Assembly (NCBI GenBank): GCA_963829055.1
Contig: CAWHHI010000016.1
Coordinates: 320,001-384,000, forward strand
DNA: 64,000 nt
Direction of reading: 5' to 3'
Source: an uncultured Gemmatimonadaceae bacterium
GTDB lineage: Bacteria; Gemmatimonadota; Gemmatimonadetes; Gemmatimonadales; Gemmatimonadaceae
Shown here: positions 1 through 64,000 of the stretch, one piece after another
Layout of the letters: every line of letters starts with the position of its first letter
How positions within the stretch are numbered: position 1 is the stretch's first letter
Made by a program: the position numbers and the translations under genes
The notes under the pieces: generated by a model
Database searches by the model: none
Told to the model about the DNA's origin: nothing
The model's input: only the letters and a program-made list of their open reading frames with translations

Positions 1-47
1 GCGGAGCACGCTCGCGGCTTCACCAGAACCGACTGACGCATTGACCA

Positions 48-390
48 ATGGCTGACGACTGTCTGTTCTGCCGTATCGTTCGCAAGGAAATCCCGGTCAC
101 GCTGGTCGCCGAGGACGAGCACTCGATCGCGTTCCGCGATATCAATCCGCAGGCGCCGGTGCACGTTCTCGTGATCCCGCGCGCTCACGTCGCGTCGCTC
201 GACAAGGCCGACGACGCTGCAGATGATCGGTCGGCTGTCGCTCATGGCGGCGGAGATCGCACGCGCCGAAGGGGTGAGCGCGAGTGGTTACCGCACCGTG
301 ATGAACACGAACTCGGCGGCCGGTCAGACGGTCTTCCACGTACACCTGCATTTGCTTGGCGGCCGATCGATGCACTGGCCGCCCGGGTGA
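48..390 (+). CDS. hinT: Histidine triad (HIT) nucleotide-binding protein; frameshift near 222
   Basis: N-terminus DCLFCRI...[17 protein letters not shown]; another frame continues ...[23 protein letters not shown] (HxHxH triad), stop at 390. Confidence 0.9.
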
Positions 391-413
391 TGCGACCCTA
401 GGTTTTCTCGGCG

Positions 414-857
414 ATGACATCGCTTCTCGCGCGCCTCCAGGAAGACCTCGGCACGGCGCGTAAAGCCAGAAACCAGGCAGCGGTGATCGTGATCGGCACG
501 GCGATCTCGGATGTGAAGAACCGCGAGATCGAGCTGCGCCGCGACGTCACCGACGAAGACGTGGTCGACGTCATCCGGAAATCCATCAAGCGGCGACGTG
601 AGGCGATCGAGCTGTATCTCACGGCGAAGCGCGAAGACCTCGTCGCGAAGGAACGCGCCGAGCTCGCGACGCTCGAGGGGTATCTTCCAGCGCAGGTCGA
701 TGATGCCGAGATCCGTACCGCCGTTCGCGCGGCAATTGCAGGTGGCGCAGCTAATATCGGCGCCGTGATGGGGCGCGTCGTACCGCAGTTCAAGGGACGC
801 GCCGAAGGCAGCACGATCAACGCGATCGCACGCGAGGAGCTGAGCAGGCAAGGGTGA
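414..857 (+). CDS. GatB/YqeY domain protein
   Basis: KRRREAIELY...EDLVAKERAEL..LEGYLP...IGAVMGRVVPQFKGRAEG signature. Confidence 0.9.
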   Translation: MTSLLARLQEDLGTARKARNQAAVIVIGTAISDVKNREIELRRDVTDEDVVDVIRKSIKRRREAIELYLTAKREDLVAKERAELATLEGYLPAQVDDAEIRTAVRAAIAGGAANIGAVMGRVVPQFKGRAEGSTINAIAREELSRQG

Positions 858-878
858 TCCCGTCGCCCATGGTCCATC

Positions 879-918
879 GAGCCCGAACGAGCGGTTGCCG
901 CCGCCCGGTCGGGTTTTT
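879..918 (+). terminator. Imperfect hairpin with T-tract after yqeY
   Basis: gagcccga..gcgg / ccgc..tcgggttttt. Confidence 0.4.
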
Positions 919-942
919 CGTTTCATATCGATGGTGGTGTAT

Positions 943-3343
943 GTGAACGCGCACGCACTCGCGGTACTCGAATTTCAACGCACGCTGGACGTCGTCGCTG
1001 GCCACGCGTCATCGGCGGCGGGTGCGGAGCACGTGCGCGGTTTGCGCCCCGGCGACGACGTCGCGGAGATCGAGCGCGAGCACGCGCGCGTCACGGCGAT
1101 GCGCGCGCTCGTGACCGCCGACGCGCCATGGTCGCCCGAGGCCATTCCCGACATCGCGCGAACCTTGCCGCGGCTCCGCGTCGAGGGAACCGCACTGCCA
1201 GGCCCGGAACTGCTCTCCACGCTCGTGCTGTTGCGCTCATCGCGCCGGACGGCTGAAGCGCTGCGCGATCCACGGCGCCCGACCGTAGCGACCGCCGTAC
1301 TCTCTCCGATCGTCGCAAACCTCGTGTCCGCCAAGGCGGAAGAGGCGGCGTTGGAGCGCGTGCTGGCGGACGACGGCAGCGTGCGCGACGACGCGTCGCC
1401 ACAGCTGCGTCGGCTTCGCCGCGAGCTTCGTGGTGCCGAGGCGGAGCTGATTCGGCTGCTCGAGCGGATCATGTCGCGGCTCGAGTCGCACCAGCAGGTG
1501 CCCGGACATGTCCGTGACCGTGCGGAACGGTCGCTACGTGATTCCTGTGCGTCGGGAAGGACGTGGCGCCGTCGGCGGCATCGTTCACGACACGTCGGGC
1601 TCGGGCGCGACGCTGTTCGTCGAGCCACCCGCAGCCGTGGAGGAAGGGAACCGCATTCGCGAGCTCGAGATCGAGGAGATCCGCGAAGTCGATCGCATCC
1701 TGCTCGAAGCCACCGACCGCATCCGTCCGTTGCACGACGATCTCGTCGCGTCGCTCGAAGCACTCGTTATGCTCGATTCGCTGTACGGACGCGCGCGTTA
1801 TGCGATCGCGTACCAGTGCGCGCACGCCGAGCTGTCGACGCCGAGCGCGGGGTTCGCGATCAAGAATGGTCGGCATCCGTTGCTGCTTGCGCAGGGCATC
1901 GCCGTCGTGCCGTTCGACCTCGAGATGGGGCCCGACGAACGTACGCTGCTGGTCTCCGGCCCGAACACCGGCGGCAAGACGGTGCTGCTCAAATCGCTCG
2001 CGCTCATTTCCGCGCTCGTGCAGTCGGGAATTCCCGCGCCGGTCGCGGCCGGCAGTCGCGTCGCCGTGTTCGACAACGTGTTCGCCGACATCGGAGACGA
2101 GCAGTCCATCGAAGCGAGCCTGTCGACGTTCAGTGCGCACCTCAAGAACCTCGGCGAGATTCTCGTTGCCGCGACGCCGCAGTCGCTCGTGCTCGTCGAC
2201 GAGCTCGGATCCGGCACCGACCCGATCGAAGGCGCCGCGCTCGGCGGGGCGATCCTCGAGGAGCTGACGCGACGCGGGTCCATGACGATCGCGACGACGC
2301 ACCTCGGCGCGCTCAAGGAGCTGGCGACCGAGGTCCCAGGCGTCGTGAACGCGTCGTTGCAGTTCGACGCGGCGGCGCTCGCGCCGACGTACCGGCTCAT
2401 CAAGGGCGTCCCCGGGCGGTCGTACGGCATCAGCATTGCGCGACGCCTGGGACTTCGCGGCGACGTGCTCGATCGCGCGGAGGAGCGGATCCCGCAGAAC
2501 GAGCGTGACGTCAATCGATTGCTCGCGGACCTCGAGGTGCGCGACGCCGACATGGCGAAGCGCGAGCGCAACGTCGCGATCGACGAGGAGAACGTGCAGG
2601 CGCGTGCGCACCGACTCGCGGAGCGCGAACAGCGCATTCGCCAGCGCGAGCGTGAGCTCGAGAAGGAGTCACGCGCCGGTGCTCGCCGCTATCTCCTGGA
2701 CGCACGCAACGAGATCGAGCGCGCGATCCGTGAGTTGCGCGAGGCGGGCGCTGCAGGCCTCGACGAGCAGGCCCGGATGGCGCGTCAGGGTGTGGAGCGA
2801 CTTGCCGCGCAGCACGGAGATGCGCTCGCCGCGATCGACCGGCGCGAACGAGATGCCACCGGCGCGGACGACGACGGCGTCGAGGCCGATGACGGGCTGC
2901 CTAACGAAGGCGACGTCGTCGAGATCACGACGCTCGATGACAGGCTCGGCCGCGTACTCGAGCGGCGCGATGATGACGCGGTCGTGGCCGTCGGCGGCAT
3001 CAAGATGACGCTGCCGTTGACGGCGCTGCGTCGCTCGCGGAAGCAGCAGCCGCGCGAACGCGAGACCGTTCCGCTGTTGGGTGACGTGCCTGACGAGTAC
3101 ATCGCGACCGAGATCGATCTGCGCGGCCAGCGCGTTGGCGACATTGACGATCTGGTCATGCAGGCGGTCGATGCCGCTGTGCGTGCAGACCTCAAGTCGC
3201 TGCGCATCATCCACGGCAAGGGAACCGGTGCGCTGCGAGCACGCGTGACGGAAATGCTGCGGAAGGACACGCGGGTGAAATCGTTCCGTCTCGGCGCGTG
3301 GAACGAAGGCGGCACCGGCGTGACGCTCGCGGAGTTCGCCTGA
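943..3343 (+). CDS. mutS2: Endonuclease MutS2 with C-terminal Smr domain; frameshift near 1500
   Basis: ALAVLEF N-terminus, SGPNTGGKT Walker A, DIGDEQSIEASLSTFSAH, DELGSGTDP, Smr IIHGKGTGALR. Confidence 0.95.
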
Positions 3344-3362
3344 CCGTGCCCAGGTCGTTCGC

Positions 3363-5293
3363 ATGATCCCCGACGAGGACGTCGAGCGCGTTCGCGACAA
3401 CGCCGACATCGTGCAGATCATCGGCGAGCACGTGAGCCTGAAACGTGTGGGCACGGACTGGCGCGGACCGTGCCCGTTCCATCAGGGCACGCATCGCAAC
3501 TTCTCGGTGTCGACGAAGAAGCGCATGTACTATTGCTTCGTCTGCCACGCCGGCGGCGACGTCTTCAACTTTCTGCAGAAGCGACTCGGGATGGACTGGC
3601 CTTCGGCGGTGCGGGCAGTGGCCGACAAGTCCGGCATCGAGATCCGCGAGGTCGAGACTCGTCGCGAAGGCCCCGACCCACGCGAGCCCGTGTGGGAGCT
3701 CAACGCAGCGGCGGCCGAGTATTTCCAGCGCATGCTGTGGGATGAGGACATTGGCCAGCCGGCGCGCGAGTACCTCGCGAAGCGAAACGTGTCGCGTGAG
3801 GCGGGGCAGCGGTTCGGCCTCGGCTTTGCCCCACGCGAGATCGGGTTGCTGCGGAGCTATCTGAATACGCTTGGCTATGACGATGCTCGTCTCCTGAGCG
3901 GCGGCTTGCTCGTGCAGCGAGAGGAGGCCGAGGAGCCACGTCCCCGCTTTCGCGGGCGCCTCATGTTCCCCATCTATGACGCGTCAGGACGACCGTCTGG
4001 ATTCGGCGGGCGCCTCATCGGCCCCGGTGAACCGAAGTATCTGAACTCGTCGGACTCCCCGACGTTCACCAAGGGTCGTTTGCTGTACGGTCTGAACTGG
4101 GCTCGCCATGCGATTCGTCGGGACGAGCGGTTGTTGCTCGTCGAGGGCTACTTCGACGTCGTGCGTCTCGTGCTCGCGGGCATCGAGACCGTCGTCGCAC
4201 CGTTGGGCACCGCGCTCACTGATGAGCAGGCGTCGATGATCGCGCGTCAGACGAAGAACGTGTTTCTGCTCTACGACAGTGATACGGCGGGGCAGAAGGC
4301 CACGTTCCGTGCGGGTGACCTGCTCCTGTCGCAGGGAGTTTCCGTTCGTGTGGTGACCCTGCCCGACGGCGAGGATCCCGACACGTTCGTCGACACGCAT
4401 GGTCCAGCGGCGCTCGAGTCACACATTGAGGCGGCCGTCGATGTCTTCGATCGAAAGGTGCAGATCCTCGAGCGCCAGGGCTGGTTCGCGGATCTGCATC
4501 GGCGACGCCGCGCCATCGACCGTCTGCTGCCGACCATCCGAGTCACTGCCGATCCCGTCACGCGCGACATGTACATCGCTCGTGCGAGTGAGGCGTCCGG
4601 TGTCGATCGCGCGGTGCTCGCGCGAGAAGCCGCCAACGATGGCGGCGCGCGGAATTCGCGACCCCGAACGGCCGCCCCGTCCGCTCCACCGCCTGACGAG
4701 CAGCAGCCAGACCTCCGCATGGGCGACAGGCGTGCCGGCGATCGCCGCGATCCGCCGGTTGCACGACCACCTCGCGTCGGGCCCTCAGTCGAGCGATATC
4801 TGCTCCGTGTGATTCTCGCGCATCCCGCGTATCTCGAGCTGGCGGCTGAAGCGGATGTCGGACCAGCGACAGTTTCCAGGACGCCGCGGTATCGTGAGAT
4901 CTTCGAGACGCTCGCGACGCTCGGCGCGGACGCTCCGCCCGAGCTCGTGATCAAGGAATTGTCGGAGGACGCAGCGGCGGCGTACGACCAGATGCTCGGC
5001 GAGCCGCCCGAGTCCATTGTCAATCTCGAGCAGACGTACCGTGACACGATCGCGACGCGTCCGGACGCGCGAGCTGAAGGACAGGAATGCAGAAATGCAA
5101 CCGACTCATGGCGACCGCGCGCGGCATCGACGAAAAGAATGCGCTGCTCGCCGAGATGACGGCGAACAAGCGACAGGCCGAAGCCCTGCAGGTCGACGAC
5201 GTGATGCACGTTACCAAGCGCGACGCGCGACATGCGACGATCACGCATCAAACGCCGCGTCACCGCGGCGCACACTCCACAGGGAGGGCATGA
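3363..5293 (+). CDS. dnaG: DNA primase; C-terminal frameshift(s)
   Basis: CPFH zinc finger, RFRGRLMFPI, KYLNS, VEGYFDV, YDSDTAGQKA TOPRIM; tail probably continues in ORF 5087..5293. Confidence 0.93.
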
Positions 5294-5998
5294 GTGCATC
5301 AGGATCTCGAGGCGCTGCTCGCATTGCAGGCCGATGACGATGTGATCGATGAACTGAACGGCAAGCTGAGGGCGCTCGGGCCGCGCTTCTCCGAGCTCGA
5401 GCGTCGACGGAAAGCGATCGTCGATCATCTCGCCGCCGCCGAGGCGAGCACCGCCGCGGACGAGCGAAAACATCGCGAGCTCGAAGGTCGGCTCTCCGAC
5501 CACAAGCAGCGCCAGGAGCGCAACCTCGCTCACCTCGATTCGGTGAAGCGAATGCGCGAGGCGACCGCCGCGATGGCGCAGGTCGAGCAGGCGCGAAAGA
5601 TTCTCATCGAGGAAGAGTCGGAGCTGCAATCGCTCGCGCGTCGCATTGCCGATGGACACAAGGCGATCGCCGCTCACCGCGAAGCGCTCGCGGCGCAGGA
5701 CGAGGAGCAGGCTGCCGAGCGTGAGGTGCTCGGGCAGGAGCGCGCGGAAATCGAAGGCTCTCTCGCGGAAGCGCGCGCCAAGCGAACGCAGACGTCCAGC
5801 CACGTTCCAAAATCCATCCTCGCCAAGTACGATCGAATCCGTGGTCGCAAAGGTGAGCGCGCGATCTTCCCTCTGCGCGGGCCATCGTGTGGGCACTGCG
5901 ACACCGCCATTCCGCTGCAGCGTCGGAATCAAATGGCGGGCACCGGTGCGATCGAAGTCTGCGAGGCGTGCGGAGTGCTTCTGTATGCAACGCCATGA
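5294..5998 (+). CDS. Coiled-coil protein with C4 zinc ribbon (DUF164/CT398-like)
   Basis: Long coiled coil followed by CGHC...CEACGVLLY. Confidence 0.85.
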   Translation: MHQDLEALLALQADDDVIDELNGKLRALGPRFSELERRRKAIVDHLAAAEASTAADERKHRELEGRLSDHKQRQERNLAHLDSVKRMREATAAMAQVEQARKILIEEESELQSLARRIADGHKAIAAHREALAAQDEEQAAEREVLGQERAEIEGSLAEARAKRTQTSSHVPKSILAKYDRIRGRKGERAIFPLRGPSCGHCDTAIPLQRRNQMAGTGAIEVCEACGVLLYATP

Positions 5999-6036
5999 TG
6001 CTTGTTGGGGGTATGGGTCCCCAATAGCTTGACCGG

Positions 6037-7792
6037 GTGACCGCACCCCCCATTCGCCCACGTCTCAAGCCGCGTTGGGTTTTTCCGCCGGAGCCTGATC
6101 CGACCGCTGTCGAGGCGCTCGCCGCGGAGCTGCATCTGCCAACGACTCGTTTGTCGGCTTTTGCTCGTCCGCGGGTACTCGGCGGTCGAGCCGGCGAAGC
6201 ACTTCCTTCGCCCGCGGCTGGAGCGATTGCACTCGCCGCACGGTCTGCCTGACGCGGCCGTTGCCGTCGAGCGACTCGGTCCGCGCCGCGCGTGACGCCG
6301 AAACGGTGCTCATCCACGGCGATTACGACGTCGACGGCATCTGCGCCACGACGCTACTCACGAGGTCGCTGCGCTATTTCGGTGCGCGCCCCGTCCCGTT
6401 CATTCCGCGCCGCCTCGAGGACGGCTACGACCTGAGCGAAGCCGGCGTTCGCGCGGCTCGTGAGGCAGGGGCGAAGCTCGTCGTGACGTGCGATTGCGGC
6501 ACGAGCGCGCTCAAGCCCATCCAGGCGTTGTGTGAGTCGGGCGTCGACGTCATCGTCACCGACCATCACTTGCCGGGCGGTCCGCTGCCCGAGTGTCTCG
6601 CGGTGCTGAACCCGAAACGACACGGGTCGGAGTATCCCGACAAGGATCTCGCCGCGGTGGGCGTCGCGTTCAAGCTCATGCTCGCGCTCGCGGAGAAGCT
6701 CGGCGCGAATGCGAACTTCGTCTACAACATGCTGGACCTGGTCGCGCTCGCGACCATCGCGGACGTCGCGCCGCTTCGCGGTGAGAATCGGATCTTCGCG
6801 AAGTACGGTCTCAAGCTCATGGCGGAGACGCCGCACGTCGGCTTGCGCGCGCTCATGCGCGCGTCAGGCATGGACGGCAAACCGCTCACCGCCGGCCGCG
6901 TCGGCTTCATCCTCGCGCCGCGATCTGAACGCCGCCGGCCGCATCGGTCACGCCATGCAAGGCGTCGAGCTGCTGATGTCGGATTCGGAGCCACAGGCGA
7001 ATCGCATCGCGCGCGAGCTCGAGGAAATGAACAGGAAGCGGCAGGAGATCGATCGCGCCACGCTCGAAGCAGCGCGCCGTCGCGTCGACGCCCTCGATCT
7101 CGACAACACGTTCGGCATCGTGCTGGCGGAACAGGGTTGGCACCCGGGAGTCATCGGCATCGTCGCGTCGCGCATCGTCGAGGAGACCGGGCGGCCGACG
7201 ATCATGATTGCGCTCGACGGCGATCAGGGGAAAGGCTCGGGTCGAGCGCCCTCGCCCTTCGACCTGCACGCGGGTCTCACCGAGTGTCGCGACTTGCTCA
7301 TTCGGTATGGCGGCCACCGCGCGGCGGCCGGCGTGACGATCGAGGCGTCGCGCGTGGACGCATTCGCGGAACGCTTCAACGAGGTTGCTCGCGCGACGCT
7401 GCGTCGTGAAGACCTGCAGCCAGAGCTCAGGATCGACGCCGAGATCTCGATCGATCAGGTGACCGACGACCTCGAGGGAATGCTCCGGCACTTCGAGCCG
7501 TTCGGCGTCGGCAACCCGTCGCCGGTGTTCGTCTCGCGCGGAGCGCGTATCGCCACGCCGCCCCGCGTGGTCGGGCAGCGATGGACTCAAGATCCGTCTC
7601 GCCGGCTCCCCACACGATCGTGACGCGTTAGGCTGGGGCATGGGCGACCTCGCGCCGGAGCTGTCGCCGGGCATGTTGGTCGACCTCGCGTACCGGGTCG
7701 AGCGCGACACGTATCAGGGCGAGAGTCGGTTGCAGCTGCGCATTGCCGACATCCGGATGGCAGGGACGGCTCCGGCGGCGGATAGCCGTTAG
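6037..7792 (+). CDS. recJ: ssDNA exonuclease RecJ; several frameshifts
   Basis: IHGDYDVDG, VTCDCG, TDHH, ATIADVAPLRGENR, LNAAGR, GGHRAAAG, EPFGVGNPSP; ends CGT TAG at 7792. Confidence 0.93.
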
Positions 7793-7794
7793 GC

Positions 7795-8305
7795 ATGCGT
7801 ATCGTGGCGGGGCGGTGGCGCGGCCGGCGCATACGCCCACCCGACGATGACCGCGTCCGTCCGACCGCGGATCGTGTGCGAGAGGCGTGGATGAGCATCG
7901 TCCAGCCCTACCTCGTCGGCGCGCGTGTGCTGGATCTGTTCGCTGGATCGGGCGCGTTAGGCCTGGAAGCGCTGTCTCGCGGGGCGGCGTCCTCCGACTG
8001 CGTGGAGGTCAGCGTTGCCGGCGTGCGCGCGATCAAGGAGAACGCGGAGACGCTTGGTGCAGGGGACGCGTTGAGCGTCCATCGCGCGGATGCCATTCGC
8101 TTCATCGCGAAGCTCGACGCCGGCGCGTTCGACGTCGCGTTCGCCGATCCACCGTACGGCCAGGGACTCGCGACGGCTGTCGCGGAACGCTGGCTTGCCG
8201 TCCCTTTCGCGATCTCGTCTCGGCATCGAGCATAGCTCGAAGGAAAAGCTGCCCGCAGGTGACACGAGGAAGTACGGCACGACGTCGATCACGTTCTATC
8301 GTGCC

Positions 8306-8329
<24 letters not shown>
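7795..8329 (+). CDS. rsmD: 16S rRNA m2G966 methyltransferase; frameshift near 8215
   Basis: MRIVAGRWRGR, RPTADRVREA, LDLFAGSGALGLEALSRGA, DPPY. Confidence 0.92.
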
Positions 8330-9887
<1,558 letters not shown>

Positions 9888-9891
<4 letters not shown>

Positions 9892-10220
9892 GCTTCTCGA
9901 TCAAGAAGCAGGGAGAGATTTGCGTGGTTGATGTCGAAGGTCAGCTCATCGTCGGTAACCGGCAGGAGCTGAAGCAGAAGGTTCTCGATGAGTTGGAGAA
10001 GGGCGAGAAGAAGTTTCTGATCGATTTCAGTCAGACCGGCTACATCGATAGCTCGGGTCTGGGCGTTCTCGTGTCGCTCTCCAAGAAAATTCGCGAGCAG
10101 GGGGGCGAGCTTCGCCTCGCGAATCTCAACGACGACCTCAAGACCCTGTTCGAACTGACGAAGCTCGATACGTTGTTCCAGATCGCGGATACGCGCGAAC
10201 GGGCCCTCGAAAGCTTCTGA
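9888..10220 (+). CDS. STAS anti-sigma factor antagonist (RsbV/SpoIIAA-like)
   Basis: [10 protein letters not shown] phosphoacceptor motif, LFELTKLD. Confidence 0.92.
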
Positions 10221-10258
10221 AAACGTCCGACCGCCCCCGGCGGTCTCCACGGGCACGC

Positions 10259-10296
10259 AGGCGCAGCGCGGCAGCAGTCCAGGCCGCGCTGCGCCT
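10259..10296. repeat. Perfect 14-bp-stem intergenic hairpin
   Basis: aggcgcagcgcggc ... gccgcgctgcgcct. Confidence 0.6.
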
Positions 10297-10316
10297 CATT
10301 CCATAACCCCTACGCA

Positions 10317-10777
10317 ATGATTGCTGGCGAGAGCGACGAGCGAGCCCGCGACACACACGTCCGTGTGGCGTTCGACAGGCTGATCCCGAGCGACGTCCGC
10401 GAGATCGAACCGATCGTCGAGCAGGTCACCCGCGAATGCCGCGTGCTCGCGCTGCCAGCGCGCCAGTGCGCGCTGAACGTTCCCGTCGCCCTTACCGAGG
10501 CGCTCAGCAACGCGATCCTGCGGGGCAATCGCGGCGCGCGCGACAAGCAGGTCCGCGTGAGAGCCGTCGTGAGCGACACCGCGCTGGTGCTCGAGGTAGC
10601 CGACGAAGGCACTGGATTCGACCTCGACGCCTGTACCATCGATCCGACGAGCCCGGGCAATCTCGAGCGCGAAGATGGACGCGGGTCTGTTTCTCATGCG
10701 GTCGCTTGATGGATCGCGTCGAGCGCTATGGCGATAACGCCCACAACGTGGTCCGCCTGACTCTGAACCGCTTGTGA
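10317..10777 (+). CDS. Anti-sigma factor / Ser kinase (RsbW-like HATPase); frameshifts near 10690
   Basis: ALTEALSNAILRGN, VADEGTGFD, EDGRG...LMDRVE. Confidence 0.85.
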
Positions 10778-12372
10778 AAGAACTGGGCGCGGTGCTCGCC
10801 TCGTTCAGCGAGGCTACGCAGTGCGGCGCCGTCGTCTGGACGCAGCCGCCCGGCGGAGGCGCGCTCACCGCGGAAGTAGGTTCGCCCATTGGCGATCCTC
10901 CGGCCATCGTCGAGCTCATCCCCGCCGGCGCGGCCGCCGCGGTGGAGGTGCACACGCCGAGCGGCAGCATGCTCGTTCAATCGCTGCCGGGACCGCGCCG
11001 CGCGTGGCTCGCGCTGGGACCGTGCGCGAATCGCGTCGCGCCGTCGCGCGGCTGGCTCAAGTTCCTGCTGCCGGTCGTGACGCACTACCGGCAAGCGTCT
11101 CTCGAAGTCGAGCACGCCGCGAACGAGCTCGCGGAGCGCTACGAGGAGATCAATCTCCTCTACACCACGAGCGAGATTCTCGGTCGAACGGTGTCGTTGG
11201 AAGAAGCCGCGGCGACCATTCTGCACGAGATCTCGGAGACCGTCGGCGCTCGTCGCGCTTCCATTCTCGTGCACGAGGAAGTTGGCGGCACACTGCAGGT
11301 CGTCGCCGCACTCGGCGTCGCGGGCGCGGCCACGCCGGCGATCGACCTGGGCGATGAATGCAGCGTTTCGGCGAATGTCTTTCGCTCGCGGAAATCGATG
11401 ATCGCCGAAGATGGCGAGATGCTGTGCGACCAGGAGCAATCGTACCGGCGCGGTACGATGCTGTCCGTGCCGATCATGTGGACCGGCCCTGACGGAGCGC
11501 GACCGCTGGGCGTCGTGAACCTGTCGGACAGGCGGTCGGGCCAGCCGTTTTCCGCCGGCGATCAGAAGCTGGTGGAAGCCATCGCGACGCAGATCGGCAC
11601 CGCTATTCAGAACGCTCGTCTCGTGAGCGCGTCGCTCAATCAGCAGCGGCTCGTGTACGAGATGAGTCTGGCGCACGACCTCCAGATGAAGCTCCTGCCC
11701 GCAACGTCTGTCGTCGCGCCAGAGGCGGAGGTCGCCGCACGGGTGCTCCCCGCGGAAAGCGTCGGCGGTGACTTCTACCATCTGTTCAGACTCGGTGGTC
11801 GTCGCACCGGCGTCATGATCGGCGACGTGTCGAGCCACGGCTATCGGGCGGCGCTCATCATGGCACTCGCGATGAGCGCGTCCGCGATTCACGCGCAGAC
11901 GACGATCGATGCGGCCGAGACGCTGGCCGCCCTTCTGGCGTCCCTGCGTGACGAGCTGGAGTCGACCGAGATGTTCATCACCGTCTTCTACGGCGTGATC
12001 GACCCGACCGTCGGTGTGCTGCGCTATGCGAACACGGGGCACCCGCACGCGTTCGTGATCACGGCCGATGGAACGGTCTCGCGTCTGCCGGCGCTCGATC
12101 CCCCGTTAGGCATGACGACTGGGCGTCCCGATGGCGCGTCACGACCGTGGCGCCGCGGCTCGGATCTGCTGCTGCTGTTCACCGACGGGGTGAGCGACGC
12201 ACAGAATGACGCCGGCGTGCGCCTCGGCGAGCAGCCGGTGCTCGATATCGTGTTGCAGCATCGGACGGAGCCTACGGCCATGATCCTCGACCGCGTCTTC
12301 GAGGCCCTCAGCGCGCACGTCGGCGAGTCGCCGCGCCCTGACGACCTGGCGCTCGTCATCGTTCGTAACTGA
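10774..12372 (+). CDS. GAF-domain PP2C/SpoIIE phosphatase (RsbU-like)
   Basis: GAF region followed by VGGDFY, IGDVSSHG, FTDGVSDA, DDLALV. Confidence 0.92.
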   Translation: MKELGAVLASFSEATQCGAVVWTQPPGGGALTAEVGSPIGDPPAIVELIPAGAAAAVEVHTPSGSMLVQSLPGPRRAWLALGPCANRVAPSRGWLKFLLPVVTHYRQASLEVEHAANELAERYEEINLLYTTSEILGRTVSLEEAAATILHEISETVGARRASILVHEEVGGTLQVVAALGVAGAATPAIDLGDECSVSANVFRSRKSMIAEDGEMLCDQEQSYRRGTMLSVPIMWTGPDGARPLGVVNLSDRRSGQPFSAGDQKLVEAIATQIGTAIQNARLVSASLNQQRLVYEMSLAHDLQMKLLPATSVVAPEAEVAARVLPAESVGGDFYHLFRLGGRRTGVMIGDVSSHGYRAALIMALAMSASAIHAQTTIDAAETLAALLASLRDELESTEMFITVFYGVIDPTVGVLRYANTGHPHAFVITADGTVSRLPALDPPLGMTTGRPDGASRPWRRGSDLLLLFTDGVSDAQNDAGVRLGEQPVLDIVLQHRTEPTAMILDRVFEALSAHVGESPRPDDLALVIVRN

Positions 12373-12424
12373 GTCTGCGACCGATGCGCGTGCGTGATGG
12401 CGGTGATCGCGCGTCGACCACAAG

Positions 12425-13231
12425 ATGAGCGTCGACCTTCCGCACCCGCGCAAACGCCTCGGCCAGCACTTTCTCGTCGACCGCGCCGCCCTCGAACGTA
12501 TCGCCGACGCGCTGGCGCCTAACAAGGACGACACAGTCGTGGAGATCGGCCCAGGGCGGGGCGCCCTCACCGATCTGCTGTGCGCACGCGCGAAGCGGGT
12601 CATCGCCATCGAGCTCGATCGCGATCTCGCGCCGTATCTTCGCGACCGCTACCGCGCAGCGGGGAATGTCGAGATCATCGAGCGCGATGTACTCGAGGTG
12701 AATCTCGCCGAGATTGCCGGGGAGGAATTTCTGCTCGCCGGGAACGTGCCGTACTACATCACGACCCCGATCCTCTTTCATGCGCTCCAGCCGCCACGCG
12801 CGGTCCGCGCGGTGTATCTCGTTCAGCAGGAGGTCGCCGAGCGAGTCGTCGCGCCGCCTGGATCGCGCACGTACGGCGCGCTCTCTGTCAACGTGCAGGG
12901 TTTCGCGCATGCCGAGTTGGTCGGCCGCGTGCCGTCGGGCGCATTCAAGCCGCCGCCGAAAGTGGAGTCAGCGATCCTTCGTGTCACGCCTCGGACTGAT
13001 CCGGTTGTTGCGGAAGCAGACGAGCGCGCATTCCGGACACTCGTGCAGAGCGCGTTTGGACTTCGCAGGAAGCAAATGCGTCGCGTTATGCGGACGGTCG
13101 CCCATCTCGATGTCGAGGCAAGCGAGGGAGTGCTCGACGCCGCGGGCATCGACCCCGAATGTCGTCCGGAGACTCTTGCGCCTGACGATTTCGCTCGGCT
13201 GCTGCGTGCGCTTGGCGAAGCGCGACGTTGA
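12425..13231 (+). CDS. rsmA: 16S rRNA dimethyladenosine transferase
   Basis: KRLGQHFL, EIGPGRGALT, GNVPYYITTP, FKPPPKVES. Confidence 0.95.
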   Translation: MSVDLPHPRKRLGQHFLVDRAALERIADALAPNKDDTVVEIGPGRGALTDLLCARAKRVIAIELDRDLAPYLRDRYRAAGNVEIIERDVLEVNLAEIAGEEFLLAGNVPYYITTPILFHALQPPRAVRAVYLVQQEVAERVVAPPGSRTYGALSVNVQGFAHAELVGRVPSGAFKPPPKVESAILRVTPRTDPVVAEADERAFRTLVQSAFGLRRKQMRRVMRTVAHLDVEASEGVLDAAGIDPECRPETLAPDDFARLLRALGEARR

Positions 13232-13246
13232 ACGTCGCCGACCGGG

Positions 13247-13873
13247 TCAGCGGTCGCGGTTGGTGAGCGCGAAGGAGAGTCCTTCCAGCTCCATCGCCAT
13301 GTTCACGTTCTTGAGCGTGACATCGGCGGGGACCTGTATCTGCACCGGCGCGAAGTTGAGGAGCGCGCGAATGCCGGCACCGATCAGCCGATCGACGACA
13401 GCCTGCGCTTCATCGCCAGGTGTCGTGAGCACCGCGATATCGGGGTGCTCCTCTGCGATGTCCCGCTCGATCGTGTCCATGCCACGAACCGTCAGCGAAT
13501 CCCACTTCGTCCCAATCTTGTTCGGGTCGCGGTCGTAGACGGCGATCACGCGGAAGCCGCGTTGGCGAAATCCGCGATACTGGGCGAGTGCGGTACCGAT
13601 CTTCCCCGCGCCGACGATGATGACCTGCCACTCCCGGCGCAGTCCGAGGATTTCGCGCAGCGAGTCGGTGAGCTCGGGGACCGAATAGCCGAGTCCGCGC
13701 TTTCCGAACGACCCGAAGAAGGAGAGGTCCTTCCGCACCTGCGCCGATGTCGTTCCGCCGCGTCGCGCCAAGTCGTCGCTCGATATCGTCACGACTCCTC
13801 GTTGAGCGGACTCCTCGAGAAATCGTAGATAGAGCGACAGGCGTCGGACGGTGGAGTCGGCGATTCGTCTCAC
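13247..13873 (-). CDS. rex: Redox-sensing transcriptional repressor Rex
   Basis: RRLSLYLR, QVRKDLSFFGSFGKRGLGY, VGAGKIG, LNFAP; GTG start at 13873 preferred. Confidence 0.95.
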   Translation of the reverse strand: MRRIADSTVRRLSLYLRFLEESAQRGVVTISSDDLARRGGTTSAQVRKDLSFFGSFGKRGLGYSVPELTDSLREILGLRREWQVIIVGAGKIGTALAQYRGFRQRGFRVIAVYDRDPNKIGTKWDSLTVRGMDTIERDIAEEHPDIAVLTTPGDEAQAVVDRLIGAGIRALLNFAPVQIQVPADVTLKNVNMAMELEGLSFALTNRDR

Positions 13874-13884
13874 GGCGGGATGGC

Positions 13885-13902
13885 TTGTGAAATCATTCAC
13901 AA
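13885..13902. promoter_or_regulatory. Rex operator (ROP)
   Basis: Exact consensus palindrome TTGTGAA-ATCA-TTCACAA directly upstream of rex. Confidence 0.9.
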
Positions 13903-13972
13903 GTTATTCGCGGTGGGAGAAATCGGGAATAGGTAGCCATACCGAACAAAAGCCACATATATATTGGCGCCC

Positions 13973-14978
13973 ATGACGTCAGGCCTCCAACTACGCCCCG
14001 CAGAGCAGGTCCTCGTGTCGCGTGCGAGAGACTTCCTCGCGGCGGGTCCGTCCGACGCGGTCGACCTGATCGCCCACGTCTGTCAGCTGCCGGGACCTCC
14101 GCGGTTTGTGGCGGACCACATGGCCATGGCACTGCTCGCTCCGTGGGAAGAATTCGCGCGTGAGAGCAATGGTCGTTGGAAGCTCGCGTCGGCCGGCGCA
14201 GCGGAGCGCCTACGACGCGCCGTCCGTACCCGCGCCGACCAATGCGCCATTACCGGAAGGGCCGTTGCCGCCGAAGCTCGGCAGACCCCGACGCTCGTCC
14301 GTCCCGTCAGTTCCTCGGCACTCCGCAGCGAGCAGCGTCGCCGATCGCCTCGCGGACCTTTCCTACGTTGTGGTCGATGTCGAGACAACGGGCGGTCAGC
14401 CATACGGGGCCGACCGGATCACGGAGATCGCAGCAGTGATCGTGCAGGGCGGGGAGATCAAGCGCGTGTACGAGACGCTGGTGAACCCGCAGCGACCCAT
14501 TCCGCCCATGGTCACGTCGATCACGAACATCACGTGGAACATGGTCCGGAATGCCCCGACGTTTCGCGACATCGTGCATGACGTGGCAGACGCACTCCGC
14601 GGCCACGTCTTCGTCGCGCATAACGCGGGGTTCGACTGGCGCTTCGTCACCGCCGAGATCGCGCGAGCGACAGGCGAGCGGTTGGAAGGGCGTCAGCTGT
14701 GCACGGTGCGGCTTGCCCGGAGACTGTTACCCCAGTTGTCCCGCCGTTCGCTGGATCACGTGAGTCGGTTCTATGGCGTCGAGAATACGGCACGCCATCG
14801 CGCGGGCGGAGACGCTGTCGCGACCGCTCACTGCCTTCTCCGAATGCTGAAGGACGCGCGAGATCGCGGTTGCCATACGTGGCCCGAGTTGGAGACATTG
14901 CTTCGCACGCCGACGCGCGGCCGTCGCCGCCGGCGCCAGGCAATGCCGCATCCGATGGATCGCGACACGACGGCCTGA
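13973..14978 (+). CDS. DEDDh 3'-5' exonuclease (DNA Pol III epsilon-like) with extra N-terminal domain; frameshift near 14205
   Basis: VVVDVETTG, FVAHNAGFD, HRAGGDA. Confidence 0.88.
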
Positions 14979-15003
14979 TCTTCCCGCACTTGGCACCACT
15001 CGT

Positions 15004-15882
15004 ATGACGACCACACTCGCCCCGCTCGTCGAAACGCTGGCCGTCGGCCGGCTTCGCATTCACACGATTCAGGCGGGCGGGCAGAAGCTCGACGGCGGAG
15101 CAATGTTCGGGGTCGTGCCGAAGCCGCTCTGGGAACGGCGCATTGCGCCGGACGAGCGCAATCGCATCCAGCTCGGCATGCGCTGCGTGTTGATCGAGCA
15201 CGAATCGACGTTGGTCCTCGTCGATACGGGCGCCGGGAACAAGGAGACATCGAAGTTCCACGACATCTACGGCCTCGAGAACGCCGGCGCGAACGGACGG
15301 ACGCTGCTCGAGGACGGGCTGTCGCAGATCGGCGTTAGGCCGGAGGACATCGGGATCGTGATCGACACGCACCTCCATTTCGATCACGCCGGCGGCAACA
15401 CGTACGTCGAAGAGGGCGGGGAGCCGCGGCTGTCATTTCCGAACGCCCGCTACATCGTGCAGCGTGGCGAGTGGGTGTACGCCACGCACCCGAACGAGCG
15501 AACGGCCGGGAGCTACTTCGCCCACAACTACGCGCCGGTCGTCGCCGCCGACCGTTTCGATTTCGTGGACGGCGAGCGGGAGATCGTGCACGGGGTCCGA
15601 GTCGTTCCTACGCCCGGTCATACGCCGTTTCACCAGTCGGTCCTGATCGAGTCCGACGGCGAGACGGCGTTCTACGCGGCGGACCTGGTGCCGACGGCGT
15701 CGCATTTGCCGCTGCCGTGGATCATGGGGTACGACGTCGAACCCCTGGTGACACTGGAGACCAAGCGGGCGATGCTCGGCCACGCGGCCCGGGACGGCTG
15801 GCTGGTGATCTTCGAACACGACGCGAAGGTGGGATCCGGCCGTTTGCGGGTTGACGGCAAGGGCTTCGCCTTGGAGTCTTGA
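15004..15882 (+). CDS. Metallo-beta-lactamase-fold hydrolase (YtnP-like)
   Basis: LDGGAMFGVVPKPLW, THLHFDHAGG, TPGHT, WIMGYD. Confidence 0.9.
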   Translation: MTTTLAPLVETLAVGRLRIHTIQAGGQKLDGGAMFGVVPKPLWERRIAPDERNRIQLGMRCVLIEHESTLVLVDTGAGNKETSKFHDIYGLENAGANGRTLLEDGLSQIGVRPEDIGIVIDTHLHFDHAGGNTYVEEGGEPRLSFPNARYIVQRGEWVYATHPNERTAGSYFAHNYAPVVAADRFDFVDGEREIVHGVRVVPTPGHTPFHQSVLIESDGETAFYAADLVPTASHLPLPWIMGYDVEPLVTLETKRAMLGHAARDGWLVIFEHDAKVGSGRLRVDGKGFALES

Positions 15883-15917
15883 TCCGCCCTCCGCCCTCCG
15901 CCCTCCGCCCTCCGCCC
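15883..15917. repeat. Perfect heptamer array (TCCGCCC)x5
   Basis: Read directly from the sequence after the MBL stop codon. Confidence 0.9.
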
Positions 15918-15969
15918 TCCGGCCGCTGTTGGCCTCCTTCCTACGGCCTCCTTCCTCTGGCCTGGCGCC

Positions 15970-15998
15970 TTGACGATCCGTTCAGGCACTCCTAAGTT
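15970..15998 (+). promoter_or_regulatory. Sigma70-type promoter of infC operon
   Basis: TTGACG-N17-TAAGTT. Confidence 0.6.
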
Positions 15999-16014
15999 AC
16001 GGCCTTACAATGTG

Positions 16015-16153
16015 GTAAGCAGAGCGAAGACGCTCTCACCCTCTGGCCTCGTTAGTCGCCGACCGGCGAGTGCTGCAGGAGTTCTCGAAGCGCGCCAGCC
16101 TCGTCCTGAGGCTGGCGCCTAGCGGGCTCCGTGCGGGGGTCCGCATTTTTTTT
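16015..16153 (+). ncRNA. Putative L20 leader (ribosomal protein autoregulatory element)
   Basis: Upstream of infC-rpmI-rplT; AGAGC-GAAGAC-GCTCT-CACC stem, ends in GTGCGG-GGGT-CCGCA + T8 terminator-like hairpin. Confidence 0.6.
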
Positions 16154-16216
16154 GGCCGTCACCTCGCTGAACTCGCGTTAGGCACACGGCCGCCATTCCT
16201 CTCGAGGAGCACGGTT

Positions 16217-16732
16217 ATTCAGGACAACACGAAGCGCGTCCGCGTCAATCGTCAGATCCGCATCAGCCCCCTCCGCGTCATCGCGGCAGACGGGAGTCAG
16301 ATGGGAATTCTGGATCTGGATGCCGCGCTGGCAGCCGCACAAGAGCAAGGCTTGGATCTGGTCGAAGTAGCGCCAACCGCGCGACCGCCTGTCGTCCGCA
16401 TCATGGACTACGGGAAGTTCAAATTCGAACAGGCCAAGATGGCTCGCCAGGCCAAGAAGAAGCAGCACGTGATCCATCTCAAGGAAGTGAAGTACCGCCC
16501 TGGGATCGAGGAACACGACTTCGAGACAAAGACGCGCCATGCCCGCCGGTTTCTCGGTGAGGGCAATAAGGTCAAGGTCACCCTCATGTTCCGCGGTCGG
16601 CAGATCGCACACCCAGAGCTGGGGAGGGCCGTGGTCGAGCGAGTCGCTGCCGATCTCGCGGATGTCGCGAAGATCGAGAGCGATGCGAAGATGGAAGGAA
16701 AATCGATGACCATGATTCTCACGCCGAAATGA
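16217..16732 (+). CDS. infC: Translation initiation factor IF-3 (ATT start)
   Basis: [44 protein letters not shown] at 16204 followed by ATT at 16217. Confidence 0.95.
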
Positions 16733-16745
16733 GCGAGTGCGCGTT

Positions 16746-16943
16746 ATGCCGAAAATGAAAAGCCACCGCGGAGCGAGAAAGCGCTTCTCGGTGACAGGGA
16801 CGGGCAAGGTGAAGCGCTCCAAAGCGTTCAAGAGCCACATCCTCACGAAGAAAACCTCCAAGCGGAAGCGGAATCTTCGCCGCTCGACGACCGTCGCCAC
16901 GAATGGAGAAGCCAAGAACCTGAAGCGCCTGCTTCTCGCCTAG
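16746..16943 (+). CDS. rpmI: 50S ribosomal protein L35
   Basis: [14 protein letters not shown]...HILTKK. Confidence 0.97.
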
Positions 16944-16955
16944 GGAGGAACACCG

Positions 16956-17318
16956 ATGCCTCGCGTCAAATCGAACGTCGTGCGCTTGAAGCGCAAAAAG
17001 AAAATCATGAAGGCCGCTCGCGGTGCGTTCGGCGCACGGAGCAAGCTGTGGAGACCGGCCAAGGAGACCGTCGAGCGCGGCTGGCGTTATGCCTATCGCG
17101 ATCGCCGCAACAAGAAGCGCGACTTCCGGAAGCTCTGGATCACGCGCATCAACGCTGCCGCCCATCAGAACGACATGAGCTACAGCGTGTTCATGCACGG
17201 GCTCAAGCAGGCCGGCATCGAAGTCGACCGAAAGATCCTGGCCGACATCGCCGTCCACGACCCGGCGGCGTTTACCACGCTCGTCGACAAGGTGCGGTCG
17301 GCGCTGAGCGCAGCGTGA
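16956..17318 (+). CDS. rplT: 50S ribosomal protein L20
   Basis: MPRVK...[24 protein letters not shown]. Confidence 0.97.
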
Positions 17319-17326
17319 TGACAACG

Positions 17327-17474
17327 GGGACTGGGGAATAGGGACTGGGGACTGGAACTCCATCGCCAACGACCGCTCTACAAGCACAGCGGCGGCAGCG
17401 TGACCTAACGTCACTGCTGCCGCCGTTCGCGTTATTGCGTTCCGCCAGTCCCCGCAGTCCCAGTCCCGAGTCCC
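17327..17474. repeat. Composite intergenic element: (GGGACTG)x4, central hairpin, inverted (CAGTCCC)x4
   Basis: Arms at 17327-17354 and 17446-17474; central stem ggcggcagcgtgac-CTAAC-gtcactgctgccgcc. Confidence 0.75.
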
Positions 17475-17479
17475 GATTC

Positions 17480-18502
17480 GTGACCATCCAGGATTATCTC
17501 GACGAAGCCCAGGCGCTCGAGCGCGAGCTCGACGAGCGCTTGCAACAGATCGAGCCCGCGACGCGCATCGATGTCGTGAAGGGCCAGTTGCGTGATTGGC
17601 GCGCACGTCTCGATCAGCTGCAGAAGTCCATCACGACGGTCCCGCCTGACGCGCGGCGCGACGCCGGCATCGCGCTGAATCGCGTTCGCAGCGGCTTCGA
17701 AGATGCGATGGCGCAACGCGAGGCTGCCGCGACCGGCTCTGGAGCGCAGGCCGCGGCCGATCTCACCATGCCCGCGCGCGAGCGTTGGCGCGGCGGCAGA
17801 CACCCCGTCACGCTCGTCATTCGCGAGATCCGCGAGATCTTCCGCGAGCTCGGCTTCACGGTCGCGTTAGGCCCCGAGGCCGAGACCGAGTGGTACAACT
17901 TCGGCGCGCTGAACTTCCCGCCGGACCACCCGGCCATGGATGCGCACGACACGTTGTACCTCGGACCCGGATCGCTGCTGCGGACGCACACATCGCCCGT
18001 GCAGGTGCGCACGATGCAGCGCTGGGCGCCGCCCATTCGCATCCTCGCCCCCGGCAACGTCTATCGCCGCGACTTCTTCGACCCGTCGCACGCTCCGATG
18101 TTCTCGCAGATCGAGGGGCTGTCCGTCGACGAGGGCGTGAGCTTCGTCGATCTCAAGGCGACGCTCACGAACTTCGCGCGACGCTTCTTCGGTACCGCGC
18201 GCACGCGCTTCCGTCCGAGCTACTTCCCGTTCACGGAGCCGTCGGCCGAGATGGACGCGCAGTGCGGCGTGTGTGGTGGCTCGGGATGCCCGACGTGCAA
18301 GGGCACCGGGTGGATCGAGATCCTCGGCAGCGGCATGGTGCATCCGGCTGTGCTCGAGTCGGCGGGCATCGACAGCGAGCGCTACACCGGCTGGGCGTTC
18401 GGCATGGGTCCTGGCCGCATCGCGATGTCGCGTTACGGCATTCCCGACATTCGTCTCCTTTACGATTCCGACGTGCGTTTCCTGGAGCAGCTCGCGCGAT
18501 GA
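17480..18502 (+). CDS. pheS: Phenylalanyl-tRNA synthetase alpha subunit
   Basis: LLRTHTSPVQ, FRPSYFPFTEPS, WIEILGSGMVHP, GWAFGMG. Confidence 0.97.
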   Translation: MTIQDYLDEAQALERELDERLQQIEPATRIDVVKGQLRDWRARLDQLQKSITTVPPDARRDAGIALNRVRSGFEDAMAQREAAATGSGAQAAADLTMPARERWRGGRHPVTLVIREIREIFRELGFTVALGPEAETEWYNFGALNFPPDHPAMDAHDTLYLGPGSLLRTHTSPVQVRTMQRWAPPIRILAPGNVYRRDFFDPSHAPMFSQIEGLSVDEGVSFVDLKATLTNFARRFFGTARTRFRPSYFPFTEPSAEMDAQCGVCGGSGCPTCKGTGWIEILGSGMVHPAVLESAGIDSERYTGWAFGMGPGRIAMSRYGIPDIRLLYDSDVRFLEQLAR

Positions 18503-20982
18503 ACGTTTCGTACAACTGGCTGAAAGATTTCGTCGATATCGACCTGAGCCCGGTCGCGCTCGGTGACCTGATCACGTCGCGAGCCGCTACCGTCGACGCC
18601 GTGGAGTCGCTGCGCGACGATCTCCGGCAGTTCGTCGTCGCGCGTGTCGTCGAGTGTGCACGCCATCCCGACAGCGATCACCTCTCGGTGACGAAGGTGG
18701 ACGCCGGCACTGGCGAGCTGCTCGACGTCGTGTGCGGCGCGCCTAACGTTCAGGCCGGCAAGCTCTACCCGTTCGCGAAGACGGGAACGAAGATGCCCGC
18801 AGGCTTCACGATCGAGCGTCGGAAGATCCGCGGCGCGGTCTCGAACGGGATGCTGTGCTCGGCGCGCGAGATCGGCTTGGGCGAGGAGCAGGACGGCATC
18901 CTCGAGCTCAACGTCGACGTTCCACCCGGGACGCCGCTGCTCGACGCGATTCCGTCGGTCTCCGACGCGCGCCTCGTCGTCGACGTGGGCGCCAACCGAC
19001 CCGATCTACTCTCGCACCTGGGCGTTGCACGCGAGGTCGCCGCGGCCCTCGGCAAACCACTCGAGATGCAGCGCGCCGCGGCCCAGATCGCGAATGCCTC
19101 CCGTCCGCCGGTTCCCATCGGGTCGACCACGCGCACGGGCGTCACGGGCGGCGTCAGCGTCACCATCGAAGACGTGGACGGCTGCCCACGCTATCTCGGA
19201 GCGGTTGTCCGCGGCGTCCGCGTCGGACCAAGCCCGGATTGGCTGGTGCAGCGGCTTGATGGTGCGGGCGTTCGCTCTATCAACAACGTCGTAGACATCA
19301 CGAACTTCATGCTGCTCGGCTTCGGCCAGCCGATGCACGCGTTCGACGCGAAGCGTCTTGCGGGCCCCGCGATCATCGTGCGCCGTGCAAAGGCTGGCGA
19401 GAAGCTCGTAACGCTCGACGGAATCGAACGCTCGCTGACGGAGGACATGTGCGTCATCGCTGACGGCGAGCGCGCACAGGCACTGGCGGGGGTGATGGGC
19501 GGCCGCGACTCCGAAGTCTCGTCCGAGACGACCGACATCTTTCTCGAGGTCGCGTCGTTCAACCCGCGGCGCGTGCGACAGATGCGCCGCGCACTCTCAC
19601 TTTCTACTGAAGCCAGCTATCGCTTCGAGCGTGGTACCGATGCCGCGTCAGCGCCTGAGCGCTTGCAGCAGGCCGTCGCGCTTATCATCGCGCTCGCGGG
19701 AGGGACGGCGGAGCCCGCGGTTGACGTCTATCCGGTGCCGCGCGTCGCAGGGCCGCTCGTTGTCCGCGTCGCACGGGTCAAGCAGGTGCTCGGCGAACCG
19801 ATTCCTGCCGCTCGCATCGTGCAGTTGCTGCGCTCGATCGGATTCGCTGGCGAGGTTCGCCCCGGGACCGAGATGCTCACTGGCAACGAAGAGATTGTCG
19901 TGAGCGCGCCAACGTGGCGGCAGGATATCGTGGCCGAAATCGACGTGATCGAGGAGGTCGCTCGGCTGCACGGCTACGACTCCCTCTCTGATCAGCTGCG
20001 TCCGTTTCGCGTCGGCAATGTTCCCGACGCGCCGAACTTCGATCTGGACTCCCACATCCAGGATATGCTCGCAGGTGAGGGACTGTTCGAGGTCCGTCCC
20101 CTGCCGTTCGTGGCTGGCGACGACGCCACTCACGTCCGCGTCGCGAATCCGCTCGCTGAGAACGAGGGGCACCTCCGCACGTCCATCCTCGAGACGCTCA
20201 CGAGCCGCGCGGAGTTCAATCTGTCGCACATGGAAGGGAACGTGCGCCTGTTCGAAGTGGGTGCCGTGTTCGCGCCTCGGGCAGGATCCGCACTCCCGCT
20301 CGAGCGCAGGAGCGTGGGCGTAATTGTCATGGGCGATCGGCGCCCGCCGCATTTCACCGATCCGAAGCCACCGCGCTACGACCAGTGGGATGCCAAGGCC
20401 CTGGCCGAGAGGCTGGTCGAGGTGGCGGTGCCCGATGCGCGCGCGGTCTTCGTTCCGGCGGACGCTGCGTCGCAGGCGGACGGAGCGCTCTGGACAATCG
20501 AGCTCAATGGCACTGCGCGAGGGACGGTCCGAACGGTGCCGCTCGATGCACCTGTGTGGGCCTCAACAGCCTACGGCATCGAGCTGGACCTGGGTGTCGT
20601 CGAATCGGCGGACGTCGCGGCTCCGGGCAAGTCGATTCATGGACAGACTGCGACATCCCCGCCGCTGAAGCACGCGCAGTTCAAGCCGTTGCCGTCGACG
20701 CCGGCGGCTCAGATCGATCTCGCGCTGCTCGTGCCGGAATCGCTGCAGGCCGCGGAGGTCGAGCGGGTGATCCGGAACAACGGAGGCGACCTGCTGGAGC
20801 GATTGTCGTTGTTCGACGAGTTCCGTGGCCAGGGTCTGCCGGCGGGGACGCGAAGCCTCGCGTGGCGATTGACGTTCCGCGACGCAACGCGCACTCTACG
20901 CGACAAGGAGATCGAAGGCCGCACCAACAAAATCCTACGTGCCCTGGAAGGAGAGCTCGGTGTCCGACAGCGCAGCGCCTGA
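18499..20982 (+). CDS. pheT: Phenylalanyl-tRNA synthetase beta subunit
   Basis: MNVSYNWL, VCGAPNV, SINNVVDITN, ASYRFERG, IEEVARLHGY. Confidence 0.97.
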   Translation: MNVSYNWLKDFVDIDLSPVALGDLITSRAATVDAVESLRDDLRQFVVARVVECARHPDSDHLSVTKVDAGTGELLDVVCGAPNVQAGKLYPFAKTGTKMPAGFTIERRKIRGAVSNGMLCSAREIGLGEEQDGILELNVDVPPGTPLLDAIPSVSDARLVVDVGANRPDLLSHLGVAREVAAALGKPLEMQRAAAQIANASRPPVPIGSTTRTGVTGGVSVTIEDVDGCPRYLGAVVRGVRVGPSPDWLVQRLDGAGVRSINNVVDITNFMLLGFGQPMHAFDAKRLAGPAIIVRRAKAGEKLVTLDGIERSLTEDMCVIADGERAQALAGVMGGRDSEVSSETTDIFLEVASFNPRRVRQMRRALSLSTEASYRFERGTDAASAPERLQQAVALIIALAGGTAEPAVDVYPVPRVAGPLVVRVARVKQVLGEPIPAARIVQLLRSIGFAGEVRPGTEMLTGNEEIVVSAPTWRQDIVAEIDVIEEVARLHGYDSLSDQLRPFRVGNVPDAPNFDLDSHIQDMLAGEGLFEVRPLPFVAGDDATHVRVANPLAENEGHLRTSILETLTSRAEFNLSHMEGNVRLFEVGAVFAPRAGSALPLERRSVGVIVMGDRRPPHFTDPKPPRYDQWDAKALAERLVEVAVPDARAVFVPADAASQADGALWTIELNGTARGTVRTVPLDAPVWASTAYGIELDLGVVESADVAAPGKSIHGQTATSPPLKHAQFKPLPSTPAAQIDLALLVPESLQAAEVERVIRNNGGDLLERLSLFDEFRGQGLPAGTRSLAWRLTFRDATRTLRDKEIEGRTNKILRALEGELGVRQRSA

Positions 20983-21262
20983 CCTGGGGTCGTTCCACGA
21001 ACTGGAGCAGCTCGTCCGCAACCTCGGCGACGAGCTCGCGGGTTTTCGCAGGCGAGCGCTTTCCGCCGAGACCCGGCTCAGGGCGCTCGAGGCGATGAAT
21101 GGCCCTGCCGATCTCTTCTCGCACGAGCGTCTCGCTGCCGCCGAGCAGGAGAACGCGGACCTGAAGCGCCGACTGGCGGCCGCGACCGAGCGCACCAATC
21201 AGGTCGTGGCCCAGCTGCGCTTTCTTCGCCAACAGCACGAGCGGGCCGGGAGCGATCGATGA
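20960..21262 (+). CDS. Coiled-coil protein, ZapB-like
   Basis: Short coiled coil between pheT and zapA. Confidence 0.6.
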   Translation: MSDSAAPDLGSFHELEQLVRNLGDELAGFRRRALSAETRLRALEAMNGPADLFSHERLAAAEQENADLKRRLAAATERTNQVVAQLRFLRQQHERAGSDR

Positions 21263-21564
21263 GCGAGAAGCGCAGTTCGGTGAAGGTGACGATCGTGGGG
21301 CAGGAGCTGACTATCCGCAGCGAAGCCAGCCCTGAGCACACGCGCGACGTGGCGGCATACGTCGACAAGACGATCCGTGGGATCATGAATGCCGGCGCTG
21401 CCGTGGAGTCCAGCCGAGCCGCGATTCTCGCCGCGCTTCAGATCACTGATGAGCTGTTCCGTGCGCGCGCTGCTCAGCGAGAGCTCGACGAGTCAATGCA
21501 ATCGCTCAGCTCCGAGGTCCGCCGCTGGCTTCCTCCAGCCAAGCGAGCCGGCACCGCCGGCTGA
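21259..21564 (+). CDS. zapA: Cell division protein ZapA
   Basis: VKVTIVGQELTIRS...VAAYVD...AAILAALQITDELF. Confidence 0.9.
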   Translation: MSEKRSSVKVTIVGQELTIRSEASPEHTRDVAAYVDKTIRGIMNAGAAVESSRAAILAALQITDELFRARAAQRELDESMQSLSSEVRRWLPPAKRAGTAG

Positions 21565-21790
21565 AGGACCCTGTCAGCCCCTGATGCCGACGCGGAACGC
21601 GACAGTTCGCACCGGCGCGCGTTAGGGCGCGATTGCGCTCGGGCCCAGCGCAGGGTAGCTTCTCGCAAGCGACCAGTCGAGCTGTAGGTCCAAGTACCCT
21701 TTGCAGTTAGGCCGTCCCATCCCGCGCCCTTCGCCGGTGCCGGCTCGGATTGCCCCTGTATCGGGAGACCACAGCGCGCAGTGGTTCCCT
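21565..21790 (+). ncRNA. ssrS: Putative 6S RNA
   Basis: Typical zapA-6S-rny position; long rod pairing (gcaccggcg/cgccggtgc, agggcgcg/cgcgccct) with a bubble and closing stem; ends approximate. Confidence 0.7.
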
Positions 21791-21831
21791 TTATCTCCTC
21801 GGCACTAGCCGGGGTGGAGCATAGATCAAAC

Positions 21832-23419
21832 ATGAATTCAACGGCACTCAGTGCTGCGCTCGGCGTATTGGTCATAATCGCCTCCGCAGCCTTTTTCTTT
21901 TTTGGGAAACGTCTGGGCCACGCAGCGGAACGCCAGGCGCAGGCACTTGCGAAGGGAACCGCTGAACAGACCGCAACGCGCATCGTCGGCGAAGCCGAGC
22001 GCGAAGCGGAATCACTGCGGAAGAGCGCAGTGATCTCGGGTAAGGAAGAACTGATCAAGCTCCGCGAAAACTGGGAGGTCGAAGCGCGACGTCGCCGCGA
22101 GGAAGTGGAACGCGAAGAGAAGCGCGTCCAGGACCGCGAGGCTGTGCTCGACCGGAAGTTCGACGTCCTCGAAGGACGCGAGAAGGATGTTGGCCGACGC
22201 GGCAGCGAGCTCGGTCGGAAAGAGAAAACGATCGCCGAACGTGAGCAGGAGCTCGAGCGCTTGATGGGCGAAGAGCGGCGCCGCCTCGAAGTCCTCGCTG
22301 GTATCTCGGCGGAGCAGGCGAAGGCGGAGCTGATTCACCGGCTCGAGGCGGAGGCGGAAGCAGATGCGGCCAACAGGCTGCGAGAGATTCGCGAGAGCGC
22401 CAAACGCAACGCCGAGCGAGAGGCCCGAAAGATTGTCGCCCTCGCCGTTCAGCGTATCGCGGCCGAGCAGACTGCCGAGATCGCGGTCTCGGCGGTGAGC
22501 CTTCCGAACGATGAGATGAAGGGCCGCATCATCGGGCGCGAGGGACGCAACATTCGCGCGTTCGAGCTCGCGACCGGCGTCGATGTCATCATCGACGACA
22601 CGCCGGACACCGTGGTGGTGTCTTGCTTCGATCCGGTGCGCCGCGAAGTGGCGCGACTTGCGCTCGAGAAGCTCGTGTCCGATGGCCGCATTCACCCGGG
22701 TCGCATCGAGGAAGTCGTCAACAAGGCGAAGCGCGAAGTCGAGGTCGGCATCATCGAGACCGGCGAGCAGGCCGCGTATGAAACCGGCGTCACGGGTCTG
22801 CATCCGGAGATCATCAAGCTCATCGGGCGCATGAAGTGGCGCACGAGCTACGGGCAGAACATCCTGGCGCACTCGAAGGAAGTTGCGTTTCTCGCCGGGC
22901 ATCATGGCGGCGGAGCTCGGCCTCGACGTCACGATGGCGAAGCGCGGCGCGCTCCTGCATGACATCGGCAAGGTGCTCACGCACGAACACGAAGGAACGC
23001 ACGTACAGCTTGGCGTCGAGGTGGCAACCAAGTATGGTGAGAACCCGCTCGTGGTGAACTGCATCGCGGCGCACCATGACGACGTTCCGCACGAGAGTGA
23101 AGTGTCGGTGCTCGTTCAGGCCGCTGATGCAATCTCCGGGTCGCGGCCTGGTGCGCGTCGCGAAGCGTTCGAGACGTACGTGAAGCGGCTCGAAGGTCTC
23201 GAGCGCATTGCGTCGAGCTACCGCGGCGTCGAGAAAGTGTTCGCCATTCAGGCTGGGCGAGAGATTCGCATATTGGTCACGCCGGACGATGTCGACGACG
23301 TGCGCATGTCATCGCTGTCCGAGGAGATCGCGCGGCGGATAGAGGCGGAGCTCCAGTATCCTGGACAGATCAAGGTCGTGGTCATTCGCGAGACACGGGC
23401 GGTGGACTTTGCACGCTGA
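21832..23419 (+). CDS. rny: Ribonuclease Y; frameshift near 22895
   Basis: N-terminal TM helix, [13 protein letters not shown] (KH), RTSYGQN, LLHDIGK (HD), AIQAGREIR. Confidence 0.96.
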
Positions 23420-23429
23420 CACGGACACG

Positions 23430-24326
23430 GTGGACACAGCTTCTGCGACGCTCATCGACGGCGCAGCCATCGGGCGGCTCGTGCGCGCCGACGTTGCGCG
23501 CGACGTCGCGCGACTGCAGGCACTCGGCGTCGTACCCGGCCTCACGGTCGTTCTCGTCGGCGACGATCCCGCGAGCGCCGTCTACGTGCGCTCGAAGGGC
23601 AAGGCGTGCGAAGAGGCGGGGATGCACGGCGAGACGATCCGCATGCCCGCCGACGCAACCGAAGAGCAACTGCTCGCGCAGGTCGATGCGCTGAACGACG
23701 ACCCACGGGTGCATGGCATTCTCGTGCAGATGCCGCTCCCGCGTCACATGTCCGCGGACAAGGTTATCCGTCGCATCCGTCCGGAGAAGGACGTCGACGG
23801 CTTTCATCCCGTGAACGTTGGGAAGCTCAGCATTGGCGAGCGTGATGGCTTCGTTCCATGCACGCCCGCGGGTGCCATCGAGCTGCTCGTTCGCAGCGGT
23901 GTGGACACGCGCGGCAAGGATGCCGTCATCGTTGGGCGCAGCAACATCGTCGGGAAGCCGATGGCGGCGCTGCTCATGCAGGACGCACCCGGCGGCAATG
24001 CTACCGTGACCGTGTGTCACAGCCGCACCGTCGATCTCGCGTCGCACACGCGTCGCGCGGACATCCTCGTGGCGGCCATCGGGAAGCCGGAGATGATCAC
24101 CGGCGACATGATCAAGCCAGGCGCTGTGGTCATCGACGTCGGGATCAATCGCGTGAACGACAGCTCGGTGGCGAAAGGCTATCGCATCGTCGGCGACGTG
24201 CATTTCGCGTCCGCGCGCGCGGTCGCGTCGCTGATCACGCCCGTGCCCGGCGGCGTCGGTCCGATGACGATCGCCATGCTCATGCAGAATACCGTTCGCG
24301 CGGCGGCGCAGATCGCCGGCGTGTGA
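23430..24326 (+). CDS. folD: Methylene-THF dehydrogenase/cyclohydrolase
   Basis: [35 protein letters not shown]; start uncertain. Confidence 0.96.
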
Positions 24327-25697
24327 CGGCACGGCGTCGCGGCGCCGCGCCGTCCGCCTCGTTAGGCGAGCTGGAGCTGTTCGGAGCCGATTCGCCGGCT
24401 CCTCCCAAGCGTGAGACGAAGCGCGACACGTCGCGCGCGTCTGATCGATCGTCGCGCGCCGTGCCCCCGCCGCCACCGCGCGTGGAACGCATGGTGCGCG
24501 AGGAGGAGGCCGTTCCCGGAACGACTGCTGGTGCCGCGGTCTCGGTGATGGCGCTGACGTGCACGGCGAAGGACGTCCTCGAGGGGGCGTTCATGCCGCT
24601 CTGGGTCAGAGGCGAGGTCTCCGACTTCAAGGCGCATCGCAACGGCCACTGGTACTTTTCCCTCCGCGACGCCGACGCCCAGATCCGCTGCGTCGCGTGG
24701 GCGCGCGACCGTCGCATCCCCGCCCGCCCCGATGACGGGATGCAGATCGCCGCGTTAGGCCAGTTGACCGTCTACGCGGCTCGCGGTGACATGCAGTTCG
24801 CCGTCACGCGAATGGAGGCGGAAGGAGACGGCCTGTGGCGGAAGGCACTCGACCTCACGCGCGCGCGACTCCACGCCGAGGGTCTGCTGGATCCAGCGCG
24901 CAAGCGTCGTCTGCCGCAGCACCCGCGTCGCATTGCCGTCATCACCAGCCGCGACGGTGCCGCGCTGCGCGACATCTTCGCCGTTGCACAGCGGCGATGT
25001 CCGTCCGTCGAGATCGTGCTCGTGCCCGCGGCGGTGCAGGGTGACACCGCTCCTGAATCGTTATGCTATGCGCTCGATCAGGTCGCGCGGTGGGCGGATG
25101 CGGACGTGCTCATCATCGGGCGTGGTGGCGGCGCGCGCGAGGATCTGTGGGCGTTCAACGACGAGCGCGTCGCTCGCGCGCTGGCGGCGTGTCCCATTCC
25201 GACCATCTCGGCCGTCGGCCATGAGATCGACATCTCGATCTGTGACCTCGTGGCGGATCTCCGCGCAGCAACGCCGTCTGCCGCGGCCGAGGCCGCGGTC
25301 CCGGTACAGGCGGAGATCCGGGAACGACTGCGCGCGTCCGCGGAGTTGCTGACCGATCTGACGGCCGATCACGTTTCGCGCGCGAAGCTGCGGGCGGCTG
25401 ACGCAGCGCGACGTGTCGTCTCCGGCGCGGCGCGGCGCGTGGATCGGCGGCGTCTGGAACTGCAGTCCGCGGCGGTCGCGCTCAACGCGCTGAGTCCGTT
25501 GGCGACGTTGGAGCGCGGCTACGCGATCGTCCGAACGCGGCGATGGGAAAACCGTCCGATCAGCGTCGACACTGGCAGCCGGCAGCGCGGTCGATGTCGT
25601 CTTCCGCGATGGTGTCGCGTCGGCCACGATCGAACGCGTCACGCCTAACGTCGTGGACGGTTCGGTCCCGGCCGGCACAACGGGAGAGGACCGGTGA
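24323..25697 (+). CDS. xseA: Exodeoxyribonuclease VII large subunit; frameshift near 25540
   Basis: [56 protein letters not shown]. Confidence 0.93.
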
Positions 25698-25898
25698 GCT
25701 TCGAGACGAGCCTCGAGCGCCTCGAGTCCATCTCGGCGCGACTGGAAGACGAGGAGCTCGAGCTGGACGCCGCGCTCGCGTTGTTCGAGGAGGGCATTGC
25801 GGAGTTGCGTGCGGCGTCGGCATTTCTCGCCGAGGCGGAAACGCGCCTCAAACTACTGACTGAGGCAGCGGACGGAGTATTTCGCGTCGACACTCTGC

Positions 25899-25906
<8 letters not shown>
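25694..25906 (+). CDS. xseB: Exodeoxyribonuclease VII small subunit
   Basis: [10 protein letters not shown]...LFEEGI. Confidence 0.92.
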
Positions 25907-26795
<889 letters not shown>

Positions 26796-26845
26796 GATGC
26801 CGGTGAGATGGAAGCGCGAGTGCTGCTCATGACCTCGAACCGCAC

Positions 26846-28772
26846 ATGATACTTCTCGACCGAATCAAGTCGCCCGCCGATCTCAAGAAGCTGAGCCGCG
26901 AGGAGCTGGCCGCGCTGGCCGGCGAGATGCGTGCACGCCTCATCGATGTCTGCTCGCGCACGGGCGGACACATCGGCGCGGGACTCGGCGTCGTCGAGTT
27001 GACGATCGCGCTGCACTACTGCTTCGACACGCCGGTCGACCAGATCGTCTGGGACGTAGGTCACCAGGGCTACCCGCACAAGATTCTCACCGGACGCGAC
27101 GACCGCCTCGACACGTTGCGGCAAGAGGGCGGGCTGTCCGGCTTTCTGAAGCGGGCCGAGAGCGAGTATGACGTGTTCGGCGCAGGTCACGCGGCTACGG
27201 CGATCTCCGCGGCACTCGGCGTCGCCGTCGGACGCGACATTCGCGACGAGAAATTCAAGGTCGTCGCTGTCCTGGGCGACGGCGCGCTGACGTCGGGGCT
27301 CGCGTACGAGGGGCTGAACAACGCCGGCGCATTCGGACCGGGACATCATCGTCGTGCTCAACGACAACGAGATGTCGATCGCGCCGAACGTCGGTGCCAT
27401 CTCGAAGTACCTGAACTCCGTCCAGCGCAATCCGCTCTACAACCGGCTCCGATCGAAGATCGGTGAGGTCGCCGACAACCTGAGCGAAAAGGGGCCGGGC
27501 GTGCTGTCCAGCGCCGGCGCGATGGTCCGTCGGTGGGAAGAGAGCGTGAAGGCGTTCCTCACGCCGGGCGTGCTGTTCGAGGAGCTCGGTTTCCGCTACT
27601 TCGGGCCGATCGACGGACACGACCTCGACGTGCTCGTCGACACGTTAGGCGCGGTGCGCACCATGACCGGCCCGCGGCTCGTGCACGTCGTGACACAGAA
27701 AGGGAGAGGCTTCCCCGCCGGTGAACGCGGCGCCGGTGCAGCGGAGAAGTGGCATGCGCTTCCGCCGGGTCATGATCCGGCAACGGGCAATCAGCTCGCC
27801 GCTGCCTCCGGAAACCCGCAGTACACCAAGGTGTTCGGCGAGGGACTCGCCGTGCTCATGTCCGAGCGCGATGACGTCGCCTGCATCACGGCCGCGATGC
27901 CGAGCGGCACGGGCACCGGTGTCGTCGCGAAGGCGCACCCGAAGCGGTTCTTCGACGTCGGCATCGCGGAAGGCCATGCGGTGACGTTCGCAGCCGGCCT
28001 CGCTACGCGCGGGATTCGGCCAGTCGTCGCGATCTACTCGACGTTCCTGCAACGCGCCTTCGACAACATCATTCACGACGTCGCGCTGCAGCACCTGCCC
28101 GTCCTGTTCTGCATGGATCGGGCGGGACTCGTCGGCGAGGACGGCGAGACGCACATGGGGCTCTACGACATCGCGTACATGCTGGCGGTGCCCGGCATGA
28201 CCGTCACCGCGCCGAAGGACGGCGGCGAGATGCTCGCGCTGCTCCGTACCGCGCTCGCGCACGAGGACGGCCCCATGTCGATCAGGTATCCTCGTGCGCC
28301 GCTGCCGGCGCCCGCACCCGCCATGGCCGATGTCACGTCGATCCCGTACGGGACGTGGGACGTCGTTAGGCGTGCGGCCGCTGGAGCCGAGGTCGCGATT
28401 CTCGCCGTCGGAACCATGGTCGCCCCCTCACTCGAGGCGGCGGAGACGCTCGCGGCCGATGGCTTGGAGGTCAGCGTGGTGAACTGCCGGTTCCTGAAGC
28501 CGTACGACGAGTTGACGCTGGCCGCAGTGATGTCCGAGCACCGCAAACTGCTCGTCGTGGAAGAAGGCACGGTGATCAACGGCTTCGGGGCATATATGGC
28601 GTCCGTCGTTCAGCGCCTCGATCCGGATATCCGCGTCGAGGCGCATGGAGTTCCCGATCGCGTGATCTACGCGGCATCGCGCGCGCGTCAGCTCGCGTCG
28701 TGCGGGCTCGATGCCGCTGGCATCGCAGCGCGCGTCCGCGCCCTTCACGAGAGCGAGGCGCTCACCGGGTGA
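26846..28772 (+). CDS. dxs: 1-deoxy-D-xylulose-5-phosphate synthase; frameshift near 27330
   Basis: [43 protein letters not shown]. Confidence 0.96.
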
Positions 28773-29648
28773 TTCGCCTCGGAGTCGTTGGCCACCGCGG
28801 CTATGACGGCCTCGCCGAGATTCTCAGTACCGTATTCCGCTTCGCCGGTGAGCTCGAGCTCGAGCCCATCTTCGAGCCGGACCTGCTCGACGTCGCTCCC
28901 GGGGCGGGACGCCTCGAGACGAGCACGGAGATCGACGCGCTCGCTCACGCTCGGTGGCGATGGGACCCTGCTTCGTGGGGCTCGGCTCCTCGGCGGGCGG
29001 CCCGTGCCTATTCTCGGAATCAATCTCGGAAGGCTCGGCTTTCTCACGAGCTGCGGTCGCGACGAGACAGAGCTCGCGCTGCGCCGCCTCGCCGCTGGTG
29101 ATTACCTCGCCGAGCGGCGGATGCAGCTCGAGGCGCAAGCGATCGACCGGGCGGGCAGCGGCCGCAAACGCTGGTTCGCGCTCAATGACGTCGTGCTGCA
29201 CAAGGGTGGATTCGCACGCGTGCTGCATCTGAGCGTCTCCGCGAACGGCGATCCGGTGGGCACGTACGCCGCGGACGGCATCGTGTTCTCGACGCCGACG
29301 GGCTCGACGGCGTATAGCCTGTCCGCCGGTGGGCCGGTGGTCGTGCCGACGCTCGAGTCCATCGTGCTCACGCCGATCTCTGCGCACACACTCGCGATTC
29401 GACCACTCGTCCTGGCTGCGGATACGGAGCTCCGCGTGCATACGGATGATGGCCCCGACGAGCTTCTGGTGACGGTGGACGGGCAGGTGGGCACGACATT
29501 CGGTATCGGCGAGACGCTCATGGTGCGCCGCGCTGACCGCCACGCGCTCATCGTCCGCTTTCCCGGGTCCACGTTCTTCTCGGTGCTCACGCGCAAGCTC
29601 GGATGGGGTGGACTCGCGGACCGAGACGGTACGCCGCCGGCATGCTGA
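28769..29648 (+). CDS. nadK: NAD kinase; frameshift near 28940
   Basis: LGGDGTLL, GINLGRLGFL, ALNDV, STPTGSTAYSLSAGGP. Confidence 0.94.
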
Positions 29649-31348
29649 CCGAGTTACGCATCAAGAATTTCGCGATCATCGAGTCGCTCACGCTGCCGCT
29701 CGCACCGGGGTTCAACGTGTTGTCGGGTGAAACGGGAGCGGGCAAGTCGATCATCGTTGGCGCGTTAGGCCTCCTGCTCGGTGAACGTGCGAGCGGAGAT
29801 CTCATCCGCACCGGCGCGGACCGCGCGGTCGTCGAAGGCGTGTTCGACATCGCGGGACACACATCGGCCGCGTCCGTGCTCGACGAGCGCGGCGTCGACG
29901 TGGAGAACGACACGGTGGTGCTGCGTCGTGAGGTGAACGCCACCGGACGCGCGCGCGCATGGGTGAACGGCAGCACGGTCACGGCCGCGGTGCTCGCGGA
30001 AGTCGGTCGCCTGCTCGTGAACCTGCACGGCCAGCACGAAGCGCAGACGCTCCTCGACACGGACGCGCAGCGCCAGATCCTCGATGCGTTCGGCGGCGCG
30101 ACCGAGCAGGCGAACCAGCTTCGCGTCGCGTACGAGGCGCTTTCGGCGGTCCGACGCGACATCCAGACGCTCGAGTCGCGTCGGTCGGAAGCCGAACGGC
30201 GCGCGGACTACCTGCGGCACGTCTCGCAGGAGATCGACGCGGCGCGCCTGGTCGCCGGCGAGGAAGAGCGGCTCGAGGACGAGGCGCGGCGGCTGGAGCA
30301 TGCCGAGGAGCTCCGGTCACTCGCGCAGGGGATGACCGGGATCCTCGAGGGTGACGAGGACGCGGTGCTCCAGCGGCTTGCCGCCGTACAGCGCTCGCTC
30401 GCGAGCATTCAGCGTATCGATCCGTCGCTCGCGCGCCTGCAGGAGACGTTCGACGCGGCCTTCTACGGGCTCGAGGAGCTCGCTCGCGAGCTCGTCGCGT
30501 ATGAGGAAGGCATCGAGCTGGATCCAGAACGGCTCGCCGAGGTGGAGCGGCGGCGCGACCTCATCTTTCGCCTAACGAAGAAATACGGCCCGGAGATCGG
30601 CGACGTGCTCGAGACCGCGCAGCGCGCACGAGCCGAGCTGGATCTGGTCGACTCCGCGGCGTTCGACATCCGGCAGTTAGGGGAGCGCGAGCGCGCCGCT
30701 GCGGCTCGCGTCAGTGAAGCGGCCGCTGCGCTGACCGCGCTTCGCGTGGCGGCGGCCGATCGCCTCGCTCGCGCGGTCGATCAGGTCCTGCCAGACCTCG
30801 GGATCGCCGATGGACGGTTCACTGCGGCGCTCTCACCGCGCCCGGAGATCGGCGCAACGGGCGCCGAGGATGTGGAGTTCCGAGTGGCGCTCAACCTCGG
30901 GCACGACGCCCGTCCACTCGCGCGGGTCGCGTCAGGCGGTGAGCTCTCGCGTGTCATGCTCGCGCTCAAGACCATTCTGGCGCGTCTCGATCACGTTCCG
31001 ACGCTCGTCTTCGATGAGGTCGACGCTGGCATTGGTGGTCGCGTCGGCCTGCAGGTGGGCGAGACCATGCGCCGTGTCGCCGCGCACCATCAGGTCTTCG
31101 CCATTTCTCACCTTCCGCAGATCGCCGCCCGCGCGCACCACCACATCGTCGTGGCGAAAGGCGCGCGCGAAGGTGTCACGACCGCCGACACCCGCGTGCT
31201 CGACGGCGACGCCCGAGTCATCGAGATCGCGCGGATGCTTGGCGGTGATCCCGAGAGCGAGGTCAGTCAGGCGCACGCTCGCGAGCTCCTCGCGACCGCT
31301 GCGGTGCCTGACCCTTCCAGAGCGCCGCGGCGATCGAAGAAGCGTTAG
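29642..31348 (+). CDS. recN: DNA repair protein RecN
   Basis: MLTELRIKNFAII, SGETGAGKS, ASGGELSR, FDEVDAG. Confidence 0.96.
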   Translation: MLTELRIKNFAIIESLTLPLAPGFNVLSGETGAGKSIIVGALGLLLGERASGDLIRTGADRAVVEGVFDIAGHTSAASVLDERGVDVENDTVVLRREVNATGRARAWVNGSTVTAAVLAEVGRLLVNLHGQHEAQTLLDTDAQRQILDAFGGATEQANQLRVAYEALSAVRRDIQTLESRRSEAERRADYLRHVSQEIDAARLVAGEEERLEDEARRLEHAEELRSLAQGMTGILEGDEDAVLQRLAAVQRSLASIQRIDPSLARLQETFDAAFYGLEELARELVAYEEGIELDPERLAEVERRRDLIFRLTKKYGPEIGDVLETAQRARAELDLVDSAAFDIRQLGERERAAAARVSEAAAALTALRVAAADRLARAVDQVLPDLGIADGRFTAALSPRPEIGATGAEDVEFRVALNLGHDARPLARVASGGELSRVMLALKTILARLDHVPTLVFDEVDAGIGGRVGLQVGETMRRVAAHHQVFAISHLPQIAARAHHHIVVAKGAREGVTTADTRVLDGDARVIEIARMLGGDPESEVSQAHARELLATAAVPDPSRAPRRSKKR

Positions 31349-31352
31349 GCGA

Positions 31353-33059
31353 TCACTGGCTGGCGGCGGCAGCGGGGCGCGCCGGGCGCATGGGCGCGCC
31401 GAACAACCGCGTGTAGTATCGCAGCGAAATCTGGGTATTGAACTGCTTCGGGACGTATCCCGATCCGCTCATCGTCTGCCAGTGCACGATCTGGATCTCG
31501 ACCGGCAGACGCGCGCGACCGCGGTCGAACGCGCTCAGCGTCGAGAAGCTTGCGCCACCGCCGATTCGCTGCTCCGTCTGCTCGGTGCCCACACCGAGAA
31601 TGCTCGCGTCGAGCACGACGGGCACGCCCTCGGGGCCGTCCACCGTGAACGTTCCCGTGTACTTGTCCTCCGCCTTTCGCCGGTAGCGCCAGTGCAATGA
31701 CAGGGAGATGTATTCGTTGTACACGTAACGCGGGCTCGCCTCGAGCTCCATGTAGTCGCCGAGGTCTCGCGTAACGGTCTGCTCACGATATTCCGCCGTG
31801 AACGGATTGCGCGGGACATCCGGAATGCGCAACGGCAGCTCGTCCTGGAGCTGAACGCCGATGCGGGCGACGACGGATGCCCACAGCCGTCGGCCGAACA
31901 CCATGTCGAGTGCGCCGTTGCCTTCCACGTCTGTCTGGCCGTCCCCGGTGCCGACGTCTACCAGCTCATTCGGCTTGTCGACCTGACCCGTACCGAGTCG
32001 CGCCAATCCGCCGACGGCGAGCCGCAATCCCTTGGTACGTTCGCCGCTACGCGCACGCGAGAGGCCGCCGAACGAATCGAAAAGCAGAACCTTGGCGCCG
32101 ACCTCGATGTCGCCGAGGTGGCTCCGCTCTACGAGTCCCAGCGGTGCGGTGCCGAGTACGGTCGAGATGTATTCGTTCGCCTGCACGGCGCTGATCGGCA
32201 GCTGTGCGGGCGAAGGCGATTCCCAAGCGGCGAGCGTGGGAATGTACGTCTTGAATGACGCGTTCAGTGCCGTGAGTCGCGTCGCGATCGCCGTCTGCAG
32301 CGTGCTTCCGGCCAGTGGCACGAACGCCTCCCCGCGGGCGGTGTCGGCCCCGGTTCCGTACGTCGTCGAGACACCTGCCGCGAACGTGCGCGCCTCGTTG
32401 ACGAGGATCTGTACGCGCGCTCGGTCACTGCATACGGGATCGGTGCTCGCAGCCCCGCATGCCGTGAGCCGCGTCGTGAGCTCCTGAGCGGCACGCACGA
32501 GCGAATCCACGACGCGACGGTTCTGTGCTGCCGCCGTTCCCGTCGGCGCCAACCCCGGATTTAGCCCGACATTGGCGGGATTGCTCTTGATGTTGCGCGG
32601 GTTCACGTCGAAAACGACTTCGGATGTCGTGTGCTCGTACGGCACGGTGGCCGTGAGCATCACTCTGGACGTGAGTCCGAAGTCGATGACGAGCGCCGTC
32701 CGCGCGATGTGCGCGGCGAAGTCAGTCCGCGCGGGACCGAGGCTGACTTCGGCCGTTGGCTGCGCCGCAAGCTCGCGCAGCGACGTGCGTAGCGGCACGA
32801 GCACCTCCAACTGGCGCGCTCCGAGTGAATCGGATGACAGCGGCGCCCCAAGCGCCTCCAGTTTGCCACCCGGGCCGTACATCTCGTTGTAGCTTGCCCA
32901 GCTCGCCTGCGCGGATACGCGGACGCCGCCGCGCGGAAGGACCGTCGCATCCGCGCCGACGCCGAGCACGCGTTGCGCGTTGCCTACCCGCGAGACACTT
33001 GCACCGAGCGAAAGCGCTGCGCACACCAGGATCCTGCGATGAGTGGAGCGAGATCGCAC
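31353..33059 (-). CDS. Secreted hypothetical protein, probably outer membrane (beta-rich N and C regions, helical insert)
   Basis: Signal-peptide-like N-terminus (..VGNAQ), HLGDIEVGAKV, GTGDGQTDVE, aromatic C-terminal strand. Confidence 0.7.
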   Translation of the reverse strand: MRSRSTHRRILVCAALSLGASVSRVGNAQRVLGVGADATVLPRGGVRVSAQASWASYNEMYGPGGKLEALGAPLSSDSLGARQLEVLVPLRTSLRELAAQPTAEVSLGPARTDFAAHIARTALVIDFGLTSRVMLTATVPYEHTTSEVVFDVNPRNIKSNPANVGLNPGLAPTGTAAAQNRRVVDSLVRAAQELTTRLTACGAASTDPVCSDRARVQILVNEARTFAAGVSTTYGTGADTARGEAFVPLAGSTLQTAIATRLTALNASFKTYIPTLAAWESPSPAQLPISAVQANEYISTVLGTAPLGLVERSHLGDIEVGAKVLLFDSFGGLSRARSGERTKGLRLAVGGLARLGTGQVDKPNELVDVGTGDGQTDVEGNGALDMVFGRRLWASVVARIGVQLQDELPLRIPDVPRNPFTAEYREQTVTRDLGDYMELEASPRYVYNEYISLSLHWRYRRKAEDKYTGTFTVDGPEGVPVVLDASILGVGTEQTEQRIGGGASFSTLSAFDRGRARLPVEIQIVHWQTMSGSGYVPKQFNTQISLRYYTRLFGAPMRPARPAAAASQ

Positions 33060-33144
33060 GTCGTGAAGCAGTGATGAAGAAGAGAGAAGGCGACAATGCC
33101 GCGCGGCGGTCGCCCACCCACGCTGGGGCCGTTATGATGCGTGG

Positions 33145-34959
33145 GTGACAACGTCCCCTCAACATCACTACCTCGTGTCTGCTACGCCACTCCCATCAGT
33201 CCCCTGGCTTCGCACCGGTAACCACTGGCTGTCGCTGCCGTGCATTCACCCGGCGGACGGCGCGATCCACGCTGTCGGTATGCTGCATCGCGGCGCGCGG
33301 GCGGCAGTCGAGTTTGCGGGCGGGGCCTCGTTCGCCGAGGGTGCCGCGCCGCCGCTGGCTCGGCTTGGCTTCACGGTGAACGGCACGACGCTGCCGCTGG
33401 CTCGGAGCGGCCTCGCCTGGGAGCGCGCGATGGAGTGGATGCCGACGTTCACCGCCAGCGCTGACTCCGTGGTCATCCGGGGCACCGTGTTCGCGCCGTA
33501 CGGACGCGATGCGGATACCGCAGGTGCCGTGTACGCGGTCGCCATCGAGAATCGCGGTCCCGCTGACATGGATGTCGTGGTCACGCTCGACGGGACTCTC
33601 GGCTACCGACAGCTACGCGTCCGCACGCCTCGCGCGTTCGAAGACGCACATTGCGCAATGCACGCGCCTGACGACGTCGTGGTGCTCAAGGGCGCCGCGC
33701 TGCCGGGACTCGTGGTGCTGGCGATCACCGCTGATGGGGACGCCCAGGTCGATGTCACTCCAGGCGAGCCGGCGCAGTACACGATCCGACGCACCGTGCG
33801 GGTCGCAGCAGGCCAGCACGCCGATGTGGCGTTCTACATCGCCGCGGGGCCCGAGCAGGATGGCGCGCACGCGACCGCCCGCGTTATGCGGCGACGTGGC
33901 TGGCGTGAGCTGTTGTCCGCCACGCGCGACGCATTGCGCGATCTCGAGCAAACGACCGGGCACGAAGGGCTCGACCGCCTCATCAATCGGAATCTCCTGC
34001 TCGCGTATTTCTACGGTGTCGGCCGGGCGCTCGACGATGCGCACTTCTACCTGGTGCGGACCCGAACGCCGTGGCACGGGCGCGGCGTCACGTTCCGCGA
34101 GTGGGAGTCGCTCACGTGGACCCTGCCGGCGATTCAGCTCGCCGACAGTGCGCTCGCGCGCGAGTTGATCCTTCGCGCGTGTGAGGTGCATGGCTACACG
34201 CCGGGGAGCGGAGTCCGCTATCTGGACGGGACGCTGTTCGAGCCGGGATTCTGCCTCGAGGGCGCTGCCTCGTATGCGTTGGCCGTGGACCGCTACATCC
34301 GTGAGACGAACGACGACCAGATCGTCGAGGAACCGGTGCTCGCGGATACGTTGTACGTCGCGTCCGAGGACCTCACCGCCCGCCGCAACGCGAACATTCC
34401 GCTCTACAGCACCGAGGTCGCGCCGAGCGGAAACCCGGCGCCGCTGCCGTACACGCTCCATGGCAACGCCGTCGTGGCACTCGCACTCGACGTGTTTCGT
34501 CGCACGCTCGACGAGCAGACCGCGCGTGACGTGCAGGATCCGGAAGGTGTGCGGGCCGCGCTCAAGCGTCATTTCGCACGCGATCGCGACGGCAAGTCCA
34601 CCTACGCGTCAGCCATCGACCTCAACGGCAACGCCGTGCTCGAGGACGATCCACTCGCTTCGGTATTCTGGTTGCCTGTGTACGAGGTCGTTGATCGCAA
34701 CGAGTCGACGTATCGCCGAACCGTTCGCGCGACTGGCACCGATCATCGCTTTCTCGTGCAGCAGTGTGCGCGTCTCCTGGGGCCGGAAGGCGCAGAGGTG
34801 ATGCAGTGGCTGCGACGCGCGCCGCTCGACGACGGCTTCGCTGCGGAGCAGGTCGATGAGTCGGGGAAGGCACAGGGGAACGGGGGAGATGCGTCCGTTG
34901 CCGGCCTCCTCGCTCACACGCTCTGGTACGCGGTACACGCACTCGGCGTCGCGCCGTGA
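33145..34959 (+). CDS. Putative (alpha/alpha)6 glycoside hydrolase, GH125-like
   Basis: 604-aa ORF with typical codon usage; C-terminal helical repeats (YLDGTLFEPGF.LE..ASYALAV, DGFAAEQVD); family call from memory. Confidence 0.5.
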   Translation: MTTSPQHHYLVSATPLPSVPWLRTGNHWLSLPCIHPADGAIHAVGMLHRGARAAVEFAGGASFAEGAAPPLARLGFTVNGTTLPLARSGLAWERAMEWMPTFTASADSVVIRGTVFAPYGRDADTAGAVYAVAIENRGPADMDVVVTLDGTLGYRQLRVRTPRAFEDAHCAMHAPDDVVVLKGAALPGLVVLAITADGDAQVDVTPGEPAQYTIRRTVRVAAGQHADVAFYIAAGPEQDGAHATARVMRRRGWRELLSATRDALRDLEQTTGHEGLDRLINRNLLLAYFYGVGRALDDAHFYLVRTRTPWHGRGVTFREWESLTWTLPAIQLADSALARELILRACEVHGYTPGSGVRYLDGTLFEPGFCLEGAASYALAVDRYIRETNDDQIVEEPVLADTLYVASEDLTARRNANIPLYSTEVAPSGNPAPLPYTLHGNAVVALALDVFRRTLDEQTARDVQDPEGVRAALKRHFARDRDGKSTYASAIDLNGNAVLEDDPLASVFWLPVYEVVDRNESTYRRTVRATGTDHRFLVQQCARLLGPEGAEVMQWLRRAPLDDGFAAEQVDESGKAQGNGGDASVAGLLAHTLWYAVHALGVAP

Positions 34960-35012
34960 TCGACGCCGCATCGCTTGTCGGTCGCTGATACCCCCGATAT
35001 ACTAGTCAGCAC

Positions 35013-35085
35013 GCGGGAATAGCTCAGTTGGTAGAGCACAACCTTGCCAAGGTTGGGGTCGCGGGTTCGAGTCCCGTTTCCCGCT
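35013..35085 (+). tRNA. tRNA-Gly(GCC)
   Basis: GCGGGAA acceptor stem, anticodon loop TTGCCAA, GGTTCGAGTCC; CCA not encoded. Confidence 0.97.
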
Positions 35086-35167
35086 CTCGAACGAACAGGC
35101 TTGAACGAGTAGCGTTGAACAGGCACTACGGGCGCCAGCGCGACGCGCTGAGTCGCCGACACAAATG

Positions 35168-35201
35168 CGGGAGCGGCCACACCGCTCCCGTTTTGCGTTT
35201 T
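35168..35201 (+). terminator. Intrinsic terminator-like hairpin between the two tRNAs
   Basis: cgggagcgg-ccaca-ccgctcccg-TTTTGCGTTTT. Confidence 0.65.
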
Positions 35202-35242
35202 CAGCAGCGAGCGTCGCGGAGCGGCGTCGCTGCTGTGGTCGC

Positions 35243-35326
35243 GCCGGGGTGGCGAAATCGGTAGACGCGCGAGACTTAAAATCTTGTGGGGGTAACCCCA
35301 TCCGGGTTCGATTCCCGGTCCCGGCA
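35243..35326 (+). tRNA. tRNA-Leu(TAA)
   Basis: GCCGGGG acceptor stem, anticodon loop CTTAAAA, long variable arm, GGTTCGATTCC. Confidence 0.95.
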
Positions 35327-35340
35327 TCACTCGACATTCG

Positions 35341-36974
35341 TTAGGCGTCCGGAACGGTGTCGCGCTTTGGCGGCAGTGGCGAGGAGTCCGGTTTGCCTCG
35401 CCGGATTGTATCGCCCGGTGTCCACGCCTTGTGTCCCTGTGGCAACCACCCCGGTACGACCTCGGGCACTGCGTTCGCTCGCGGACGCCGCGGCGGCGTG
35501 GTGTTATTGGTCGTGGCAGGACTGTCAGCTGCCGCGCGGCGGTTTCGCGTTCGCTCTCGCGCTGTCCGCACTGGAGGAGAACGGCGGTTGACGCGGCGCC
35601 GGCGCCGCGGATCCGCGTGCCGTCTCGCCCGTTAACGTCGATCGTTGTCGACCGGCTGCGGCGTTCGTCCCCGCGGGTGTGGCACTCGCGAAGTAGGCGG
35701 CCGCGCCTAACGCGGCGGAGAGTGCGAGCACGATCGGTGGGATTGCGATCAACCACATTTCGCTGCGAGTGAACGCTCGGCGCCGTCTCGGGCCGCGGCG
35801 GAGCGGGCGACGTCAATGTCGGACGGGCCGGCGGGGCGCGGGACACCGCGGCAGGGCGCGATCTCGGCCGGTGGACTGCCCACTGCCTCCGCTGCCTGAC
35901 GTGCGGTCGGTGCGACGGACGGTTCTGTGCGACGCTCCTGCCCGCCGGTCGCGTCCGTCCCTACCGTCTCGGTCCGCCCCGCCTCGGTGACGGCCTGCGA
36001 ACGCGACGCCGGCTCCGGCGGTGCGCTGGTTGTCTTCACAGCGGTCGGCGCGATCGGCGACGCCGTGCTCGGTGGAGCGGCGGCGTGCGCCCGCGTGGCT
36101 GGAGGTACGACTGATCGCGCACGGCGCCCCTCGCGCATAACGCCTCCCGCCGGAACAGCCGCCGTGTCTGCGCGCAGGTCGAGCCCGGGTGGTGGCACGA
36201 GTATGGGACGCACACTGCGCGACGGTTCCGCGTCCTCGACGGTCGAGCGATTCCCACCGCACGCGCATCCGGCTGCAGCTGCGAGGTCGAGCAGCACGCG
36301 CGATCGGCTCGGTTGCCACAGCGCAGGGTCGACGCTCGCCACGTCCACGTCGCGCAGCAGTCGATCGACCGGCGCCCGCGCCAGAAACCGACGCGCCGGC
36401 AATCCTCCCGGCAGGGAACGATGACGACGCCACCGTTCTGCATCGGCGTCATCCATCTCCGCGGCGGCCGATGTATCGAGCGTTATGCCTTCGCGGTGCA
36501 GCGATGCAAAGAAGCCCGCTGGTGTGAAGCGCGCGTTGATGGACGCATCGTTCGCGCTCGGGCAGTCGCCGACGTAGGTGATCAGTAACGACTCGCCATA
36601 GACGAGGCGAAGGTATCGCGCGGCCGCAACGGGCGGAGCGGCGACGACGATCTTCCGGACCGGCTTGGCGGTCGCCGCCACCGCGAGGAGAGACGCGACG
36701 CGCGCGCACGTGCACGCGAGCACGACATCGTCAGGGCAGGACTCGAGCTCGGCCAGATATCGCTGTGCAACAAGCTCGTCGCCCCAACTCGGCGGGACGA
36801 CAATGTCGAATCCGGCGGCGGCGCAGGCACGTGACAGCTCCGCGGGGGGCGCTGGTCGCGCGGCCACCAGAGCGTCGTTACCGAGAATCACGGCAGCGCG
36901 CGAGTTCTTGCCGCGCCGCGGTGCGTCCCTACCGGCCAATTTGTTTGGTCGTTGCGCGCTCTCTGCTCCGTCCA
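35341..36974 (-). CDS. Membrane-anchored protein with degenerate FeFe-hydrogenase large-subunit/Nar1-like domain (frameshift-split; start uncertain)
   Basis: AGFDIVVPPSWGDEL, LACTC, PPVAAARYL, TYVGDCP, GCACGG; Pro/Ala linker; TM helix in ORF 35525-35758; tail in ORF 35341-35571. Confidence 0.55.
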
Positions 36975-37184
36975 CGCCACCGGTCCTGTACAACGTCGGG
37001 CAAACTACTCGTCGGCTGCCGCTCGTGCCCGCAGACCAGTCACTGACGAGACGTGGGACTGCGAACACGACACTACGAATACGCGCAACTACGGCGGAAC
37101 CAAGCCGATGCAAAAAGGCGGCACGCATTTCTGCGCCCCGCCTTCATCACGTACCGGACGTACTGGTTATCGAACCGATCCCAA

Positions 37185-38117
37185 TCAGAACGGCAGGTCG
37201 TCGAGCGACATCCCGAGCGGTGAAGAGTCCAGCGCATCGGACGTCGAGCGCGACTCCGCAGCCGCGGGTGCGCCTTCATTTGTCGCGGCAGATCCGCTCG
37301 CGCGAGGCGGCCAGACCACGCCGTCGCACGACCTATCGCGGCACTTGAAGTCCGGTGCCTTCGGATTCCGCTTGGAGAGGCGGTTGTCCCACATGCGTCC
37401 ACCGCACTTGGGGCACGACGGCGTCGACACTGGCTCGGCGACGGTTGCCTCGGTGGACGGCTCCGGCGCTTCTGTAGCCGTTGCCGCAGCAGTCGGACGG
37501 ACGCGCTTCGCTACGCCGGCACGCGCACGCGCTGGGGTGCTCGCGGCCTCTTCCTCATTTCCATTCGACGAAACGGCGCCGTTCGACGACACGGCCCTGT
37601 CCTCTGGCAGCGGCGCGCCGTTGGCTGGACCGAAGCGTCGCGCATAGACGACACCTGGATCTTCGAGCGGCTTGGCGTTGCGGCCGTCACCGTCCACCTG
37701 AACCCAGTTCTGCTCGTAGGCGTAGAGCTCGTGCGCGATGCCGAAGCGGACGGCGGCACGCTTGAACGCGTCCGTCGCTGCGGCTTTGTAGTCGCGGCCA
37801 GTCCCGACATCCTCACGGATGACGCCGAGAATTTGCAGACGCGCCTTGAACGAGCAGGCCGCGCCGTCGCCGCCATCATCCAGACCCGGAATGGGCGGGA
37901 GCAGCTCGAGCGTCAGATCCCACTCGCCCGGTACTACGGCGTCCAGGCGCTCACGCGCGGTGTTCGCCTCGATATACGCCACGAACCGCGCGAAATACTT
38001 GCCGTCGCGGGCGATGACTTTGCCGTCCTGCCGCCAATAGACGACCCCGTTAGGCAGTGGCTCGGCAAGGCGCGACCAGAATGTCGGCCTTTTCAGTGTG
38101 TGTGTCGTGTCTGGCAA
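37185..38117 (-). CDS. Rad52/Rad22-family ssDNA annealing protein (DdrA/Sak-like) with Zn ribbon and acidic DDLPF tail
   Basis: VAYIEANTARERLDAV..W, REDVG..KAAATDAFKRAAVRFGIAHELY; CPKC..FKCRDRSC; ends SLDDLPF. Confidence 0.85.
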   Translation of the reverse strand: MPDTTHTLKRPTFWSRLAEPLPNGVVYWRQDGKVIARDGKYFARFVAYIEANTARERLDAVVPGEWDLTLELLPPIPGLDDGGDGAACSFKARLQILGVIREDVGTGRDYKAAATDAFKRAAVRFGIAHELYAYEQNWVQVDGDGRNAKPLEDPGVVYARRFGPANGAPLPEDRAVSSNGAVSSNGNEEEAASTPARARAGVAKRVRPTAAATATEAPEPSTEATVAEPVSTPSCPKCGGRMWDNRLSKRNPKAPDFKCRDRSCDGVVWPPRASGSAATNEGAPAAAESRSTSDALDSSPLGMSLDDLPF

Positions 38118-38125
38118 TCATGCTC

Positions 38126-38590
38126 TCATCCCACCTTTCTGGTCCAGTCCAGGTTCCTGTTTGCCCGCCGAACATCATCGACGGCCGGGCAGCTACGACC
38201 ATGCGTGCAGTACAGTCCGTGGCGATCGAAGAACACGAGGTGCGTTTCCGTCGAGCCGTTCAATGTTTCGTCGACGCGAAACAATCGCTCTACCGATGTC
38301 CCAGCGCCGCACTTGGCCTGCGGGTCCAGACTGCGAACACGGACGACCCGCGGTGCGGTATCGGTGTGGCGACTGGCTGAAGAAGGCTTACGCGACGTTC
38401 GTTGCGTCGGCTTGGCCTTCCCTCGAGGCTTGGCGGTGCTGCGTCTGCCAGCGAGTCGCTGACTTTCGCCACGGGTGGATCCCTTCGTTTTGCCAGCCTT
38501 CTTGCCCGGCGCAGACGGGGATTCCGCCGATTTTGCCCGATGCTGGCCGGACGCCCGGCCCGAGGTCCTCCTTCGCTTGACTTTCGTCAC
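38126..38590 (-). CDS. Basic hypothetical protein with C-terminal Cys/His cluster
   Basis: K/R-rich N-terminus; HLVFFDRHGLYCTHGRSCPAV; 8 nt from the Rad52-like gene. Confidence 0.6.
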   Translation of the reverse strand: MTKVKRRRTSGRASGQHRAKSAESPSAPGKKAGKTKGSTRGESQRLAGRRSTAKPRGKAKPTQRTSRKPSSASRHTDTAPRVVRVRSLDPQAKCGAGTSVERLFRVDETLNGSTETHLVFFDRHGLYCTHGRSCPAVDDVRRANRNLDWTRKVG

Positions 38591-38678
38591 GCCATTACCG
38601 ACAATCTGCTACAGAATGTAACGGTGTTTCGGGCTATATTCGGTATCTCAAATTATGGTTGCCTGCAACGAATGTCAA
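38577..38678. promoter_or_regulatory. Face-to-face sigma70 promoters with inverted-repeat operator candidates
   Basis: + strand TTGACT-N17-GACAAT (38577-38605); - strand TTGACA-N17-TAATTT (38678-38650); IRs ACAATCTG-CTA-CAGAATGT and GTTGC-CT-GCAAC. Confidence 0.6.
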
Positions 38679-39235
38679 CTGAGACCGAGGAGCCAGAACT
38701 CTCCGCGCCGGGCGTCCCCGAGCTGACAACACTCGGTAAACGCATCGAAATGCTCCGCCTCGACCGACGCCTGAGCAAACGCGTTCTCGCGCAACGCGCC
38801 GGTACCTCGCGGCAGCAACTCTGGCGTGTGATGACGGGAAAGTCCGAGCTCACGAGCTCGCTCTGCGCCCGTCTATCTGAAGTGCTCGAGATCGACTGTC
38901 GTGAGTTACGCGACGCCACCGTCGCCGACAGCGCCGAGGACGGGCGCGTCCCCCGCGCGATCGCCGACAGACTCACGCCCGCGCGCGTGTCGTATGAACT
39001 CCTCGCGAGCCTCGAAGGTTCCGCGTCGCGGCGATTCTCCGACGCGCTCGATGAGTACGTCGCGCGACCTGATGGGCTCGCACGGACCCTCGAAACGATG
39101 CCCAGTACTGACGACGGCCGTCGGCTCAAGCGAGCACTGCTCGACGCTGTGGAAGAGATCGCGATGACGCGTTCCATCAAGCTGCCTCACGCGTTCTTCG
39201 ATCTTCGTCGTGCGGTCGTCAACGACGACGCGTGA
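38672..39235 (+). CDS. XRE-family HTH transcriptional regulator
   Basis: LGKRIEMLRLDRRLSKRVLAQRAGTSRQQLWRVMTGKS. Confidence 0.85.
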   Translation: MSTETEEPELSAPGVPELTTLGKRIEMLRLDRRLSKRVLAQRAGTSRQQLWRVMTGKSELTSSLCARLSEVLEIDCRELRDATVADSAEDGRVPRAIADRLTPARVSYELLASLEGSASRRFSDALDEYVARPDGLARTLETMPSTDDGRRLKRALLDAVEEIAMTRSIKLPHAFFDLRRAVVNDDA

Positions 39236-39353
39236 TCCGCAGCCGAGCCGGCTGTGACGCTGACGAGCTGAGCCTAACGCGGCATTCTGGTCTTTGGTAC
39301 GCGGCTGGCGCGCGTCGTGCACTTCGGGCGCGCCCCAGACAAAGAGGCGACCA

Positions 39354-39881
39354 ATGGATCGAGGCATCGACTTTCTCAAGAGTCAGATCAATAACGCGGT
39401 CATGCAGCACCGCACGCTGCTAGAAAATCTCGAGGATCACGAGAAGCAGGCCGAAGACCCGCGCTACCGCGACCTCTGCTCGGCAGCGATCCCGCAGATG
39501 CGCGAGCATCAGCGCATGCTCGAGCAGTACCAGCAGGAAATCGGCGCCGAGACGGGCGTCGCGAAGAACGTGCTCGGCAAGGCGCTGGGCGTAGCGCGCG
39601 ACCTCGCTGACGTCGCTCGTGAGAGCGATTTCCTCCGGCTCGTTGGCGACATCGTAACGGCTCGTCAGTCGCAGGACACGTTCGGCACGTTCCGCGAAGC
39701 GGGGCGTGTGCTCGCAAACCCGCAGCTCCAGCGGATCGGAGAGATGGGCGAGCAGCACCACGAGCAATTCGTTCGCGACGCGAACCGGCTCGTCGCGCAG
39801 ATGTTCGTCGAGCATGCACGCGGTGTCGAGGCCGGCGCCAACGCGCGCACGACCGCGTCGCGCGAAACACCGCGGATGTAG
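39354..39881 (+). CDS. Ferritin-like four-helix protein (DUF892/YciF-like)
   Basis: SD AGAGG before ATG; helical, with EH and EQHH motifs spaced as in ferritin-like folds. Confidence 0.6.
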   Translation: MDRGIDFLKSQINNAVMQHRTLLENLEDHEKQAEDPRYRDLCSAAIPQMREHQRMLEQYQQEIGAETGVAKNVLGKALGVARDLADVARESDFLRLVGDIVTARQSQDTFGTFREAGRVLANPQLQRIGEMGEQHHEQFVRDANRLVAQMFVEHARGVEAGANARTTASRETPRM

Positions 39882-39939
39882 CAAGCGCGGGCGCGTAGCT
39901 CCGCGCGCGTCACCGAGCGACGCGAGGTGACGATCGGGT

Positions 39940-39969
39940 GGTGCGCGAGCGGACGTCCGCTCGCGCACC
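39940..39969. repeat. Perfect 30-bp palindrome
   Basis: GGTGCGCGAGCGGAC|GTCCGCTCGCGCACC. Confidence 0.85.
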
Positions 39970-40009
39970 GATCCTCCCAATGCCGGAGGCTGCTGGATAG
40001 CTTACGCGC

Positions 40010-41005
40010 ATGACCGACGTCGTCGCGCTCTGCGCCGAGCTGCTGTCCATTCAGTCGCCCACCGGCGGCGAAGGGAAGATCGTGGAATTCGTGTCGCGAC
40101 GCCTCGTGAGTCGCGGCTGGAACGTCACCGTGCAGGAGGTGACGCCCGGTCGTGGTAACATCTGGGCATCGCGCGGCGGAGGCGGAGTCACGCTTTCCAC
40201 GCATCTCGATACCGTTCCGCCGTATGTACCGCCGAAGATGGACGGTGACCGGCTGTACGGGCGCGGCGCCTGCGACGCCAAGGGAATCGCGGCCGCAATG
40301 CTTGCCGCCGCCGATCACCTCACCGATTCCGGCGAGGACCGCGTCGATCTCCTGCTTCTCGTTGGAGAGGAGAAGGGCTCCGACGGAGCACGGGCCGCGA
40401 ACCATCTCCCGGCAACGAGTCGATTCCTGATCAACGGTGAGCCGACAGAAAGCCGGCTCGCGAGCGGCGCCAAAGGATCGCTCCGCGTCACCGTGAAGAC
40501 GCGCGGTCGTGAAGCGCACTCGGCCTACCCGCAGCTCGGCCGGTCGGCGATCGAACCAATGCTCGAGCTGCTTCCGACCATCCGCTCCGTGTCGCTGCCG
40601 ACGGACGCCGTCCTTGGTGACACGACCGTGAACATCGGAACCATCCGCGGCGGCACCGAGGCGAACATCATTCCCGGTGAGTGCGAGGCCGAGCTGATGT
40701 TCCGACTCGTCGGCGATGTCGCACACGTGAAATCTCTCATCGAGAAGTGGGCCGGTGACCGGGCCGAGATCACGTACGGGTCGTACATCCCGGCGCAGCA
40801 TTTCCACGTCGTTCCGGGCTTCGACATCGCTCCGGTCGCGTACACCAGCGACATCCCGCTCCTTGGCCGTTGGGGAACCCCGCTGATGTTCGGGCCCGGC
40901 TCCATTCACGTCGCGCACACGCCTAACGAGCACATCGAGCTCAGGGAACTGCGTGACAGCGTCACCGTTTACGAGCGCCTGGTGCGCACGCTCCTCGCCG
41001 CATGA
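40010..41005 (+). CDS. M20 metallohydrolase (DapE/ArgE-like)
   Basis: STHLDTVP, GRGACDAKG, VGEE, GEPT, AHTPNE; first gene of the dap cluster. Confidence 0.88.
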   Translation: MTDVVALCAELLSIQSPTGGEGKIVEFVSRRLVSRGWNVTVQEVTPGRGNIWASRGGGGVTLSTHLDTVPPYVPPKMDGDRLYGRGACDAKGIAAAMLAAADHLTDSGEDRVDLLLLVGEEKGSDGARAANHLPATSRFLINGEPTESRLASGAKGSLRVTVKTRGREAHSAYPQLGRSAIEPMLELLPTIRSVSLPTDAVLGDTTVNIGTIRGGTEANIIPGECEAELMFRLVGDVAHVKSLIEKWAGDRAEITYGSYIPAQHFHVVPGFDIAPVAYTSDIPLLGRWGTPLMFGPGSIHVAHTPNEHIELRELRDSVTVYERLVRTLLAA

Positions 41006-42081
41006 CGACCGAACGCACGCCTCCTGCCCGCCGAATTCCCGTCGCGATCCTCGGCGCCACTGGCGCGGTGGGACAGACGTTCATCCGCTGCCTGCGCGAC
41101 CACCCGTGGTTCGAGATCGCGGAGTTGGCCGCGTCGGAGCGCTCCGCGGGCAAGCCGTATCGCGAAGCCACGCGGTGGCTGGAAGGGCAACTACCGGACG
41201 CGCTCGCCGACCGTGTCGTATTGCCGTGCGACCCGGCCAAGCTCTCCGCGCCCATCGTGTTTTCGGCGCTCGACGCGGCAGCCGCCGGTGACCTCGAGCC
41301 GGCGTTCGCCCGATCCGGCGCGCTCGTGTTGAGCAACGCCAAGAACTTCCGCATGGATCCGGACGTACCGCTGGTGATCCCGGAGGTGAACGCCAGCCAT
41401 CTGGCGCTCCTCGAGACGCAGCGTCAATCGCGAGGCTGGTCGGGCGGCATCGTGACGAACGCGAATTGCGCCGCAACGGTCGCCACCGTGGCGCTGGCCC
41501 CGCTCCATGAGGCGTTTGGCGTTAGGCAGGTGTTCGCCGTAACCATGCAGGCGGTATCCGGCGCCGGATACCCCGGCGTGCCGTCCCTCGACATCCTCGG
41601 CAACGTCATCCCGTACATCGGAGAAGAGGAGCCGAAGATCGAGCGGGAGATGCCGAAGATGCTCGGCTGCGTGGAAGGCGGCGCTCTCGTGCCCGCTCCA
41701 ATGCGCGTCAGCGCTCACGCGAACCGCGTCGCGGTGGAGCATGGCCATACGGTCTGCATGTCGGTCAAGTTCGAACAGTCACCGTCGCCCGAAGACGCAC
41801 TGCGTGTGCTGTCCGAATGGCGCGGCGATCCGACGGTGCGAGGCCTGCCGAGCGCCCCTGAACGTGTGCTGCTCGTGACGGACGCGCCCGATCGCCCCCA
41901 ACCTCGCCGTGACGTCGGGACCGGCGCCGGCATGACGGTCGTCGTCGGACGCGTTCGGTCGGACCCGCAGTTGGATCTGAGGCTCGTCGCGTTAGGCCAC
42001 AACACGATACGCGGCGCCGCCGGCGGCTCTGTGCTCAACGCCGAGCTGCTGGTCGCCACCGGCGTGATCAGCCGGGCATGA
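41002..42081 (+). CDS. asd: Aspartate-semialdehyde dehydrogenase
   Basis: LGATGAVGQ, PLVIPEVN, TNANC, QAVSGAG, HNTIRGAAG. Confidence 0.95.
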   Translation: MTTERTPPARRIPVAILGATGAVGQTFIRCLRDHPWFEIAELAASERSAGKPYREATRWLEGQLPDALADRVVLPCDPAKLSAPIVFSALDAAAAGDLEPAFARSGALVLSNAKNFRMDPDVPLVIPEVNASHLALLETQRQSRGWSGGIVTNANCAATVATVALAPLHEAFGVRQVFAVTMQAVSGAGYPGVPSLDILGNVIPYIGEEEPKIEREMPKMLGCVEGGALVPAPMRVSAHANRVAVEHGHTVCMSVKFEQSPSPEDALRVLSEWRGDPTVRGLPSAPERVLLVTDAPDRPQPRRDVGTGAGMTVVVGRVRSDPQLDLRLVALGHNTIRGAAGGSVLNAELLVATGVISRA

Positions 42082-43435
42082 TCGTCGTCAAGTTCGGTGG
42101 CACGTCCGTCGGCGACGCGGCAGCCATCGAACGCGCGGCCGAGATCGTGCGCGGCCGGCTGGCTCGCCGTCCACTCGTCGTCGTGTCCGCGCTCGCGGGG
42201 ACCACCAACACGCTGCTCGCGATAGCGGAGCAGGCAGAGAAGGGTCAGCTCATCGGAGCGCTCCGCGGCGTCGAGGGACTTCGCGAGCGCCACCTGGCGG
42301 AGACGTCGCAGCTTCTCGGAGACAGCGGTATCGGAGCCGAGATCGGTGCCGACCTGAGCGCGATGTTCGATGAGCTCGCGAGCCTCGCGGAAGCGCTGTC
42401 CGTGCTCGGCCACATGACGCCGCGGAGTCTCGACGCAATCGCATCCATCGGCGAGCGTCTCTCGTCGCACCTCGTGGTCGCCGTCCTCTGTGAGCGCGGC
42501 GTGCCAGCGCAGCTCATCGACGCCGGTGACGTCATGATCACCGACGACCACTACACGCGCGCCGAGCCGCAACCGGAGCTGATCGCCGACGCGACGCAGC
42601 GAATCATTCGTCCGCTGCTGGCCGCCGGGACAACTCCCGTCGTCGGCGGCTTTGTCGGCGCGACAGCGGCCGGCATTACGACGACGTTAGGCCGCGGTGG
42701 CAGCGACTACAGTGCGGCCTTATTCGGTGCCGCGCTCCGCGCCGAGGCGATCGAGATCTGGACCGATGTGGACGGCATGCTCACGGCCGATCCGCGCGTC
42801 GTCGACGGCGCACGGCTGATCGAGCAGATCCGTTTCGACGAAGCGTCCGAGCTGGCGTCGTTCGGCGCCAAGGTCCTGCACCCGAGCACGATCGCGCCGG
42901 CCGTCCGCATCGGCATTCCAGTTTACATCTACAACTCGCGTCGCCCCGACGGGTGCGGGACGCGCATCACGTTCGACGCGCCGCGCCGGCCCGGTGAGCG
43001 CTATCGCGGGGAAGAAAGACGTGTCGCTGATCCGCATCCGCACGCCGCGGATGTTGCTCGCGCACGGATTCCTGCGGCGGATTTTCGAGATCTTCGACGA
43101 GAATCGCACGTCGGTCGACGTGGTCGCGACGTCCGAGGTCTCCGTCTCTATGACGATCGACGATGCCACTCACCTCGACGCGCTGCTCGGATCGCTCACC
43201 GCGCTCGGCGATGTTTCCGTCGAACGGAACCGTGGCATTGTCGCGTTGGTCGGCGCCGGACTCGGCGACAGTACCGCGACAATGGCGAGGGCGCTCGCGG
43301 CGCTCGACACGATCAAGGTGCACATGGTTTCACTCAGCTCGGGCGGGATCAATCTCACGCTCCTCGTCGACGGCGATCAGGTCCTCGACGCTATGCGACG
43401 GCTTCACACCGCGTTCTTCCCACCGAGCCCAATGA
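42078..43435 (+). CDS. lysC: Aspartokinase; frameshift near 42990, 3' end ambiguous
   Basis: VVKFGGTSV, TTLGRGGSDYSA, WTDVDG, FGAKVLHP, ACT domains. Confidence 0.92.
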
Positions 43436-44142
43436 GCGACCTGCGTCTCGCGATCGTCGGTGACGGTAAGATGGGCCGCGCGATTCATGACCTCGCGCGC
43501 GAGCGATCGTTCGCCGTCACCGCGACGATCGGCGCCGCCGACAACGCCGGCGGGTCGGCTTTGACTCGCGAGCGGCTGGGTGACGCCGAAGTCGTGATCG
43601 AGTTCACGGAAGCAGACGCGGCGCCGTCGAACATTCTTGCAGCGGTGCGCGCGGGCTATCCCGTTGTCACTGGCACGACAGGCTGGGGCGACCGACTCGA
43701 GAGCGTCACCCGAGAAGTACATGGGTTGAACGGCGCGCTCGTGCATGCGCCTAACTTCTCGATCGGTGTGAATCTGTTTCTCGCGCTGGCGGCCGCGGCA
43801 GGTCGCGTTATGCATCACGCTCCGGAATTCGATCCCCACATCGTGGAGACCCACCACGCGGCCAAGAAGGACGCGCCGTCCGGTACGGCGATCGCGCTCG
43901 AGCGTGCCGTGCGCGGGCCGTTGGGCAGAGCCGTTGACATCACGAGCGTTCGCACGGGCCACGTCCCCGGCACGCATGAGCTGTCGTTCGACGGTGCATT
44001 CGAGCATATCCGACTCACGCACATGGCTCGTGATCGTCGCGTGTTCGCCGACGGCGCATTGCGGGCCGCGGGTTGGGTGCGCGGTCGTCGCGGCGTGTTC
44101 ACCATGCGGGACGTGCTCGATCTGGGAGCGGAGGCCGTCTGA
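43432..44142 (+). CDS. dapB: 4-hydroxy-tetrahydrodipicolinate reductase
   Basis: GDGKMG, GTTGW, PNFSIGV, ETHHAAKKDAPSGTA. Confidence 0.94.
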   Translation: MSDLRLAIVGDGKMGRAIHDLARERSFAVTATIGAADNAGGSALTRERLGDAEVVIEFTEADAAPSNILAAVRAGYPVVTGTTGWGDRLESVTREVHGLNGALVHAPNFSIGVNLFLALAAAAGRVMHHAPEFDPHIVETHHAAKKDAPSGTAIALERAVRGPLGRAVDITSVRTGHVPGTHELSFDGAFEHIRLTHMARDRRVFADGALRAAGWVRGRRGVFTMRDVLDLGAEAV

Positions 44143-45032
44143 TGTCCACAATGCTGCGCGGGTGTGGCACCGCGCTCGTCACACCGTTCACCGCGAGCGG
44201 CGCCGTCGACGAGGGTGCGCTGCGGCGCTTCGTCGAGTGGCAGATCGCGGAAGGCGTCCACTTTCTCGTCCCGTGCGGATCGACCGGTGAGGCAGCCACG
44301 CTCACGACGGCCGAGCAGCGTCGAGTCGTCGAGATCACGGTCGACGTGGCGGAGGGAAGGGTCCCCATCGTGGCTGGCGCGGGGTCCAACGATACGGCAC
44401 GTGCGATCGCGCTGTCACGCGAGATGCGAGACGCGGGAGCGACGCATCTGCTTCACGTCTCGCCGGCGTACAACAAGCCGCCGCAGCGCGGCATCATCGC
44501 GCACTTCCGCGCGATCGCGGACGCCGTCGATCTGCCCATCGTGTTGTACAATGTGCCGGGACGCACGGCCAGCAACATCGAGGCGCGAACGACGCTCGCG
44601 CTCGCCGAGCATCCGCGCATTGTCGCCATCAAGGAAGCGTCGGGGAATCTGGCGCAGGTCACGACCATCCTGCGGCACCGACCCGACGACTTCAGCGTCC
44701 TGTCCGGCGACGACGCCCTGACGCTGGCTGTGATGGCGGCTGGCGGCGATGGCGTGATCTCCGTCGTGAGCAATGCCACCCCGCGACTGATGGCACGGCT
44801 CACGGACTTCTGCGCGAGCGGCGACTTCGCCGAGGCGCGCGCGCTCGCCATGCGTCTCACGCCGTGGTTCGAGGCTGCGTTCATCGATTCCAATCCAATT
44901 CCCGTGAAGGCTGCACTGTCGATGATGGGCAAGATGGAGAACGTGCTTCGATTGCCGCTCGTCCCGCTCACCAGCGAGCACGAGGCGCCGCTGCGCGCCG
45001 CGCTGGCCGGAGTGGAGGCGCTGTCACCATGA
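44142..45032 (+). CDS. dapA: 4-hydroxy-tetrahydrodipicolinate synthase
   Basis: TALVTPF, GSTGE, LYNVPGRT, IKEASG, NPIPVK. Confidence 0.96.
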   Translation: MSTMLRGCGTALVTPFTASGAVDEGALRRFVEWQIAEGVHFLVPCGSTGEAATLTTAEQRRVVEITVDVAEGRVPIVAGAGSNDTARAIALSREMRDAGATHLLHVSPAYNKPPQRGIIAHFRAIADAVDLPIVLYNVPGRTASNIEARTTLALAEHPRIVAIKEASGNLAQVTTILRHRPDDFSVLSGDDALTLAVMAAGGDGVISVVSNATPRLMARLTDFCASGDFAEARALAMRLTPWFEAAFIDSNPIPVKAALSMMGKMENVLRLPLVPLTSEHEAPLRAALAGVEALSP

Positions 45033-45904
45033 CGGTGGTCACGAGCAACGCGCTCGCCGAGCGCATCGAGGCGATCGCGTCAACGCCGCAGGGCACCCCG
45101 TTGCCTAACGATACCGAGTCCGTCGTCTACGAGCTGCTCGGTGCGCTGGAGCGTGGCGAGTTGCGCGCGGCCGAGCGCGCCGCGGACGGGACGTGGAATG
45201 CGGTGCCCTGGGTCAAGCGAGGTATCCTGCTGGGATTTCGCGTTGGCCGCGTCGTAGCGATGCCCGAGGACGGAATCGACCACGGGCCAGACCAGCCCGC
45301 GGCATTCTTCGACAAGCACACGTTTCCGCCGCGGGCATTGACGTTGAAGGACAGCGTGCGTGTCGTACCCGGCGGCACATCCATCAGGCGTGGGACGTAC
45401 GTGGCGCCGGGCGTCGTGTGCATGCCGCCGGCCTACATCAACGTCGGCGCGTACGTGGGCGCGGGAACCATGATCGATTCGCACGCGCTTGTCGGGTCGT
45501 GCGCGCAGATTGGCGAACGCGTGCATCTGAGCGCCGCGGCGCAGATTGGCGGAGTGCTCGAGCCGGTGAACGCCGCGCCCGTCATCATCGAGAGTGACGC
45601 GATCGTCGGCGGGAATTGCGGCGTATACGAAGGAACGATCGTCAGGGCGCGCGCGGTCCTCGGGGCAGGAGTGGTGCTCACCCGCGGCACGCCAGTGTTC
45701 GACCTCGTGCGCGAGCGCGTGTATCGCGCTGAAGGCGGCCGACCACTCGAGATTCCCGAAGGAGCAGTGGTGGTGCCGGGCGCGCGGGCAGTGCGTGGCC
45801 AGTGGGCGGCAGCTGAAGGTCTCTCGTTGCAGACCCCACTGATCGTCAAGTACCGTGACGAGAAGACAGACCTGGCGACCGCGTTGGAGCAGTGGTTGCG
45901 ATGA
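45029..45904 (+). CDS. dapD: Tetrahydrodipicolinate N-succinyltransferase
   Basis: WVKRGILLGF, RVVP, GSCAQIG, IGGVLEP. Confidence 0.94.
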   Translation: MTVVTSNALAERIEAIASTPQGTPLPNDTESVVYELLGALERGELRAAERAADGTWNAVPWVKRGILLGFRVGRVVAMPEDGIDHGPDQPAAFFDKHTFPPRALTLKDSVRVVPGGTSIRRGTYVAPGVVCMPPAYINVGAYVGAGTMIDSHALVGSCAQIGERVHLSAAAQIGGVLEPVNAAPVIIESDAIVGGNCGVYEGTIVRARAVLGAGVVLTRGTPVFDLVRERVYRAEGGRPLEIPEGAVVVPGARAVRGQWAAAEGLSLQTPLIVKYRDEKTDLATALEQWLR

Positions 45905-47179
45905 CCTCCCATCCGGCCTCACTCGCGATCCGTGTACCGGGCGACAAGTCGATCTCGCACCGCGCCCTCATCTGTGCCGCGCTCGCGAGCGGCCGGTCGC
46001 GCATTCGCAACATACTGCCATCGGCCGACGTGCATTCGACGGCAGGAGTTCTGCGCGCGTTAGGCGTGACGATCCCGCCACTCGGGCACGACGTTCGTGT
46101 CGACGGGCGTGGTCTCGGTGCTCTCGAAGCCGCGAGCGAGCCGCTCGACTGCGGAAACAGCGGCACGACGGCGCGCCTCATGACCGGCGTGCTGAGCGGA
46201 CACCAGTTCGCGAGCCGCCTCATCGGCGATGCGAGTCTCAGCCGACGTCCGATGGCGCGTGTTGCTCGCCCGCTCGAGGCCATGGGCGCGCGCTTCACGT
46301 TCGAGGACGGGGATCATCTGCCGATGGTCGTGACTGGCGGACAATTGCGTTCGATCGACTGGCCGAGCCCGACGGCGAGCGCGCAGGTCAAGAGCGCGAT
46401 TCTCTTCGCGGGGCTCGTGGCGCGGCGTTCCTGTGTCCGTCACGGAGCCCATCCGCTCCCGCGACCATACCGAGCGCATGCTGGCGTCTCTTGGCGTCGA
46501 GATCCGTTCGTGTGGCGGTGAAGCGTCGCTCACGCCGGCGTCCGAGCTGCCTTCATTCCAGATCGACGTTCCGGCGGATCCATCGTCGGCGGCGTTCCTC
46601 GCCGCGCTCGCCGCGGCGGGAGGGGTAGGGAGCGGCACGCCCGTCGCGCTGACAGATGTCGCGTTGAATCCGACGAGGCTCGGGTTCTTTCGCACGCTGC
46701 GCGACATGGGCGCCGACGTGGAGTGGGAAGTAGAGCGCGAGGAGTGCGGCGAGCCGGTCGGCACCATCACGGTCACCGCGCGTGGGTTGCGCGCGGTGCG
46801 CGTGGCCGGCCAGGACGTTCCGGCGATGATCGATGAGCTGCCGCTTCTCGCGTGTCTGGCGACGCGCGCCGATGGCGAAACGGAGATCCGTGGCGCGAGC
46901 GAGCTCCGGGTCAAGGAAAGCGATCGGATTGCGGCGGTCGTCGCCAACCTTCGCGCCGTCGGCGCGGATGCGGACGAGCTTCCCGACGGGCTGCGCGTGC
47001 GCGGGCCGACGTTGTCGTTAGGCGGTCAGGTGCGGGCGCACGGGGATCACCGGCTGGCGATGGCGTTCGGTGTGCTTGGCGCGCTGTCTGGCGACGCGAT
47101 CGTTGTGGACGATCCCGACTGTGTCTCGGTCTCGTATCCGGGATTCTGGTCGGATCTGGCGCGACTGACGGATGAGTAA
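45901..47179 (+). CDS. aroA: EPSP synthase; frameshift near 46425
   Basis: PGDKSISHR, DCGNSGT, SAQVKSA, RDHTERML, ELRVKESDRI, DHR. Confidence 0.95.
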
Positions 47180-47894
47180 AGACGCATTGCCGGACACGCC
47201 GGTCGTCATCGCGATCGATGGACCCGCCGCGTCAGGCAAGTCGTCCACCGCCCACTGGGTTGCATCGGTGCTCCGGTATCGACACGTCGATTCGGGCGCA
47301 TTGTACCGCGCCGCAACGGCGGCGGCCGTGCGCAGCGGAGTGTCACCCAGCGAATGGACGGAGGCGTTCGTGCTCGACGCTGCCGCCGGCATCAGCCTCA
47401 GTCCGCGCGACACGTCGTTCGCGCCGTGCATCGACGGCAAGGACATCGAGGCCGAGATCCGCGGACCCGAGGTGACACGGTTCGTATCCCAAGTAGCGCA
47501 GATGCCGCTCGTTCGCGCCTGGGTGAACTCGCTCGTGAGGGACACGGCGCGCCGGCACGATGTCGTCGTCGATGGCCGAGACATGGGCACCGCCGTTTTT
47601 CCCGACGCCACGCTCAAGGTGTTCCTGATCGCCGACCCGTGGGAGCGCGCCCGTCGGCGGTTGACGCAGCAGATCGGCCGTCGACCCACCGAGGCGGAAA
47701 TCGCAGAAGAGACGGATCGCATCGTCCACCGCGACGCGCAGGACGCAACCCAGACCGTTCAGGCGAAGGACGCCGTCCTGATCGATACGACCTACCTGAC
47801 GCAGCCTGAGCAAGTAGACCGCATCGTCGCGCTGGCGAGGGCCGTAACTCAGCGTGGAAGCGAAACTTCCCCCGTTGACGGGCATATAGGCTGA
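47172..47894 (+). CDS. cmk: Cytidylate kinase
   Basis: IAIDGPAASGKSS, DSGALYR, DGRDMGTAVFP. Confidence 0.95.
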   Translation: MSKDALPDTPVVIAIDGPAASGKSSTAHWVASVLRYRHVDSGALYRAATAAAVRSGVSPSEWTEAFVLDAAAGISLSPRDTSFAPCIDGKDIEAEIRGPEVTRFVSQVAQMPLVRAWVNSLVRDTARRHDVVVDGRDMGTAVFPDATLKVFLIADPWERARRRLTQQIGRRPTEAEIAEETDRIVHRDAQDATQTVQAKDAVLIDTTYLTQPEQVDRIVALARAVTQRGSETSPVDGHIG

Positions 47895-47903
47895 CAATAC
47901 ATT
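47875..47903 (+). promoter_or_regulatory. Sigma70-type promoter for rpsA
   Basis: TTGACG-N17-TACATT. Confidence 0.55.
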
Positions 47904-48037
47904 TGACGGTTCGCGCGAATCGGACCTGAGATCCGTCCCACAAGGGCGGCTTTTGGGGCCGGCTTCGTTTCCCGTTCTGCACTTCGACTCGTCGCGGCGA
48001 GCCTAAAGATCCGCGGTCCAGGAGAATACTCATCGGT

Positions 48038-49846
<1,809 letters not shown>

Positions 49847-49870
49847 CGCCAGGCAGGCACCAGCGAATAC

Positions 49871-49912
49871 CAGCGGGACGCTTTCACAGTCGAAAGCGTC
49901 CCGCTGTGTTTT
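49871..49912 (+). terminator. Intrinsic terminator after rpsA
   Basis: cagcgggacgctttc-acagtc-gaaagcgtcccgctg-TGTTTT. Confidence 0.85.
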
Positions 49913-49921
49913 CGAGCTCAC

Positions 49922-49944
49922 GCTGATAGCTGATCGCTGATAGC
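49922..49944. repeat. Heptamer array (GCTGATM)x3
   Basis: GCTGATA GCTGATC GCTGATA GC. Confidence 0.65.
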
Positions 49945-49964
49945 CCCATTAGCTTCACGCCTCT

Positions 49965-51514
49965 ATGACCATGCGAGAAAAGCTCGATCTGCTCGAACGG
50001 CGGCGCGCCGAATCCGAGCAGGGCGGAGGCGCTGAGCGCGTCAAGGCACAGCACGACAAGGGGAAGCTGTCGGCGCGCGAGCGACTCGACGTGCTGCTCG
50101 ACGAGGGGAGCTTTGTCGAGTTCGACCGCTTCGTGACCCACCGCTCGACCGACTTCGGCCTCGATCGGATCAAGACATACGGTGACGGCGTCGTGACCGG
50201 CTACGGCCGGATCGACGGCCGGCTCGTCTACGTCTTCTCCCAGGACTTCACCGTGTTCGGCGGGTCCCTCTCGGAGGCGTTTGCGGAGAAGATCTGCAAG
50301 GTGATGGACCTCGCGCTGCGGAATGGCGCGCCGATGATCGGGCTGAACGACTCGGGAGGCGCCCGCATCCAGGAAGGGGTCGTGTCGTTAGGTGGGTACG
50401 CCGACATCTTCCTCCGCAACACGTTGGCGTCCGGCGTGATTCCACAGATCTCCGCCGTGCTCGGCCCGTGTGCCGGTGGCGCGGTGTACTCGCCGGCGAT
50501 CACGGACTTCACGTACATGGTCCGGGGGACGTCGTACATGTTCGTCACCGGACCGAACGTCGTGAAGACGGTCACGCACGAAGACGTGACCATGGAGCAG
50601 CTCGGTGGCGCCGACACGCACGCCGGCACGTCAGGCGTCGCGCACTTCGCGCATGACTCGGAGCTGGCGTCGCTGCAGGCCATCCGTGAGCTGTTCCGCT
50701 ACGTGCCGTCGAACAACCTCGACGATCCACCGCGCGGGACCGGCCGGGATCCTCGCGATCGCCGCGAGGAGTCGCTCATCGACGTCGTGCCCGATAACGC
50801 GAACAAGCCGTACGACATGCACGAGGTCATCACGCGCATCGTCGACGACGGCGAGTTTTATGAAGTGCACGGTGCGTACGCAGGAAATATTCTGTGCGGC
50901 TTCGCGCACCTGGGCGGCTACAGCGTCGGGATCGTCGCGAATCAGCCGGCTGTGCTCGCGGGGGTGCTGGACATCAACGCATCGGTCAAGGCAGCGCGCT
51001 TCGTTCGGTTCTGTGATGCGTTCAACATCCCGATCGTCACGTTCGAGGACGTGCCAGGGTTTCTGCCCGGCGTTATGCAGGAGCACAACGGCATCATCCG
51101 ACACGGGGCGAAGCTGCTGTACGCGTACTGCGAGGCCACGGTGCCGAAGCTCACCGTCATCACGCGCAAGGCTTACGGCGGTGCGTATGACGTCATGAGC
51201 TCGAAGCACATTCGCGGCGACTTCAATGTCGCCTGGCCGACCGCCGAGATCGCGGTCATGGGCCCCAAGGGCGCCGTCGAGATTCTGTTTCGCCGCGAGA
51301 TCGCCGAGAGCGGCGACGGCGTGGCTGCGACTGATGCCAAGGTGCGCGAGTACTCCGAGAAGTTCGCGAACCCGTACGTCGCGGCGAGTCGCGGATACGT
51401 CGACGATATCATCGATCCGCGCGACACGCGGCCGCGCCTTATCGATGCGCTGAGCACGCTCGAGCGAAAGCGCGACCGCAATCCGCCAAAGAAGCACGGG
51501 AACATCCCGCTGTA

Positions 51515-51515
<1 letters not shown>
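49965..51515 (+). CDS. pccB: Acyl-CoA (propionyl-CoA) carboxylase carboxyltransferase subunit
   Basis: [47 protein letters not shown]. Confidence 0.93.
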
Positions 51516-53063
<1,548 letters not shown>

Positions 53064-53067
<4 letters not shown>

Positions 53068-54321
53068 CAACCGCTCGCGTTCACGTCGAGTCCATCGCAG
53101 CCGGCGGAGACGGCGTCGCGAGGAGCGAAGGCATGGCTGTCTTCATACCGAGGACCGCACCTGGCGACACTGTGGATGCGCGGCTCGACGTGCGCGGGAG
53201 GTTCGCACGCGGAGCGGTGTTGTCGATCGTCGAACCATCTCCCGAGCGCGTAGACCCGCCGTGCGTGCACTACACGCGTGATCGCTGCGGCGGATGTCAG
53301 ATCCAGCATCTCGGGTACGATGCGCAGCTGAGCGCCAAGAGCACGATCGTTCGCGACGCAATGCAGCGCATCGGCAAGCGCTCCGTTGATGCCGTGGACG
53401 TCCGACCGAGTCCGGCGCCCTGGGCGTACCGCACGAAGCTCACGCTCGCGCTCCGCTGGCGCGGTGATCGCTTGATCGCGGGTCTCCATCCGTTCGACAG
53501 ACCCGATGCGGTGTTCCAGCTCGAGGAGTGCCTCATCACGGACGATCGCGTTGTGGCCATCTGGAAGCAGATTTTCGCTGCGGCGTCGCTTCTTCCGAGA
53601 GCCGCGCAGCTCCGCGGCGCGGTTCGCCTGACGACGGACGGCGCGTCGTTCGTGCTCGAAGGCGGAAGCCAGTGGTCAACGGCTGAAGCGTTCGGCCAAG
53701 CGCGTACCGGCGCTGTCGACGGTGTGGTGGGAGCCGGACGGACAGAGACGTCGATTGCTCGTGGACCGGCGCACGGGCGACGTGGGCGCATCGGAGGCTC
53801 ACGACGCGAAGTCGCCCGACGCGTCGTTCACGCAGGTGAATGCGGCGGGGGCGGAGCAGCTTCACGCCTACGTGATTGGAGTCGCCAGGGCGCATGCGCC
53901 AGCGGTCGTCATCGACGCGTACGCGGGGGCGGGCGCGACAGCTATCGCGCTCGCCGGCGCTGGCATGCGCGTGACCGCGATCGAGCTTGATGCCGCCGCC
54001 GCGAGGTGGGTTGCGGCGCACCTCCCACCGGGGTCTCGCGCGATTGTCGGGCGTGTCGAGGACGTTATCGGCGACGCGCTGCCGGCCGATGTCGTGATCC
54101 TCAACCCGCCGCGTGCCGGCGTCGATGAGCGAGTCACATCGGCGTTACAGGAGGCGACGCCGCCGCGCGCGATCGTCTACGTCAGCTGCAACCCGGCTAC
54201 GCTCGCGCGCGACGTACAGCGCCTGTCCCGGTACCGCATCGCGTCCATGTTGTCGTTCGACATGTTCCCACAGACCGCGCACGTCGAGACGGTGTGCGAG
54301 CTCGTTCCGGAGGCCGCGTGA
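53064..54321 (+). CDS. TRAM-domain RNA m5U methyltransferase (RlmD-like); frameshift near 53700
   Basis: GDGVAR, C..CGGCQIQH, SFTQVN, NPPRAG, YVSCNPATLARD, DMFPQTAHVE. Confidence 0.9.
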
Positions 54322-54818
54322 AATACCTCGTCGACGTTGCCGGCAGGACCGTGGAGGTCGAGCTCGACGCCAATGGCGTTCGTGTGGACGGGACCGAGGT
54401 CGAGGCACATCTGGCTGACCTCCCGGGTACGCCCATCGCGTTGCTTACCATTGGCGATGAGGTACACCGCGTGGCGGTGGCGCGAGGCGCATCGCGCGGA
54501 CGGTACGCGCTCTCGCTCGACGGCTGGCGTTACGACGTCGAGGCGCTGGACGAGCGAACCCACGCGATCCGGCAACTCTCGGCGGCCACGTCGGGGCCGG
54601 CGGGGCCCGCGCCGTTGATTGCGCCAATGCCGGGGCTGATCGTGCGCGTGAACGTCGAAGTCGGGAGCGTGGTTCAGGCCGGCCAGGGCCTCATCGTGAT
54701 GGAGGCGATGAAGATGGAGAACGAGCTCCGCTCGGCGGCCGCGGGGGTCGTAAAGTCCGTCCGGGTGAAGCCCGGCGTTGCCGTGGAGCGGGGCGCGACG
54801 CTGGTGGAGCTCGAGTAG
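54318..54818 (+). CDS. Biotin carboxyl carrier protein subunit
   Basis: APMPG...EAMKMENE. Confidence 0.93.
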   Translation: MKYLVDVAGRTVEVELDANGVRVDGTEVEAHLADLPGTPIALLTIGDEVHRVAVARGASRGRYALSLDGWRYDVEALDERTHAIRQLSAATSGPAGPAPLIAPMPGLIVRVNVEVGSVVQAGQGLIVMEAMKMENELRSAAAGVVKSVRVKPGVAVERGATLVELE

Positions 54819-54838
54819 CGAGCCACTTTTCACGTCGG

Positions 54839-54867
54839 TTGACAACACGTAAATGCTTGTCTAGCTT
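54839..54867 (+). promoter_or_regulatory. Sigma70-type promoter for rplM operon
   Basis: TTGACA-N17-TAGCTT. Confidence 0.7.
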
Positions 54868-54955
54868 ACGTGTCTGCCAAAATCAGGATAGCCCGGTCCG
54901 CCACTGGCGCCAAGCGCCAGGGTGCGGGCCGTTCACGTTCGGATTCGTATTCTCA

Positions 54956-55411
54956 ATGAGCACTTACACCGCGACACCGAAGGACATCGAACATCGGTGG
55001 TTCATCGTTGATGCCGATGGGATGGTCCTCGGTCGTCTCGCCACTGAAATCGTGCGCATCCTGCGCGGCAAGCACAAGCCGATGTACACGCCGCACATGG
55101 ACACGGGCGACAACGTCATCGTCATCAACGCTTCGAAGGTGAAGCTGACGGGGCGGAAGATGGAGCAGAAGCGCTACTTCACGCACACCGGCTACATGGG
55201 TCACGAGCGCTTCACGCCAGCCGCGTCCATGCTGGCGAAGCACCCGGAGCGCATGATCGAGAAGGCGGTGTACGGCATGCTGCCCAAGAGTGCGCTCGGC
55301 CGGCAGCAGTTGCGCCGGAAGCTCCGCGTGTACGCGACGGCCAATCACCCGCACGTCGCGCAACAGCCCGGCGTGCTGACGTTCAACGCTCGCACCAACG
55401 AGACGAAGTAA
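54956..55411 (+). CDS. rplM: 50S ribosomal protein L13
   Basis: WFIVDADGMVLGRLA, LRGKHKP.YTPH.DTGD. Confidence 0.97.
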   Translation: MSTYTATPKDIEHRWFIVDADGMVLGRLATEIVRILRGKHKPMYTPHMDTGDNVIVINASKVKLTGRKMEQKRYFTHTGYMGHERFTPAASMLAKHPERMIEKAVYGMLPKSALGRQQLRRKLRVYATANHPHVAQQPGVLTFNARTNETK

Positions 55412-55806
55412 TGGCTGACAGTTCGACGACGCACGCCGTTGGCCGCCGCAAGGAAGCGGTGTGTCGCGTGTACATTCGCCCCGGCTCCGGCAAGTGGGAT
55501 GTCAACGGTCGCACGTTAGGCGACTACTTCCCGCGGGCCGCGCTCGTGTCGGCCATTCAGCAGCCGTTCACCGCGACTGACACGCTCGGGCGCTTCGACG
55601 TCAAAGCGAACGTCGTCGGTGGCGGACAGACGGGTCAGGCCGGCGCGCTGCGTCTGGCCGTCGCCCGTGCCCTCGTCGTGCTCGATGAGGCGCACCGCCG
55701 CAAGCTTCGTGACCTCGGTCTCCTGACGCGCGACGCGCGTGCGGTCGAGCGCAAGAAGCCGGGACGTCCGAAGGCCCGCAAGCGGTTCCAGTTCTCGAAG
55801 CGCTAA
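55411..55806 (+). CDS. rpsI: 30S ribosomal protein S9
   Basis: GRRKEAV, GGGQTGQA, KARKRFQFSKR. Confidence 0.97.
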   Translation: MADSSTTHAVGRRKEAVCRVYIRPGSGKWDVNGRTLGDYFPRAALVSAIQQPFTATDTLGRFDVKANVVGGGQTGQAGALRLAVARALVVLDEAHRRKLRDLGLLTRDARAVERKKPGRPKARKRFQFSKR

Positions 55807-55818
55807 CGCGTTTCGAGT

Positions 55819-55880
55819 GCTATCAGCTGTCAGCTCGGAGCTATCCGCCGGCTGGTAGTTGGCGACTGACAGCCGATAGC
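55819..55880. repeat. Heptamer-based inverted repeat
   Basis: GCTATCAGCTGTCAG ... CTGACAGCCGATAGC. Confidence 0.6.
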
Positions 55881-55888
55881 GTTCGACC

Positions 55889-55985
55889 CACTCTGCACGC
55901 CTTCCGAGTCACCTCGGGTGCTGGCCCAGCCAGTCGACGGTGATGATGACGAGGGCGGACGACAAAACCCATTCGAGGTTCTAAC
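55889..55985 (+). ncRNA. Putative rpsB (S2/t44-like) leader
   Basis: Upstream of rpsB-tsf; cgccttc/gagggcg stem enclosing the GGGTGC motif. Confidence 0.5.
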
Positions 55986-55990
55986 AGCAA

Positions 55991-56920
55991 ATGCAGCCCA
56001 GTCTCCAGCAGCTCCTCGAGGCCGGTGTCCACTTCGGACACCAGACTCGCCGTTGGAATCCCAAGATGCGCCGGTTCATTTTCGCCGAGCGGAACGGGAT
56101 CCACATCATCGACCTTCAGAAGACGCTCCGTCAGCTCGAGCTGGCGCAGAAGCTCGTGCGCGAAGTCGTCCTGCGCGGCGAGAACGTCCTCTTCGTCTGC
56201 ACCAAGCGGCAGCTCGGCGCCATCGTCCAGGGCGAAGCCGAGCGCTGCGACGCGATGTACGTCGTCGAGCGTTGGCTCGGCGGACTGCTCACGAACTTCC
56301 AGACCGTCAAGAAGCAGGTCCGGAAGCTCAAGGACCTCGAGGCAGGCTCCGAGGCCGGCGGCGAGTTCGAGAACTACACGAAGAAAGAGCAGCTCCTGAT
56401 GTCGCGGCAGCGCGACAAGCTTGCCAAGAACCTCTCGGGCATCAAGAGCATGACGCGCATTCCCGGCCTCATGTTCGTGATCGACGCGAAGAAGGAGCGC
56501 ATCGCCGTGAGCGAGGCGAACAAGCTCGGGATTCCGATCGTCGCCATCTGCGACACGAACTCGGACCCTGATCTCATCAGCGTTCCCATCGCGGGCAACG
56601 ATGACGCGATCCGGTCGGTCGAGCTGATCGCGCGCGCCATCTCCGACGCGATCACCGAAGCCCGCCGCGAGGCGCCGACGCGCCCGACCGAAGAGGAAGG
56701 CGAGGAGAGCACCTACAGCTCCGATCGCGGCATGGAGCCGGCCGCTGGCGGCGCAGGTGGAAGTGAAGAGGAGCGCAAGCGCCGTCGCCGTCCGCGTCGT
56801 CGCCGCGCGAAGCCAGAAGCGATCGCCGCACGGCTCAAGGGCGGCGCCGAGGGCGGTGAGGCGGTCGAGGGCGGCGATGCTGCCGGGGACGCAGACGAGG
56901 GCGCAGACACGGAAGCCTGA
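55991..56920 (+). CDS. rpsB: 30S ribosomal protein S2 with long C-terminal extension
   Basis: LLEAGVHFGHQTRRWNPKM, RWLGGLLTNF, GNDDAIRS. Confidence 0.97.
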   Translation: MQPSLQQLLEAGVHFGHQTRRWNPKMRRFIFAERNGIHIIDLQKTLRQLELAQKLVREVVLRGENVLFVCTKRQLGAIVQGEAERCDAMYVVERWLGGLLTNFQTVKKQVRKLKDLEAGSEAGGEFENYTKKEQLLMSRQRDKLAKNLSGIKSMTRIPGLMFVIDAKKERIAVSEANKLGIPIVAICDTNSDPDLISVPIAGNDDAIRSVELIARAISDAITEARREAPTRPTEEEGEESTYSSDRGMEPAAGGAGGSEEERKRRRRPRRRRAKPEAIAARLKGGAEGGEAVEGGDAAGDADEGADTEA

Positions 56921-56961
56921 ACGCTCCCACTGCCACAGGCCTCGAAGACCGTCTACAATCC

Positions 56962-56992
56962 AAACGCCGCCGGCGCCGTGCCGGCGGCGTTT
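56962..56992. terminator. Hairpin between rpsB and tsf (possible attenuator)
   Basis: aaacgccgccggc-gccgt-gccggcggcgttt. Confidence 0.55.
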
Positions 56993-57015
56993 CCACGAAA
57001 ACGAAGGAAAGACAC

Positions 57016-57915
57016 ATGGCTGCGACCACCATTACCGCAAAGGATGTCCAGGAGCTGCGCCAGCGTACGGGCGCCGGCATGATGGACTGCAAGAAGGCAC
57101 TCGAGGAGACCGGCGGCGACGTCCACAAGGCGGTCGAGTATCTCCGCAAGAAGGGCATCGCCAAGGCCGAGAAGCGCGCGGATCGCGCCGCCTCCGAAGG
57201 CCGCATCGTCGCGCTCGTGAGTGACGACGCGAAGACCGCCGCGCTGGTCGAGATCAACAGCGAGACGGACTTCGTCGCGCGCAACGAGGAATTCGGCGCG
57301 CTCGCCCAGGATGTCGCTACGCAGGTGTTCGGCGCCGCGGCATTCGATGGCATCGTCACGGTCGCGACCGAGGGCGAGGTCATGAAGCAGCCGTGGCACA
57401 AGGACGCGAGCAAGACCGTCGCTGACGCCGTGAAGGAAGCGTCAGGCAAGACGGGCGAGAACGTCGTCGTGCGTCGTTATGCGCGCTTCAAGACCGATGG
57501 CGTGATCGGCTCGTACGTGCACCACAACGGCCGCGTCGCCGTCATCGTGGACATTGCCGGCGGGACTGGCCCGGCGGTGCAGAACGTCGCGAAGTCGGTT
57601 GCCGAGCACATCGCGGCCGGCGTTCCGAAGGTGCCGCTCGGCGTGAACCGTGAAGAGGTTCCGAGCGACATCGTCGAGCGCGAGCGTCGGATCTACGAGG
57701 AGCAGGCCCGCACGGCCGGCAAGCCGGACGCGATGATCGCGAAGATCGTCGACGGTCAGGTGAACAAGTTCTTCTCGGAGAACACGCTACTCGACCAGCC
57801 GTGGGTGCGTGATGATTCGAAGACGATTCGCCAGCTCGTGGCGGACGCGAGCAAGGAGAGCGGCTCGACGCTGACGGTGCGTCGCTTCGCTCGCTTCCAG
57901 ATGGGCGAGGAGTAA
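57016..57915 (+). CDS. tsf: Elongation factor Ts
   Basis: LRQRTGAGMMDCKKAL, EINSETDFVARN. Confidence 0.97.
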   Translation: MAATTITAKDVQELRQRTGAGMMDCKKALEETGGDVHKAVEYLRKKGIAKAEKRADRAASEGRIVALVSDDAKTAALVEINSETDFVARNEEFGALAQDVATQVFGAAAFDGIVTVATEGEVMKQPWHKDASKTVADAVKEASGKTGENVVVRRYARFKTDGVIGSYVHHNGRVAVIVDIAGGTGPAVQNVAKSVAEHIAAGVPKVPLGVNREEVPSDIVERERRIYEEQARTAGKPDAMIAKIVDGQVNKFFSENTLLDQPWVRDDSKTIRQLVADASKESGSTLTVRRFARFQMGEE

Positions 57916-57921
57916 GCGACG

Positions 57922-58641
57922 GTGACAGCCACCGCCGTCGCCTATTCGCGCGTCCTGCTCAAGCTCTCGGGCGAAGCACTCGCCGGCGACAAGGCGATGG
58001 TCTTCGACTTCGAGCGTGTCAATCGATTCGCCGATGAGATCAAGGGGATCGCTGACATGGGCGTCAGCGTTGGTCTCGTCATCGGCGGTGGCAACATCGT
58101 TCGCGGCTCTCAGCTGTCCAAGAACGGCATGGATCGCGTCACAGCCGACTACATGGGCATGCTGGGGACCGTCATCAACGCCCTTGCGCTCCAGGACGTC
58201 CTGGAGCGCAAGGGACTCGACACGCGCGTCATGACCGCGATCCGGATGGAGGAGTTAGCCGAGCCGTATATCAGGCGTCGCGCGCTCCGGCATCTCGAGG
58301 TCGGGCGCACCGTGATCTTCGCCGCGGGGACGGGGAACCCGTACTTTTCCACCGACACGGCTGCGGCGCTGCGAGCCATCCAGATCAAGGCCGACGTCAT
58401 CATCAAGGCCACGAGCGTCGACGGCGTGTACACCGCGGACCCCAAGAAAGACCCCGACGCCAAACGCTACGACACGCTGAGCTATCGTGAGGTGATGGTG
58501 TCGGAGCTTGGCGTGATGGACCAGACGGCGGTGACGTTATGCAAGGAAAACAACCTCCCGTTGATCGTCCTGAACATTCACCATGAAGGCGCGGTCGCAA
58601 GCGCGGTACGCGGCGAGCGCGTGGGAACGATCGTTCGATGA
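57922..58641 (+). CDS. pyrH: UMP kinase
   Basis: [27 protein letters not shown]. Confidence 0.97.
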
Positions 58642-59192
58642 CAACAATTCCGCAGATCGTGAAAGACTGTCGCGCGCACATGGACAAGGCGATCGAGAGC
58701 TCGAAGCGGGAATTTTCTTCGATCCGCTCCGGCAAGGCGTCGCCCTCCATGCTCGATACGGTGCGTGTGGACATGTACGGCACGCAGATGACGCTGAACC
58801 AGGTGGCGAGCGTATCGGCGCCCGAGCCGCGCATCATCCTCGTGACGCCGTTCGACAAGGGCCAGCTCAAGGCGGTCGAGAAGGCGATTCGTGAGTCCGA
58901 CCTCGGGCTCGACCCGGCGGTGCAGGGCGGCGTGATCCGCGTTCCGCTGCCGATGATGAACGAGCAGCGCCGCAAGGAGCTGGCGAAGGTCGTTCACAAG
59001 CTCGCTGAAGAAGGACGGATCGCCGTTAGGCACGCGCGCACGACCGCGCGCGATCAGCTGAAGAAGCTGAACGGCGTGAGCGAGGACGACGTGAAGCACG
59101 CCGAGAAGGATCTCCAGAAGATCCACGACGACTACATGCACAAGATCGACGAGCTCCTGAAGCACAAGGAAGCCGAGATCATGGAAGTCTGA
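58638..59192 (+). CDS. frr: Ribosome recycling factor
   Basis: [23 protein letters not shown]. Confidence 0.96.
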
Positions 59193-59205
59193 CCGGACCC
59201 GCACC

Positions 59206-59958
59206 GTGCACTCCAGGAACGCCGCCGAGCTGCTCGCGCAGATCCGCGTTCACGGCGCGGTGCCGCGACACGTGGCCATCATCATGGACGGAAACGGCCG
59301 GTGGGCGCGCGAACGGCGCATGCCCCGGCCGTTTGGGCATCGGTCCGGCATGAAGTCGGTGCGGGAGGTCGTGGAAGGCGGGGTCGAGGTGGGGCTCGAG
59401 GTACTGTCGCTGTTCGCGTTCTCGCAGGAGAACTGGCACCGTCCGCCGACCGAGATCACGGCACTCATGTCGCTGCTCGAGGAGTACATCGCGCGCGAGG
59501 CCGACGAGCTGCACCAGCGAGGCGTTCGGGTCCGTGCGTTAGGCGCGCTGGAGCGACTCACGGCGGACGCCTCCGCTGCCGTGGAGCGCGTGGTCGCGCA
59601 AACGGCGGGCAACGACCGGATGATTTTGAACTTGTTCATTTCTTACGGCGCACGCGCCGAGCTCGCCCGCGCCGCGAGGCTGCTGGCGCAGGACGCGGCG
59701 GCCGGGCGGATCGACGCGACGTCGATCGACGAGACGGCCTTCGCGAGTCGGCTCTATACGGCTGAGTGTCCCGACCCGGACCTGCTGATTCGCACGTCCG
59801 GGGAACAGCGCCTCTCGAACTTCCTCCTCTGGCAGCTCGCCTACTCGGAGCTGTACATGAGTCCCGTACTCTGGCCGGACTTCACGCGGGGCGATCTGTA
59901 CGAGGCGATTCGCGATTTTCAGCTGCGCGAGCGTCGGTTCGGCCGAGTACCGGCCTAA
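59206..59958 (+). CDS. uppS: Undecaprenyl diphosphate synthase
   Basis: PRHVAIIMDGNGRWA, FSQENW, IRTSGEQRLSNFLLWQ. Confidence 0.96.
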   Translation: MHSRNAAELLAQIRVHGAVPRHVAIIMDGNGRWARERRMPRPFGHRSGMKSVREVVEGGVEVGLEVLSLFAFSQENWHRPPTEITALMSLLEEYIAREADELHQRGVRVRALGALERLTADASAAVERVVAQTAGNDRMILNLFISYGARAELARAARLLAQDAAAGRIDATSIDETAFASRLYTAECPDPDLLIRTSGEQRLSNFLLWQLAYSELYMSPVLWPDFTRGDLYEAIRDFQLRERRFGRVPA

Positions 59959-59961
59959 CGC

Positions 59962-60819
59962 GTGAGCGAGCTCGCCAAGCGCATCCTCACCGCACTGGTG
60001 GCGGCGCCGCTGGCGCTCGTCATGATCTACCTGGGTGGCCTTCCGTTGGCGGCGTTCCTCGCGCTCGTGTCCGCCGGCTGCGCCTGGGAGTTCTATCGCA
60101 TCGCGACGGCGGGCGGACTCGAGCCACTCGACCCGATTGGGATTCCACTCGCCGGCGCTATCCCACTCGTCACGTATGCCGCTGCCGTCGGCGTCTATCG
60201 ACCGACGCTCGCGGTTCCCGCGGTCGCGTTGCTCGTGATCCTCGCCGCGGTCATCTGGGCGCGAGGTACCGGGCGCCGCCCGCTTGGCGCGGCGTCGGCG
60301 ACGGTCATGGGCGTGCTGTACACAGGAGGCTCGCTCAGCTTCGGCTACGCGCTGCGTGAGTACCCGTACGCGGTCGGCGATCGAGCGGGGACGGCGCTCG
60401 TCGCCTTGCCACTGATCCTGACCTGGGCATCCGACATCGGGGCGTACTTCGTGGGGCGCGCTGTTGGCGGGCCGAAGCTGCTGCCGTCGGTGAGCCCGGG
60501 GAAGACGCGCTCCGGCGCGTTAGGCGGATTGCTCGCGACGATCATCGTCGCGTGGCTCTACGTACGCTTCGCGTTAGCGCCGGTGGCCTCGCTCACGATG
60601 ACGCTGCCGGCGACGATCGTATTCGGGCTCGTCATCAGCGTCGCGGCACAGGTGGGCGATCTCACCGAGTCGCTGCTCAAGCGCGAGGCGAACGTGAAGG
60701 ACAGCTCACGCCTGCTTCCCGGCCACGGCGGACTGCTCGACCGACTCGATAGCCTGCTGTTCGTCCTGCCGGTCGCGTACCTCCTGTTCGGTTGGCTCCT
60801 CATCCCGGCGGTTCCGTGA
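59962..60819 (+). CDS. cdsA: Phosphatidate cytidylyltransferase
   Basis: SDIGAYFVG, SPGKT, GDLTESLLKR..KDS..LPGHGGLLDRLD. Confidence 0.95.
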   Translation: MSELAKRILTALVAAPLALVMIYLGGLPLAAFLALVSAGCAWEFYRIATAGGLEPLDPIGIPLAGAIPLVTYAAAVGVYRPTLAVPAVALLVILAAVIWARGTGRRPLGAASATVMGVLYTGGSLSFGYALREYPYAVGDRAGTALVALPLILTWASDIGAYFVGRAVGGPKLLPSVSPGKTRSGALGGLLATIIVAWLYVRFALAPVASLTMTLPATIVFGLVISVAAQVGDLTESLLKREANVKDSSRLLPGHGGLLDRLDSLLFVLPVAYLLFGWLLIPAVP

Positions 60820-61946
60820 CGCGCGGGATCGCGATCCTCGGATCCACCGGCTCGGTCGGCACGACGGCGCTCCGCGTGCTCGAGCGTCAGCGTGATCGGT
60901 TCCACGTCGCCGCTCTGACAGCGTTCGAGAACACGACGCTGCTCGAACAGCAGGCCATGCAGTTCTGCCCGCCGTTCGTGGGCATCGTCGGTGATGGAGC
61001 GAACCCACGGGCAGGATGGCGAACCGGCGAGCAATGTCTCGTCGAAGCGGCGACGCTGCCTGACGCGGACATTGTCCTGAACGCGGTCGTTGGTGCCGCC
61101 GGCCTCGATGCAACGCTCGCGGCGCTCGAGGCGGGCAAGCGCGTCGCGCTCGCGAACAAGGAAACGCTGGTCATGGCAGGCGACCTCGCCGCGGCGGCCG
61201 CAAAACGCGGCGGCGGTGAGATCGTCCCTGTCGATAGTGAGCATTCGGCGATACTGCAGTGCCTCAGTGGCCGGCGGCGCGACGAAGTGCGGCGCGTGAT
61301 TCTCACGGCGTCTGGCGGCCCATTCCGAGACTGGCCCGCCGACCGGCTCGCGCGCGCTACCGTTCAGGATGCGCTGCTTCACCCAACATGGCGCATGGGT
61401 CGGAAGATCACGGTGGACAGCGCGACGCTCGCGAACAAAGCACTCGAAGTGATCGAAGCACATTATCTGTTCGATCTTCCATACGACCGCATCGAGGTCA
61501 TTGTGCACCCCCAGAGCGTGGTTCACTCGATGGTCGAGTTCGTGGACGGTAGCGTGCTCGCCCAGATGAGTGTTCCGACGATGGAGTTGCCGGTGCTGTA
61601 TGCGCTCACGCATCCCGAACGCGTACCGGACACCGGGGTAGGACCGTTCGACCCGGTGGCGTGCTCTCCGTTGACGTTCGAGCCCGTGCGGTACGACCAG
61701 TTTCCGGCGCTGCGCCTGGGAATGCAGGCCGGGCGCGCGGGCGGTGCGGCTCCTGCGGTGTTCAATGCCGCCAACGAGCAGGCCGTGGCCCTTTTCCTGA
61801 GTGGACGGATCACCTTCAACGACATAGCGAACGCGATCGACTCTGCACTCGAGACGCTAGGCGATACAGCAAGCGGGAGCCGCGAGGCGCTGCTTGCCGT
61901 GGATTCCGCGGCGCGGGCGCACGTTCGCAGGTTGCATTCATGCTGA
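60816..61946 (+). CDS. dxr: DXP reductoisomerase
   Basis: ILGSTGSVG, LANKETL, PVDSEH, TASGGPF, NAANE. Confidence 0.96.
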   Translation: MTRGIAILGSTGSVGTTALRVLERQRDRFHVAALTAFENTTLLEQQAMQFCPPFVGIVGDGANPRAGWRTGEQCLVEAATLPDADIVLNAVVGAAGLDATLAALEAGKRVALANKETLVMAGDLAAAAAKRGGGEIVPVDSEHSAILQCLSGRRRDEVRRVILTASGGPFRDWPADRLARATVQDALLHPTWRMGRKITVDSATLANKALEVIEAHYLFDLPYDRIEVIVHPQSVVHSMVEFVDGSVLAQMSVPTMELPVLYALTHPERVPDTGVGPFDPVACSPLTFEPVRYDQFPALRLGMQAGRAGGAAPAVFNAANEQAVALFLSGRITFNDIANAIDSALETLGDTASGSREALLAVDSAARAHVRRLHSC

Positions 61947-63140
61947 GCTACCTCGCACCGCTTCTCGTTTTCGGGCTCGTCGTATTCGTTCACGAGCTCG
62001 GACACTTCCTGGCCGCGAAGGCCATGGGCGTCTACGCACCGCGGTTCTCGATCGGGTTCGGGCCGGCGCTCTGGCGCCACCGATGGGGCGAGACGGAGTA
62101 CATCCTCGCGCTCCTGCCGCTCGGCGGGTACGTGCGCATGGCGTCGCGCGAAGATCAGGCGACCGCTTTCCTCGAAGGTGGAAGCGAAGAGCCGCAGGTT
62201 CCTGAGGTCGGCGGCAATACCGTTCCGCCGATGGTGGCTGGGGCCGAAAGCCCGCGCGACTGGGACCCTAACGCGATGAAGCCGTTCGGTCCCAAGCCGA
62301 TTCCGGAGCATCGCTGGTTCGAGTCGAAGCCGCTCGCGGCTCGCCTGTTCATTCTCATTGCCGGCGTCACGATGAACGCGGTGCTCGCGATCGTCCTCGA
62401 GGTCGGGACGCTGGCGGCGTACGGTCGCCCGTACTATCCAGCCGTTATCGACTCGGTCGTCGCCGGTCGACCCGCGGAGCGCGCCGGGTTGGTGAAAGGC
62501 GACAGCATCGTGTCGGTCGATGGAGAACCGGTGCGCGATTTTCAGGGGCTCATTGCCCGCGTGAGCACAGCCGCCGGTCGCACGATCGCGCTCGATGTCG
62601 TGCGTGATGGTGTCCGACGGACGGTCAGCGTTCAGCCGGAAGTAGCCGAGGTCGAGAATCAGATTACCGGGCAAGAAAGAACGTCTTGGCCGCATTGGCG
62701 CGGCGCCGCGGCAGCGGGTCGCGCGCGACCCGCTGCCGTTCTCCGCGGCCGTAGTCGGGGGGTGGAACAAGACCTGGGAGAACGCGGGCGGGATCGTGCA
62801 GATCGTGCGCGGGCTCTTTTCCGGCGATGTCCCGACGTCGCAGCTTGGTGGTCCGATCGCGATCGGATATGTGTCGGTGCAGGCGGCGCGCGGCGGAATC
62901 GAGACGCTCGTCTTGCTCATCGCCTTCCTGAGCATCAACGTGGCGGTGTTGAATCTCTTGCCTGTTCCGATCCTCGACGGAGGTCAGATTCTGTTGAACG
63001 TTCTGGAAACGGCAAAGGGTAGCGCGTTCAGCGCGCGCACCCGCGAGTACATCCTGCGTGCTGGTCTGCTGGCCATCGCGCTGCTCTTCGCACTCGTGAT
63101 GTTCAACGACATCAAGGGACTGCTGCAGCGCTTCGGGTGA
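61940..63140 (+). CDS. rseP: RIP metalloprotease RseP; frameshift near 62685
   Basis: VHELGHF, PLGGYVRM, PDZ domain, NLLPVPILDGG. Confidence 0.94.
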
Positions 63141-63532
63141 TGCGGCTCATCCTCGCCTGTTTCGGCGGCCTTCTGTTCCTCGTGCCGCTGTCACGGGCTC
63201 ACGCCCAGGACCGCGACGTTAGGTTCGCCATCACGACGGTGGGAGACACGACGATCACGTTTCACGCGGGGAAGATGACGTGGGTGGTGCGCACGAAGGG
63301 TGCGATCGTGGTCGACCCGCGGCGTCGTGACGCACTCGTTGCGCGGCTCAGGGTGGTCTCGGTCGGCGCCAACGGCGAAGCGACCGCGGTCGTGACCGCA
63401 CAGTCAGGGCGCGTAACAACTGACCACATTGTGATCGGTACCGAGCCGCCCGTCCGCTGGTACAAGAACACGCTGATGTGGATGGGCGCCGCATTCGGAC
63501 TCGTCGCGGGCTTCGGGCTAGGGAAGCTCTAG
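63137..63532 (+). CDS. Hypothetical exported protein with C-terminal TM helix
   Basis: Signal peptide ending AHA-Q; C-terminal WYK..WMGAAFGLVAGFG. Confidence 0.65.
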   Translation: MMRLILACFGGLLFLVPLSRAHAQDRDVRFAITTVGDTTITFHAGKMTWVVRTKGAIVVDPRRRDALVARLRVVSVGANGEATAVVTAQSGRVTTDHIVIGTEPPVRWYKNTLMWMGAAFGLVAGFGLGKL

Positions 63533-64000
63533 CGCTCGCAGATCGGGCTGCGACGAGGCAGCGTCTTGTTCTGAGCCTCGACGGTGACGGTGTCCGCGTA
63601 GGGCGCGCACCGTGAGTGCATGATGATGCGCTCGTAATCGCCGATCGGCAGGACGATGTTCTTCACCGGCACGACGCCCTCGCGATGTACGCTGTCGCCA
63701 GGGGTGAGCGACTTGAGCGTCCACCGCGCGCCGGCCGGATTCGCATCGAACGAGAGCGCTCCACAGGCACGGGGGCGCAGGGTGACACTCTTCGTGCGAC
63801 CCGCCACGACACGAGTGTCGATCGTTTCGGTCGCGTTAGGACAATCGACTGGGGATGACACGCTCGCCGTCACCTTGTACATGCCAGGCTTCAACGTGTC
63901 CGACCGCCACCCGTTGCCTTTCGCGACTTCCTTACCCTGCAACAAAATGATCGCGTCCCCCGGCGCGGTCACCGTGATTCGTCCTGTCGTCGGGGGCGGC
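63529..64000 (-). CDS. 3' end of a gene truncated by the window edge; PEGA-like beta-sandwich repeats
   Basis: APGDAII.LQG...LKPGMYKV, GALSFDANPAGA...LPIGDY. Confidence 0.55.
   Translation of the reverse strand, partial: PPPTTGRITVTAPGDAIILLQGKEVAKGNGWRSDTLKPGMYKVTASVSSPVDCPNATETIDTRVVAGRTKSVTLRPRACGALSFDANPAGARWTLKSLTPGDSVHREGVVPVKNIVLPIGDYERIIMHSRCAPYADTVTVEAQNKTLPRRSPICER

Follow-up and report, generated by a model that had tools for sequence, protein, structure and literature searches.

A frame-independent, genome-wide octamer in a soil Gemmatimonadaceae bacterium: a candidate uptake-sequence-like tag

Why should one non-palindromic octamer, CGTTAGGC, recur throughout a 64-kb window (the whole stretch of DNA that was analysed), in and between genes and on both strands? 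The original prediction listed 33 exact copies and 12 near copies that keep GTTAGG, and all of them are real: 24 exact copies lie on the plus and 9 on the minus strand, and the near copies start at 12518, 17404, 21621, 21706, 30676, 43750, 50387, 51797, 52183, 62267, 63218 and 63835. The 2–3 copies then thought to be expected were a generous estimate, as 100 dinucleotide-preserving shuffles of the window contain 0.91 on average (sd 0.90, maximum 3, none reaching 33), and the GC content, put at ~68%, is about 66% overall (0.635–0.680 per 4 kb). The core GTTAGG was found 45 times in the window vs 5.25 expected. Genome-wide, this soil bacterium (assembly 86% complete, 20 contigs, 7848 called genes) carries 5004 exact copies, counted on either strand, in 7.78 Mb, whereas Markov models of order 1, 2 and 3 predict 131, 102 and 257, a 19–49x excess. 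CGTTAGGC ranks far ahead of all other 8-mers, none of which, among those with at least 300 copies in the genome, exceeds 8.2x its expectation. The enrichment is not confined to the window, since all 20 contigs hold 0.48–0.80 copies/kb, and it is no assembly artefact, since six further assemblies from the genus and many other genera show it too. In line with the suggestion that the word was undescribed, full-text literature searches found no paper that describes it.

The most obvious explanation, protein coding, had been judged insufficient from the outset, and the excess indeed outlasts a within-gene synonymous-codon shuffle, with 3397 copies in genes (1822 sense, 1575 antisense) vs about 167 (~20x; ten shuffles gave 43–65 sense and 102–131 antisense copies). 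CGTTAGGC uses all four open frames and occupies 22% of the compatible sites for the peptide x-L-G, 11% for x-V-R-x, 20% for x-L-T and 57% for x-P-N-x; 46% of the genome's TTA codons sit in it. Furthermore, 470 of the 7848 called genes take their stop codon from it, and it is 2–3x enriched in the first 100 nt 3' of stops. Reading in every frame, as initially proposed, holds for the four open frames, while the stop-containing frames CGT-TAG and GCC-TAA occur in the window solely as the own stops of recN (TAG, 31343–31350, conserved in three congeners), xseA (TAA, 25643–25650(−), conserved in 3/4), uppS (TAA, 59953–59960(−)) and a 50-aa ORF of uncertain gene status (TAG, 7787–7794, conserved in G002 and G004). 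Here and below, (−) after the coordinates of a copy marks the minus strand, all other copies lie on the plus strand, and all are exact. As claimed, rpsI (55514–55521), frr (59024–59031) and pheS (17865–17872) each contain a copy; others fall in ORF 7876–8235 (7955–7962), ORF 10774–12372 (12104–12111), a lactonase-like gene (15333–15340), dxs (27643–27650), ORF 42078–43463, which the gene caller missed (42685–42692), ORF 45855–46628, 5' of the called aroA part (46058–46065), aroA itself (47016–47023), uppS (59537–59544) and cdsA (60518–60525). Antisense copies occupy the interior of mutS2 (2899–2906(−)), an ArgE/DapE-family gene (40921–40928(−)) and dapD (45103–45110(−)). By our gene calls, the copies at 35339–35346, 35705–35712(−) and 39272–39279(−) are intergenic, and another lies 3 nt past the end of a recJ-like ORF (7626–7633). 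Of the two sites first called intergenic, 39272 thus keeps this status, whereas 16176–16183 belongs to the infC leader or an uncertain N-terminus, because it lies 5' of the start of IF-3 homology (residue 54 of the call). Altogether, CGTTAGGC is a DNA-level, frame-independent and genome-wide signal, the excess of which coding cannot explain.

The sequence logo of the copies stops at 8 bp with flanks that are not conserved, the 5' C being present at 90% and the 3' C at 79%. Genome-wide, 5 of the 24 one-letter variants exceed 2x expectation, namely TGTTAGGC, CGTTAGGT, CGTTAGGG and CGTTATGC at 4–13x and CGTCAGGC at 2.4x, and the remaining ones, other changes within the GTTAGG core included, stay at or below 2.0x. 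C-to-T changes at the outer Cs give the most enriched variants (TGTTAGGC 10x, CGTTAGGT 13x), showing that the word's neighbourhood is shaped by ordinary decay. This would suit a mutation or repair bias, or methylation, of a HIP1-like or very-short-patch-repair-like kind, in which a sequence-specific activity turns near-cognates into CGTTAGGC and phage DNA replicating in such hosts is likewise affected. We regard such an origin as improbable: patch repair fixes a single position, whereas strictness extends over the whole six-letter core; the step from CTC or CTG to TTA takes two or three substitutions; and a deficit of close pairs (see below) is unexpected for a local mutational process. Methylation, among the options named at the outset, is weakened further, as the methyltransferase families PF02384, PF01555 and PF00145 are without a match in this genome (86% complete), and its single D12-class methylase gene (contig C8, frameshifted in the assembly) has counterparts in the word-poor genomes G007, G009, G013, G015, G017 and G018, while word-rich G014 yielded none.

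A polar, Chi- or KOPS-type signal, read by a travelling helicase-nuclease (RecBCD/AddAB) or by FtsK, would agree with the comparable octamer length, with a weak local G-rich-strand excess in the first 550 kb of contig C16 (158 vs 111) and with an AddAB-like gene pair that this genome carries as short open frames. However, the word is unpolarised, with 51.5% of copies on the G-rich strand (1246 vs 1173) and 330 vs 328 among intergenic ones, as in the DUS/USS/HIP1 class and unlike Chi and KOPS. A one-strand run of copies in genus g51 was rejected as a listing artefact. RecC was detected in 0 of 31 genomes, the E. coli control being positive, and AddAB-like pairs, present in 12 of the 31, do not follow the word: PDDEXK_1 pairs are present in word-poor G008, G009, G011, G016 and others, and none turned up in word-rich G001, G002, G005 and G014. 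Hence, the Chi/KOPS-type signal that the original prediction had offered is close to refuted here.

Spacing and conservation bear on what might retain the copies. Close copies are depleted, with 213 gaps below 200 bp vs 610 expected, and gaps of 400–1600 bp are more frequent than expected. Four congeners, at about 79% DNA identity to this genome, retain 12/20, 13/19, 21/29 and 11/24 of the window sites (46–72%), compared with 17.6–18.8% for other 8-mers. All four keep the copies in pheS, dxs (28364–28371) and recN (antisense, 30570–30577(−)) and the one antisense to ORF 37185–38117(−) (38048–38055); three of the four keep those in pheT (antisense, 18741–18748(−)) and xseA (24360–24367). Other sites are private to this genome, such as 29763–29770 in recN ('CGCTCGG.' in the others) and 41520–41527 in asd. 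Word-poor relatives have ordinary synonymous codons at the sites, for example GTT-CGG for the GTT-AGG frame of xseA at 24753–24760. About a third of the relatives carry CGTTAGGC by the thousands in their genes, and enrichment is patchy across the family, reaching at least 18 of 68 Gemmatimonadaceae genera, so that 'lineage-specific' was half right: the site sets of this genus and of word-rich genus G014 are largely different, a second copy in asd (41990–41997) being the sole one of 8 alignable sites common to both. No replacement word was found in 140 kb of word-poor G007 or 220 kb of word-poor G018.

These patterns could also arise if a candidate cytoplasmic system, be it a nuclease, a chromosome-organising protein or machinery for recombination or repair, read duplex CGTTAGGC either way and took DNA with a copy about every 1–2 kb as 'own', so that selection and not transfer bias would retain the copies and resident phages would copy the mark. 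The strong conservation of individual sites, the regular spacing with a shadow of about 200–400 bp, a trait that is present or absent and not swapped for another word, as fits an accessory system gained and lost, and the nearly disjoint sites of two word-rich genera all speak for such a reader. So do phage contigs with terminase, virion or endolysin genes that match or exceed the host density; in three that encode terminase or virion proteins the density is 0.8–2 copies/kb (L219, 24 in 12.2 kb; L189, 12 in 7.8 kb; L184, 13 in 16.7 kb), although they were chosen by a search requiring two copies, which biases their density upward, and may be long-resident prophages. Among the systems tested, however, no candidate emerged, and the RecC and AddAB results exclude the known word-reading nucleases. 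Indeed, none of RecC, AddAB-like genes, integron integrase, D12 methylase and type IV pili is co-distributed with the word. We thus consider a cytoplasmic reader possible but doubtful.

The original prediction missed that CGTTAGGC is identical to the R' core of the attC sites in local integrons. The R' box of attC and attI sites is GTTRRRY, with the archetype GTTAGGC; by our own arithmetic a random 8-mer contains GTTRRRY with a chance of about 1 in 256, and the coincidence is therefore unlikely to be random. The genome analysed here has two or three attC-like sites adjoining intI (C20:208008–208943) that terminate in CGTTAGGC. On contig C95 of G021, 26 of 27 copies lie on one strand over 24 kb, and each of the 14 that were folded is the 3' end of a stretch starting near GCCTAAC, mostly an attC-like hairpin of ~95 nt (2147, 4086 and 6917 lack a clean form). 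Genomic copies might accordingly be integrase-binding or cassette-docking sites (attG/attI-like), or word-rich genomes might be those in which gene ends gain cassette boundaries; the 470 genes that finish exactly in the word would agree with this, as would cassette insertion by integrases at double-stranded genomic attG sites of consensus 5'-GWT-3', reported in the available part of bioRxiv 10.1101/2022.09.11.507474. Yet a search for paired R''/L''/L'/R' hairpins around genomic copies found stem complementarity in 6 of 329 candidate pairs (4 loci), cassettes entering housekeeping genes would do harm, and word-poor G021 has CGTTAGGC in its attC sites and not in its genes. Nor does the integrase follow the trait: of 31 genomes, 18 score above the cut-off for it, many word-poor ones among them, and word-rich G002, G004, G006 and G014 do not. 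An integron origin of the genomic copies is thus unlikely.

The reading we prefer, tentatively and with a probability of about 0.4, is that CGTTAGGC is an uptake-sequence-like tag with a putative reader. The strict GTTAGG core with a favoured C on either side would form a duplex tag that a putative sequence-specific reader recognises in both orientations, and fragments bearing it would be preferentially taken up or transferred, then recombined, among members of the lineage, so that word-creating mutations would spread and old copies would be retained. Copies would accumulate where proteins permit, at synonymous positions at the cost of the rare codons TTA, AGG, CTA and CCT, in Pro-Asn dipeptides, at the stop codon plus last residue of genes and in 3' flanks; close pairs, we propose, are rare because another copy only a few hundred bases away brings no gain. 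What the data establish is the excess, the frame independence, the non-polarity, the positional conservation, the spacing, the patchy phylogeny and the presence of type IV pilus/ComEC/ComEA-like genes; biased uptake, a competent cell and a receptor are what we infer. In favour of an uptake tag we counted the excess, the 8-bp limits, the non-coding cause, the non-polarity, the relaxed positions, the spacing, the site stability and the machinery. As to the latter, the genome encodes ComEC, a ComEA-like HHH_3 ORF, PilMNO and seven prepilin-type ORFs, so that of the partner genes first suggested the ComEA-like one is present, AddAB-like genes show no co-distribution with the word and the ComP_DUS family has no match in this 86% complete assembly. 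The missing ComP_DUS match was counted against the uptake tag, as were the identical gene families of the pilin cluster 5' of pilM in word-less and word-rich congeners and the near-universal PilM (193 of 201 family genomes), which means that the pilus machinery fails to explain a patchy trait. Also counted against it were the lack of an alternative word in word-poor relatives, the lack of inverted terminator-type pairs (none, with just 38 pairs within 60 bp genome-wide) and a literature search on competence in the family with no Gemmatimonad paper among the matches listed. Dense phage contigs are not predicted by uptake bias, their selection for two copies applying here as well. Altogether, the original interpretation is partly supported.

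Among known systems, Chi and KOPS are over-represented, strand-polar octamers read by DNA-tracking RecBCD/AddAB or FtsK; CGTTAGGC shares the over-representation and the length but is unpolarised; RecC was not found in the 31 genomes, and AddAB-like genes do not follow it. HIP1 (GCGATCGC) of cyanobacteria is a hyper-abundant palindromic octamer in genes, with conserved orthologous sites, a debated function and a linked cognate methyltransferase. CGTTAGGC resembles it as a hyper-abundant intragenic octamer at conserved orthologous sites, but is asymmetric, with three of four methyltransferase families lacking a match and the D12-class gene not co-distributed. With the integron core site it shares the R' box at positions 2–8, and local attC sites contain the whole octamer, its 5' C included; unlike integron sites, it occurs as thousands of single boxes in genes without an attC hairpin and without a co-distributed integrase. 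The USS of Pasteurellaceae and the DUS of Neisseriaceae occur at about one copy per 1–2 kb, as does CGTTAGGC. From these, CGTTAGGC differs in that preferential uptake and competence are proposed, in the missing ComP_DUS match and inverted terminator pairs, in its density in some phage contigs and its identity with the attC core and, with regard to the DUS, in having no dialects, relatives carrying the same word or none. As far as the available parts of the uptake signal sequence papers compared here go (PMC3458573, PMC3630211, PMC3868556, PMC2817400), USS and DUS are, like CGTTAGGC, short, non-palindromic and lineage-restricted, occur on both strands and in all open frames, impose disfavoured codons, shape dipeptide usage, are spaced more evenly than chance and keep stable orthologous positions.

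The octamer CGTTAGGC, a GTTAGG core with a preferred C on either side, is a property of the whole genome of this uncultured Gemmatimonadaceae bacterium. All 33 exact copies that the original prediction had located in the window were recovered, 24 on the plus and nine on the minus strand, whereas 100 dinucleotide-preserving shuffles of the window gave a mean of 0.91 and a maximum of 3. The 12 near copies it had named are likewise real, being the surplus of the 45 occurrences of GTTAGG (5.25 expected) over the exact ones. The gene content of the window is housekeeping (mutS2, dnaG, recJ, infC, rplT, pheST, folD, xseA, dxs, recN, asd, dapABD, aroA, rpsA, rplM, rpsI, rpsB, tsf, pyrH, frr, uppS, cdsA and dxr). 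The assembly (G000; 7,784,024 bases, 20 contigs, 66–67% GC), whose completeness is rated at 86% and contamination at 4%, so that genes missing from it are reported as not found, contains the word 5004 times (2547 on the forward and 2457 on the reverse strand), compared to 131, 102 and 257 expected under Markov models of order 1, 2 and 3. The enrichment is not limited to the window, as every one of the 20 contigs carries 0.48–0.80 copies/kb.

Under lower-order Markov models, CGTTAGGC is by a wide margin the most over-represented 8-mer of the genome, and among unrelated 8-mers present 300 times or more, none rises above 8.2 times its order-1 expectation. These models were used in place of a maximal-order ranking, which misses the word because most occurrences of its sub-words belong to the word itself: GTTAGG accounts for 7103 of the 8933 TTAG tetramers, and 6391 of these extend to CGTTAGG and 5630 to GTTAGGC. 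The word is sharply bounded. A C is found at the 5′ position in 90% and at the 3′ position in 79% of copies, followed by one position of weak preference per side (against C at the 5′ end, for G or A at the 3′ end), and farther out by codon periodicity alone; with an information content of about zero outside these positions, no conserved sequence of the REP or MITE type surrounds the core. Among 24 one-letter variants scored, TGTTAGGC (10-fold), CGTTAGGT (13-fold), CGTTAGGG (5-fold) and CGTTATGC (4.4-fold) are enriched, CGTCAGGC is the fifth above twice its expectation (2.4-fold), and the rest, including the others within GTTAGG, stay at or below 2.0-fold.

The assembly shows some further peculiarities. 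A second dispersed repeat of about 719 copies, none of them in the window, has a conserved end (..CGCTCGGAATGACA) and a partly complementary upstream arm (..ATTCCTCGAC..) and is REP- or MITE-like; its element GGAATGACA is also the top k-mer in the word-poor relative G007. Word-free blocks of 31–50 kb lie at contig ends outside the window (C6:5440-55037, C11:1-46789 and C6:591808-623330). They have 66–73% GC and carry housekeeping genes (trp and aro genes, ftsK, a second folD and G6PD), several of which are fragmented, and resemble either foreign DNA from a word-less organism fused to these contigs or stretches of low coverage. Within the window, the aspartokinase/dapB region (42078-44142) and aroA (45855-47179) are divided among separate ORFs, which may reflect frameshifts in a long-read assembly.

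That protein coding alone does not explain the word, as originally proposed, is borne out by our gene set of 7867 genes (78% of the genome), called with an ORF and hexamer caller of our own. Genes contain 1822 sense and 1575 antisense copies, 3397 in total, while ten within-gene synonymous codon shuffles retained 43–65 sense and 102–131 antisense copies, about 167 together; the excess is not explained by coding. All four open frames are in use (xCG-TTA-GGC 1349, xxC-GTT-AGG-C 473, xGC-CTA-ACG 620, xxG-CCT-AAC-G 955). The word occupies 1349 of 6091 compatible sites for the peptide x-L-G, 473 of 4373 for x-V-R-x, 620 of 3148 for x-L-T and 936 of 1639 for x-P-N-x, the last of which suggests that protein sequences are also shaped by it. 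Its stop-reading frames are used solely as true gene stops: 470 of 7848 genes end in the word, 211 via its TAG and 259 via the TAA of its complement, including recN, xseA and uppS in the window. It is moreover enriched two- to threefold in the first 100 nt 3′ of stops. The force on the genome is strong: the word takes in 46% of all TTA codons, over half of the Pro-Asn sites compatible with it and the stops of 6% of genes, and it supplies 26% of TAA stops.

In those parts of the genome that show a GC skew at the 100-kb scale, the G-rich strand carries 51.5% of copies, 1246 as opposed to 1173 on its complement, and intergenic copies, a rough figure given that called gene starts are approximate, divide into 330 and 328. 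The 24:9 split in the window arises because genes there are one-sided in orientation and a mild sense preference exists. A Chi or KOPS signal, which the original prediction had tied to strand polarity, is therefore largely excluded and is the most improbable of the readings we weighed. Neighboring copies are 1530 bp apart on average, with fewer gaps below 200 bp (213) than an exponential distribution predicts (610) and an excess of gaps of 400–1600 bp. Pairs no more than 60 bp apart number just 38, so there are no terminator-type inverted pairs.

Among relatives, the word is patchy. All six other genomes of the same genus carry 2501–5112 copies each, and G014, of genus g9, carries 6360 in 5.1 Mb, while in most other genera copy number is below that of the reversed-word control. 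In a family survey of 201 genomes from 68 genera, with enrichment read from the tabulated counts as at least three times the control, at least 18 genera hold an enriched genome (g1, g9, g22, g26, g29, g32, g40, g43, g44, g51, g52, g58, g64, g65, g69, g70, g73 and g76), six further genera reach two to three times the control and the others are at or under it. These tallies take in three genomes flagged as unpublished (G013, G048 and G094), all word-poor, and the conclusions are independent of them. Apparent one-strand runs in genus g51 proved to be a listing artefact, the fetched DNA having 18 plus and 10 minus copies in one case and 21 and 18 in the other. The sharpest contrasts lie inside single genera: in g52, G115 has 66 copies against 3244–4141 in four congeners, and in g22, G032 has 173 against 858–1991 in the others. 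Hence, the gene for a reader, meaning whatever cell component would recognize the word, should be findable by comparative genomics.

Site history points to repeated origins. Aligned to four congeners at 78–79% DNA identity, the sites of the window are retained in 12 of 20 cases in G005, 13 of 19 in G001, 21 of 29 in G002 and 11 of 24 in G004, compared to 17.6–18.8% for all other 8-mers, and conserved copies have variable flanks. G014 has 27 copies in the same 20 kb, yet shares only one of eight alignable sites; the word-poor relatives G010 (0 of 10), G018 (0 of 8) and G007 (0 of 5) have none and use ordinary codons there, with CTC or CTG in place of TTA and CGG or CGC in place of AGG. The word therefore arose independently in different genera, largely by silent or conservative changes, and was then retained. 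No replacement word, or dialect, emerged from samples of two word-poor genomes, G007 (140 kb) and G018 (220 kb), in which the top 8-mers reach 4–7 times expectation and are codon- or REP-related, apart from one 15-copy word in G018 at 11 times. Other candidate dialects in word-poor relatives dissolved on inspection: that in L014 is a tandem 7-mer repeat, and those in L002 and L021, set against G000, stay within the range that codon usage produces.

We then asked which gene might read the word. The companions that the original prediction had pointed to, AddAB and methyltransferases, do not track it. RecC was found in none of 31 relatives, with the E. coli control detected, and AddAB-like PDDEXK_1 gene pairs occur in 12 of the 31, word-poor G008, G009, G011 and G016 among others, yet searches of the word-rich G001, G002, G005 and G014 did not find them; RecBCD and AddAB were accordingly rejected as the reader. 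At G000:C15:10173-17510 (L134, L135), PDDEXK_1 matches lie in frames of 258 and 339 aa, compared to more than 1000 aa in relatives; these AddAB-like genes are broken, or frameshifted in the assembly. Similarly, the methyltransferase families PF02384, PF01555 and PF00145 went unmatched in the 86% complete G000. A D12-class gene, which 13 of 31 genomes carry, with six word-poor genera represented, but which was not found in word-rich G014, is not co-distributed with the word. The sole DNA methyltransferase-like gene found in G000 (C8:133917-137147, L304) is of this class, with a DPPY motif, and is split over two frames. A bias of repair or methylation as the source of the word is thus largely excluded and very improbable.

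DNA-uptake machinery is encoded in G000 by ComEC, an HHH_3 ORF, PilMNO and seven prepilin-type ORFs. PilM is, however, present in 193 of 201 family genomes, so that the type IV pilus as such is uninformative on so patchy a word. ComP_DUS (PF16732), the minor pilin receptor of DUS type, had no match in the 86% complete G000. In the gene families that make up the pilin cluster adjoining pilM, word-less congeners do not differ from word-rich ones (G115 compared with G062, G152, G183 and G209; G032 with G095), and the cluster hence offers no candidate reader. The pilin trio is missing at this place in G007, the gene calls give a short F1 gene in G032, and one of the stand-alone pilin genes looks frameshifted.

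An unforeseen link leads to integrons. GTTAGGC is the archetype of GTTRRRY, and the R′ core of local integron attC sites, preceded by a C, gives CGTTAGGC. On contig C95 of the word-poor G021, 27 copies occur in 24 kb, 26 of them on the same strand and about 500–650 bp apart. Each of 14 copies folded lies at the 3′ end of a stretch starting near GCCTAAC, and most of these form an attC-like hairpin of about 95 nt, those at 2147, 4086 and 6917 having no clean form. In G000, an integrase gene (C20:208008-208943, minus strand; 265.7 bits, barely over the cut-off) is accompanied by two to three attC-like sites (near 205101 and 207188) ending in the octamer. Small same-strand genes lie downstream of the integrase in C20:197000-209000, where it is oriented as the cassettes are. 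Genome-wide, stem complementarity was seen in just 6 of 329 candidate pairs, at four loci, and the imperfect attC hairpin (R′′-L′′...L′-R′, about 60–130 nt) is found solely at the two to three sites beside intI. Moreover, the integrase (TIGR02249) exceeds its cut-off in 18 of 31 genomes, unrelated to word density, and is rejected as the reader. An integron-linked role, our third reading, is consequently improbable. According to a preprint, integrases can place cassettes at double-stranded genome sites with a 5′-GWT-3′ consensus (bioRxiv 10.1101/2022.09.11.507474), and PMC12614218 also mentions genome sites for cassette insertion. Two isolated near-perfect palindromes of 52–55 bp, at C18:97493 (flanked by the inverted word, GCCTAACG...CGTTAGGC) and C20:163142 (ACCTAACG...CGTTAGGC, the left flank being an inverted one-letter variant), could be solitary attC-like hairpins or terminators.

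Scanning the IMG/VR viral collection for two copies 450–480 bp apart returned at least 119 stretches, and the DNA of 80 was fetched. Most had just the two matched copies or one-strand runs resembling cassette arrays. Three contigs, dense as the search selected for, carry both word orientations together with phage hallmark genes: L219 (24 copies in 12.2 kb; large and small terminase), L189 (12 in 7.8 kb; virion proteins and endolysin) and L184 (13 in 16.7 kb; terminase and ParB-like genes). The one-strand runs of L174 (16 of 18 copies; no phage family match) and L178 (10 of 10) may each represent either an array of integron cassettes or DNA of a host that entered the collection as viral.

Altogether, CGTTAGGC agrees in its anatomy with uptake signal sequences by almost every statistical measure, and an uptake-signal-like tag is the best single model for its putative function, with a tentative probability of about 0.38. 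Against it stand that neither a receptor nor evidence of competence nor dialects were found and that the phage contigs fit poorly. The main rival, a reader acting inside the cell, is possible though rather unlikely. A specific and more doubtful proposal is that the word is no uptake signal but marks an intracellular system that spreads horizontally. Whatever its orientation, it would signal "self" to a nuclease or a recombination machine, much as Chi does but with no relation to RecBCD or AddAB, and resident phages would copy it. Its specificity would coincide with the integron R′ core, so that cassettes would count as self and word-rich chromosomes would hold thousands of integrase-compatible sites.

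No description of CGTTAGGC as a genomic signal was found in print, the octamer matches listed being primers and unrelated contexts, and none of the matches listed joined Gemmatimonad and uptake-sequence terms. Genome-wide "self" words have, to our knowledge, been described from only a handful of bacterial groups, every one of them host-associated or aquatic, while the Gemmatimonadaceae are an abundant, little-studied soil family. An uptake tag would mean sequence-selective gene exchange in soil bacteria and a handle for the genetics of uncultured lineages; otherwise, the word would mark an undescribed DNA-reading system. Its identity with the attC core ties it to the question of how cassettes and hosts interact, and its density serves as a practical flag for foreign or mis-binned DNA in these assemblies.

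Compared with known systems, CGTTAGGC differs from HIP1, a palindrome with a cognate methyltransferase, in being non-palindromic and having no matched cognate. It differs from Chi and KOPS in lacking replication-strand polarity, and from Chi also in that no RecBCD or AddAB helicase-nuclease is co-distributed among the 31 genomes. Unlike attC sites, its genomic copies lack the hairpin, and integrase presence does not follow their density. From DUS it departs in that no ComP-type receptor was matched in G000 and no variant words appeared in the G007 and G018 samples; for USS, we know of no identified receptor. With both USS and DUS it shares an encoded uptake machinery, albeit a family-wide and hence non-discriminating one, and, above all, a hyper-abundance beyond composition and coding, in both orientations and irrespective of the replication strand.
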